A stretch of DNA of 64,000 nt from Trichoplax adhaerens (GCF_000150275.1 NW_002060943.1:1890987-1954986), one strand, 5' to 3'. Positions 1-64,000 are shown, counted from the first letter of the stretch. Translations and numbers: made by a program. Notes: generated by a model not told the origin, from the sequence alone.

Positions 1-307
1 TGCACCTCTTATAGCTCTTTACTCTTGGATACATGCTATTAATTATAGATATATAATAGCTGATCATTGCGAGTCAATCGATTCAATCATCGTTGATTAA
101 TGAGCTAGCAGGAGAAACTTTTGCTATAGTCAAGTCTTCCATTGGTATCCTTAAACGCAGAGGTAGTAGCGTCATTTATACTCAGTTAATATTACCTCCT
201 CCAGCTTAAATTAAAACAATCTATACGAGTATATATACATTGGACGTGTTGCCTTATTCTTGATACCAATTGGGCGATTCTTATCAATATAAGCTTGGAT
301 ATCAATT

Positions 308-3300
308 ATGTCTTACACTACTTATCGAGTTTTAAAACACTCTCAAGTAACTACAACAGCATGCTATCGCAGTGCTTCAAGTTTAAGAATGAGATATTCC
401 ACAACTTCTACTAATCCAGTAGAAGATCACTCACAGATGTCTAACGTAAAAACGATGGATCAAATCCCAGGACCTAAGGGCTTACCATTCATTGGCACCC
501 TGTTGGATTATGCTAAAAATGATGGATGGGGATTTAAAAATTTTTTTGCAATGGCAGAAAAAAGACGACAAGAATATGGACCAATCTATAAGGAGACTAT
601 CGGCAATAATCGAATGGTAGTAGTGTCAACATCGGAAGATGCAGAAAAAGTATTACGTGCAGAAGGGAAATATCCCAATAAAAAAAATCTAATTGTACCA
701 ATAGCAGAGTATCGAAAGAAGCGTAATTTATCCATGGGAGTCCTACTTTCGTAAGTAAGATTCGATTAGATATTTCTAACATCGTGTTACATCATCGCAC
801 TTCTTCGGGACTTACCAGCTATTTATTCTAAATAATATTACAGTACTGCTAGAAAACTGCCCATTGCGATTCTACAGTACTGTATACTAAAGACTGAATA
901 TTATAATAATGTGATTGATCCATTCTGCTTTATAACAGTGACTACATACAATGTGTAGATTAATAATAATAACAGAATAGCAGGAAGATAACTTTACTAA
1001 CGCCGTTGTATGATGATACATATTGGATTCAATATCGTTACTTAAAATTAGTTAGCTAGCTATCCAGTTAATATTTGACTCGCACCAAATCGGTCGAGAC
1101 CATTTACCACGATATTACTATCACAACAACTTCATCTAGTTATTACCATACTACCGATTAAAGATAACTTCAATGCTGTCCCATTTTGAAACATATTGGA
1201 CTCCATATCGTTACTTAAAATTAGTTCTCTCACTATCCACTTAATACTTACACCAAATCAGTCGCGATCTTATACCACAGTATTACTATCGTAATAACTC
1301 AACCCAGTTATTATCATACTATAAATTAATTATCTAACCCAATGTTTGCATCTTCATTATCAATAAACTGATAGTAGCATCGCTCTCATACCTACTGCTT
1401 GCAAATGTTTATTTTAGAAAAGATGAAGAATGGAAAAAATTTCGTAGTGTGATGGACAAGAAAATGATGAGACCACATGAAGTAACATGCTATTCTGATA
1501 GAATCAATGATGTCTGCAATGATCTCATCCAACGTCTTAAACGATGTCGTGGTAACGACGGTATTATACCCGATATCGAGAATGAAATCAATAAATATAC
1601 AGCAGAGTGTAAGTAAAATAAATCAATTTACTCCAGAAAATATTCTTACGTAATTTATATATCTTATTCATTTTACGGCTACATCACTAGCATGCAAAGA
1701 TTTATAGATGCAAGATGTATGACATTTATAGGTTTATCCCCGCTAATCTACAATATTGAAGGAATACTATTTATATCTAGCTATTGCAACTGTTCTATTC
1801 GAAAAACGTTTGGGAATGTTCAAAGAGCCAATCGAACCTAAAGCTGAACAGTTCTATCAATCTCTTACCAAAATTTTAGAAGCTATTAATGAAATATTTA
1901 TTGTACCTCCCTTCATTTTCAAGTATATTTTTACTAAGCACTGGAAAGAACTTATTAAATGGAACGATATCGCTTCCGAATTCGCTGATGAGATTATTGA
2001 AGAGAAAAGAAAACAAATTGAAGAGAAGATTGCGAGCAAGGATGATATAACCCGATCGGACGATCGAGTCGATTTTCTTAGTTATGTTATTGCTACAGGT
2101 AAATTAACTCGAAGTGAAGCCAATGTAGCCATGACGGAATTACTTTTCGGTGGAGTAGACACGGTATAATAAATAAAATAAAATAAGGATACAATACTAG
2201 TGCCCATCCCAATAAGAAGCGACTGTCAATAACTTGATAAAGGGCTTATCGATTTTAGAAATAGAGCAAAAACGAAATTAATACTAGCTACTTAAGCATT
2301 AATTCAATTTAGAAAATCACTTTGATAGTATTTATATTAATCCATGATATAATAACCCCATAACTGTTATTATAGACTTAATAACAGGATTTATATGCTG
2401 TAGTAATTCGTTTATTGTATATGTCCGGCTTAGAATCAATTACTAGTAGAGAGATAGGAGTTACCAGTACACATGCACTGTATTGATTCATTCTATACTG
2501 ACATTGTACAGTAATACTCGCATTTCTTAACCAAAATAGCTAATATGTAGTCTTCATATGTTATATAGCAAGCGTAATCTAAATACGATGATTAATTATA
2601 TCGTACAACATATATGCTTATTTATTACTTAGACAGCAACAACTATTCTATGGACTTTATATAATCTGGGTAGAAATCCACACGTACAAGATAAATTACG
2701 AAGCGAGGTTCGTAGTGTTATGAAAGATTGTAAAGAACCGGATACAGGTATCATAGAAAAGATGCCATATTTACGTTCGTGCGTGAAAGAAACATTGAGG
2801 TTAGAGCTCCATCAATAGAGTAAAACTATCATTTTATGCCTTGTTGTAAGATAAGTTGCGACTCAATGACAGTAATAGAACATATACTTTAATTAAATCA
2901 GTCTTATACATTTATAAAAATATCAAAATCACATTTCTTCTTTTTTTATGGTAGACTTCAGCCAATCGCCCTGCTTNNNNNNNNNNNNNNNNNNNNNNNN
3001 NNNNNNNNNNNNNNNNNNNNNNNNNNATCATAGCGATAGCCGATTTCAATATTTACCATTCGGTTTTGGTCCACGTATGTGTATTGGAAAACGCGTAGCA
3101 GAGATGGAAATACATACTTTGTTATCAAAGGTCAGTTTCTTCATACTTGATCTATTCTCTTAAGTATACAGATAATATACATATAGCATAGTAATTCATA
3201 ATAATTTGGTAATGACTAAAGAACATTATTAACTTTCTAAAACGCAGCTAATTTTGGAATATGAAATAAAAACCATGAATCCTACCGAAAATACTCTAGT

Positions 3301-3361
3301 TAACAGGCTCGTCATGGCCGCCAAGGATAAGATGATAATAGCACTTAATGATTTAAAGTAG
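308..3361 (+). CDS. Cytochrome P450, mitochondrial clan, paralog 1 (7 exons; exons 5-6 interrupted by an N gap)
   Basis: Exons 308-750, 1418-1608, 1781-2163, 2633-2799, 2955-(gap), (gap)-3130, 3248-3361, with GT..AG at all visible junctions. Motifs: R/S/T-rich, acid-free N-terminus (transit-peptide-like), [14 protein letters not shown] (WxxxR), I-helix GGVDTT, K-helix [10 protein letters not shown], heme motif [11 protein letters not shown]. Exon 2/3/4/7 lengths (191/383/167/114) match paralog 2. Confidence 0.92.
1018..1321. repeat. Two-copy ~173-bp-period tandem duplication in intron 1 of CYP paralog 1
   Basis: ACATATTGGA(T/C)TC(A/C)ATATCGTTACTTAAAATTAGTT starts at 1018 and 1191; similarity continues for ~130 bp. 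Confidence 0.85.
2977..3026. other. Assembly gap (50 N)
   Basis: Run of 50 N. The equivalent interval in paralog 2 is ~340 bp (rest of exon 5, intron 5, first half of exon 6). Confidence 0.98.
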
Positions 3362-5526
3362 ATATTATGCTACGCTTGTTTTTATGATATATGTTAAATA
3401 CTCGTACTCACTACTTGACAAGATTTCATCTTCTCGGATATTTTAATAGAAAAATTTAATACAATACTACTACATTTCAATGAATATTTTTGGAAGGCTA
3501 AGATAAACGTAAAAATAAACTAGCGAGTAGATTAATGCTTAAATGTTGTAGTGCCTTTCAAAGAGCAAATGTTATCAACTGCAGCTTACATTTATTAAAT
3601 TCGGCTAATGCCAGACCTGAGGCCTTTCCAATTTAAATTGTTTATCAAAATGAATAAAATGATACCGATATTTCCAGCTATCGACTTAGAGTATTTCTAA
3701 TGCCGATATTGACATGCATTCCAGAATCTACAGTATAAATACCCGTATATTGTACAAGAGCAGATATAGAATACACCATATTTGGAGCAGAGATCTGCAA
3801 TTTGTCATTTGTTGTCTGGTTTGGAATATGAATTCAGAGTAACATGAGGAAAGAGAATCTACTGTAAAAGATTATCTTGACATTCTATGAATATGATAAC
3901 TGTAATAAATATGGGTTATAGTCGAGTGAAACATACTAGAGTAACTATAGTCGCGATAGAACTAGAGCTAGAACTTTTAACATCAGATTTGAAGCAAGAC
4001 TTGCAAGAGAAATTTCCCTTAAGAAATCGCTGGTAGAGTAATCATAGTAAAACATTGTATACTAAGGATTTCAATGGACTACTTTTGAAAATATCGATTA
4101 CGGAATTGGGAGTGGACGAGAACCTGAGAAATTGGAAAACCTACGATAGCATGGTATACCATTGCAGCCATACTGAAGTCACCAGCGAAATAGTCGATCT
4201 ACGTATTTTCAGCTGACTAATTCAATCACTTACCGGTTTAGGGGATAGTATTTGTTCAGAGCTGTACTGCCTACTGTATTCTACCGGTATAGAAAAGCCT
4301 TCCGTTTTTATATTCGTATTTTATTTATTTATTAATGATCATCATTGTAGCAATTACTGTTCCATGAATAAGAAAGAATACTCGAGGTAGAGCTTATGTC
4401 AACAATAGCTGGAGGTTCTGCAATGTTGTGTTTACATAAATGTACAAGTTTGATTATCTTAACAAATTCGTGGATAACTAATACATGAGAATTTTATAGA
4501 TATTTCTTAACTACTGTTTAGGTTACTCTAGATTACCGAGAGTAAACCATATTATAACTGCCAGCCTACTGACATAGACACGTATCTTTGTTGGAAAGGA
4601 AGCAGTAGAAAGATCAAACATAGATTACTACTATTTATCTATCGATTATTTCAGCAAGGCAATAGATCACTCACATCATTCTAGTTAACAACATGTACCA
4701 ATCTATCGCGATTGTTTATTTTAGAATAAAGATAGACATACGAGTAAGCCAACGGCTACCATCCTCGATCTACAGCACAGTATTGTATGTGGGCTGATCC
4801 ATGTTAATAAGCACAAAGAACTTTGCCATCCATTAGCCTATTAATGCAATCGATTAAAAATGCATCGATCGATCGTTAGGCCAACTTGAAAAGCTGCCAA
4901 TATTATCCCTATCGAGTTGCATTCTACTTGCATACGATAGGCATTTCTTATCCACAATATCCTCAACTAAAAGGCGCTTGTTTAGCCGTTTGTTTATTCT
5001 AATTTCTCCAAATTATGATTTAGCCTTGCCTTGTTTCCCAGTAATTCTTGTTGATTTACGCAATCGCAGTCTTATTATAAAATGGATTTCAGAATGTAAA
5101 AAACAAGAGATGTGGATGATTGCTTTCCTATCAAGATTGCATCATCGACGTAAGCGATCCTATATAAAGGTGTGCAAATTATTGTTACTGAGGAGTGGCT
5201 AGCTGATCGAGTCGAGTGCAGCTCAAGATACTGCATTACCCAAACACAAAATTATTACACCTCTCATCTATCAATCTTGCGGTGCTAACGGATATCCTGT
5301 AGGTCTTTTAGATACTTGATGAACGTCATTTTAAAAGAAAGCATAAATCATGGCCTCCCACTAATCTTAAATTAATCGTTTATACTATACAAATTAGTAT
5401 TGTCTAGTATCAAGAGTAATTGATAAAAGAGCTTTAAAAATATTTTCTACTAGTTTATCAATTGACGACTGAATTGATTGTCGAGCTTTGGCTGCCCTTT
5501 GAAATTGGAAACTACCTGCATAAATC

Positions 5527-8508
5527 ATGGCATACGCTATCACCGTTTTGAAGCATCATCGAGTGATTGCAGCATGCAACCCAAGTAGCTCATTACCATT
5601 TTTGTCGCTGAGATATTCCACCACCAATGCTAATCCAGTAGAAGATCACGTAGAAATGGCCAATGCAAAGCCTATGGATCAGATTCCTGGACCCAAAGGA
5701 TTACCAATCATTGGTACACTGCTAGAGTACGCTAAAAATGATGGTTGGGGATTCAAAAATTTATTTACCATGACCGAGAGGAGAAAGCAGAAATATGGCC
5801 CAATCTATAAAGAAAAAATGGGAAATTTTACAATTATCGTTGTCTCCGACGCTGATGATGCACAAAAAGTCCTACGTGCAGAAGGTAAATATCCAAATAG
5901 GAGTCCAATCGTGCCATTGATCGAGTACAGAAAGAAACGCAACTTACCCATGGGCGTCATGCTTTCGTAAGTAGTCTTAACCAATATTCTTCACTGCGAT
6001 ACTACTAAGAAGATTTTAAGAGCCTCAACACTTTACTTTAATGATCAGTATTACTCTATTAAAGTAACTCAATGATGACAAAATGCTTACCAGTTCTTCA
6101 CATTTGCTGCTAACACCCAATACAGTAATGTAAATAGAAACGGTTTAACATCTATGCATTGCCACATAGAATTCAGCTTTAATTTTATGTTAATCGTAGT
6201 GTATAGGCTTGAAATCGCCACCATTTTGCACAACCATCTAAGGTTACATCAGAATAGTTACCTTTGCTAAATGTAGCTCCAATCATCTATTTTTAATCAA
6301 TATCAACATCTGCGTCTTCATAGCTAGCCAACTTGAATAACACCACTTTACCTATAATATACAATTTAGCAAAGATGAAGAGTGGAAAAAATTTCGCACT
6401 GTGATGGATAAGAAAATGATGAGACCACACGAAGTCTCATGCTATGCTGATAGAATCAACGATGTCGGTGATGATCTCCTACAACGTCTTAAGCGTTGCC
6501 GCAGAGATGATGGAATTATACCTGATATCGAGAAAGAAGTTACTAAATATGCAGCAGAGTGTAAGTAATATTAATTGCGAATGACAACAGCGATAACTAT
6601 CATTATCTAATCTTATCAAGCAACCGTTATATAAAATGATAGGAAAAGAAATAGTAGATGTAAATTAATAGAAGAATTTTAACCTCCTGTACTAATTTTA
6701 ATTGTAACTATGCAAACAGCCATTGCAACGGTCTTATTCGAAAAACGTCTGGGAATGTTCAACGAACCAATCGATCCTAAAGTTGAAGATTTCTACGAGT
6801 CTATCACTAAACTTTTGCTAGCTACCAACGAATTAACGGCCGTTCCCCCTTTTATCTTCAAGTATATCTTTACTAAGAATTGGAAAAAACTTGTTAAATG
6901 GTCAGATAAAGCTTTTCAATTTGCTGATGATATCGTAGAGGAGAAAAGGAAAGGACTTGAAAAGAAGATAGCAAGTGCTGATGACATAACTCGATCAGGC
7001 GATAGAATTGATTTCCTTAGTTATGTTATAGCTACGGGTAAATTAAATCGAAGTGAGGCAAACGTGGCCATGATAGAGTTACTCTTTGCTGGAATGGACA
7101 CGGTAAGGCATAGTAAAATAAATGATATACGCATATGTGTTAAATGTTTTAAACAGTAATTAAACGAAGGTACTTTTTAATGCCACAATATGTAGAGTTT
7201 ACGATAATTATAAAGCATATAAGCTAATAAATCGAAAAAAAATCAACCCAAAAAGCACCTACATAAGTAGTATGTTATATCAGTCACACAATATCTGGCT
7301 TATATATTCTTATAAGACACCTTGTCAGTATTGAAATTTTTTATGACTCATAGAACATTCTTTTACCAAGAAAACTATTAAATCGATGTTAAATCAATCA
7401 ATCTCCATTCTAATAGACCCTAGTTATAATTATGACTGAAACGTGTTTATCCTTTAGGCAACCTCAACGATTTTGTGGACCCTGTACAATCTCGGTAAAA
7501 ACCCTCAAGTCCAAGATAAATTAAGGAATGAAGTTCGTAGCGTTATGAAAGATTGTAGAGAACCAGATGCAAACTTATTAGAGAAGATGCCATACTTGCG
7601 TTCATGCGTGAGGGAAACTTTGAGGTTAGTATTTACTAAACAGAGCAAATGTAATTCAGTATCTTACAGATGTAATAGACTACCACAATTGCTGAATTTG
7701 ATGCTAGATTTAAATCAGCGATAGAACACATTTAAATTACAGTGATCTAAATTTTGATATGGTAAATTAAAATTTTTTAAAATGAACTTAATAAGAATTA
7801 TTATTAAATTATTACAGACTTCAGCCAATCGTTTTCGCTTTACCAAGAATTACTGATAGAGATCTTGTACTAAGCGGATATAAAGTACCTGCCCAGGTAT
7901 AATTGATCCTAAATCGATATTCATTAACTGATTTTTGATAGGATTAGAAAAATAGGCAAAGTATCCTATATTCGAATACTGTACATGTGTCCAGCCTTCG
8001 AAATCTTAGCTACGCAATAGTTTTCGTGTGATACCGGTACTTGTGGATTTACCTCAATTTGTTTACTTCAAATAGAGTTTTGTCTTGATTGGAAGCTATA
8101 TTATGGGCAGAGATGAATCAGTTTTCACTAATCCGCAGCAGTACATGCCAGAGCGATGGCTAAGAGGCAGCGATCGCCAAGGATATCAAAGCGAGAGTCG
8201 GTTTCAATATTTACCATTTGGCTTTGGTCCGCGAATGTGTCTTGGAAAACGTGTAGCAGAAATGGAAATACAAAGTTTAATGGCAAAGGTTAGTGCTTAT
8301 GTTTCGAGATCAGTTATAAAGTACAGTACTTCAACTAGAAAATTTCCACTTTACTTGAGGTAATCCTAATCTGACCAATTTTAAAATAACTCAGTTAATT
8401 TTAGACTATGAAATAAAAACGATGAATCCCACCGAAAACACTCCTGTTAATAGGTTGCTCATGGCTCCCAAGGATAAGATGCAAATAGCTTTACATGATT
8501 TAGTATAA
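5527..8508 (+). CDS. Cytochrome P450, mitochondrial clan, paralog 2 (7 exons, 528 aa, intact)
   Basis: Exons 5527-5966, 6370-6560, 6720-7102, 7458-7624, 7818-7896, 8076-8288, 8395-8508 total 1587 nt and stay in frame. Motifs [39 protein letters not shown]. Confidence 0.95.
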
Positions 8509-10196
8509 GCTAATTAGTCTATCCTACGAATTCGATTATAGTATTAGACATGTAAGAAATGCTTTGAATATCTGATATAGTAAAAAATAATATCCTTTTC
8601 CTTCTTTCATATACAATTAGCGCTCAGATAAATTGGAGAGAAAAATATCTTCAAAATATTAATGCTCAAAAGTTGATAATTTCCAAAAGTGCAAAAGCAG
8701 CTGGTTCTACTGTACTGGTTATAGATTGGTTCTATTAGATAGAGAATTTAAAAATAAGCTAATAAACTATCAAAATTATATTCTAAAGTGCATTTATATT
8801 TTAAATTAGGATAGCAAATAAAATGATGAAAATAATTAATATCTGCATTTGGTTTAATCTATATTAATTTATTGTCTTCCTGTGCCGGAAGTCTATTACA
8901 AAATTTCAGAGTTCCAAATCGTGATTGAACAATTTCATAGGTATTTATATTTGAACTATATTATTCGATTCAAGATCTTTCAAACCCTAACTTAGATCCT
9001 ATTTTCCACTAGAACGACAAGCGTAAGAGTAAATGATAACTTAGATTAAGCTGATCCTACGATTTGATATTGCATGAAAAGCGTACGGTATAAAAACCGT
9101 AAACCGGTAGTCACATACTTATCCTTCAAGTATATATTACCTAGATAAAAGCTTTAGACTTTCAACTACTGTCACAACAGAAGACTCTCACCTTATTCTC
9201 ACTCATTTGCACTATGTAAATAAATAAATATTAATTTTGCAATTTGTGGATCACTGTATTTCCGCTGCGATCAATGCCCGAATAAATGATTCATTTATAC
9301 GAATTTTCTATAACTTTCCATAGTGATCAATCCTGAGCTGGACTACTACCCAAATATATATTTCAATTTTTATGAAAAATTTCTCGTTATCGTCAACCTC
9401 AAACTTGGCTAATGCCCAATAAATATTTCAGTCTTCTAAATTTACCGCGATCATTCGTTAAACTCAGTCCTGAACGTTAGCAATGCTTGGATAAATATTT
9501 CAATCTCAAGCATGTTTACATTCATTTCTATCATCATAAGCGGTAAAATGAAAGCGAATGAAATAATTCAGCTATTGCAAAAGAGTACTTAAGATGTTAA
9601 CAAAACTTCTGAAATTACTCATAAATTTATACTACTTCGATAGCCTGATATGAGTTAAAAGGTATACGTGGCTAGTTTTGTATTACTTTAAGTACCTTGA
9701 ACATTGTTTGTCTACAGCTAGCTGGAGACTGTTATGTCTCCCGTTTGGACAGAATGAGGTAATAAATCCTATTGCACAACTACATTAATGAATCGAATGA
9801 TACAAGCTTCTAAAGGTTCCTTAGCCTAAAGGATGTCTCGTAGCGACGACGTACTACGCTAAGCATATTTACTTAGCTTAGTCCCGTAATTAAATCAAGA
9901 TATATCTATCATATACTATACAACCAGTCTTTATTGCAGTTTACATTGTTACAGTATTGAATCATATGGAGCTTATTTATCTGTTGTACCATGAAATTGA
10001 GGTCAGATTTGACACAAACTCAGGGTCAAATAGAATTTTTCAGTAGCAACATTGATAAATTTTCAAAATTTTTCATTACTTCGCAAAAATAATCGATAGA
10101 ACGACTTCTACTTTTCTCGATCAAACTAGTTAGTGGGCACAATAAACAAGGTAGAAAGCAACTTCTAAGATTAAACATTACTTAAGAAATTTATAA

Positions 10197-10840
10197 GCTA
10201 TACATTTACAAGCCATAGTCGAAATTAGACTTCGCGGTAGAAATTTGTTTGCTATACATTTTATATACTTTCGCCAAGCAATTATTGAAATTACCGAAGA
10301 AATTTGCATGCTATATACCCCTTTATATACTTTAGCCAAGGCAATTGTTAAAATTACTGAAGAAATTTGTTTGCTATATGCATCTTTATATACTTTAGCC
10401 AATGCGATTGTTGAAATTGCTGAAGAAATTTGTATGCCATGTTCATCTTTATATGCCGTATTTTAGCCAAAGCAATTGCTGAAATTCGATTTCGCTGAAG
10501 AAGCTTGTATGCTATACATTTTATATACTTTAACCGATGTAATTATTAAACTACGAAAGAGGTTTATATGATCTACATATTCATCTTTATTTACGTACTT
10601 TAGCCAATGCAATTGTTGAAAACTTAAAATTAGACATTTGCACCATAGCTTTGTACTATAGCTGTTCCGTCCTGTGCATGTCCGTCTAGAACAATTTGCT
10701 GAAATTAGACATTACTAAAGAAGTCTGTATGCTATACATCTTTGTATACTTTAGCCAGAAAAACTGTTGAAATTAGACATTACTGGAGAAATTTGTGCGC
10801 TATATATCTTGATACACTTTCGTCAGAGCAATTTTTGAAA
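10197..10840. repeat. Degenerate minisatellite, ~55-75 bp unit, ~9-10 copies
   Basis: Unit ~GCTATACATYTTTATATACTTTAGCCAAWGCAATTGTTGAAATT(AGACATT)ACTGAAGAAATTTGTAT recurs at ~10197, 10251, 10310, 10373, 10436, 10511, 10570, 10731 and 10798. Confidence 0.9.
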
Positions 10841-11013
10841 GGCATGATCAATCGTTAGCTTCTAGTAATCTTTAATTTTCTATTCTACTATGTACTATTG
10901 ATAAATGATCATTACCAAGACCTGTCTTAAGCGTTTCTAACGATGATATAAATGATTTGTCTGAATTGATTACAGTTTCCGTCGAGCCTAAATTGAAATC
11001 ATCAATCCAAATG

Positions 11014-14000
11014 ATGTCCTATGCTACAACAATTTGGAAGCATCATCAAGTGGTTGCTGCATGTATTCCGAGAATCTCCTTACCTATCCTATCACTGAGA
11101 TATTCATCAACGAATGTAAATCCTGTTGGAAATGACTTAGAAATGGCTAATGCAAAGCCTATGGATCAGATCCCAGGGCCGAAAGGATTACCAATCATTG
11201 GTACACTGCTAGATTATGTCAGAAATGATGGCTGGGGATTCAAGAATTTATTTGCTATAACCGAAGAAAGAAGACAGCAGTATGGACCAATTTATAAAGA
11301 GAAAATGGGACATTATTCTATTGTCTATGTTTCCACAGTGGAAGATGCAGAGAAGGTACTACGTGCGGAAGGCAAATATCCAGATAGAAATCCTATTATA
11401 CCACTAGTGGAGTACAGGAAGAAGCGCAACCTGTCCATGGGGGTTATACTTTCGTAAGTTGTTTTTGAATGATATTTTAAATAGTTATGCGAACCAGTTT
11501 AAGTGTTTTGGATACAAATATTATTTTATTCGAGAATCATTTTAGATCACTCCATTGCTGTAGTTGGCATTTTTATTCTGTACATCATAAGCTCATTGGT
11601 GATAAAATGCCTGTTACTACTGTATAAGAAAGAATAGTGGCCAATAGTAGCCTCAACATCTACCGTCTATGCATTGCTAACAGGATAAAAATAATATTAT
11701 GATTCTTTGATCTTATCATTTTCTGTTTTATTAATACATATGCATCAAGTGTCAAAATTGCAACGATGACATATTGCAGAATATGACATCATAACTGAAT
11801 CTACATTTATTTATGAGATAGATTCATGAACAATGTTGAATGCAAGTAATATTGCCACTTTACTTTCTATCTTAATTTAGCAAAGATGAAGAATGGAAAA
11901 AATTTCGTAGTGTTATGGATAAGAAGATGATGAGACCAAGAGAAATAGCATACTATTCTGACAGAATTAATGATCTTTCCAATGATTTCATTTAACGCCT
12001 TAAACGACTCCGCGGAAATAATGGCATCGTACTCGATATCGAGAAAGAAATTAACAAGTATACGGCAGAATGTGAGATGATTAGTTCTTCCATTCCATAT
12101 ATATAATTAATCATTATAAAAATGATCTTATCTAGTATCTTATATATAAATACTACACATAAAAAAACTATCAATAGAGCTAAACACTATTATGCAGAAT
12201 TTATTTTTATTTCTATTTCCATAATTACAGCCGTTGCAGGTATTTTGCTTGAAAAACGTCTGGGAATGTTTAAAGAGCCAATTGAGCCCAAAGTCGAAGA
12301 ATTCTATCAGTCTGTTACCAAAATATTAGAAGCTACCAGCGATTTATTGACAGTTCCCGTCTTCGTTTTCAAGTATATCTTCAATAAAAATTGGAAAAAA
12401 CTGGTTAAATGGTCCGATTTGGCTTTCCAATTTGCTGACGATATTATAGAAGAGAAACGAGAGCAACTTGAAAAGAAGATAACCAGCAGCGGATGACATA
12501 GCCCGATCAGGCAGTGGAGTTGATTTTCTTAGCTATGTGATCGCAACAGGCAAACTAAATCGAAGTGAAGCCAATGTGGTCATGATAGAGTTACTCCTTA
12601 CTGGAATAGACACGGTAAAACGAAATGAAATCAAAATAATGAATCACTTTAACTTGCTAAAGTACAATAATATTGTTAAATACTTTCTATTGTAATGTAC
12701 CTTAATGGACGATAAGGTATTCTAAATGCTCCCTAATTTCGAGTTTAGATTGATTTTGACTTTAGAATAAAATTGAATGGAACTCAAATACAACGATACT
12801 AGTAACCTGTTCCAGAAACAGGACATTGCTTATGGCATATACGCGTATTTCAACGAAATACCAACATAGCATAATATAGCTAATTTATTTGCTAACCTAC
12901 AAGCAGTTCAACATCGAATAGATGAATAAATCGGGATCTATAGCCATAATTAATTGTCTTTGTATTCCCCTGATAGTCGTTGATTTGTTATTCTATTCAA
13001 CAGAACCTAGCTGTATTTATTGGAAAATTCATATCCTTACATTTTCTCTAGGGAGCCAATACTCTTTTATGGATGCTGTATGATATCGGTAAAAATCCAC
13101 GTGTGCAAAATAGATTACGCGATGAAATTAGACGCGTTATGAAAGATTCCAAAGAACCCAATCTAGATTTATTTCAAAAGATGCCATACTTACGTGCATG
13201 CCTGCAAGAAACATTAAGGTTAGTGTATAATCAACTAGAAAACATTAATATCCTTCATGAATAACGATAGTAAAGTATTTACATCTTCTAATATTAAAAT
13301 TTATAAATTTTTATCTTCGAGTGGAGATGACAAGATAAATTTTTATTTCTTTTAATGAAGATGGTAGCAAAATCTGAGATTCTTTGCTATAAGTTAAGAA
13401 CAATTTTAATCATTATAGAATTCATCCAATTTCCGTTGCCTTACCACGAATCATTAATGAAGATCTTGTACTTAGTGGATATAAAGTGCCAGCTAAGGTA
13501 TATCGGTATATTCATTAGTTGAGTATATAATTAGGCAAATAGAGCAAAGTATTCTAAATTATAATATTATAAATTAATAGTGTGTCCTTTTTTACGAGTA
13601 TAGCAATAATTATACTTAGTAAATTAAATAAATTTGTTATTTTCAAATAGAGTTTCGTCTGGATCGGACATTACTTTATGGCTAGAGATGAATCAGCTTT
13701 CACTAATCCAAGTCAATACATGCCAGAGCGATGGCTAAGAGGCAGTGATCGCCAAGGAAATAAAAGTGAGAGTCGATTTCAATATTTACCATTTGGCTAT
13801 GGTCCTCGAATGTGTATTGGAAAACGTATAGCAGAAATGGAAATATATACCTTAATGTCAAAGGTTAGTTCCTATCATCTATACTAAAGTTAGTCTAAAT
13901 AATCTTTGACAAGACATTATTCTAGCTGAAGTTTATTCTAATCAAATCGATTTAAAATACGTAGTTAATTCTAGAATGCGAAATAGAAACAATGAATTCA

Positions 14001-14078
14001 TCCGAAAATACTCCTATAAACAGAATGATTCTGGTTCCCAGGGATAAAATGCAGATAGCCTTTCATAATTTAGTGTAA
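11014..14078 (+). pseudogene. Cytochrome P450, mitochondrial clan, paralog 3; disrupted
   Basis: Exons 11014-11453, 11881-12071, 12231-12614, 13052-13218, 13419-13497, 13651-13863, 13965-14078. In-frame TAA at 11993-11995 where both paralogs have CAA. Exon 3 is 384 nt versus 383 nt (+1 frameshift near 12485-12490, giving TGA at 12494-12496). Splice sites and heme motif PFGYGPRMCIG are intact. Confidence 0.85.
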
Positions 14079-16804
14079 GGAGCTACGATAGCGATTAATA
14101 TGTCACATGAATAGAAACTGTAGATATCCAAGTAATGTTTGTATAATACTAGATACTACAATAGGTTGCTTTTCCTAACTTTTGTTCAATAGCTGGTTGA
14201 ATACGAAAGCAATAACTAAAGAAATAATAATGCTTGGAAAATTGCTATATCGTATTGATAAAATTAATTTCTTAACTATTGGTCATAGATTAGGAAAGAG
14301 AATAGCTTAAGAGTTAACGAAGCACAAGAGCTGTTACATTTCTATAAGATCTCTGTAACTATAAATTAGTTAAATATAAATTAATTGTATTACACAATGA
14401 AATTATGAAGAAGCCAAAAGTTGATAATATTTATACAATTTATACTATTTAATCGTCCGTTATCAAAAGTATATTGCAAAATTTCGAAGGTAAAATTTAT
14501 TAAATTAAAGCTTTCTACAGATAGTCTTTTCTTGATTTTATCATGATTACTCCATTAAAATCTGACTCTATATCCAATATTTCTAATCAAGATCATGCCT
14601 ATACAAGAATTAACGGAAAATATATCGGATAATCATTATCCTAATATAGTTAAGGAATACAATAAATCACAGTTCCTGTAGATTAATGCATGAAATCTGC
14701 GTCTACAATTAAGGAAGATTAAGTTAAGGCATAGTCCACCAAACCTTGTGAAGTACTTAACAATCCATGGTTAAGGGAAATAAAGACCATAATTATTGTA
14801 CTGCAATTAGTCTATTATTACCTGGTTCTTAACATAACATTTTCGAATATAATTAGAGACCTCCAAGCAAGATAAAAAGTAATGTAAAGAACCTGAATTA
14901 ATCCAAATTTAATATTTTGGGTAGGATAAGATATGCAATATTACAATATTGTTGATATTTATGATCTTCAATCGCATTTACTGCCAGTTTTAATCCTTTA
15001 CACGTATATATTTGTAAGTGCCCTAAAAATAATGATATTACTGAAGCCGTATCAAGTAGCTATAGATCTTTATTACATATACGTAATTGATTAAAAAAAT
15101 TTATTACCTACTACTAGGCAACATATCGTATTAAAAGTCAATGATCATACTAGACTATTTTTGCTCTCTCGAGAATACCTTTTCTTTCACTAATTATTAA
15201 AAATTTTCTGAATCCGTGCAGTATTCAAGTAGCCCTAAGGTTTATTAGCTAGAATAGATGATGTCATAGCTGTTCATAAGCCCACTGTATGCTATGATGT
15301 CACGAATAATTATATAATTTATGGCAACATAGTAAAGAAAATTTTTAATTTGATTGTTGTATTCGCTTTTCAATTAATTATTAATTAACTACTAATTAAA
15401 ATCAACAAGGTTATTAAACAGTCCAGTGAATTAATCGACATTGCAAGCTAAAAAAATTACATTGTGTTAATATATCACGGCCATACCTTGTATTAGCCAA
15501 TACTAAATGCCTAATCCATATCAATTGGTAATTATTCTATCTAATATGATTTAATATAAATATATTATTTACTGAAGCTGATTCATAGTGTAATGACATG
15601 TCTAAGCAAGATGAAGATCTGACTATAGTTTTTTCAAAATTGGAATGTGCTGTTGCTATTTGATATTAAGATTGCATCAAAGTAAAATTAATTAAATACC
15701 TATTTATGTGTTAAATCACATATATATGAGAATCTATTTACTAATGCTTACATCATCCCTAGGCAATAAATGATCTAAATAAATGCATTAATCATCTTAT
15801 ACTAGTTATATGCTGTTATCTACTCTGAACAGTCAGGTATTGATCTTTTTAAGCGTGCCATATATTTGATCTAACTACTAATAAAGTTTGAAATCCCCAA
15901 ATTTCGAATACAAATCAATCTATTTCGTATTGCATTTAAATAGATATTTATGATTGAGTTTAGCGGTGTGACACTCTTGCGTATCCTAGTAGGGCAGAAA
16001 CCATGACTTAAATTTTCATAGCCAAACATATCTATTTACTTTATGAGTAATTATCAACACAAAAAATGACTACATCTGACAAATCAAAAGGAAATCTCTT
16101 GCTAAGTGTTAAAACAATCTATTTACTTAGTAAATACCGTGTTTTTAACGCTCTAAAGGATATACAAATAAGTAGAAGCTTATGATTACCTAGATCGAAT
16201 CATAAGCTTTCACAACTTTAATTGGTTAACAGATTTTTAAAATGGTTATAAAATTGTTTCCTCTTTTTATTAAATGATAGAAGTCGCTGATGAAGCAAAG
16301 GATAAATTCCAGTGAATTTCGATACACGACCAGCGCTCTATTACCGAATGAGCGAAGAGCTAATTTTTATTCGAAACCTGAATAGGCTTTCCTAAGTATT
16401 GAATACGCTCAAATAGTAATACAGTACATTCAATACAGCGATTAGAAAGTGCATCAAATTTGCGATAGTAATCAAGAATGTTGATAATTAATAACCGAAA
16501 TTCATGATAATTGATCACAAGTAGCGCGAATACCGCTTTAAAATCTTTTTTTGGTTGATTTTGTAAATATTATATCCATCAAAGGTATCAATTTTGTAAT
16601 TAGATCAGGCTTAGGATTTTTAATAAAATAATATTGCTAAAAATAACTTAATATTAACAAGCAGCCAAATAAGCAGAATTAAAGCGCTGCACCAGTATAA
16701 AATAAATTTTATTTTATTCATTTACTAGCTAATTGCTCTATATCACAGTCATTCATTTTCTTAACACAAGCCATTTCGCTACTAGCTTCCATCAGCATTT
16801 ACCA

Positions 16805-17386
16805 TTATAATATTGTACAAATCCTTTTACGATTTAACTTTGTCTCTTGATCGGGTGGATACAAAACGGCATTAATAGCTTCATCAAAGACCTCTCTTAG
16901 CCCTTTTCGTGTCTTTGCAGAACATTCACAATACGCTACTGCGCCGATCTGGCTAGCTATTCGACGACCTTTGTGAGTCATTACAACTGAATCCTTTTCC
17001 GTCTTTCTCTCTTCATTGATTTCATCCCGTACATCCGTCTTAGTACCCACTAATATAAATGGTACTGAAGGGCAATGCTGAGTAATTTCTCGTAGCCATT
17101 TTTCCGAGGCATTATGTAACGATATTGGATTAGTAACCGAGAAGCAAATCAAGAAAATATTGGTCTGAGGATAGGATAATGGCCGAAGTTGATCGTAATC
17201 TTCTTGTCCAGCTGTATCCCATAATCCTAATGTAATTTGCTTATCATCAACCAGCAAATTTGCAGTATAATTATCAAATACAGTAGGAATATATTCTTCG
17301 GGAAATTTATTGGATGTATATGATATTAATAAAGAGGTCTTGCCAACGGCACCATCGCCCACTATTACACATTTAATTGACTGCAT
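16805..17386 (-). CDS. Divergent Rac-like Rho-family small GTPase, 193 aa, intronless CDS
   Basis: [47 protein letters not shown], basic tail and CAAX (CTIL). A likely 5'UTR intron lies at 17415-17730 (minus-strand GTGAGT...TTCTTTAG). Confidence 0.95.
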
Positions 17387-20300
17387 AAATTATCAACGAT
17401 TTTTTTTTAATTGCCTAAAGAATAAATAGTACCATAAAGTAGAGTATGAATATACAAGGTATAATGAGAAAATAGCTCAAAATAAATTTAAAAAATATTA
17501 ATTTACTACAGTAATATCTAATATTAAAGTCCAAATTATTTATAATTAATATTATCTTGATAAAATTTGTAGCTGTATGTCTATAAGGATTAATCTCTCG
17601 CATTGAAGTATATAAAAAACATCTTGCAATAAAATAAGAAAGTTTTTAAAATGGATTGGTAAATTGCCCTTGATAAAGAAAAAATTGAATTTACTACTTT
17701 GTTGTAAAAGTCGTACAAGGAATTACTCACTTTCACAAACTGAAAACTGTTCTACTGGCGAAAAATTATTTACACTACTACTAAATTATATATTCATTTT
17801 ACTATAGAATACAATTATAGTCAAATTTTGGTGACAAATTATATGACGGTGCTATAGAATAAAATACATGTCAAGCAAGTCTTGCAATATGTTATATCTA
17901 ACTTCAAATAAATCAAGGTTACTGCAAACTCTACTATAAGATAATCAAACATACTATTTACAGGAGACATTTCACCATAAAGTAAATTTATTCTATTCAG
18001 TAGTGAATATGCTTTTAATTATTGAAAGTTGAAACTAATAATAAATTCTGAAAGTGTAGATAAAAGCTGAGGAATTTTGGAATTAATTTCACTAGAATTT
18101 TATCACTTCGAGATCATGCTTTAAACAAATTAAATTATGGCAAAATAAATTTTTTTCAATTAATCTGTGTGCTTAGAGTTATATTACTATAGAAAAATGA
18201 ATTAAACTGTGATTAACTCATCCTTTGTAATATGATGACGTTCTATCCTGATTTCTAAATGATCTAAACTTATAGTAACCTATACTATACTTGCCTGGAT
18301 AAATAACAAAATGTTTCGAATGATCCTTTTGATCCTTTTTACTAAACGCAAGAATTTCCTGTGTAATTTTCAGTCGTTTGAATATAATACTCCCCGCTAT
18401 GTAATAGAGTAAATTGGATGAGCGTTGCCTTTTAACTAACAGTAGGTCATAAATATCGATCAATCACATCTACGTCGATAGAGTTCCCGTAAGAAACACC
18501 AGACCCTTTGCAACTCTGTAAATACGTGTATAAATGATGTAACGGTAGATAACGTCCATGAAAATTTATAATTGTCCTTAATGTATAAGCATTGTCGCTA
18601 AATAAAGTAGAGTAATTTTCAAAAATGGCAATGACAAAATCAATGCGAGACAGCTGTACAATATATAGCCAGGATAATAATGATTCATTTTCTATTGCTG
18701 TTATTAAACAGTAATAATACCAAGAGTACAGTATTACGGATCTCTATAAAAGGATAGAGCTAATACCTGACTATTTAAATCAATTATTCCCAACTAGGAT
18801 ACTTATCTAAACACAGTATATTTCCTAGGCGGGATTATATATACTGTATGTCATTATTCTTTCTATTATGGCCATGAATTTTTTTAATATAGGAACTCTA
18901 TAAGCAAAGCACGATCTCTGTACTGTATAAGACTTTCTGATATACTGTACAAACTATATTGATCGAATGTGGTATGATCTAGCATAGCAGTCATTTAAAG
19001 GATATTTTCATTTATTAATGCAACTTTTATATGGAACCGTTATTCCGTAATAGGATCTTGTTAGATTAAGCTAGAGTACTTGTGATGACATTTTATTTGA
19101 TCCATCTTCTCTTAATTATCATTGTCACCATAGCAATTTTGTTAGCTATCTTGAACCAGAAAGTGCAGGATATTCATCATCTACATGTAAGATTAGTCGA
19201 AGACCTAATTTTATACTACTAATACTACTACTACTTTCTTATGCGTATAAAATAATTATAAGAGATAATAGTAGTTACCAACTGGCGATTGATTTCCTAT
19301 AGATTAATTACAGTAGTTCTCCATTATTTTGTCGTATACCTTCAATATTAACGTTATTTTTATTTCAAAGCTAGAAGAAAGATTTCCTCTTTCATTTTCC
19401 TCTCTGCTCTCCTTTCAAAATGAAATAATTAAAGAAATAATCTTGTTGAATCAATTTGATCTTAAGAAATGATAGAAAAATTTTATTAAAGCCTCACAGC
19501 AGAAATTAACCGGAAAAAGGATGTTTATGGCGGAAAGTAGAATTGTTTTACGTTACGACTTTATAAGTGTTACAGGAAATGAAATACCTTTACTATATTT
19601 GATTTTAAATTGCGAAATAATAAAATATTCCTATTTCTTGCATACAAGACCGTAGCTAGCTATAGTATACTCGTATGCCCATTATGCTGTTAAACAGGCA
19701 CAATTGCAAATTAATAGAGATACACCGTTAAGCGTAGCTTTGATTTGAAACGGTCAATTCACAAAGCCTTTTTAACTCAGAACTATGACGGACTGTCATT
19801 ATAACTTGTAAATATGAAATAACTGAAGCTACAGCATGTTCTAGGTATAGCCGATAGATTTGCCTACGATCCGAAAATGTGCAATTTACAATACTTTAAG
19901 TGTACCTATTCACGATATAGTGAGTGAACTATTATGGCTATAGCAGCTGATTTACTCTACCTGGAATGGTGTATGAATGCAACTAGTTATGAATAAAAGC
20001 TCCTTTCTAGCCATCAATACCCTAAGGCATTTAATTCTATAGCTTGATTACGAAAGTCGGTCTTAAGCAGCACTGTTAAACACATCTGTCATATCAGATT
20101 ACAACAAAGGTTTCTTAATGATATCAAGGATATTAATTATCAGATAGTCCAACAGTGGCCTGACCATAATCATTTAACTATAGAACTTTCAGGATAAATT
20201 AAACTTTACGCTTTTCGAGGGGTATCATTTGATAGGATTCCTTATAGAATAATAAGTAAATTAGGATCAACCTCCTATTCAACAATTTTTAATTCTTGAT

Positions 20301-21957
20301 ATACTCTTAATGAGTACCAATGTGTTGTTAATGTCAGCAGTGAATGATATGAATCTATTTACATCTAATCGATTGGATGTAAATGTAACAAAGAATTCCG
20401 TATTGGGCTATTAAGCACGGTAATTGTAATTAGTTTATGCCATATCTCTCAGTTTTGCCATATCGAATATTAATTATAAGAGATCAGCTGTGTAATGATT
20501 ATTGCCTAAAACAAATATAGTTACCTCGTCCATAACGAACACGAAGAACTGAATCATGTAAGCATCAAATACCGTATCCGATTAAATAAAAAGCAGCTAT
20601 CCAAGTTCTAATACTCGCATATCTCCCTATATTGAAATTATTTTACCTCGTAGGTGGCGGATACTGAAAGCGATTGCAGCACTATTCAAAACAAAGTGAA
20701 TCTAATTTAGTATCTACCTATACGTGATGTTCCATTCTAGACCTAGATATCTTATTTCAATATTTCACAATAATAAATCATGGCAGATATTATAATAGTC
20801 CAGTGTATTTGCAAGTAACGAATGAAAGACATAGAATAGTTTGTCACCTTTCCAACATAACTGATTCTCTATATACTTTTATAATACCATAAAGTGGATA
20901 AACTACGGTATTTGTTGCTGCTTACACAAAGATAGGATACGATTTTTGAGGAAAATTTAAAGAAAATAAACAATCTTTATTACTGTTATTATTTGCATCG
21001 ATATTTTAGTTTGTACATCCAACTATCCCATTGCGGTTTCTAATCCTTTTAGCTCAGCGTAATGCTTCTCTAATATAGATTGAGCTCTCATTGTAGATTT
21101 AGTCGATTAATTATTGATGAACTCTTAAAAATTAAAATTATTATTATTAGTGATGATTGATATCTCCCGCTATTCAATCAAATGGTTCAAACGATTATGT
21201 AATACCATGATAATCATTTTTGATTTGATGCTCAGCCCTTTCCGATTTACTATTATGCCTATTAGCGAGAGTATCGCATTATTCGAGTTCTAAGGTTCAA
21301 AACTTAATTACTAAATTATCCGATAGTCTATTATACTTATGAATGATCAGGCTAAATGTTTATGCGCCAATTCACAGTAGCCTTACGTATTACTATTATC
21401 AGCTAGCTCGTCAATATTCTTTGCCGTCTTCTAGTCTAAAGCACTTATGGATAGTCATGCCATCTGCGTATATCCAGAGCAACTTTAGATGTAGCTGCCA
21501 TTAGCCAACTTGCCCATGTTGTTAGTCATATTCATCCTGCAGTATATCGCTAGGCTCTGCCGTCCAATTTATTATACTTGTATGTACAGTATCTTAAAAA
21601 TAATAGAATAAAAATGATGAAAGGCTTGAGATCCAAGTGAACATGTTTACTATGTATACACACTGGATAGAAATTACGTAAACTGCTTACGTTATCCATT
21701 ATTTGATGTTGATGCCGATTACACACTCCAAGGTGTCTTTCACTGGAAATAATTCGTTAACGTGTAGTAGTCAATACTTTGCTTTCAGCTGGCTTGTAAT
21801 AGCTGGATCCATGTAAGAAAAGTAGCTTGTCTATACCATTTTATGCTAATTCTTTGCCATTCTATCCTTGCAGTAGGCTCTGCTAAAATTCATTGAACAA
21901 ACATTAACTAATAATTTTTTTATCGGCAGCGCTGTTTATCTATTTTTAAAAGGCTAA

Positions 21958-22111
21958 TGACTAAATTGAAGTTATCGATAGTAAGTTATAATTATGTTAA
22001 TGAGTACCGGTATACTATAGTATAACAACCGCCAAATCGAGATCTCTCTCCAGCAGATTATATGCTATTGACTAAATTGAAGCTATCGACAGTAAATTAT
22101 AATTATGTTAA
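21958..22111. repeat. 43-bp direct repeat pair
   Basis: TGACTAAATTGAAG(T/C)TATCGA(T/C)AGTAA(G/A)TTATAATTATGTTAA at 21958-22000 and 22069-22111. Confidence 0.85.
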
Positions 22112-22440
22112 CCTTTTAAAAACTCCAGACAAAACATACTGTAAGCACCCCTAGGAAAGATGGATATTCTTAACTGAAATTAGGACTCTATGTAAAAAAT
22201 GAAAGAGAGAGGAAATCAACTTCTCGTTTTCCGTCTGTCATATCTTGATCGTTTCCGTTCATTAAAAAACTCTAGATAAAACATACTGTAAGTACCCCTA
22301 AGAAAGATGGATATTCTTAACTGAAATTAGGACTCAATGTAAAAAATGGACGAGAGAAGAAATCAATTTCTCGTTTTCCGTCTGTCATATTTTGATCGTT
22401 TTTTGTCCATTAATGTCTGGAGTTTTTGAACTCTTAAAGG
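22112..22440. mobile_element. Non-autonomous TIR element (MITE), piggyBac-like ends, internal 147-bp tandem duplication
   Basis: Ends CCTTT...AAAGG. Perfect 14-bp inverted repeat AAAAACTCCAGACA (22118-22131) / TGTCTGGAGTTTTT (22414-22427). Left flank TTAA, right flank TCAT (degenerate). Two ~146-bp internal copies start at 22118 and 22265. Confidence 0.6.
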
Positions 22441-23111
22441 TCATTGACGTTGGATTGTAGCATGAGCGATACAGTACTGTATACTGCGTAGTACTGTATG
22501 AAACATATAATACGTCTAGTGCCATCGTGCTACTTTGACTCTACTGTAGCATACAGTAGCTGCTGGCCTAGTATATGGTAGTGTAGACGACAGCTTTGTT
22601 GTATACTACTGGAGCAGGAGACGGAGTATGGCAATCCGAAAATGTCGCTTCCGGGTTCTTTTGCTTTGCATCTTCAAGTTTTGAATCAATCCTTTTAGTG
22701 GACTGTGCCCAGGTCGTTTACAGGAATAACTGATACTGTATACTGTATAGGTCAGTTAATCCTTACAGCACAATCCGTTACTGGTGGTAGAATTAAAATT
22801 CAAGCTGCTGCACAAATTGTATTAGTGTATCGCCACCATCCTGTCATTAAAGTACTGTAAGCACTGAAAACGAAACAAACAGTTGGAGGACGAAGCATTG
22901 CGCAGCGCTAGATTGACTCTAGCTTAACTTTTTCTTACTCAATCTCAGCTGGCTTCTATTCAGTTTGTTGACTGATAAACTACTGTATACAACCATGCTG
23001 ATTAATTATTAAATAAAACATTGATATCATTTCATAAAGAAAAAGAGTCATGCTCTATGATTCATTGGCAAACAAATACTTTCATTTCAACTTTCCAAGT
23101 GAATACTGGTA

Positions 23112-23153
23112 GTGTACATTAGAGACCCTTAGACAAGGGTCTCTAGTGTACAT
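23112..23153. mobile_element. 26-bp hAT-like remnant (two 11-bp TIRs) flanked by an 8-bp target-site duplication
   Basis: GTGTACAT | TAGAGACCCTT AGAC AAGGGTCTCTA | GTGTACAT. Confidence 0.65.
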
Positions 23154-25225
23154 TTACTTTGTATTAAATACCCTAATAGCCGTAATCATAGTTAAGCCAT
23201 CATAAAATCAACTTCAGTAAGCCTATCATTAATTCTACACGACGCCTACGAGGTTGACAAATTTTCATAGGTGTAGGTAGGATGGTCGGTTGTTGCAAGG
23301 AAAGTGTGTACTACTACAGTAAGACGACTATATACTACACGAGTAAACTGATGATGACTACATTTTTGGACTAGAATAATCACTGTTCTAGATGAGAGTA
23401 GTGTATATTGTTTATAATCTATCGTTTACTCCTCTTGAACAGATTATTTACAATAAATGTAAATATGAGTTATCAAATGGCATATGAAATGATGCTTTAA
23501 AATACGTGGTAACAGTGTTAATGCACAATGTATACGTCGTATTTACATCTGAGAAAAAAGAAACTAGCGCAAGTTGATAATTTAAAAGGACCTGTAGTCA
23601 GTGGATAAGTGCATTAATCAAGAAGATGGTGGACAACGTTGCAGCAAATCTGAGCGTACTTTGCTTGGCGTACATCCGTTGATTTTCGATTCTGCAATGG
23701 CTACAGTTTCGGACCATACAACTAGTAACATGCTAAACGTTTTGAAAGAATATTAGTACATTATACCGTAGATTGATATGCATATGCATCTACAGAATAA
23801 TCTCTTTTGCAAAGATGCTGCAACGGGATGCGAGTACGCTGTGTGCATCCTACTACTATACAGTATACTCTCAATCTAAAATTCATTCTTCTATGAGATT
23901 AAAATAATTTCATTTCTGTCAGTGCTTCTACTAATAACACTGACATTCATATTGGATCGAGAGTATTTTAAATCTTGTAATCTCTTCCAAATCGATGTAA
24001 TTCATCATGGCCTAATTCTTAGCCAATGGATTAACATTCATGAAATACTAGCATCATTGTTTACAAATTGCAATGCTTTCGAGCCTAAGACCATGGGTGA
24101 AAGTGAACTAAGCCAACATAGACTACAATGGTATCATATTGCAACGGAAATAAACATTTTTTTATTTTTACCAGTTGAACTAATGATACAACATCAGCTA
24201 AGTTTAGCTTATATATCACGCTGCGATAAGTAGTCTTGTCGCTGTAAACAGTTGATCCTCTAAACAGGTAGTAAAGTATTAATTAATGACGTTATAAAAT
24301 ATTATTCTCAGTTCCGAGCAAGCCTACGACAGATTCGCCGAATAGAAAGCTCGCCATCTCTATCAACTCACACAATGACTTTAGTTTGAACTAGACAGGA
24401 TAAGGACAACCAGATTGGAAACAGTTATCAGGCGTATTGCACTTTTACTATGTCACACCGTCGGCGATGCCACTGTTAAGAGAGTGATAACAAGAAAATC
24501 GATATATACTTTGGTAGCCGTCTTCAAAAGACCAAAAAGGTTTAGTATCCGATTTAAGGTGAAATCCTCTCAATCTTGTAATGTATGTATATTATAGTAT
24601 TATTATTATTCAAAGATGAGCTGTTAAGAGTGCGTTAAGATCACAACCTAGCTATGACAATCACTGGCTTAATGTAGTTACAAATTACTGAATGAAGATA
24701 TAGTTATTAGTCTACAACAAAAACATAGTGCTAATTAGCTACAATATCCTTCCGTTTGACAATCGTAAGGATGCAGTTACTGTCGAATGAATGCAAACCC
24801 AGTGGAAAACTCACAACGGTTATGATAACTACGTTATACATGATCAAGGTCAAATGTATAAATACAGTAAGGTTTAGCTTTTACCAATAGCAACTTCACA
24901 ATTACAGTATTCAATAGATCTAATTTACAGTAAAACGGTCTATAATATGGTGATACCTGCCAATATTGCCATCGCGTTTTTAAAACAAATGTGGTTATAC
25001 TGTGTCTGTACATTTGAAGCATTAATGTAAATATAAAATTGGACGTGTAAAAATGAAACAAGGTCGATTCTACGCGACCGAGCGATCATGATCATACGCA
25101 CTACAATAGGAGAAATAATAGTTTGTTAGCTAGCACTATCTCAGTAGAGTGTGGTAGCCAGTGTGAATATCGAATCCATGCTTGTTTCGACGACATTGAA
25201 TTAAGGTGGATGTTATACATATTGG

Positions 25226-25819
25226 TTATAGAAGTAGGCAAGGTTTCTTATTTCTATCTTTTTTGGGCTTTGACACGGCAGGCGGACACAGTACAACACG
25301 AATGGCTTCATCGAATACAGCTTTTAACCCTTTCTGCGATAAAGCTGAACATTCTAAATATTTAACCGCATTGATATCTTTGCTCATTTTAAGACCGTCT
25401 GCAAAGGGTATAGGAGCCATATTTTTCTCTTTTAATTTATTGATCGTTTCTCGATCATCGCGAAGATCTAACTTGGTGCCAACCAAAATGAGTGGCGTAT
25501 CCGGGCAGTAATGGGATACTTCTCCGTGCCATTTAGCACGTACATTCTCGAACGATGTCGGACTGACCAAGGAAAAGCAAATCAAAAATACATCGGTTTG
25601 AGGGTAAGACAGTGGTCTTAAGCGATCATAATCTTCCTGGCCAGCAGTATCCCATAGACCTAGCGTTACATACTGGCCATCGACCATCACATTGGCCGAA
25701 TAATTATCAAAGACGGTAGGGATGTACTCGCCAGGAAAGGCGTTGGTAGTGTATGAGATCAATAAGCATGTTTTACCGACAGCACCATCACCAACCACTA
25801 CGCACTTGATATCCCGCAT
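25226..25819 (-). CDS. rac1: Rac1-like Rho-family GTPase, 197 aa from ATG at 25819, intronless CDS
   Basis: Near-identical to Rac1 through [45 protein letters not shown] and [33 protein letters not shown]. Rho insert, polybasic tail and CLLL CAAX present. Confidence 0.97.
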
Positions 25820-27198
25820 ATTGTTGTTGTTATCTTTTCTTTTATTCAATCCAAGATCAATTCTCTAATTTAGAAATAATATCACTACTTACCGGAAATC
25901 CATCATGGCGAGATTGGATCGTATCAGGGGCATAGCATGAATGGAGGTTATATAAAAAAAAAAATTTATTGCATTAATTCAATTCATCATTATGCCGACG
26001 ACTTGCAATGATTCTAACTTATAATTGAGCTGATTGGTAGTAAGTACTGTATAACAACTTTTAGTTTAACATGATAGCGGCGTCAATTTAAATCAATCAA
26101 GGCTAGACACGTCCATCATCCATCCATAGACTACTAAATTGCATTTCACCATTGTCTTTTCTACGATTTAACGCAATGGACGATCGATCTATTATAAGCG
26201 ATCGTCTTGATCCACTGCATGGAACCTGTCTGATACAACTTCTATCAACGTCTACGCTGTTGTAATACTAAATGCGTTTGTATATTGATTGCAGCCCTAT
26301 TATGGCTAGAGACGGCAATGGCAAACTCCAACCATGACGTTGGTTAGCAACAATCAGCGCGCAACATCGACCGATACAGTAGACAAAATGGTACAACTGA
26401 TGACATACACTATTCCATCAGTATAAATCATGCGATCACTGGATCCATGGGTAATTATCCTATCGATCGATCTTACCTAGAATGGTGGATTGCAATAGGA
26501 CTAATGAATTCTAGCTCTAGGTTGATCAATCCTGCTCTTGATCCTGCTCTTGACGATAGCTTGACAGTCTTCAGCCGCTTGGAAAATCAATCTGACCCAA
26601 GTCAAGCTAGCACGCGGAAACGCACAGACTTGACTCGATTGTAATTAATGATTTAGACTGTAACCATCGTTTTACCCGTTAAAAAAGCAAGGCTCGGTCT
26701 CTTTTGTTTTCACCCTTTTGACATGGACACGGTGGAAGCCTAAGAGGGTAAGTACTCATACTGTCGGATAGGCAATAGGCACTGGTAGTAAGATGATTTT
26801 GGGGGCTTGTCCAGTAGTAAGATACTGGAGCCACCAAGGGTGACGAAGGGGGTAACGAGTAGCCCCTCAGGGCGTTGCCGGTTCAGTTCACAGTCAAGGC
26901 GTCGTTGGAGTTTCTTTTGACAATCTGTAACCGGTATCGGTTATCTTGTGTACACTGATTGACTGCTGTCACAAGTACTGTATGCGATAGAATCAACCCT
27001 ATCGTACAGTACCAATGGACGTACTGTACACTGTACACTGTACACTACTGTACTGTACAGTGTACAGTCGTTGGCATTGTTGACTAGTCTCCTCCCTTGA
27101 CTGTAGCCGGCCATCAGTCACTCGCTCAGTCAGTACGTGATGATCAATATCATTCTTATGAAATCAATCACCATTGATTGCGACCTTCCAACAATGAT

Positions 27199-27715
27199 TC
27201 ACGTGATCCTACAGTGCACTACGATACGTACTGTACAAACAGAGTCTCTAGCAAAGAAAGCGATTTTGACCAAGTTAAAAGCCTTCAAAGCCAGGACCGA
27301 TTTTGCCCTTTAATCCAACACATTGTACTACACTGTACAAGACTGGTATGACGGTGCGACTTGTAAAATGGTTTGTGTTACAAACTAGAAAAAAATAGAA
27401 TTATTCAATACTGCCACGAAAAGGAATCAAAATATCAAGAGCCAATGGCTCAAGGTTGTACTAATTTGTCTGCATGGAATTGGAGCCAAATTGAAAGTAC
27501 ATTTATTCAAAATTGAATGGCATGCATTGAGGGCAACGCTGAACATCTTTCAACCATTTTACAGTAGAGGGCTTGCCACGCCCCTGTAATGATTGTACTG
27601 TACACTGTAAAATACTGCACGTCCGTAAATGGAAGCTGACTCATTCTTGAGTCATCACCCCTTGTTTTGTATTAGGATGACTCTACTCGGCGATTATGAT
27701 ACCGGTCGTGACTCA
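27199..27715. promoter_or_regulatory. Candidate cis-regulatory cluster between divergently oriented Rac1 and SLR-1
   Basis: TCACGTGA (27199), CCAAT (~27442), GCCACGCCCC Sp/KLF box (27575), and three AP-1 sites: TGACTCA (27637), TGAGTCA (27648), TGACTCA (27709). Confidence 0.45.
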
Positions 27716-28554
27716 TCAATTCTCTTGAAATCCACATTTAAATCCACTTTCAACTTGCCCACTCAGCATGGCTCGAAAGAATATTAATAGCGTATATTAC
27801 TCAAGTCAAGGTGAAATGGATCGTACAAAGTTGCTCTTTAAATTACTGCTGTCAATTGATTTCAACTTTGTTAACTTCAAGTTAAAATCCTTTCCGCTCA
27901 ACCCTCTGTTTGTCACACTGAGTGTACAGTGTACAGAGTTATAGTCTGTACGTCCATGCGTCTGCTCGACGACAGACGGAGAGAGAGAGCGGAAAACATG
28001 AAATGAGTTCCGTAACATCGTACAGTAGATATTTTTATTTTAATTTGTTGATCAATTCCTATCCTTAAAATTGGTGATGGCTAGCAATTGACAGACAATG
28101 TCCACCATAGGCTATCATGGTGGATTTCATAATGCCAGTAATTCTAGTCCATACTGCCAGGGATACTGTCATTTACAACATCCAGCTGTACCCATACGAT
28201 AGCTTTCAAAACGGGATAAATGTGCAACTTGATAATTCTGTATTTTAGCACAACTCTACTTTAACTCATTGGCGACATCAAAGATAAACTGTACACTACA
28301 CTGACTACAGACTTTATAAAGACATTCATTTTCGATAAAGTTTATTCCGTCAATAAATAAGACTGAACTCAAAGGGTATATATTTTTAGAGTATAACTCT
28401 TTTACCGATACAAGATGCCGCTTTAGGGTCATATGCGTACTGCATTAACAATTTCATAAACAAGTCGAGTCATGTTGTAGACTAAAGGCTTGTGCCAATG
28501 ACCATCAGCAAGGCCTAGCCGTCATATTTATATCGTCTCTATCATTAAATCATA

Positions 28555-28995
28555 CGTGATCAAAAAGAAATGCAATATGACCCTCTACAGTAGCACTTTT
28601 ATACTGTACTTTCAGTACTCGTAAATGTGCAAACTGTAAATTAAAGGCAATTGCCAGTGTGCGATCAAAAAGCAATGCAAAAATGACCCTCTATAGTAGC
28701 ACTTTTAAAAGTAATGTATTTCCAATACTCGTCAATATGCAGACTGTAGGTAGATTCAAGTCTTGTGCCAATATGCAATCAAAAGCAACGCAAAATGACA
28801 CTCTGTAGTAGTGCTTTTAAAAGTAATGTGTTTCCAATACTCGTCAATATGAAGACTGTAGGTAGATTCAAGCCTTGTGCCGATACGCGACCAAAAGCAA
28901 TGCAAATTGACCCTCTACAGTAGCACTCTCGCAAGGTACTTGCAGTCCTCGCAATGTGCAAATGGAGATTAAAGATAAAGGCTTGTACCAATATG
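28555..28995. repeat. Tandem repeat, ~105-115 bp unit, 4 copies plus a partial copy near 29100
   Basis: GATCAAAA(A)GCAATGCAAAATGACCCTCTAYAGTAGCACTTTT...TACTCGTMAATRTGCARACTGTA recurs at ~28558, 28663, 28778 and 28889. Confidence 0.9.
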
Positions 28996-29684
28996 GATGC
29001 ATTCGATTTCGATATACCGTACGAGTATACAGTAAAGGCGATTAAAACGTAATACAAAATCATCCTGTACAGACTTTACGCTTAGTAACACTCTTGTACA
29101 GTACTTTCAGTACTTGTAAATGTGCAAACACTGTAGGGATAGTTATTTTTTGATAGCATTCCAGTGGAGAAATGAAAGCCCTAGCGATAGACTACAGTTA
29201 CTTACAGCATAGAGCATAGCTGTGAATGTGCAACGCACTTGGTAGTCTAGCTATTGACTTATAACACTTGCTGACTGGCATCCTACTTTCGATTTACTGT
29301 AGCTGTATCAACGGTGCACTGTTTTGATATCGCAGCTCGGTTCGATTCTTTCATCCTATTTTAGACTTATTATGAAAATCAATCTAATCCATTTCTTAAT
29401 TATATTTATTATTGACCAGGCTGTAAACAACAATTTTTCCCCATCAAGCCAATTGACGGGCCCAAATACTGCAATGCGCTCAAACGATGCACTAGAATAT
29501 TAATCTTTTTCGATCAGAAAAATCGGCCATCAAAATACTTCCGATAACCTTGAGAATTCATAAATAGAATCCATATGCGCATAGGAGGCTTCGTTGCATC
29601 ATCGATCCTACAGTATCGCAAGGACTACTTTCATTTCAAGCTAATATCCCCAGTCATATTGAGAAAGTCAAGATACGTAGAAAC

Positions 29685-31499
29685 ATGGACACTATTTCGT
29701 TGAATGAAGAAGATTGTCCAAGTAGTAGTAGTATTAGCCACGGATACAGCCTAGAATCCATTGAACTGAGAGACAATCTTGAATATGATGCTGATGATCA
29801 CGAGTGCCTCCTGAAATTTACCTCCCGATTTATCAATCGCCATATCCAATATGAGCTTAATGCTAAAGCTTTTCAATATTACTTGGATAAAGTAGACGAT
29901 TCGCCTGGGCCTACAACGTATTATTATCTAGCACGTTGCTATCTCTTTGGTTACGGTATAGAGAGAAATCTTGAAGACGCTTATGAATTTATGGTATCAG
30001 CAGCTCAACTGCGCCATCCGGATGCATTACGCGATTTAAGCTTATTATTTAGCTGCCCATCGACTCTCCATCATACTCAAACTTTCAGAACCTATACAGT
30101 CAGCGATTACAATTATAAACGACTCAAAATTACATCATTATTAATGTCGGCATCGCTAGGCAGTTATAATCAATCACTTCAAGATCTTTCCAATTTATCG
30201 CAATTCATTTTTTGGCAAGATATGATTTGCCATTTAGATTGTATTTATACCAATTTAATCGATCGTTATTTCGATGGAGATGAACGCCACTTAGTTGATC
30301 TTCAACAAATTGCCATGCGTAACTCTAAATTGTTACAAACTCACTCAAACTCCGATGATATGATTGATCGTATCTACAGGGACACTGTATTAACAACAGA
30401 AAATGAGCTCTTTCAAGACGCTAAAAATTTCTCTGAAGAAATTATCGCTGACATCTGCAATCAATTAGGCATCTTGCGCTATATTAAAAGCCTTCAACCG
30501 ACGGAAATTCATCACAAGGGAGAATTATTAGCAGATGCATTAAAGTATTTTCAATGTGCAGCTAAATTAAATTGTGCTGCGGCTTACTTTAACATTGCAA
30601 TTTATTATGATGAATTTATTCACTATCGTCACAATATGACTGTAACAAAACTGCAAGTAATGATGGAAGCTTCCGCTCGTGGCCATGCACTTGCACAATA
30701 TGAACTTGGCTACCATTATCTTAATTCTATGTCCGAACAAGAGCAGGTTCAAGGTTGGCTATACTTGATGCTATCATCAAAATTGGGCTATTCTGACAAT
30801 TTATACCTAGTTGGCATGAGCTATTTGAGAGACGATTGCCGTATATTTGATAAGAAAAATGTATACCTGGCAAAAACTATGTTTAAATTGGCTATTTTTA
30901 GTCTTGAAATTCCTAGTGCAAAGTATTCTAAAAGGGAATGTTTTCAACTTGGATTTGCATATCATCACAGCTTATACTTAGACGACGTACATGATAGTCT
31001 ATTATACTTTGATCGATATAGACTTGCTGCTCATTTTTACGCTTATGCTATTAAAAATCACCTCAATTTTTACTTGCCGTGTTGCTATTTAGCCAAGTTA
31101 ATAGAAAAGCGCCGCATCTATCCGTATGCTATTGAATATATTATAGAATTATATAATCTGGCCATCTGTGACGATGATATCGCTGTCAAAGGATATGCAT
31201 GTTATCGTTTAGGTAAAACTTATTCCAATCAATCCAGTGGTACCTATTATAATCCGTCAAAGGCTAACGAGCACTTTGCCAATGCACTCTGTCATTTTAA
31301 AAAGGTTAAAGATTCAATTAGCGGCCAATACCATTATGCTAATATGCTTCTGCAAGGGCTCGGCGTTGTGAGAGACAGAAGCAAAGCTATCGAAATTTTA
31401 AGTACTATTTGTAACCGTATGCGACATTTTGGCGATCCCTATAAATCCTATCTACAATCTAAAGCAGAGCGCAGATTAAGTCAATTAATTAAACACTAA
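29685..31499 (+). CDS. Sel1-like repeat protein SLR-1 (single module, 604 aa, single-exon)
   Basis: SLR-type units YYLARCYLFGYGIERNLEDAYEFMVSAA, AQYELGYHY, YHYANMLLQGLGVVRDRSKAIE. Family motifs LAKLIEK and YRLGKTYS. Confidence 0.88.
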   Translation: MDTISLNEEDCPSSSSISHGYSLESIELRDNLEYDADDHECLLKFTSRFINRHIQYELNAKAFQYYLDKVDDSPGPTTYYYLARCYLFGYGIERNLEDAYEFMVSAAQLRHPDALRDLSLLFSCPSTLHHTQTFRTYTVSDYNYKRLKITSLLMSASLGSYNQSLQDLSNLSQFIFWQDMICHLDCIYTNLIDRYFDGDERHLVDLQQIAMRNSKLLQTHSNSDDMIDRIYRDTVLTTENELFQDAKNFSEEIIADICNQLGILRYIKSLQPTEIHHKGELLADALKYFQCAAKLNCAAAYFNIAIYYDEFIHYRHNMTVTKLQVMMEASARGHALAQYELGYHYLNSMSEQEQVQGWLYLMLSSKLGYSDNLYLVGMSYLRDDCRIFDKKNVYLAKTMFKLAIFSLEIPSAKYSKRECFQLGFAYHHSLYLDDVHDSLLYFDRYRLAAHFYAYAIKNHLNFYLPCCYLAKLIEKRRIYPYAIEYIIELYNLAICDDDIAVKGYACYRLGKTYSNQSSGTYYNPSKANEHFANALCHFKKVKDSISGQYHYANMLLQGLGVVRDRSKAIEILSTICNRMRHFGDPYKSYLQSKAERRLSQLIKH

Positions 31500-32740
31500 T
31501 AAACAATTATCTTCTTGAATTTATTTCTTTCTGTAAAGTCCTACAAATGAATTGGCTCTTCATGAACAGAACTATTGCTCTGATCATAAATAATAAATCA
31601 GCAGTAGGGTAATTAAAAATCGAGCCAATAGAATAAATAATGGTTATATTGTACATAGGACGATATCAGCCTTATCACAACTTATCCAGAGGATATACTT
31701 GATCATTTGTTACTCTTACAAAGTGTATAGCAAGAATTTCATTAATCATGCTTACATAAATTTAATTTTTCTATCTTCTTTGCATTTAAATTTAAATATG
31801 ATAATTTAGACAATATAGCAGAATTTTCATCTATACTGTAGCGCGGTTTTGTTGCATAAAAATACAATATACTACCAAGATATATAATCATTGCCGCATT
31901 TCTAGCATTCTTAATCCTTTACAAGCGAAGTAGCATTACTGAAATATGGCAATCTGAATTAATAATTATGAGCATCGGCGTCTTAAGAAGCATATTATAT
32001 ATTTATTCTTTTTCATACAATGACTAATGTTGCGTGACTACCGCAAGCATGTTTTTGGCCGCCCACTTTTAATGTTACATTTAAATAGAATAATAATAAG
32101 AAGAAGAGTTTGTTCAGTTTTCATAATTGATAATGTCAGTTATCTGACAGCGTATATTTTGTGTAATTAGCATACAGTATAGCAGAAAGAACAGAGCAGT
32201 AATTAGTGACCATATAAGACCATTGTCTTGAAAGCAATTGTGGATTTGCTATCTTTACTTACAACATAATATAGTACAATTCAATTTCTCTGAGAGAAAA
32301 GTGATCGATTTTAAAATTTGTCTTTGTCCTTATTATACCACGCTAATAATGACAATAAATTAATTTTCTGGTTATTGCAAGCGATTTTGTAGTTGTGTTA
32401 TTAGTTTAAGTTAGAATAGAATACCCCAAATCTGAAATCGGATTAGACAACAAATTGACAGTACTTAAAAATAGGCCGATAGCTTTAGTAGTTGTACACA
32501 GATACGCTCAAGAAGTATCCAGTAGATAGCAAAAATTTTCATATTGTAAGACATGCATTGCTGGTCTATAATCATCCATTATTGCCAACTTTAAAATTTA
32601 TTATTTCATGATGATGGTAGTAAGAAATCATTTTTCACTTAAATCAAGCTTAATTCATTTTGATACTTGCTATAATTGACTGAAATTTAATAAAGGAATC
32701 AACTATTACAAAATCTAAATAAGTTATACAATATAATGAA

Positions 32741-35700
32741 TCATTGGCGCTGCATAGAATCTTTTAGCATATCCAGCTTATTTTGACATTTCTTCAGGTA
32801 ATGCTTAATAAAATAAACGTTGTTCTTACATTTACATCGTAATCCACACGAATAAAACTGTTTTGCCTTATTTAAATCTTTCCTTCGACCGCAACCAAAT
32901 TGACACATTACACCCAAATAATAATTGGACATACATGAAGTTGATGAATAATGTGAATGATTACGATAAAATAACTGAAATGCGCTGTTATAATGTTCGT
33001 TTGCCATATTTTGGCTATTGATATTTGAGTACTGTTCGCATCGACTATAAATTTTTCCTAATAAATAATGTGCGTAGGCTGAATAACAGTTATCCTGAAT
33101 GTAGATAGCTGATTGACATAGCTTTATCGCATCATCTAATTTATTTTTTGCTTTAATGTGATCATGGATGATTAATTTAGCTAAATAGCATCGACTTTTT
33201 GCATCCTCCATTTGATAAAAGGCATCAATAGCATAATAATGAGCAGCTAATTCGTAATGATTACTAGATGACCAATAATATTGATAGATCAAGCCTAATT
33301 CAGCAATGGGTAAATCCACTCTGTAACATCCTAATAGTTTATCCGATATGGATTGATGCAATAGTTGACGAGCCAGTTCGACATTTTTTGGACCTTGATA
33401 TTTTAATGTTATTGCTAAATCAGCCATTGCATCAGGGAAACCAAAATTGGCTGCATTGGTGACACAGCTTGCTTTCTTTTCATCGTCCTTAGTATTTTCG
33501 TCACTACGATCGCATTTACTATTATTGGTGTTGCAGTGGATAAAGAACATTCGATTAGCTCCAGGGTGATTTAATTCAGCAGCTTTGTGATATAAATTGA
33601 TATATTTCATTTTATTGTCAGCCAATTTTAGTTTAAGTTTAGTAAATGCATATAAAAATGTTCCTGCTGGATTTCCCAATTTCATTGATTCTTCAAGATG
33701 TTTCAATATTTCCTTGACAGCTTTCTGATCAGGCATTTTATAATTTAATTCTTTAACCATTAGTAAAATACCCATTTCTGCATGATATTTACTAGATGTC
33801 GTATTACTTAACCTTTTATTGATAAAGCCTAATATTTTTTTATTAAAGCATTTAGTTAAATCTTTGATCCTTTCATCGATGATATCGCGCCAGCATGAAT
33901 AAGCTTTCAAACGATCTTGCATAATATCAATAGCACGAATTGATCCATTTAACGCTGCTGTTACCAAATTTTGTAATTGTACTGTTGCCAATTCTCTAGC
34001 AGTAGTAAATACTTGATAATAGAGTTGTGGACAGTCGCCGTCTTCTTCACAACCATATAAAAATGATAAATTAATACTTGCCATAGGACAATATAATTCA
34101 GCAGCTTGACTATAATATTCGGCTGATAATTTGAAATCTTTAACAGCGCCACCAAGACCATATTGATGCAACAAACCTAACTTATAATATGTAGCAGCAT
34201 TGGGTTTATCTTGCAATTGGCTTTTAGCACATTGGAAATCGAATCGAAAATGTTCAACTGTTAACTGTTTACTGTAATATCTTTGGCTTATTTGATAAGC
34301 TTCCATCATTAATTGAATAGGTGAGTATCCCCATAATGTTTTAATTTCTTTATTTAACCAGTTCAGTTGATCATATAATTTAGCATTATCAGCATCTGCT
34401 GCAACTAGAATTTTACCTCGTAGCCAAGCTTTTATAGAGTAAAATCGATTTAAATAATTGTCAGTAAAATGAGCTCGAGTAATATAGAAATTGCGCTGAG
34501 GTGCTAACACAGGAATATGGCTACTTGTATTAGTGCATGATCCATCTTCCATCAATTTAGAGACAACATAGCGATCCATAGCCGCTGGTTTAACTAATAA
34601 AGCTTCTTCATTAAAGCAACTGAATGCAATATCCATATGCAAATGAACAGATACAGGCTGATAAAATGATAAATGTTGATATTGTTGCTGGCCAATAATT
34701 CTACCAAGCCTGTAATGACAATATGGAGCAACTTGTGTTGCATGTGAGTAAGCGCCATACTGATATAATTGGACAGCATCATTAATATTGCACTGAGATA
34801 ATTTACCTTTTTCGATTAATTTAGCTAAACGACATAAAGCCAAGCTAATATCATGATGTGGATAAATCGAGGAAGCGTAAAAATGTGCCGCTGTAGTAAT
34901 ATTGGCTTGAACCCCAATACCAAATTCATACATTAGGCCAAGGTAAAAATATTCTGTTCGATCAACTGGACCAGCCATACTTGGAGGATTGACAATAGCT
35001 TGAAAAAAGTAATCTTTACCTTGATCAATATCAATATAAAATGGTTGGCCAGCATTAAAGTGCATAGAACCAAGTTGATTATAGACATCTGAATAGGGTA
35101 ATGCTTTTATATAATTTTCTACGTAATATCGATGTTTTAAGATATTCCGTACTTCATTTCGACTTTCTCTCATACTTGCTTTCAATTTTATAGCAGCTAA
35201 TGGACAGCCACGCAAAACAGCTCGATGGTAATGTTTAATTTGATCTAATTCTTGTAAACTAACTTCATTGCCATGACATAATGGAGTATCCAGCTCAGTA
35301 TAAAATGCATAATTCATATCACCACGTGGATCCCCTAGTTGGCTTGCTTTCTTGAAATAATCGAATGATTTGGCAGGTACGCGAATGTCTTCATCACTAG
35401 CTTGATCACGAAGTTGATCTAATGTATTGCACTTATGGATCAAGTATTCAAGGAAGCCCAAACAGTTATACGAATCAATCAATATAATTGTATTCTGCTT
35501 TAATTGCTTAATAGTTTCGTAATTTTGCTCTCTAAATTGATTGATTTCTTGGCGCCAATCTTGACTTGATCGATACAACGATCTTAATGCTTGAATAGCA
35601 TCAGAATGGAGCCCAAAAGCTGCCGCTTTAATTAAATTATTAGCGTGTTTCTTAGCTAATTGTTGTTGATCGAGATGCTGATCATCAGATTGAATTATTT

Positions 35701-36082
35701 TGTCCCTATCTAATTGAAATAAGCCGTAATAAGCTAAAAGATGATTTCGTTGGGCAGCCTGATTATAATGGTATTCACTTTGTTTTTTATCGATTCCAAT
35801 GGAAGAATAACCATGATGAAAGTAGTAACCGAGTAAATAATGGCTATGGGAATCATCGCCATGCTGTAATTTAACATGACAATCTCTCATAGCCTGGTCG
35901 TATATTTCAGTTGTTAGATGTTTTTGAATGCATTTAGTTGCAATTTTGTTGATTTTATCTCCAAATTGTTGAAAAGTAAAATCCCATTGCGTTGATACTT
36001 GCCGTTGAATTAGCAAAGCAGGATCAGGTGCAACCTCGTCATCATCAAAAGATGATGATGATGATGAATAATTCATCATCAA
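32741..36082 (-). CDS. Sel1-like repeat protein SLR-2 (two modules, 1113 aa, single-exon)
   Basis: 3.3-kb ORF. FYLGLMYEFGIGVQANITTAAHFYA, YKLGLLHQYGLGGAVKDFKLSAEYY, YYLGVMCQFGCGRRKDLNKAKQFY. LAKLI and Y(R/L)LG motifs each occur twice. Confidence 0.9.
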   Translation of the reverse strand: MMMNYSSSSSSFDDDEVAPDPALLIQRQVSTQWDFTFQQFGDKINKIATKCIQKHLTTEIYDQAMRDCHVKLQHGDDSHSHYLLGYYFHHGYSSIGIDKKQSEYHYNQAAQRNHLLAYYGLFQLDRDKIIQSDDQHLDQQQLAKKHANNLIKAAAFGLHSDAIQALRSLYRSSQDWRQEINQFREQNYETIKQLKQNTIILIDSYNCLGFLEYLIHKCNTLDQLRDQASDEDIRVPAKSFDYFKKASQLGDPRGDMNYAFYTELDTPLCHGNEVSLQELDQIKHYHRAVLRGCPLAAIKLKASMRESRNEVRNILKHRYYVENYIKALPYSDVYNQLGSMHFNAGQPFYIDIDQGKDYFFQAIVNPPSMAGPVDRTEYFYLGLMYEFGIGVQANITTAAHFYASSIYPHHDISLALCRLAKLIEKGKLSQCNINDAVQLYQYGAYSHATQVAPYCHYRLGRIIGQQQYQHLSFYQPVSVHLHMDIAFSCFNEEALLVKPAAMDRYVVSKLMEDGSCTNTSSHIPVLAPQRNFYITRAHFTDNYLNRFYSIKAWLRGKILVAADADNAKLYDQLNWLNKEIKTLWGYSPIQLMMEAYQISQRYYSKQLTVEHFRFDFQCAKSQLQDKPNAATYYKLGLLHQYGLGGAVKDFKLSAEYYSQAAELYCPMASINLSFLYGCEEDGDCPQLYYQVFTTARELATVQLQNLVTAALNGSIRAIDIMQDRLKAYSCWRDIIDERIKDLTKCFNKKILGFINKRLSNTTSSKYHAEMGILLMVKELNYKMPDQKAVKEILKHLEESMKLGNPAGTFLYAFTKLKLKLADNKMKYINLYHKAAELNHPGANRMFFIHCNTNNSKCDRSDENTKDDEKKASCVTNAANFGFPDAMADLAITLKYQGPKNVELARQLLHQSISDKLLGCYRVDLPIAELGLIYQYYWSSSNHYELAAHYYAIDAFYQMEDAKSRCYLAKLIIHDHIKAKNKLDDAIKLCQSAIYIQDNCYSAYAHYLLGKIYSRCEQYSNINSQNMANEHYNSAFQLFYRNHSHYSSTSCMSNYYLGVMCQFGCGRRKDLNKAKQFYSCGLRCKCKNNVYFIKHYLKKCQNKLDMLKDSMQRQ

Positions 36083-39000
36083 CTATCTGGCTTAAACGAA
36101 ACTAATGCAACATGGGTGAAGATGATAATCAATTCTTTAGTATCAATTACAAAGTATTTTTAATCATCAATTTCATTTTGAATCCTCTTTTAACTTTGAC
36201 GGTTATAACTATTTCGTCAATCTATTATTGCCAGCCATATTTCAATTTGGAAGAGGACAAATAGAATAATGAATAGAAAAATATCTTCCGTCTTTAGAAA
36301 TCTAACAAATCAAACGAATATTGACGGCATTGAGAAATATTTAGTACTAGCACTAATGATCTTTTTTTACTATACTTCAATCGTTAAGTTAATTTCTATT
36401 CACACTATTAGAAAAGAAATTACGTATTGTGCCTATAGGCTTATTGCTTATCAAAGTAATAAATTAAATTAACATTTTCTGTTGGATTTCCCTAATCAAA
36501 TTTATTACTCACTTTGATCTTAATTTTAACTTTTTTTCATCTGCTCTTGGTCCAGTTCTACCTCTGTCTTTTTCTCTTTTTTCTTTCGGTCTAACTATAT
36601 GGATAGAGAAGTATCTAACTCAAAAACAATTCGAAATGTACATCAATGGGTCATAAACAAAACCGTCTACTATACTATCTTGATGGAGTAGAAACGTTAC
36701 TTTGGTAGGCATTGATCTTGTTTTGTTTTATCTAGACCAATAAAATTAAATTCCTTATTGATTCACTGATTTTAGTCTTGAATAAGGAAGATAATTTATG
36801 CATTGTTAAACAATAATTTAATTCAGAATAAAAGAGCCTTTTTAAAATAAGAAGAAAAAAAAATAATAGCTAAAATATTGGACCTCCCAAGCTAGACATT
36901 ATAGCCGGTTATTTTACACAGCCATCTTCTATTTAGATAGTGTAATAGGATATAGCTATGCCAAGGATAGTTAGAATGCGCTTAATGAGTTCTATTTTTC
37001 GTCACTAAATAAGCGTTTACATATCAATTGCTACCGCTATTTTGTCCCATTAATTTCTTTCTTGATAGTTTATAAACACGACTAGCATTAATATTTGTGA
37101 AAAGTTCAACTAGCCTAGAAATAATGACGGCATGATTTCGATGTCAAATTCTTAATGAAACTGAATAGAATATCGGATTATGTGTAGTTTATTAAGCCTA
37201 ATTAAAATATTTTAAAATGTTTAGAAACGATTGTATTCGTCTATCCAATATACTCGAGAGTCACTTTTAACTTGAAATAAAAGCAAAAATAGATCATATC
37301 GTAAACGAAATGAGTAAAAGCTAATTCATAGTTAATGAGTGGCATAAAAATCCTATTACATAAATTTAACTGAGGCTTTACTAAATGAAAATTGAAAATT
37401 GGATTACTATTAGTGATTATCATTTAATACTGACATACAAATACTAATAAACTGAGCAACTTCTTACTTTAAAAGCATGATATTGAAATAGCATTACAAC
37501 TTAATAGATGTCGAATAAGTTAAGAAAATATAGTGATAAAATGAAGCCATCTAAATTATCCTGGCTGACATAAATATATGCACTACTCTGAAGAAATTGA
37601 TCAAGAATGATATTGAGAAATGTGTATTCCCTAGTCTGTATAAGAATGTTGTACGTGATTTTCATGAAAGGTCTGCTTGCCCTACGAGTTATTTAGACGG
37701 GAATTATCACGAGAAAAATCCTCAATTCATACCAAAGCTTAATTAGAACAGCATATAGCCTATGAAGCTATAAAACTATTAAATGTAGTTGAAATTTTAA
37801 CTCCTGAGACTTTTATAATTTTACAATAAATAAATAGTCAATAGAAACATTATGACATCCATATTATTAGATTAATATAAATTTTGAACTTGAAAGGACA
37901 TAAGATATTCTTCGCCTTGAGAAACTTTCTAACCCTTAAAGGGTATCATCATATAGATCTAATAAGTAGTAGTTCATAGCTAAGTACAATTTATTGCAAA
38001 CATCGCTTTTATATTTCTAGCATGACTTAATTTATAAACCAATGAAAAGGAATAGATAATACTTGAATCTAATGCTAATTTATAGTTAGGTACAATCTGC
38101 TACAGTTAAATTTTATAAGTTGTCAGTATAATTTAATCTAAATGCAGTTAAAAGAAGATGATATCCTTTCTCACTTTGATCATGTTGGTAAATTACCGTA
38201 GCAAATGAGAATGATGAAGCTATGTCTTATATCTCACATTACTATTTTTGAGTAAATTGCTGGAAACCGTAGTAAAAGTCAAATTCTCATTTGGATTAGA
38301 CCATGATCTCGTTATATTCACTAATGATTCATCGATTGCAAGATCACAATTGATCATTCCTACTACTAAATACTGTATAGTCTCACAATTATCTCATTGA
38401 CTGGATGAAATCGTATATATTGCAATGATCATGTAATTTTTTAACTATTTTATTCGATAGTATACGCCTACTATATGTAGCCATAGATCACCCACTAAAC
38501 GTATAAAAGATTTGGCTATGCTAGTAAAGATCAGTATAGCTTGGACTAATAAGTGAGATGATTGTTGTACTTAAAGACTGGTATATAAGCCGGATAGTTC
38601 TAAAATTAATATATATGGCAAGCTAAGCAACAACCGACATACCTTATCATCTCGAAACTATGGTGCATTACTAATAAATATATGAAAGATTCGGTGATAT
38701 TAGTACCGGTATTTATCGATAATGCTAAGATTTTTGCCTCTTCAGCATTAAATATTTATATAGTACTTGTAATACTATCAAACTAATTTCTACCGCCTAT
38801 AAATCGAGTGAAAGATTACAGTATCTATTGACGAGATGATTAGACCTTCATTCATAGATACCGGTCAATATACTAGGAGAAAAGAAAGTATAAGCCAACT
38901 GAACAACAAGAATTTAGTGTTGCTTAATGAAAAGATTCCTTTCGAATATCAATATTTTATTTTATAGCATAGAAAGTTTAAATACAGACATAAAATCGAG

Positions 39001-39273
39001 ATTTGTTTACTGTTAACCAATCTAGAATCATATAACGGTGTGCGATTATGGGTACTTTATTGCATACATGAGACGACATCATCAGTAATGCTGAGTTCCT
39101 AAGAGATATATCTTTACTATTCAATGGATTATAAATTTATATAATTTTATGCAGGTTATCGCTACTTCAACATGATCAATACAAATGTTTAGCAGTTTTC
39201 ATAACTTGATATCACAATTGAAATAAGAAAATGAAATATTGTAGCATATCTGCTTATCTTAATTTAAATAGAA

Positions 39274-42200
39274 TTACATAGACTGCTGGAGGGCTTTTGC
39301 AGCCTTATTTCGATATCGTAATCTTACGAAATCGTAATCAGCTTTGGACATGTCTATCGTTTTCTGATAGAATAGCATAGCCTTACTAGAATTAGGATTT
39401 GTACCATAGCCACATTTGTACATTTTGGCTAAAATATAACAATCGCGACTAGCATTTTTACTGGATATTAACACATTATATTGAAATTGTCGATAAGCCA
39501 TCCGAAAGTGCGACTTTGCTCGATCAAGATCGTAAAATTTATTATTCTGTTTATTGGAATAAATTTTACCTAATCGGTAATGAGCAACTCCGACATGTTG
39601 ATCATTGATATAAATTGCCGATTGATATAGTTTAATCGCATCTAAAATACTTGCTGCTGGAATCTTCTTCTTCTCGATCAACTGGCCTAATAGAATACGC
39701 CCTTGGCAATCGTTTAACTGGTGTACAATTTGAGTTGAATACCAATGCCTTGCTTTAATATATTTATTGGTACAAGTACTTTCACATTCATATATAATTC
39801 CAAGAAGATAATCTGGTAAAATAGTTGGGATAACTTGATGATGATCTTCTACCATAGCTCTTTCAAGTGTTGAGATAGCCTTATCTAAATTGATTTCAAT
39901 ACCAAATCGTCCGTCAATCCGCCCTAATGCTATCACTAAAGTCGATAATGCATCACCATACTTACTACCATCAATTAGCAATTGGCGTACTTTACGATCG
40001 TCCATGGTTAATTTTTCACCTGCGAATATTAGTTGAACTAACTGCAATTTAGCGGCAATATAATCCAATTTGGCTGCTTTCATAAGATAAGCTTGGGCAT
40101 CATTCTTTTTATTTGAGCCTTTAAAATATTTTTTGTCCAATTTTAATTTAAGATAGCCAAGATAATAATAAGCTGCTGGATCATGTAATTTTGCTGCTTT
40201 ATTGAAGTGATTGATAATTTCATAAACAGATAATGAGTTTGGTTGATCGAAAATAGCTTCTCGAATCATGAGTAATATCCCTAATTCGACCTGCAATTTT
40301 GTCAATTCATCATGACTTAATTTTCTACTTTTACCGTGGCGATAGCTCTTTTCTCGTGTCTTAATACTGGCATCAATTAACTTACTCCAAGCTGGTTTAT
40401 CTCGAACTTGTTGATCGATATAATGCAAAGAATTGATGTTACCCATATAAGCGGATTGTAATAATAAGTCCAGACGATATTCTGCACATTGCTTAGTGCT
40501 AGAATACACTTGGCAGTAATTTGTAGGATCATCACCTTCTTCTTCGCATCCAATCAACAATGCAAGCCCATGATAGGCTAATGAATGACCTAATGCAACA
40601 GCTTTATAGTAATGATTCATAGCTATAGCAGGATCTTTCTTGACAGAGCCTAAACCATTGCGAAAGTAATAACCTAGCTGATAATGGGCATTCATATCAT
40701 CAGATTCTTGCAATTTCTGACGATATTTACGGTAGGAATAATCATATAGTTTAGTCATAAAATCACTAGAAAGGTAGCGTAATGCAATGCGGTATGATGA
40801 CCACATAATCTCTTTTGGTTTACTTCTCCATAAATTTTGAATTTCATCATTCATTGATGTAATATTCTGGATAATTTCTTGCCGTTGTGTAGGTTTCATC
40901 CCTTCGTATTTTAATTTAGCTTTAATAGCATAGTATCGATAATCTAATGATCTATTATAATATTCGCTTGCTGCATAATAACAGGCAGTTGGATTTGTTT
41001 CATTTTCTTGATTTGTATCTATTGAATAAATATTGCCTTTTATGTAATAACTTATTGGGCATGGTGAAACAGCTTGAAGTAGTTTATTGGCCATCTGGTA
41101 GTAAAAGCTAGCTTTAGTTGTATCAAATCCCATTTCTTGACTAATTAATCCTTTGCTACACATCCTACCCAATCGATAGCAAGCATATGCCGATGCTAGC
41201 GGTTCTAATTTTAGGCAAGCACTTTGATAGAGTCTAACTGAATCAAGGAGTGTTGATCGAGGTACAGTTTCTTTTTCAATTAATTTAGCTAATAGGACCA
41301 TAGTTATAGGGCATTTACTCGATTTTAATAAGGTAGCTGCATAATAATGAGCAGCTTGTACTTTATCAATCCCAGTACCGACACCTAGTTGGTAAAGATA
41401 GCCTAAATAGCAATTATGTCGAGTATCTGTGGGATAAAGACAACTAGGATTGGCTGTTAATGCTCTCTCTAAATATTCCCGAGCCAATTGATGATCGTAT
41501 TGCCATCCTTGGCGTGGCTCTAAGTAGGTATAAGCCAATTCTCTCAAGATATCAGAGAATCCGCCAGCTTTAGCAGCTTTTATCAATAGCCCTTGTGATA
41601 TTCGATTACTATCAACGTTATCTGGACGTTGTAAATTTAAAGCTAAATGCAGACTAAACCAGCCTAGTGGGTGATCTTTGATAGCTGATTGTATGAAACA
41701 ACTCATAGGGTAAAGATTTGCTTCCTTTGTGTTAATAGAACTGGAATCGGTTAAAAATTGTGGCGATAACATTTTCCTGAAGGCATAATTAAAATAGCCC
41801 TGGCCATCACCTAATTTAGCTGCTTTTTGAAAGCAGTCGTAAGCATAACGTGTTGTTTTGTCAACAGAGGTAATTTTATCAGTGGTCAAGTTATCCTCAT
41901 CGATGTTTTCTTCATCAGAATTATCATCGTCAGTTTGACTAGCATGAATGAAACATTCAATAACACCAAGGTAATTATATAATTCTGCTATAGTCGATGT
42001 GTCAGTAGTTTCATCAATAGCAGTTTCGATATCATCCTTAATTTCTAGCAGTTTATTTCTCCAAAACGGATGACTGTTATATTTACTTCTCAACATTTTT
42101 CCAGCATAATAATGTTGACCGTTAACAACTGCATCCATTAATAATCTCACTTTAATGTCAATGAGTTGTTTTTCATCTATTTTTTGTATTGATGACGATT

Positions 42201-42600
42201 CTTGGTGATCTATATTTGAATCGCAATCATACAAAGTTGACATGTCGTGACAAGCTAAATGATGGTGTCGCTTAATGGCTTCTTCGTAATACCGTAGCGC
42301 CTCAACACTGTCTTTCTTATCTATTCCAAGCCCATGTTGATGGTAATATCCAATTTGGTAATAAGCATGGCAATGATCATTGTCTTTGATTTGTTGCATA
42401 TAAGTCTGATAAGCTGTTCTATACAATTTATTCATTAATTCTTCATTACGATGTATTTTTAAAATCCTACTGACATCGTTATTTAATTGTTTAGATTGAC
42501 AATTCCATATTGAAAATAATTCAGTTCTTAGCCAATTCATGATAGAATTAACTTGTAATTCATCTTGTGGATGAAATAATGTAGTAATACTTGTGTTCAT
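39274..42600 (-). CDS. Sel1-like repeat protein SLR-3 (two modules, 1108 aa, single-exon)
   Basis: 3.3-kb ORF. YQIGYYHQHGLGIDKKDSVEALRYY, YLGYLYQLGVGTGIDKVQAAHYYA, YQLGYYFRNGLGSVKKDPAIAMNHY, YILAKMYKCGYGTNPNSSKAMLFY. Confidence 0.9.
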   Translation of the reverse strand: MNTSITTLFHPQDELQVNSIMNWLRTELFSIWNCQSKQLNNDVSRILKIHRNEELMNKLYRTAYQTYMQQIKDNDHCHAYYQIGYYHQHGLGIDKKDSVEALRYYEEAIKRHHHLACHDMSTLYDCDSNIDHQESSSIQKIDEKQLIDIKVRLLMDAVVNGQHYYAGKMLRSKYNSHPFWRNKLLEIKDDIETAIDETTDTSTIAELYNYLGVIECFIHASQTDDDNSDEENIDEDNLTTDKITSVDKTTRYAYDCFQKAAKLGDGQGYFNYAFRKMLSPQFLTDSSSINTKEANLYPMSCFIQSAIKDHPLGWFSLHLALNLQRPDNVDSNRISQGLLIKAAKAGGFSDILRELAYTYLEPRQGWQYDHQLAREYLERALTANPSCLYPTDTRHNCYLGYLYQLGVGTGIDKVQAAHYYAATLLKSSKCPITMVLLAKLIEKETVPRSTLLDSVRLYQSACLKLEPLASAYACYRLGRMCSKGLISQEMGFDTTKASFYYQMANKLLQAVSPCPISYYIKGNIYSIDTNQENETNPTACYYAASEYYNRSLDYRYYAIKAKLKYEGMKPTQRQEIIQNITSMNDEIQNLWRSKPKEIMWSSYRIALRYLSSDFMTKLYDYSYRKYRQKLQESDDMNAHYQLGYYFRNGLGSVKKDPAIAMNHYYKAVALGHSLAYHGLALLIGCEEEGDDPTNYCQVYSSTKQCAEYRLDLLLQSAYMGNINSLHYIDQQVRDKPAWSKLIDASIKTREKSYRHGKSRKLSHDELTKLQVELGILLMIREAIFDQPNSLSVYEIINHFNKAAKLHDPAAYYYLGYLKLKLDKKYFKGSNKKNDAQAYLMKAAKLDYIAAKLQLVQLIFAGEKLTMDDRKVRQLLIDGSKYGDALSTLVIALGRIDGRFGIEINLDKAISTLERAMVEDHHQVIPTILPDYLLGIIYECESTCTNKYIKARHWYSTQIVHQLNDCQGRILLGQLIEKKKIPAASILDAIKLYQSAIYINDQHVGVAHYRLGKIYSNKQNNKFYDLDRAKSHFRMAYRQFQYNVLISSKNASRDCYILAKMYKCGYGTNPNSSKAMLFYQKTIDMSKADYDFVRLRYRNKAAKALQQSM

Positions 42601-43684
42601 GACGATCCAAATGCTACAAGTTCAATTTTTTCACTCAAAGGTATCCAATCAATCGATTATTTGTGGCAATGATAAAATGGTAGAAGAAATTTTTTCCTGA
42701 ATCTCAATTTTCTTCTTCACTATCGATATTGACGGTAATATAGGAAAATTGAAGCTTGTAAATGTAAATGTTCGACCATAATAATAGCAAAAGACGCTAG
42801 ATGTCAATCATCATGCTCTAAAACTACTGTACATAGAGAGCGAATCGTTGAAAAGCGGAATTGTAGCAATGATGGAAATAATACTGGCAAATAAGTAAGG
42901 AAAAAATTTCGGATAAACCTTCCAGAAAAGAATATTCTTTCTCTCTCTCTCTACTTCTATCCAAGACAAGAAATGGCCGATAGTTATTAATAATTTACTT
43001 CATCGTACGTTGAAACTTACTGTAAAAAACTAGAGAAGAGGTTATGCTTATCTCCACCTTAATACTGTCATTTGTGCCCAAACTATAGCTTGTAAGGGAT
43101 GTTCTTATCGATGATGGATGGCGAGACTTGTTTTAGTCAGCTATTCTTGGCTTTTGCTGAATCAATAACAACATTTCAATCATAATATTCAATTGTTGTG
43201 AATAAAAAGCAATTTATTCATTATCTTTATACCCAATCAAAGTGAAATAATGACTAACAACAATTTAAACATGTGCAATTTCAATCTATACATCAGTCAT
43301 TCACGACTTAATTAACTAGATAAGAAAACTGTTATGACATCATCAAAACTGATAACATTCATGGGCAATGTAGTTGTATTGTTTAATTTGTTTGACGTTA
43401 TTGTAGTAGAATATCATTAAAATGATTTAATAGACTCCCATGGTGACCATTGACTAGACTAACAAGCTACGATTAGAAGAGAAATCAACGTCAGCCTATT
43501 TTTCCTCTATTGACACTCATAATATAACAACTTAACCTTTTAAATAACATGACTTGCCTCATAACATCTATTCAACTAATTTTAGATTACATCTTCAATA
43601 ACAACTTATTCAGTCATTTTTGGCATATTTCTAACATTATCGGCAAAACTGTTTTTAATCCTTATGAAAATTGATCGATAAAGA

Positions 43685-43708
43685 CCTAATCCTAACCCTA
43701 ACCCTAAA
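43685..43708. repeat. Short interstitial telomere-like tract, ~4 units of (CCCTAA)n
   Basis: CCTAATCCTAACCCTAACCCTAAA; the reverse complement approximates (TTAGGG)4. Confidence 0.45.
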
Positions 43709-46700
43709 CGGATTAAATGAATAGATGATCTCAGCTCATATTAAAATAAGGACCACGATCTGCTTGATTTATGTTTTGATACGCTAAATAAGCCAGGTGG
43801 TAGATGTTCAGGTATTAAAAGCACACTGTAAGACTTAGATATAAACATCCATACCACTGTCAAGCAGTTTACTTGAGCGTAATCACAAATTCATTCAATA
43901 TGGATCACAAAGATCTAAAGTGCTCGAAGCGAAATAGAAGTAAATATTTTGAGTTCTGATATTAATACACAGTGATTGTATCATTTTATTTCTGTGTTCA
44001 ATAGGAATCAAGTCTATTATTTCACAATATAGTTATCATCCAAGTTACAATTTAGAATTTCTATTTTATTATTCATAGAGATCTTGACAGTAATGTAATT
44101 TTCTATTGATATTGGAAGGAAGTGAACACATTATGAGAGGGGTGTTATTCTTAGCAATCCACAACGTTGACTATTTTAAACTAATGTGGCCTCTAGTTCT
44201 TGTAATTCACGTATACGCCAAAATTTAGATAATAATTAAGACAGCTATCGGACGATATTGTAATTAGCAGTATAGATGAGTATGTTCCATTAATCACCTA
44301 TTTTAATAATGCGATTATTTGAAATTCAATGTAGTCATTTTGATGTAAATTTACCAGTGGTAAGAGATCGATTTTGCTTACTTCTATGGATCTTCCCGAA
44401 ATAACACACCTGCTGTTTTGTTTGACAAGATTGAATACTTTAAAATCATCTGTAATATAATTATAAAACTGCAGATTATTTTAAGCTCTAAATTCTGAAG
44501 CTGCTGGTATAGAGAAAAATACTTGTTCTCTACAGTTCACATTGGGCATAAGGTTTAGTAGCTTACATTAACTATCCCTAGATACTATTCTGACTTGAAT
44601 TGATATCGATTACTATAGGCACAAATTTATATATATTCGTATCTACAGCCGGTAGTCACAGTCTACTAACTATACTTCAATGATTCAATAAGTCGAAATA
44701 CAGAAGTTAACTTCGCCTTTCCATAACCTTAACCAGCCGATATAAAGTAGAAGCGATGTAATTGCAAATATAAGTACGTCCTTCACTACGATATAATCCC
44801 AAGCATAAAATTGATTTTTGATGAGCTTTTTCAGTTATTCCGTCAATCCAATACATTGTGGTATAAAATTTAATTATAATATCGATAACAATAGTATATC
44901 TTTTTTTAGTATTACGTAGACTAAGACATACAGCCTGTATCATGAAGGTTTTTTACCTCTATAGTCTATAGATTTAGCCTACTGCTTGTGCTGACATTTT
45001 GAAAGTCATTAGTAGAGTATTGAGTACCTGTGATACAGAATACACCAAAAGATTAACTGTATGAGTAGTGTAAGTACAGCTATGTTAGAATCACAGAGAA
45101 GGACCTCTATAGTTGAGATTTCAAGTCTTAGAAAGGCATACTGTAAAGTAGATTTAGCATCTTGACCGTAAAAAGACGAAGACGAAATAATAGTCATAAC
45201 AGCCTCCAGAAACAGAATAAAACTGCGAAGATATGTACTAAAATGTACTATAATTTAATTTTAAATGGAGATCTTGGTAATTCATTGCTATAAATAGCGT
45301 TATTACCTATCATTAGCTTTATATGTTAATTAGAACTCGGAATAATTTTAATCGTCATTATTAGCAACAAGAGAATCTCTACCAATACTATATTACAAAA
45401 GAGTAATAAATTAATTAATTGATTGATTATTAACTAATCAAAAAGCCTACTGGTTAAAAATAGCGAACTTAAAATCAACTTAGAGGTCATGCTGGCTTTT
45501 CTTGAATATAAAAATTAGTTACAGCCTACTTATTTATATGAGTTCTATCCAAGTTGGCGATATAGGTGTCGATAAAAGGATGTGTCATTTTTTTGAACAG
45601 AATGAGCCAAATTTAAAGAAACTGCACAAATCGATACTTCCTTACTACAGATCAGTAATCAGTACGACAAAATAATAGCCACGCGTAATTTACTAAACCA
45701 GTTGTATGCATGTACAGTGGCAGTTTCATGAACTTACTGAAATGCTTCATGACCTATTACGCATAAATTGACATATTATTCTGTTAAATAAGAGAGCCAT
45801 TATATTTAGGTGGGCTCTATGTTTTTATTTGCATAGGACTATAATTTGAAAAGTGGCATGAGCATTGAGCATAAAGATATTTACTTACAATAAATCAAAT
45901 AGTAGCTCGAGCAGCTTTCTATACGTTAAAATACCAATATAAATATAAAGATAAAAATTCTGTTATTCGGTTCTTTCTATGTGTACTTAGATATATCCTT
46001 ATGACCTAGATGTATCGCATCGTAGCCTATTATAGTTAGCTCATCTATAATCTATTCAGAAAGGTCTTAGGCTTTTTACCTTAGCTGTAAGAAAGCACAT
46101 GAAACAGTTCTACGAGCCATGTAAGCATTATTAGGATAGATTATCGATGCTGGCGAACTACTGTGAATAAGAGCTTGTACTCGATACATGAAAATGAATC
46201 GTACATTAATAAAATAAGGCGTAGCTACTTTGTCCAGCTATCTTGAGTGCATTTTAATATCTCAATAAGCTGCATGTAGTAGTAGTAGTTAGATAGTGCT
46301 TTGCAACTTGTAATCTACTGTAATTAGGTTATAGACACTACGCATACAGATACATCTTTCTTTCCTATATTTCACGAGATGTTTAGACGCTCTAATGATA
46401 AAGATACCAGATATAGAGACAAAACTGCTTGGTTAGAAGAATTCAGAACCAATCTAGTCATTTACTACTGACTAATATAACAGAAGGAATTAGGAAGGCA
46501 ATCCGGCACTTTACTAGTATCTATGGTCTACAATAGAGGTAACTCTTTGCGTCTAGTTACGCATTCTTAGCATACAGTATTAATATGGACGCATAAAGGC
46601 AAAACACCATGTCTTGCCTAATTTTCTTAATGGTTCTGAAATTATAAGTGTGACATTTAAAAAGACTATCGGCATAAGATTCCAATATGAATAGATTAAA

Positions 46701-46779
46701 TAGCAAGTTTAGGCTTCGAAAGTATAAATAGCACATCAGAGGGATTATTTCAAGTAACTGTAACTGTCCCCTAGAGTTC

Positions 46780-48240
46780 TCTACTGAAACTAGACAGCAT
46801 TCTTCTTTGATGCTTTAGCTGAGTCGTTGCCTTCATCAATGAAAGCTAGAGTAAAACGATAAATATTTCATGACTTATATTACATCGCTCCTTCATAGAA
46901 ATATCAATTAATGTTATTTTATTTCTGAGAAGCTAGCACAGAACTACAAGCAATTCACGCCGTATAATGTTTTAATTCGAAATAACTTTCGAAGTGTTTT
47001 GATAAAAAACCCGAAACATTAGGCATCATATCAAATTAAATAGTAGCTACCATTAGATTTCTTAGTTGAAGCTGTACAGAGTATACTCTATATTTATAGT
47101 CTTAAATGAATCCAGTTAAAAATCATTCGAAAATATAATTAATTAATTAATTGCTATATCTGAGATATCTTATCAAGCTATGGTAAAATTTGTTTCCGAT
47201 TCCTTCACCGAAGCTGCACTCTGTCTTTTCTACCGTCGACTGGGGAAAGTTAGCCAAAACTATAAGCATTTCATGACCTTAGATTGACTAAATAGGTAAT
47301 TGATTCCAAAATTTTGATATTTAATATGTCTAAGGTATCATATCAAGTTCTAATACTGTCATATTTGTTATCAGTTTTCCTTCATACCGAAATTGTACTC
47401 TATCTTTCATAGCCATAATCCGAGGGAGCTAGTGCAGAATTATGCGTATAAGTACTTCATAGTCTAGAATGGACTCAACCGGAAATAATTTCAAATATCG
47501 ATATCGAATATATTTATATGTTTTATAACATGTCAAGCTACCGTAATATTTATTATTGGATCTCCTTTACAAAAAGTATACTCTTTTATCTCTTATAGCC
47601 GTGACCTGAGGAAGTATCCCATACCCTAGAATAGACTAGATAGAGAATAGTTCCATAGTTTCGATAATTAGCCCATCAAATTCACAAAAACTGCATTCTA
47701 TCTTTTAAAGTCTCGATTTAAGCAAGCTAACACAAAACTACAAGCACGATAGGCCCTGAAATAGGCTAAATACTATCGAAAGTAATTTCAAAATATCGAT
47801 AATAAATACTACAGTAACGATAAATATAAAATATGATATAACATTAAGTAAATATGTTCATCTATTTTATGATCAAAATATCTAAAAAGAATATACTGTA
47901 ACACGTTGTTACATCGAATCAGGTATCATATCAAGTTATAACTATGTTTGTTATTGGACTCTCTTTATTGAAATTACCATACTCGTATACACGTGTTCCG
48001 TCTTTATAGTCTTAAAGCAGAGAAGCTAGTGTAGAGTTAACTGTCTACAACTATTCTATGGTCTAGAATTACCACAATAGTACAGTAATTCTAAATTATC
48101 AATCATACGCTCATCGCAGGAGTTATGTCAAGTTAGAGTAATATCTGGTAAGTTCAATGACCTTGGTTGAAATTCTACTCTATCTAATAGAGCTTGCATT
48201 AGCGGAAATTAGCAGAGAAACAACAAGCATTTCATGACCG
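46780..48240. repeat. Old, highly degenerate tandem array, ~140-200 bp unit, ~8 copies
   Basis: Anchor AGGTATCATATCAAG (or a variant) at 47021, 47163, 47333, 47524, 47921 and 48118. Each is followed by TACTCTATCTTT, GAAGCTAG, AAGCATTTCATGACC and AATTTCAAAATATCGAT variants. Confidence 0.7.
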
Positions 48241-50244
48241 CCATTTCCATAGCTCTTCTATTATTGTATTCAAGCATCATTTTAACAGCGATAAACAATA
48301 TTCCAATATCAATTAAATATAAATGAGAGGATCTGTAAATCTCCTGATATCAGATTAACAGCCTATTTCTTGGCTACGTTATTAAATCCTATTAGCTCAT
48401 TATTCTAATCAATTGTACTACAATCATTATTCCAATTGCTATTCTAATCCAATTAACAATACGTTGCATTGATCCAAAGTTAGTTTCCTTATTTCCTATT
48501 GGAACATGGTGTCAAAGAAAATTCTATTATCCAAATAAAGTTCAATTATGACTCAATTTAAAATGCCAACGGAGTAAGACTAGAAGTCAAGGCCAATTTG
48601 CTGTAAATGATCACGCCAGTAGAAGGATGGTTAGATATCCTTTATACGGATAAATATAATAATCGATTGGCCATTTTTAGTATACGTCACATGCTGCGCC
48701 AAGCACTTATTATATCAACACAAACCAGTCAATTAATTTTGTACAACAGACACCAGCCTAAATTAGGAATTATTAAGAAATTACTCTACTGTTGAGCCGT
48801 AAAATCTGACGATAGCAATGGTTAGTCTTGATCGATCACTGTGGTCAAGCGATAATTGATGTTTTTAGGTTATTTTTTTGTCTCCATGTTGAACTCGTAT
48901 TGAGATCGATGATTTGTCTTCACGTCGATGCGATTGCTAAATTATTTCTACCTTGATTGTTAGAATCGTTGTTGAACATTTTTCAACTTCCATCACCACG
49001 ATTATATAGCTATTTTCCGATCGTTTTTTTCGACTAAACCAAGTCTACATTCACGGTGAGAACTAAACTATTGATATATAATATAAAGTACTATCAAACT
49101 ACCAATGGTTATCCAGAACTAGATCAAGCTGTTTTATTCTTTTACAATTTACTCTTACATCATTTCAATACAGTGATAATCTATTAGTAAGAAATAAGTT
49201 AAATATATTGAATATTTCACTTCCGTCTTGCTTCTAATTGGGTAATTTGTACTAAACAATGTCGACGTTAGAAGATTACTTGACTAAGTGTTAATATTCA
49301 TTGCCAATGGATATTCAATAGTAATGGAATAGTTCTTTTTTATTCTGAACTACGCGTCTATATCGCTTGGCGACGTTGACTCTGTTGTTGACAAAGTCAT
49401 AGAGAGAAGTCCATGCCATGTTATTTTACATAACTAGCTCACTATTTTATATAAATTTTATACACGTTCTTCGAGTTGCAATAAGATTGACATTGTATTG
49501 CACCATTCGCCTGTGATAACTGGAATACTGTAGGATAGACGAGAAGGACAGCTTGGTATATCTCTCATTGTTGGCTAGCGCGATTGCATACACGTGTTAA
49601 CCGGCAACTATGTAGTCCACTATTTGCAGATATAATTGCTACACTATTGCATCGTATCAAATACTTTGAAGAAACACGATGCAATTCAGAATTCTATCTT
49701 AATATTGAGTGATAACTTGACTTGCTATATGCGAAAACAGTCGTAGTAGATTAGAGTAGGTGCTATTAAAATTGTCAGCGAACATTAATATTGCACGAGC
49801 TAGCTATTATCCTTGGAATAAGTCATTTTTATCCTGTTAATATATCAATCATAATAAAATAACAGTATGATCGTTACGAATGGCTTCGTTATTATTGATC
49901 ATTTCTGCAAACTTCTCTTCAATCATTAATTAATTCTTGACCTATGATAAGATAATGAAAATAATTACTCTAGTTTTTTCTTTTGTTCATATTAATGTCT
50001 AATCTTCTACTCCCTTCTTTTGTTCCTTTGACTCTAATATTCAATTTAATTTCTACATCTATAGCCTTGTAGACGCAATTGGTAATACAACCTATAGAGA
50101 AACCAAGTAAAAAAAGTAACCTTACAATAAATTCAATAAGAAACGATTATACTTTTAAGATTAAATTACATCGAATTGAATATTCATTGGTTGTATCATT
50201 TGAACTTGATTAGAAAGCATCATTAAGTAGTTCATCGAGCAAAG

Positions 50245-53200
50245 ATGGATTTAGACGATCAATGGTTGGTTAGCCAATATGAATGTTTTGAAAAGGAAAT
50301 TGCCGATTTATGGCAGCTATCACAGGACGAATTAAAAGATCATATTCTTAAAATTGCTCAAAGTTATCTTCGTCCAGAAATATCCAACGCTTTGTACGCG
50401 AAAGCAATTAAAAATTGCCAACAACGCATTGAAATTGCTGCTAGTACCAACCAACCTAATCCTCATGCTCATTTCCAACTGGGTTATTATTATCAATTGG
50501 GTTGTGGTAATTTGAAAATCGATTTAAACAAAGCAAAGTATCACTATGAACAAGCAATACTCCATGATCATTACGCTGCTATGTACCAGATTTGCTCTTT
50601 GTATGGTGAATTGGAACATGAAGAAAATGGCCATCATGATACAAACCCAACTACGCAACAACAGTATGTCGAAATGATCGATCGTAACAAATTAATATCC
50701 ATGAAACTTAAAATGTATATCAGAGCTGCCGCCTACGGCTTACATGAGAAAGCAATACGAGATTTACGCCATTATTATCTACAATATCGCGAATGGATAA
50801 GAGCTATTGATCAATTAAAAGCAGAATATGAAGAACAAATTGAAACTGCAATAGATAAAAATATCAATATCGCTGAAGTATATAATAATCTCGGTTTTCT
50901 GGAATGCTTTCTCGAATGGTGTCAAGTAGTAGAAGGCGATGAAGGCGATGAACCTCTTGTTGATTTTCCACAGCAAGCTTACGATTATTTTTTAAAAGCA
51001 GGCGAACTTGGACTAGCCAGTGGCTATATGAATTTTGCATTTTATCGAGGTTACGATGCTAACTGTGTCGATCAAGAAACCAATGGCATTAAAAATAATT
51101 TTATGATTATGGCTAAGTATTACCTTAAAGCTGCACAAAATGGTTGTGCTATTTCTTGGCAAAAATTATACGATGTTTTGAAAACTGAATTTAAATCTTG
51201 TGTTCCTAAACGAAATCTATTGAAGTATGTTCTAAATGCTCTCAAACACTATCGATTTAGTGATATGTTATTGGCTATGGCTAACAATTTCATGACACAA
51301 AATAGCATAGAAATGGCATCTTTCTCACACGCTATTCAATACCTAGAAGAAGCAGTTGTCTCTTGTCATAGCTACTCTACTGATGATCTTAGGAATGAAT
51401 TTTTATACCTTGGTTTCATGTACGAACAAGGTCTAGGCGTTGAACGAGATACTATCAAAGCTGCTCATTTTTATGCTTGGTCAATTACGACACAATGTGA
51501 ATGTACATTAGCTGTATGCCGATTAGCCAAATTGATCGAGAAAAATCATCTTCCTCCTCCCCATGATATTACACATGCAATTAAATTGTACGAATCGACC
51601 ATGCTTCTTATTAAACAAGATGTTACTTCCTATGCTCAATATCGACTTGGTAACTTATTTCATAGTGGTCGATATGAAAATCTCGGTATACTACCTGATA
51701 TGGCTGAATATCACTACGATGGAACCTCAAATGCTATGATTTCCCTGATATTATCTGGTAAAGCTACTGCAGCTCATATTTATCATTTAGCTAAGATGCA
51801 CGCTGTCGGTTGTATGGTTGATCCTGCTATTGAAAAAGCAATCGATTTATACAGTAATGCTCTAGCATATTATAAAAATGCTGATTACCACGATCGCTTC
51901 CATGCCATCAAGGCTAAACTACAGCTGCAAAAAATTAAAAATAGACACCAACTTAATTATAAGGAGCGAAATAATCAACTTCATATCAAAGAAATCAATA
52001 GTAATGGCCAATTTTCATCGTCGGAACTATTTATGAATCCATTAGACCAGGCTTATTATGATAAAGAAGCAGATCAATTGCAAAACAAATTTGTAAATGC
52101 ACCTTCATCATCCAAATTATCCATCAATTCTATTGATAAATCGTACTATTCAGAACAAATCAACTTGTTACACAGTGAATTAGATAGTCTTCAACTACCC
52201 TCACCGTCGAAATTATTGATGAATTGTATAAATATTGCCGAACAGTATCTATCACAAAATGTAGAATTAAGCTACCGTCAACCAATCTACAATAAAATTA
52301 TGGCCGAATTAAATGACCAACCTACAGCGAGCACTTTCTATCACATTGGTAATTTATACTTTCGTGGTCAAGGATTTCAACAATTTGATCTACCATTAGC
52401 TATGGAATATTTAAAGAAAGCCGCTGATATGAATCATCCATTAGCAAAATTAGACATGCTATACCTATATGGATGCCAAGAGAAAGGTGATGATCCATCT
52501 TTATCCTATAAAATTACAGATACTGCCGAAGAATTGGCTAAAATAGAGTTAACCGTCATCCTCGATACAGCTTATCAAGGTGATCGAAGGGCACTAACCT
52601 ATCTTCAAAAGCGATTAGAATTATTCCACGCCTGGAACATCGCTGTTGATAATCTGATTAAGCATCATAAGAATGAATTAGCCTCGCAAGTGAAAAATTT
52701 AAAATCAACCGATCTTGCAAGACTATGCCTGGAATTAGGATTTTTAATTATGGCTAAAAATTTAGAAAAAGATCAACTCAATGAAAAGATAATTACTGAA
52801 ATAGAGACCTATTTTCAAAAGGCTGAAAATTTGGATAATAGCAGAGTTGACTTCTTTATGGGTTTGTTATGTGAATTTACTGCTTATTCTCATCCAAATG
52901 CACAAAATGATGAACATTGTGCAATTAAGTATTATGAGCGAGCTTTAAAAGCTGGCAATAATCATTTATCTCCCACTATTGCTACTTATTACTTGCATGG
53001 CCAATGCAATAACGACCATCTGCTTAACCAAAGCGCTCTTGATCTGCTACAACAGTCACATCATAATGGCTTTGCAGATGCTACCAGCCAATTATCTATG
53101 ATTTACCTTGATGGAAGATGCGATACACAACAAGATTTCCAACGTTTTACTCAATTAGCAGAAATAGCTCTTGCGACAACATATTGCAGTGATATCGATA

Positions 53201-53778
53201 ATACATTTCTATATTATCATTTAGCATTTTACTATTATCATTATTCGCATGTAAATAATCGATATGAGCGTGCTGCTCATTTTTGTGCGCTGGATATGAG
53301 TCAGCAACTGGACGATGGAAGAACTCGATGTTTGATGGCGAAGATGCTTGAAAAGCGACGTCTATCATCGAGTAGTTTAACGGATGCGATCAAAATGTAT
53401 TTATCTGCATTGTATCTGGACGATAACCTTACTGGCTATATACACTATCGACTGGGTAAGCTGCGATCGAATCTATCTGAAATTGATGTCTATGATCTAA
53501 AGTTGGCTCAGCAACACTTTCATCAAGCTCAACATTACATGAGAACGACCAAGACAAGCAATATTGTGACCAAATGCCGGGATATGTACCATCTCGGTTT
53601 GATGTTTGAACATGGCTTTGGTGTTGCTCAATGTATTGAAAAGGCTAAAGAATGGTATAAAAGATGCTATCAGTTGAAGAACAATTGCCATACCATTTTT
53701 GGCTGTCATCAGATTAAGTATTATATCACAAAATCAAAGAAAAGATTGAATATTTTAGAGGCTGATATAGAAGACTGA
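50245..53778 (+). CDS. Sel1-like repeat protein SLR-4 (two modules, 1177 aa, single-exon)
   Basis: 3.5-kb ORF. FQLGYYYQLGCGNLKIDLNKAKYHY, LYLGFMYEQGLGVERDTIKAAHFYA, YHIGNLYFRGQGFQQFDLPLAMEYL, YHLGLMFEHGFGVAQCIEKAKEWY. Confidence 0.92.
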   Translation: MDLDDQWLVSQYECFEKEIADLWQLSQDELKDHILKIAQSYLRPEISNALYAKAIKNCQQRIEIAASTNQPNPHAHFQLGYYYQLGCGNLKIDLNKAKYHYEQAILHDHYAAMYQICSLYGELEHEENGHHDTNPTTQQQYVEMIDRNKLISMKLKMYIRAAAYGLHEKAIRDLRHYYLQYREWIRAIDQLKAEYEEQIETAIDKNINIAEVYNNLGFLECFLEWCQVVEGDEGDEPLVDFPQQAYDYFLKAGELGLASGYMNFAFYRGYDANCVDQETNGIKNNFMIMAKYYLKAAQNGCAISWQKLYDVLKTEFKSCVPKRNLLKYVLNALKHYRFSDMLLAMANNFMTQNSIEMASFSHAIQYLEEAVVSCHSYSTDDLRNEFLYLGFMYEQGLGVERDTIKAAHFYAWSITTQCECTLAVCRLAKLIEKNHLPPPHDITHAIKLYESTMLLIKQDVTSYAQYRLGNLFHSGRYENLGILPDMAEYHYDGTSNAMISLILSGKATAAHIYHLAKMHAVGCMVDPAIEKAIDLYSNALAYYKNADYHDRFHAIKAKLQLQKIKNRHQLNYKERNNQLHIKEINSNGQFSSSELFMNPLDQAYYDKEADQLQNKFVNAPSSSKLSINSIDKSYYSEQINLLHSELDSLQLPSPSKLLMNCINIAEQYLSQNVELSYRQPIYNKIMAELNDQPTASTFYHIGNLYFRGQGFQQFDLPLAMEYLKKAADMNHPLAKLDMLYLYGCQEKGDDPSLSYKITDTAEELAKIELTVILDTAYQGDRRALTYLQKRLELFHAWNIAVDNLIKHHKNELASQVKNLKSTDLARLCLELGFLIMAKNLEKDQLNEKIITEIETYFQKAENLDNSRVDFFMGLLCEFTAYSHPNAQNDEHCAIKYYERALKAGNNHLSPTIATYYLHGQCNNDHLLNQSALDLLQQSHHNGFADATSQLSMIYLDGRCDTQQDFQRFTQLAEIALATTYCSDIDNTFLYYHLAFYYYHYSHVNNRYERAAHFCALDMSQQLDDGRTRCLMAKMLEKRRLSSSSLTDAIKMYLSALYLDDNLTGYIHYRLGKLRSNLSEIDVYDLKLAQQHFHQAQHYMRTTKTSNIVTKCRDMYHLGLMFEHGFGVAQCIEKAKEWYKRCYQLKNNCHTIFGCHQIKYYITKSKKRLNILEADIED

Positions 53779-55018
53779 CAATGTAGCCGGTAGTTTAGCA
53801 TTAAGCTAGATGCTTGCATCTGGCTCATACTATCCAATAGTACAGTAGATTATTATAGTAATACTAAAGAGATAAGTTTTAAACAGAAGACTTATTCTAT
53901 TTTTGATTACACAAAGAGTTATTAGGATTTTTGCGATTTATTAAATTTGTTATTTCTCTACCGTGTTTTCTAAGCCAGCTTAGCATTGATTTAGATTAGA
54001 TTATTCAATTTTTTTGGGGGATATATTAAACTCCAAGTACCCGTATATGTGTATTGTCGGCTGTAGTAGTAAGATCAAATGAACAATTATTATCACCATT
54101 CACCACTAGTATTCGTAATTGGTATTATTTGGTGCTGTCCAGAATACGATTTTAAATTTAAATACTGTAGGACAAATGTGCAACTTGAAGGAAATTGCTC
54201 ATTTGGAAGACTTTAGTGAAATCGAGGATTGTTCTATGTCGTCACCAAGACAGTGCTGACTGTCTCTAATGTTAGTATGAATGTTTACATACTGCTTTAT
54301 TCACTACAATAAATTGGTTATTACTTTTTAGCGGTGATGGGGATTCACTTTGAAGTCTGCTACGCTTGAGGATTACAGTTTCCGAAATTCTTCCTAACTA
54401 CCTCCATTACGGAGCAGAGACACGACATTAATTTTGACTAGTTTCTGCTGAAACTGGAGTAAATTCCTATGTAGGTGATTACTAGTTGACTAATAACAAA
54501 AACTGCTCATGCTGTTGTACATAATACAGTATACAGTATACCAGTGTCGCATCACTGGTATATTCGTATACTGTACACTGTACAGGATGGGCAGGAAAGA
54601 TTGGAATGGGCTTAGAGAGATTGAAATTTTAAAATGCCACATGAAATTTAGTTCATTTTATCGACCAAGAGTTGCCCCTTCTAAATCTACTGTTACAATC
54701 CTCGAATAAGCTCTATTTTATGCTATATACTATACTTCCATTCCATGTACACTTGTACACTGTACAGTAGACCCGAATATTTCCCTGTGATACATCCAAA
54801 TATGCCGCTGAAACGCCTCTGCACCTTCATTATACTTATCCAAGCAAATATGCTAACGAAAATCTTGATTGATTTTGCTCAGAATTGGCAGATATGTTTA
54901 GACAAATGCGTTAAAGATGTCGTCGAAAATTGACTGGGTCTAATCTGCGGTATACAGTAGCATGGAATGATCAACGCCGGTCTTGAGCTTCTTCTTCATC
55001 TACTACGGTTACTGTAGT

Positions 55019-55430
55019 CGTTCGTCCGTCCAGTCCATGTCCAAGCCATGACTGGACTGGATTGGACTGGAACGGAACGGTAAGGTACGCTAGCGTGTGA
55101 TTGGCTAATTCGAAATAGCGAATAAACACGTTACACTAGGTCATGAAGGAGTTACAGGCAGTATGTTGTATGTATTGCGAAGTAGCGTACGGCACAGTCA
55201 ATAGAAGGAAAAGACCAGGTGAATTTTTGGTCATAAACTATATGAGTGCGCCAACATGTATACGCGCTCATACTGTAACATATTGCAAGCAGATCATAGC
55301 CGAAGTGTCGAGCAGATTCCATGTGCTACGCTACCGTCACTCTGATTTACCGTACTAAGTACAGTACTACAGTACAATTGTCGGTTACAATAGACTGTAG
55401 CCTATTGTCATCAACATATTCAAATTCAAA
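55019..55430 (+). promoter_or_regulatory. Candidate cell-cycle-type promoter of the FoxM-like gene
   Basis: ATTGG (inverted CCAAT) at 55061 and 55100, TTCGAA at 55109, forkhead-type ATAAACA at 55122, tandem TTCAAA (CHR TTTGAA on the minus strand) at 55419-55430. An imperfect (GTCCA)n/(TGGAC)n inverted repeat spans 55019-55080. Confidence 0.35.
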
Positions 55431-55660
55431 TTTTAGCAGGTAAAAAGCGGTAGGCAAAAGCTCGCTTAGCTGGCTGCGATCCTCTTCCCAATTCAAGTAG
55501 AAAGCGCCATCAACAAGAAGTAAAATCTTCTCTTATGTGATCTTAGCCATCAAAAACAAATTGAAAACTTGAGGTATCATTCCACGATCATTATCAAGAG
55601 GATCTAATTACCAATTCGATGCTAGTATCGAAGGGTCGATTCCAATTCAAGTAAAGAAAG

Positions 55661-58294
55661 ATGCAACAAGATCAGAGCAATTACGATGATGACGCTCTTA
55701 GCGATATCAATTGGCTAACAAATTTACAACCTACCCATCTGCATAAGAATCGCAGTGATCGTTATGGCCTTGGCCAGTGTAGTAAAATGGATAACACTAT
55801 CAACCAACCTCATCATTATTATACGCATCGATCACAACCGTCGACTTCGCGTTGCGGTATTAGTGAACCACCGCCCGAAGAAGTTATTGTTATGAATAGG
55901 AAATATGTCAAACCGCCTTATTCTTATGCTAAATTGATCACCATGGCCATCGACAGTACAACCGATAAGAAAATGCTCTTGAAGGATATATACGAATGGG
56001 TCGAAACGAAATATCCATTTTATAAGTACACTTCAAATAAAGGATGGAAGGTTAGTTTAGAGTGGATATCAATGGAAATGATGCATAGTCAAATCAGTCA
56101 GGTGCAGTGAGATGGATGACCAATACAGTAGATTCTATCTCTGCTTTCCAAAGACTGCGCCTAGAGCATTTTAAATTCATTTCTACAGCATAACCATGGA
56201 CAACATCATACACCGTACTTGTAATCGACAGTCATATAATGGCAAATTTTCATGTAACACACTATCTGAACTAGATCCCACTATTTCGACACACCTTCAT
56301 AAGACCACTAGTAAGAGTGGCTTATGAGGCCTTAACATAACCATAAAGCCTTAACAGTCAATACGGTACCAATCATGCTGTACATTTCCAACCTTGTATT
56401 ATTTATCATGTGTAATTTTATTCCATCATTTTCTAGTATACAAACACATCTATTGAAGCAGTATAAGTAAAGATGCACTTGTACAACATGAAAAATTCAT
56501 TATTTCAGTAATGTTACAGACTGTAGCCATCTATTTCTTAGTAAGAAATCTTGCTAAGCCATAACACCATCCAATTCATCGACTTCGCTGAATACAGTAG
56601 AATAGGATGGTAGATGAAGTCACAATTTTACTTGTTGAAATTTTTAACGATAGTCATGAGTAATTACTAGACACAAATACAATTAGGTCATGTACAATCT
56701 TTAACTTAATGCTATAATATTTGATTGTGCTATAGTGTATTCTCTAAAACCCATTCAATATTAATATGGTAAATTCAATTCCATCCGGTCAATAAAAGTA
56801 ATATCTTGTATCGTTAGGAATGATGTTTTTCAATAGTTATCTTAATATGTGCTCTATGCCTTTAGCTAAATATACAGTATAACGTTCTTACCAATCTTCT
56901 TATTATTGTTCATATTTCAATAATAGAACTCCATACGTCATAATTTATCCTTGAAGCCTTACTTTATTAAGTTGGATCGTAGTGGCCGCGTTTGCAATTC
57001 GTCAGAAAGTAAAGGTTGCTATTGGATGCTCGCACCATCGATGCAAAAAGAAAACATCCCTCCTGGTCAGCACATTATAACTACTGCTAATAAATTAACA
57101 AACATTTACACACAACCAAAAAATAACCTGATTCCTACTGGCTTGCCGAATAAATCTGGTAAAAATATACCGACGGCATTAATTGCTACCCCTTTATATG
57201 CTGTATCAGACGGTAGCAATGATGATCATAATAATAAGCGTGTTATCCCTATCTTACCCAAGGGTCTTCCAACATTTTACGTCTTAGCTTCTGTACCAAC
57301 GTCCACTTCTGTTAACAGCGAAGCCACATCATCTGAACCAATTACAACTATAGCTAGTACATCGCAAGTAAAAGACCTCCACTATGTAGTAGATAATCCC
57401 TCATTATTAGCTAACTCTCAATGTACTGCATCAGCGCCTCAAGCTAATTTATCAAGCAACAACTACTACATTAACGATAATTTCCCCAATTCTAGCGTTA
57501 CAGCTAGTTTAGGAACTTGCACACAAAATAACTCAGACGATATCAAGGCTTGGAATGATGATTTAAATGTGCCTTTCAGTAGAAAAAGACCAGGCCAAGA
57601 GATTTCGTCTGTAAATAAGAAACAATGTGATAGCGGTATCATGGAAGATTCTACAACTACATTAGATGTCGAGAAATATGAAACTCCCAAGAAGAAAGAC
57701 AGAGCTTCTACCACTATCGATGAATCGACCTATAAAACTCCTATTAGAGCATTACAAGATGTATTTCCAGAAAACATTGTTTCATCACCGTTGGATACTT
57801 TGTCAACACCCAACGTTAATGCGCTATTAAAAACTGTTAGTAGTAGTTGTAGGAAAAGTTTAGATAAGTTTGAATCATCATCATTTTGGAGTGAAATGGA
57901 AGCTGTAGCAGGTATGGCCACGTTATTCACTACTCCTGTACGTTCTAGTAGCAAGAGAAATAACGATCACGAAACTACGCCTTTAGTAAGGCAGCAACCT
58001 ACTTTAGCTGCTTTAAATGACAAATCCAAAATAACTCCAACCAAAAATCAAGATAATCGGATTAACTTTGATGATTTAAGTTTAACCCCTTATCTGAAGA
58101 CGATATTAAATACTAGTACATCTGATAGTGGAATTTTTAGCTTTTCCTCGCCAACACGTTCTCCTAAGAGTATTCATGAATCTACGTCCTTGTTATCGCC
58201 TGCCGAATTTGTCAAGACCCACGATTTGAAAGAGCTAACTCCTAGAAAGCCAATTCGTAATCGAGGTCGTCGATCATACAATATATCACAATAA
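55661..58294 (+). CDS. foxM: Forkhead transcription factor, FoxM-like (2 exons, 585 aa)
   Basis: Exons 55661-56050 and 56927-58294; a phase-0 GT..AG intron splits [12 protein letters not shown]. Forkhead domain [56 protein letters not shown]...KGCYW. FoxM-like features are LSDINWL, KRVIPILPK and many C-terminal S/T-P sites. Forkhead identity is near certain; the subfamily call is less so. Confidence 0.85.
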
Positions 58295-59741
58295 CTAACA
58301 AGTTGATGCGGCTTTCACTATTATTGCTATTAACTAGAAACTATTGTTAACGTTCCTGTTTAATATAGACTGTCATTGTTTCGCTACTTCAATCAACTTT
58401 GTAATATAATAAATTCTATCATAACGTAGAACTTGAAATTTCTAGTGAGCGTTTTGTATTATACAAGTTATCACAATATACGTATTACTTATTAGGGATG
58501 TTCAATTGTGCATAATACCTTGCCTTTGGACACCATATTGTATAACTTTTTGTACTGTATCAAGTCTAAAATGTCAACTGTATACAATCTCGATAATCTA
58601 ATATAATGCTGTTAATATGAAACTGTACCAAGATAATTAAGTTTAGCTAAATAATGCCTATTTTTGGAATTTACTCTACCTAGCGTACTATACTATATTG
58701 AATTTCATTGAAAGATACTACCCCTAATTTAGCTTTGCGCTATATATGGGTATACGAAACTACTGTGTATGGTGTAATGTCCAATCATTTCTATAAGCTT
58801 GAATTTCTACTTTATTTTCTATATCTTAATCTTTTTCGTGTAAATAAATTACGACGTTGTAAATTACTTGTTTTACGAACTATCACGTATGTCAAATGCT
58901 TGATAACCCAATGAATCATTGGATATCAGTAACGATGTGTGCATCAATGTGATACCATAGTACTTTTCAATGCATTTTCTGGAATAACTTTATTTTTCAT
59001 GAACAAGATATTAGTTTATCGGGTAAAAAGATGAAAAATATTTTTACATTTTAGTTGAAAATGTACCCGTGAGCTTTTATCAAGCTTGAAGCTCAATACA
59101 AGCGATACCTTCAATTTAATTTCAACCAACAGGCGCATAGTTTAGTAGACAGTTGTAGAGCTGATGAATGAAACTCTGTTTTGATAATTGAATAAAGCAT
59201 ACATGCAGTCGTTAGTGCTGATAAGGCAAGACAGAAGTAATCAATTATCCATTAATCTTCAACAACTTGGTAAGTTAATAATAATCAGAATCATTGTTAT
59301 TAGTAACAAATTACATAAAAGCGATTATAAGTGATCATGGTATATTGCCATTTGCCAATATAGATTATTTTGCTCGATACGTCATACACCATAGTATCCA
59401 ATATTCAATGTTTCGACATTTTACGTCGTTTACAAAGAATGGTTTGATCGTAAATAAATTTCTCCAAGCCCTAGACTCCTTTGAAGTACAGAATCATAAA
59501 TATGTATCATACAGTAAATAGATTTTCAACGCCAATACTATCTGCATTACAATCATAATGTTCATGAATCAGGTTATACAGTACTACCGATTTTAACATT
59601 TATCACACGCGTTGCACTTGTATAAATCACATAAACAACCACTAATTTGTACCACTTCCATCACTTTGTCATTATGCCGCCACATGCGCAATACGATAAT
59701 TATTGTAGCTCTTGCATCAAAAAACCATCCTCAGGTTCATA

Positions 59742-61406
59742 CTACTCTAATAATGTTAGTAGTGACTTTCGTTGTTTAAGTGCTTTTTGTGCGTAATGTT
59801 TATCATAAACAGAACTAGTTATTTCAGCAGTTCCAATCGCTTTTTGATAATTAATCACGGCTGCATCCAAATCTTTTCTGACCCCTAAACCAAATTGATA
59901 TATTCTACCTACATGGTAGTAATCGTCTGAGTCTCGATCAATTTTTTCCTTCCTCTTGGATCGAAATCGATCCAAAGCATACTCATAGTGGATTTTTGAC
60001 AACCGAGAATCGTAATAATTGCAATAACGATCATTTGAATAGATTTTACCCAGGCGGTAATGCGCATAGCCGTTAATATTATTATTATTATCTAATTCAA
60101 TAATTTTCATGTATAACTTGATGGCTGAGGAAATGTTTAAATTTTGTAATTTCTTTTTTTCAATTAACTTTGCTAAAAATAAGTAGCATTGTAAACAATT
60201 GGCCATTAGGATACCAGAGGCGTAGAAATGCGTAGCTTGCTCAATATCTATGGATAGGCCTAAACCTTTATGATATATATAACCTAATTGAAAATATTGA
60301 CGACCTTCGTGTAGATTGTCGAATAGATTAGTAGCAGCAATAGCCCATTCAAAATAATCTTTGGCTAAATTTAAATCTTGAGCAACACCTAATCCATTCA
60401 GATAAGCTAATCCAACATGATATAATATATCAGAATAGCCGTAGCGAGCCGATTTCAATAACAGTTTTAGTGCTTCAGAATAATCACGATTGGTAGTGGG
60501 TGTTTCAGTTTGGTACAGGATTGCTAACTCAAATTGGGCTAAACAATGGCCTTGATCAGCTGCCATGATATAATATTGGATATTTTCACTGTCATGCGTT
60601 GTAGGAGCTGGACGAGGAGAGGATAAACCAGCAAATTTATGAACAGCTAAGTTGTAGCTGGCCGCCGGTTTACCTAGTTGCTTTGATTTTTCAAAATAGT
60701 CATAGCCACGTTGTAATTGGCGATCGCTCTTTTCTTTTTCATGATTGCATTCAGCGGTAATAACATCTAAGATACCAAGTTCATTATAGATATGACTCAA
60801 TTGATTGGTATTCTCAGTTGTATCAACTGATTTTTCTAATGATTGGTAATAATCATCAATGACTGAACGCCAATTTTGTGAATCAGCGTAAGAGTCTTTC
60901 AATTTTCGATAAGATTGTGTGTATTTGCCTTCAGCAGCAGATTTGGTCAGCATTTTCACTTGCTCTTCGATACTTTCTATTAAAGTTAATTGATCAATGT
61001 CTACATCATTATAATTGCCATAGCGATCTTGAACTAATTGAGCTAACTGATAATAAGCACCAGGATGATGATCTTCAATTGCTAAACGATAATTTTCCAT
61101 TGCTTTATGTTCATCCTTTTGAACTGGACCTATACCATAATGATAATAATATCCTAATTGATAATATTTATGCGAGTTATCTTCGACATCATTGCGAATA
61201 CTGCGCGTTAACTGTTCTAGCGAATTCCTATGCAATCTCTCATCAACCCCATCTAATAAATAATTTCGAGCAATTTTGATGGCGTCTTCATCTAAATCGT
61301 CTAATGTATCCTTGAATTTGATTGTATTACTTGACGATGTTCTGGATGATGGCCCACTTCTTCTAGCTTGAATCACGATACGAAATCGTGTAACAGGAAA
61401 ATCCAT
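59742..61406 (-). CDS. Sel1-like repeat protein SLR-5 (single module, 554 aa from first ATG)
   Basis: YQLGYYYHYGIGPVQKDEHKAMENY, AQFELAILY, YHVGLAYLNGLGVAQDLNLAKDYF, FQLGYIYHKGLGLSIDIEQATHFYA, YHVGRIYQFGLGVRKDLDAAVINY. The frame stays open to 61508, next to a possible acceptor, so an upstream exon cannot be excluded. Confidence 0.9.
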   Translation of the reverse strand: MDFPVTRFRIVIQARRSGPSSRTSSSNTIKFKDTLDDLDEDAIKIARNYLLDGVDERLHRNSLEQLTRSIRNDVEDNSHKYYQLGYYYHYGIGPVQKDEHKAMENYRLAIEDHHPGAYYQLAQLVQDRYGNYNDVDIDQLTLIESIEEQVKMLTKSAAEGKYTQSYRKLKDSYADSQNWRSVIDDYYQSLEKSVDTTENTNQLSHIYNELGILDVITAECNHEKEKSDRQLQRGYDYFEKSKQLGKPAASYNLAVHKFAGLSSPRPAPTTHDSENIQYYIMAADQGHCLAQFELAILYQTETPTTNRDYSEALKLLLKSARYGYSDILYHVGLAYLNGLGVAQDLNLAKDYFEWAIAATNLFDNLHEGRQYFQLGYIYHKGLGLSIDIEQATHFYASGILMANCLQCYLFLAKLIEKKKLQNLNISSAIKLYMKIIELDNNNNINGYAHYRLGKIYSNDRYCNYYDSRLSKIHYEYALDRFRSKRKEKIDRDSDDYYHVGRIYQFGLGVRKDLDAAVINYQKAIGTAEITSSVYDKHYAQKALKQRKSLLTLLE

Positions 61407-61995
61407 GGCTGATAATACTTTGGCAATGAAATACTGATTGTATTCCTTCTTGGATGGAAAATGCCAATTCAATGCTTTCCTTTTTGCAGGAGTTGACAGG
61501 ATAACCACTAGGAATCAATTGTACGATGTCGTGATGATGATGATCAACCAACTGTTTACAGGTAGATAACGATTGTAATCACCGCGTTTATCCAATGTTA
61601 TCTTGACATCAATCTTGGCTGCTGCTTTATTTGTACTTGATATTCTACTTGAACATTAAGATTGGTTTGTTTAGCAGGAATCAATCCCCTTAGCGGTACG
61701 CTTCCAATCGTTCAAGCTTGTCTGTTGACTGAATAACACTGGTGTAAAGCAATTCAATCACTCATACTAATTTAATCAATCACCTAATAGCGGTTCAAGG
61801 CAACGAATGGATTGCTCATTCATCTACAAGTATCATTATAAAGTAGTGTGATTTCTTTCTTTTCTTTCACTGCTACTGTAAGCCATCTTGATATTCGTCG
61901 GTTTGAAGGTTTTACTTTTGATCATTTCCTTGATTTGTTTTTCCTTCCCCTCAATTCTCCAAGAGGCAGCAGCAATCTACTAGACATGTACTGGA

Positions 61996-62540
61996 TCTAC
62001 TGGACGCTGTCAGCCTGTCCGTCTGTACCGTACAGTACAGTACAGTACCGTGTACAGTGTACAGTACCTCACGATACAGTGCACATGCTGTACAGGACGT
62101 ACTGTAGACTGTAGGCTTTCAGTAGCTTGCAATGTTGGTTAGAATCTCTACTGGACGCTGTCGGCCTGTCTGTCCGTACCGTACTGTACCTTACGCTACA
62201 GTATACTGTACTGTATGTACTGTATCCTGCACAGTGTACAGTACAGTACAGTACCTTCCTCTACAGTGCGTATAGTGTATAGGACGTACTGTAGACTGTA
62301 GGCTTTCAGTAGCTTGCAATGTTGGTTCTACTGGAGGCCGTTAGACTAGCCGTAGTAGGATCTACTGGACGCTATCGGCCTGTCTGTCCGTGCCGTATTG
62401 TACACTGTACAGTGTACAGTGTACAGTACCTTACGCTACAGTATACAGTATGTACTGTACAGTACTGTACCCTGCACAGTGTACAGTACCTTACTCTACA
62501 GTGCGTGTACTGTACATACGCAGTTCTACAGTACTGCAGG
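61996..62540. repeat. Compound tandem repeat, 3 copies (~150-215 bp) with variable (TACAG/TGTAC)n cores
   Basis: TCTACTGGACGCT(G/A)TC(A/G)GCCTGTC at 61996, 62147 and 62361. The tail AGGACGTACTGTAGACTGTAGGCTTTCAGTAGCTTGCAATGTTGGTT occurs twice. Confidence 0.9.
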
Positions 62541-64000
62541 CCGTGATAGTAGTACTGCTATAAAATGGCTTTTGGGTTCATGGCGTAATCCAAGATTGTA
62601 TTTGGAATATTGATTGATTAGGGGAAAAATGATTTATTTGTACAGTAGACTGGATAGATCATCGTATGCAGTTGTTCAGAAGGCGCAATGCAACAATATT
62701 ATGGCTACTCCTAACAGCTGCGGCACTAGCCAAAATGATGTCATCAAAAGCCATTAATACGCTACGGTCCAAAAAAATAATAATAAACAAACTTCAATAC
62801 GGTTCCGTATAGTGATACAGTAGAGGATTTGCTGGTTGTTGAAGCAGTAAAATTGTGACAGTATTGTCACTTGATCCAGTACTCCTCCTCCTCTATTCTA
62901 CAGGATAAGACTCCAACGAGAAGGAAAGACAAGCTGAAAAAGAAACTCGACAAGTGCTTCTACTCCAATTTTCGACATATGCCTACGAGAAAAGAAGATT
63001 GCGCAAGTAACAACGAAACGCCATTGGTGCTGAGTTCACATTGACTGAAACTTTCATAAGCTATCCCTGGTGAAAAAGAGGCAAAAACACTCAGTACGCC
63101 AATCGAGAAAAGTAAGAGGGAATATACCGCTGTCATTTGATGTTGATCGATCAATATCATTCTAGTCGTCAATAGCTTTACTATGATGACATGATAGCTT
63201 AGTCGTTGTTGATCAAGAATGAAATGTCTTATTCCATACATTTGTGCTCTGTTAGGATGATTTGACGGTCTATTATGTTAAAATTATTTCATCACGATAG
63301 CGACAGGTAGTGAAATAACCTTGTAGGATTAGGATTGATAGGCAACGGCTGAGGAGGTACACGTATGGATTCATATCTACGGTAGATTCTACACCTTTTG
63401 AGTGATGAAACTACAACTCTTTGGATAGAGTCAATGGAGTGCTTGTAGGAATCAACAACTGTAATGTATTTTCCTGTCATAAGATTATACAGTAGGTACA
63501 GGAGAAATACACTGCGTAGTCTTAGATCAAGATCAGTTTATCGTTAATAGATGTTAAATCATGCCATTCCAATCAGTCACAAGCAAACGGAATAGTTTAG
63601 CAACGGCTATTGGAAACAATCCTACACTATAAAATGAATACTCATGACCAAGACAAGCGCCAAACTTTCCCTTGAGTACATACGTGCAATTTGAATCTTC
63701 TACTTTTAAAAACAACATAATCGACGTGATACGATGAACAGCAATATACTGTACAGTACTTAGGGTAGCCCACGGATAACAATCATTGATAACTACCTGA
63801 CCATAAAGAGATTCAATACCTTACATCAATGACTTAATCAATAGACAGACGAGCGTACATGAAAGGATATTTTCAACGCTCTTACGTACAATCCTATCAT
63901 TTACTCTATAAATAATATCAATTTACCAGAAATTGCACTATAGTCACGGTACAACAGTAAGTTGAATTATCTCCCTGAAAAATTTTCCTAATCGTTTCTA

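Follow-up and report, generated by a model that had tools for sequence, protein, structure and literature searches.

An ancient and apparently placozoan-restricted family of intronless Sel1-like-repeat genes in Trichoplax adhaerens

Five long open reading frames (ORFs) with Sel1-like repeats (SLRs) lie close together in a stretch of 64,000 nucleotides of the Trichoplax adhaerens genome (in the following "the window", that is, the whole stretch of DNA that was analysed), which raises the question of what kind of proteins they encode, how old they are and where their founder came from. The first-pass annotation had proposed a lineage-specific, locally expanded and fast-evolving family of cytosolic sensors or scaffolds, similar in its mode of evolution to intracellular immune receptors and founded by a retrocopy or a horizontally acquired gene.

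The clustered genes and their shared module

All five ORFs (604, 1112, 1108, 1177 and 554 amino acids) are uninterrupted and score 35.6-86.6 bits against the Pfam Sel1 family (gathering cut-off 30.7), so that the presence of five intronless SLR genes can be regarded as established. An all-against-all BLASTP comparison revealed pairwise identities of 23-32% among the five proteins, which are thus paralogs, and a tandem duplication of a unit of about 550 amino acids in the three proteins of about 1100 amino acids. The G+C content of the SLR genes (0.31-0.35) is the same as that of the flanks, and the flanking P450 and Forkhead genes do carry introns, as had been noticed before, each domain being split over separate ORFs. 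The cluster had been thought to end at position 61406; the five genes are real, but this end is not, because two further members follow beyond the window, and the cluster comprises seven genes with 11 modules in all. The features are as follows (positions in the window, unless a contig is named):

29685-31499, plus strand: S1, single-module SLR gene, 604 amino acids, intronless
32741-36079 (ORF 32741-36082), minus strand: S2, double-module SLR gene, 1112 amino acids from the first ATG; N module 34397-36079, C module 32744-34396
39274-42600, minus strand: S3, double-module SLR gene, 1108 amino acids; N module 40903-42600, C module 39277-40902
50245-53778, plus strand: S4, double-module SLR gene, 1177 amino acids; N module 50245-51924, linker of about 67 residues, C module 52126-53775
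59742-61406 (ORF 59742-61508, first ATG 61406), minus strand: S5, single-module SLR gene, 554 amino acids
60039-60245, minus strand: most conserved block of the family, on S5 residues 388-456, helices 18-21
G000:C1414:1955047-1956717: further cluster member beyond the window
G000:C1414:1959507-1962806: further cluster member beyond the window

Gene models identical to S1 (604 amino acids) and S4 (1177 amino acids) are present in public databases, and the counterparts in Trichoplax sp. H2 are TrispH2_009884 for S1, TrispH2_009885 for S2 and TrispH2_009887 for S4. S5 is 100% identical to an H2 protein that was automatically named "Death ligand signal enhancer". The most divergent gene of the window cluster is S1, which has an insertion of about 45 residues after a conserved Trp.

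The collinear module that is shared by all five ORFs has about 550 residues and 12 repeats, and three of the genes contain two modules in tandem. An ordered series of motifs beyond the generic SLR consensus had been described at the outset, and the alignment of the eight modules returned the same motifs in the same order, with YQLGYY..G.G, SAA.G...A...L...Y...W, YN.LG.L and G(Y/F)SD in the first half, and AAH(F/Y)YA, LAKLIEK, DAIKLY, YAHYRLGKIYS and Y..KA in the second half. A module profile matches the family members in a single collinear stretch of about 500-550 positions with 174-680 bits (596 bits for S1), whereas foreign SLR proteins are matched only in many short, repeat-sized stretches, and therefore the members share more than generic SLR similarity.

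The module forms an alpha-solenoid, in which about 12 Sel1-like helix pairs come after two capping helices. The AlphaFold2 model of S5 (pLDDT 85.9, pTM 0.85) is all-helical with 25 helices and, together with the Foldseek comparison, indicates a right-handed alpha/alpha superhelix of paired antiparallel helices; the Foldseek matches are headed by solved SLR proteins with a probability of 1.00, the best being bacterial SLR proteins and SEL1L. The model of S3 (mean pLDDT 80.0, pTM 0.51) shows two all-helical solenoids with a hinge of low confidence between them (residues 575-592). The most conserved block of the family carries, on S5, the motifs AAH(F/Y)YA, LAKLIEK, DAIKLY and YAHYRLGK, and per-column conservation shows that K413, E416, K417, R451 and K454 of S5 are retained in 80% or more of the 28 ancient T. 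adhaerens paralog modules.

The cytosolic appearance and the lack of a catalytic domain, both noted before, are borne out for the five proteins. Their highest Kyte-Doolittle means over 19 residues are 1.01-1.47, and a transmembrane segment is not present because no window of this length reaches 1.6; the hydropathy scan found no signal-peptide-like or hydrophobic N-terminus, and a Pfam domain other than Sel1 was not detected. The net charge of the first 30 residues is +5 for S5 and -2 to -8 for the acidic N-termini of S1-S4. The first 33 or so residues of S5 form a basic, Ser/Thr-rich segment for which disorder is predicted and which is conserved in the S5 ortholog.

Size, distribution and age of the family

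The T. adhaerens genome contains 24 intact intronless genes of the family (28 modules), a divergent 25th member and one pseudogene, and most Sel1-repeat loci listed in this genome are members of the module family. When 1.84 billion proteins were searched with the profile, matches over the full length in a single stretch came, among the best 150 listed, only from T. adhaerens, Trichoplax sp. H2 and other placozoan orthologs (64-85% identical); because 150 matches were listed, a weak full-length relative outside the placozoans, with less than about 190 bits, could lie below them. A search of 185,579 prokaryote genomes and of metagenome and viral contigs gave no relative bearing the family signature (LAKLIEK, YAHYRLGKIYS, AAHFYA), and the best tblastn identities on bacterial genomes and metagenome contigs were 21-31% over parts of the module. 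Thus, every full-length relative found is placozoan, which agrees with the proposal of a lineage-specific family, and the family appears, as judged from these searches, to be restricted to placozoans, in which about one fifth of the genes are without a match elsewhere among animals (PMC6067683). A published description of a placozoan SLR family was not found in the literature searched, and its members are filed in public databases as "hypothetical" or under borrowed names. At least one member, TriadG56576, is expressed, since it belongs to a cell-type co-expression module of the placozoan cell atlas (PMC10580291); in the portion of the atlas supplement that was covered, the five window genes did not appear under their identifiers, and a search for RNA-derived contigs gave none.

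The local expansion that had been proposed is seen in the tree, in which the window cluster forms one clade with an SH-aLRT support of 100%. The N modules of the double-module genes form one clade (98) and the C modules another (100); one internal module duplication, followed by gene duplication, gave rise to the four double-module genes. Paralog branches have a length of at least 1 substitution per site, compared with distances of 0.1-0.5 between ortholog pairs, and therefore the divergence between the copies reflects age and not speed. All duplications had taken place before the placozoan lineages compared here diverged.

One-to-one orthologs of S1, S2, S5 and S6 exist in another placozoan lineage, and the gene order is conserved in another placozoan for S1/S2 and for S5/Fox. 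The S1 ortholog is 65% identical (dN/dS 0.175), the partial S2 ortholog, a tail-to-tail neighbour of the S1 ortholog on contig L055, 64.9% (0.125), and the S5 ortholog 79% (0.079). Over the orthologs dN/dS is 0.06-0.18, values that are approximate because dS is near saturation (pS 0.62-0.68), and pN/pS does not exceed 0.73 in any window of 60 codons. The ortholog protein distances of 21-35% differ by no more than about one standard deviation from the mean published for the whole genomes of Hoilungia and Trichoplax, 28.3 +/- 12.9% (PMC6067683), although this benchmark is approximate and the lineage compared may differ. Paralogy is therefore ancient, orthologs and gene order are conserved, and selection is purifying. 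The picture of a fast-evolving family like that of intracellular immune receptors is not supported, and the uniform purifying selection that the first-pass annotation itself had named as speaking against its reading is largely what was observed.

Some family members outside the window carry additional parts. P0038 contains a bacterial-type DUF2610 domain from its first Met (103 bits), which is 37% identical to the best bacterial DUF2610; elsewhere DUF2610 occurs as stand-alone ORFs of about 90 amino acids, with alphaproteobacterial-type neighbours, in 5 of the 401 Pseudomonadota genomes that were sampled. Apart from this domain, no non-Sel1 Pfam family scored above the cut-off in the five proteins and eight other members. 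The divergent 25th member, whose ORF aligns collinearly to the module (hhalign 99.6%), is followed downstream by an in-frame, GT-AG-compatible Death-domain exon, the join being read from the splice consensus alone, and one member has a coiled-coil extension in the H2 gene model. Six members outside the cluster begin with Met-Gly and fit the PROSITE pattern for N-myristoylation (PS00008, G-{EDRKHPFYW}-x(2)-[STAGCN]-{P}), and two orthologs keep this motif, while the proteins of all seven cluster genes lack an N-terminal Met-Gly. An ancestral myristoylation signal is not proven, because at least five changes would be needed on the tree.

Possible functions and origin of the founder

The five genes of the window, part of a cluster of seven, belong to an ancient, apparently placozoan-restricted family of intronless SLR genes with one or two modules, and we think it probable that they encode cytosolic adaptors. 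The proteins would mediate protein-protein contacts, and the charged block in repeats 9-10 (LAKLIEK / YRLGK) might, judging from sequence conservation alone, be a docking site common to the family, at which a shared partner is bound or self-association takes place. The rest of the solenoid, which varies far more, could provide each paralog with its own clients. Members outside the cluster that have the N-myristoylation consensus probably act at membranes, and the window clade, which lacks it, would be a soluble branch. The fusions to a Death-domain exon, to DUF2610 and to a coiled coil suggest that the module may serve as a recognition or assembly arm on signalling parts.

An intracellular immune sensor family, in which SLR solenoids diversify rapidly for microbial ligands like NLR/LRR arrays and expansion results from host-microbe conflict, including that with intracellular bacteria, would also be large, lineage-specific and arranged in tandem clusters. 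The Death-domain exon of the divergent member, in a genome with a very large Death-domain repertoire (at least 118 matches), gives the sensor or scaffold idea support that is only indirect, and the H2 member P0060, for which the H1 assembly contains no counterpart, indicates that the copy number may vary. However, the absence of P0060 is explained equally well by an assembly gap, because the whole region that holds it is missing from H1; the 24 core genes contain no Death, NTPase, TIR, Roc or other signalling domain; and the syntenic one-to-one orthologs, the low dN/dS without any elevated window and the duplications that predate the lineage split all argue against rapid diversification, making an immune function improbable. 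A far smaller chance still is given to the reading implied by the automatic names in Trichoplax sp. H2 and UniProt records, namely an orthologous or co-orthologous relationship of the genes to DELE1 ("Death ligand signal enhancer") or to SEL1L/Hrd3 ("HRD3A"). The S5 N-terminus described above could be a mitochondrial presequence as in DELE1, but the profile matches DELE1 (8d9x) with only 1.6e-10 and a best stretch of about 85 residues (profile positions 28-112), and SEL1L only repeat-wise. Moreover, neither the module length nor the signature is shared, signal peptides and transmembrane segments are lacking, no full-length non-placozoan match is among the best 150 listed, and Trichoplax has a separate multi-exon SEL1L gene, which is also named in the atlas table. 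Collinear orthology to DELE1 or SEL1L is thus largely refuted, and a one-to-one relationship to a known conserved eukaryotic SLR protein, which would have spoken against a lineage-specific family, was not found for these two.

The origin of the founder is a separate matter, and a bacterial source would be compatible with an adaptor function. A bacterial SLR gene, for example that of an effector of an alphaproteobacterial endosymbiont, could have been transferred to a stem placozoan, domesticated and amplified. Placozoans host a rickettsial symbiont. A SEL1/TPR protein of this symbiont has been discussed (PMC3641634). Stand-alone SLR arrays as long as these are typically bacterial, the best sequence matches in the PDB, Legionella LceB (7e-30) and Oxalobacter (6e-29), are marginally ahead of SEL1L (1e-27), and the DUF2610 fusion is a hint of bacterial input, although it is limited to one gene, which may have gained the domain independently at a later time. 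About 25 members are all intronless in an intron-rich genome; nevertheless, this uniform intronlessness fits the retrocopy of an old eukaryotic SLR gene and horizontal transfer alike. The host-like G+C content, the tblastn identities and the lack of the signature on every bacterial genome and metagenome contig searched stand against a bacterial founder, as do the N-myristoylation signals and the spliced Death-domain and coiled-coil extensions, which are eukaryotic traits, and repeat proteins are not reliably placed in cross-kingdom trees. A bacterial founder is therefore rather unlikely, if less so than the immune function. An outside chance is left for the more elaborate combination in which an alphaproteobacterial SLR gene, domesticated in the stem placozoan and amplified to about 25 copies, would have been wired into death-fold and membrane signalling, with DUF2610 as a relic of the donor and the window cluster, including double-module genes, as the soluble branch.

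Placozoans are a key outgroup for the origins of animal cell signalling and symbiosis. About 25 scattered records named "hypothetical", "DELE1" or "HRD3A" can now be brought together as a single family for which module, signature and history of duplication are defined, and in this way the misleading automatic names are corrected. No new mechanism is revealed and the immune-receptor idea is weakened, and yet experimental handles are available, namely the putative charged docking block, the myristoylated versus soluble branches, and the Death-domain and bacterial-type fusions.

Comparison with known systems

NLR/STAND receptors carry a central NTPase (NACHT or NB-ARC) on their repeat array, which none of the placozoan SLR members tested has, and they undergo rapid diversifying turnover, in contrast to the slow evolution of the placozoan family. 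With the Death-fold, Roco and NLR-like families of placozoans the link is the divergent SLR member, which appears to be spliced to a Death domain, in contrast to the core genes. In the search of the T. adhaerens genome, the family profile did not detect the SLR arm of a reported SLR-Roc-COR gene. SEL1L/Hrd3, an ERAD adaptor, has an SLR solenoid of similar length (PDB profile E value 1e-27, Foldseek E value 6e-10), but it is ER-lumenal, with a signal peptide, a transmembrane anchor and many exons, segments for which the placozoan family has no equivalent. DELE1, which relays mitochondrial stress to HRI, is an animal SLR/TPR protein that is likewise not secreted, oligomerises and docks a partner. 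In DELE1 a long presequence precedes about seven repeats, compared with about 12 repeats in the placozoan module, and the acidic N-termini of four of the five placozoan proteins give no evidence of mitochondrial targeting.

Bacterial SLR proteins (Legionella LpnE/LceB, E. coli c5321/EsiB, Helicobacter HcpC and the Oxalobacter protein) are usually secreted or periplasmic, often with a signal peptide or disulfide-forming Cys pairs, neither of which is found in the placozoan proteins, and the identity of about 15-25% is repeat-wise and not collinear. Nevertheless, they have the same repeat class and alpha-solenoid and likewise contain no further domain, they match the placozoan family best in both sequence and fold, and their known role is protein-protein interaction.

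The repeat genes and their shared module

Five uninterrupted ORFs with Sel1-like repeats (SLRs), S1 to S5, were found where the first-pass annotation had placed them; all five pass the Pfam threshold for Sel1, and none of them matches any other Pfam family above that family's own cut-off. S1 to S4 coincide letter for letter with gene models deposited publicly for a 13.26-Mb contig, and S5 is identical to a protein of Trichoplax sp. H2. The window consists of low-GC eukaryotic DNA (G+C 0.28-0.42) and corresponds to G000:C1414:1890987-1954986 in the T. adhaerens (H1) assembly, G000 (105.6 Mb, 1414 contigs). The genes and their neighbours are:

308-12496, +: three cytochrome P450 genes in tandem, each matching the P450 profile in separate ORFs
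16805-17386, -: Ras-superfamily GTPase ORF, 193 aa, intronless (Pfam Ras 1e-52)
25226-25849, -: Ras-superfamily GTPase ORF, 207 aa, intronless (Pfam Ras 8e-50)
29685-31499, +: S1, uninterrupted ORF, 604 aa
32741-36082, -: S2, uninterrupted ORF, 1112 aa counted from the first ATG
39274-42600, -: S3, uninterrupted ORF, 1108 aa
50245-53778, +: S4, uninterrupted ORF, 1177 aa
55661-58294, +: Forkhead gene, flanked by S4 and S5 within the SLR cluster
59742-61508, -: S5, uninterrupted ORF, 554 aa (start ATG at 61406)
C1414:1955047-1956717 and 1959507-1962806: two further cluster genes just past the window end

The neighbouring genes had been described as intron-bearing, and indeed the P450 domains (three genes) and the Forkhead domain are each broken over separate ORFs; the split P450 profile implies that all three P450 genes contain introns, and the Forkhead gene, whose domain is interrupted by an intron, ends in a long Ser/Thr-rich last exon (447-aa ORF). 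A 112-bp tandem repeat (28558-28927, 3.3 copies, 82% matches) is located about 750 bp upstream of S1. S3 and S4 are divergently oriented, and the 7.6 kb that separate them (42601-50244) contain no ORF of at least 120 aa. The numbering of the H2 locus tags (TrispH2_009884-009891 for the seven genes of the cluster) runs on without a break over this stretch, so that apparently no gene is annotated there; it may represent a shared regulatory region. Both GTPase ORFs lie directly upstream of the cluster, and a Ras-family gene is present within 20 kb of four of the about 13 family loci, versus about 0.3 expected from gene density; however, the 20-kb threshold was chosen post hoc and the GTPases do not all belong to one kind, and thus a link of the family to small GTPases was dropped.

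The five proteins share 23-32% identity with one another (BLASTP), and S2, S3 and S4 each consist of two tandem copies of a unit of about 550 residues, the module. Alignment of the eight modules of the window with two placozoan orthologs recovered the ordered series of motifs noticed in the first-pass annotation and revealed 17 invariant columns. Over the 28 modules found genome-wide, conservation peaks in two zones. One comprises the first canonical repeats (helices 3-5); the other spans helices 18-21 and bears AAH(F/Y)YA, LAKLIEK, DAIKLY and YAHYRLGK, and its charged residues K413, E416, K417, R451 and K454 are retained in 80% or more of these modules. The fold is clearly that of an SLR solenoid: the AlphaFold2 model of S5 has 25 helices (pLDDT 85.9, pTM 0.85), and its Foldseek matches are solved SLR proteins, that is, those of Oxalobacter, E. 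coli (c5321) and Legionella (LceB and LpnE), HcpC and SEL1L. The model of the double-module protein S3 comprises two solenoids, the relative position of which is undefined, given the low confidence at residues 575-592 between them and the pTM of 0.51.

Extent and distribution of the family

A whole-genome profile search yielded 38 matches, nearly all in stop-free open frames, which could be sorted into 24 intact genes with 28 modules:

C1414, the window's cluster: 7 genes, 11 modules
C1401: 4 genes
C1411: 3 genes
C1414, 9.08 Mb: 2 genes
C1409: 2 genes
C1389: 2 genes
C1388, C1412, C1410 and C1411: one gene each
C1409:5655297-5656582: a fragment with stop codons

A divergent 25th member at about C1410:2550.3-2552.1 kb is module-collinear with the family over 454 columns (hhalign 99.6%, E 7.9e-25). 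Family members account for the majority of the Sel1-repeat loci listed for the T. adhaerens genome. Sel1 repeats at G000:C1407:1084401-1085420(-) are part of a 2213-aa open frame, which is unmatched by the family profile and is a different large SLR-containing gene.

For one H2 member, the protein P0060 (540 aa; L031, contig NOWV01000310.1, 39052-50674), the H1 assembly contains nothing near-identical, and the same applies to its surroundings of about 8 kb, which include a thrombospondin-repeat gene; the sole part of this locus that matches H1 (positions 8000-10400 of L031) is a dispersed repeat with many copies at 66-88%. As the whole region is missing, its absence could reflect an assembly gap rather than a real presence/absence (copy-number) difference, and either could apply.

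Within the databases covered, full-length relatives were found in placozoans alone. Among the best 150 matches of a profile search against 1.84 billion representative proteins, beyond which a weak non-placozoan protein matching over its full length at less than about 190 bits could lie, about 22 proteins matched in a single full-length stretch, and all of these come from T. adhaerens or H2, or are 64-85% identical orthologs from other placozoan assemblies. The remaining listed matches are long arrays hit in many short stretches, the few named ones being bacterial; the top ones among them are giant SLR arrays and are not informative on the ancestry of the family. A word-based protein search with S5 returned placozoan relatives and weak generic bacterial SLR matches only, and ESM Atlas look-ups with S5 and with the DUF2610 part of another member (see below) returned nothing usable or just generic bacterial SLR clusters. 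Scans with signature patterns built on the 10-row alignment retrieved only generic SLR relatives at 21-31% identity from 185,579 prokaryote genomes, from metagenome contigs and from viral contigs; the metagenome matches, which are generic SLR genes, come in many cases from contigs labelled human-gut metagenome (bacterial DNA, not human). No description of the family was found in the literature searched. In public records its members are named "hypothetical", "Death ligand signal enhancer" or "HRD3A"; the names DELE1 (Death ligand signal enhancer) and HRD3A are not supported.

Duplication history and purifying selection

When 37 modules were placed in a maximum-likelihood tree, the window's cluster came out as one clade (SH-aLRT 100), within which the four first modules of the double-module genes (98) and the four second modules (100) are clades in turn, demonstrating that the double architecture arose once and was then copied. 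Paralogs are separated by branches of about 1 substitution per site or more, as opposed to 0.1-0.5 for ortholog pairs with other placozoan assemblies; thus, every duplication is older than the split of the placozoan lineages compared. Gene order is kept: in another placozoan, the S1 ortholog adjoins a tail-to-tail S2 ortholog, and the S5 ortholog adjoins a Fox exon, as in the window. The contigs bearing the S5 ortholog are genomic, since L033 also contains the Fox exon and L034 overlaps L033.

Identity and dN/dS of family genes versus their placozoan orthologs (Nei-Gojobori; pS of 0.62-0.68 is near saturation, which makes the dN/dS ratios approximate; pN and pS nonetheless lie far apart)
S1: 65.0%, 0.175
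S2 (part): 64.9%, 0.125
S5: 79.1%, 0.079
S6: 65.7%, 0.152
C1411 member: 85.5%, 0.060

Purifying selection is evident for all five pairs, and no 60-codon window has a pN/pS above 0.73. For comparison, Hoilungia and Trichoplax are separated genome-wide by a published protein distance of 28.3 +/- 12.9%, and 97% of the orthologs have dN/dS below 0.5 (PMC6067683); the lineage compared here appears to have diverged to a similar degree, in which case the family genes are ordinary in rate.

Additional domains, origin and possible function

The proteins examined have neither a transmembrane segment nor an N-terminus resembling a signal peptide. Six members outside the window's cluster have Met-Gly at the N-terminus and fit the PROSITE N-myristoylation pattern (MGxxx[STA]), and two further Met-Gly members fail the strict pattern; the loci of the six are C1411:572939-591683, C1401:1283260-1285149, C1414:9090891-9092516 and C1389:699718-701397. 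The motif is kept in orthologs, is scattered on the tree (at least five changes are needed) and occurs in none of the seven genes of the window's cluster.

Three fusions to additional domains were found outside the window's cluster. The 25th member (L147:2302-4554(-), equivalent to G000:C1410:2549801-2552053; 564-572 aa) is followed after 265 nt by a Death-domain exon (Pfam 25.7 bits, cut-off 22.6). By eye, the final codons of the member, just ahead of its stop, overlap a canonical GT donor, and a canonical AG acceptor brings the exon back into frame, from which an SLR plus Death-domain protein is predicted. In one gene model of H2, a module is fused to a coiled coil. No recognisable domain was found in the C-terminal 500 residues of TRIADDRAFT_60256. 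Gene identifiers were looked up in supplementary data of the placozoan cell atlas and of a paper on secretory cells; among the matches listed there, the sole member was the distant TriadG56576, which the atlas places in a co-expression module rich in GPCRs, glutamate receptors and ferlins (PMC10580291), so that at least this gene is expressed. A search for an RNA-derived contig for S5 retrieved none. For Trichoplax, a method of transgenesis has been published (PMC13276646).

A further fusion bears on the origin of the family, for which the first-pass annotation had proposed a retrocopied or horizontally acquired founder. The first ~90 residues of TRIADDRAFT_60263 (G000:C1401:1322668-1324884(-), equivalent to L021:1486-3669(-)) are a DUF2610 domain (PF11020, 103 bits), the only one in the T. 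adhaerens genome, and the fusion recurs in a second placozoan (P0038). Queried both within the full-length protein and on its own, the DUF2610 part returned these two placozoan proteins and no short bacterial relatives. A Pfam-model search nevertheless detected stand-alone DUF2610 ORFs of ~90 aa in 5 of 401 sampled Pseudomonadota genomes, the best of them 37% identical to the TRIADDRAFT_60263 domain, with GapR/DUF2312-like and NDUFS4-like neighbours that were judged by eye to be alphaproteobacterial traits. The domain is a candidate bacterial-derived piece, and together with the uniform lack of introns it hints that the intronless founder came by transfer from bacteria. However, no signature-bearing homolog was found in the bacterial sequences scanned, the genes resemble host DNA in base composition, and lipidation and splicing are features of a eukaryotic kind.

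The best-supported reading is that the family represents ancient cytosolic SLR adaptor proteins, found so far just in placozoans. We infer that repeats 9-10 would form a docking surface common to the whole family and the remainder of the solenoid would provide paralog-specific surfaces; some branches might be tethered to membranes by myristate, and the branch that includes the window's genes would be a soluble one, doubled in part. The analogy with fast-evolving intracellular immune receptors, which had been drawn from the sequence of the window, is weakened by the slow, orthologous evolution of the genes; a role of the family in signalling is left as a plausible option by its Death-domain relative.
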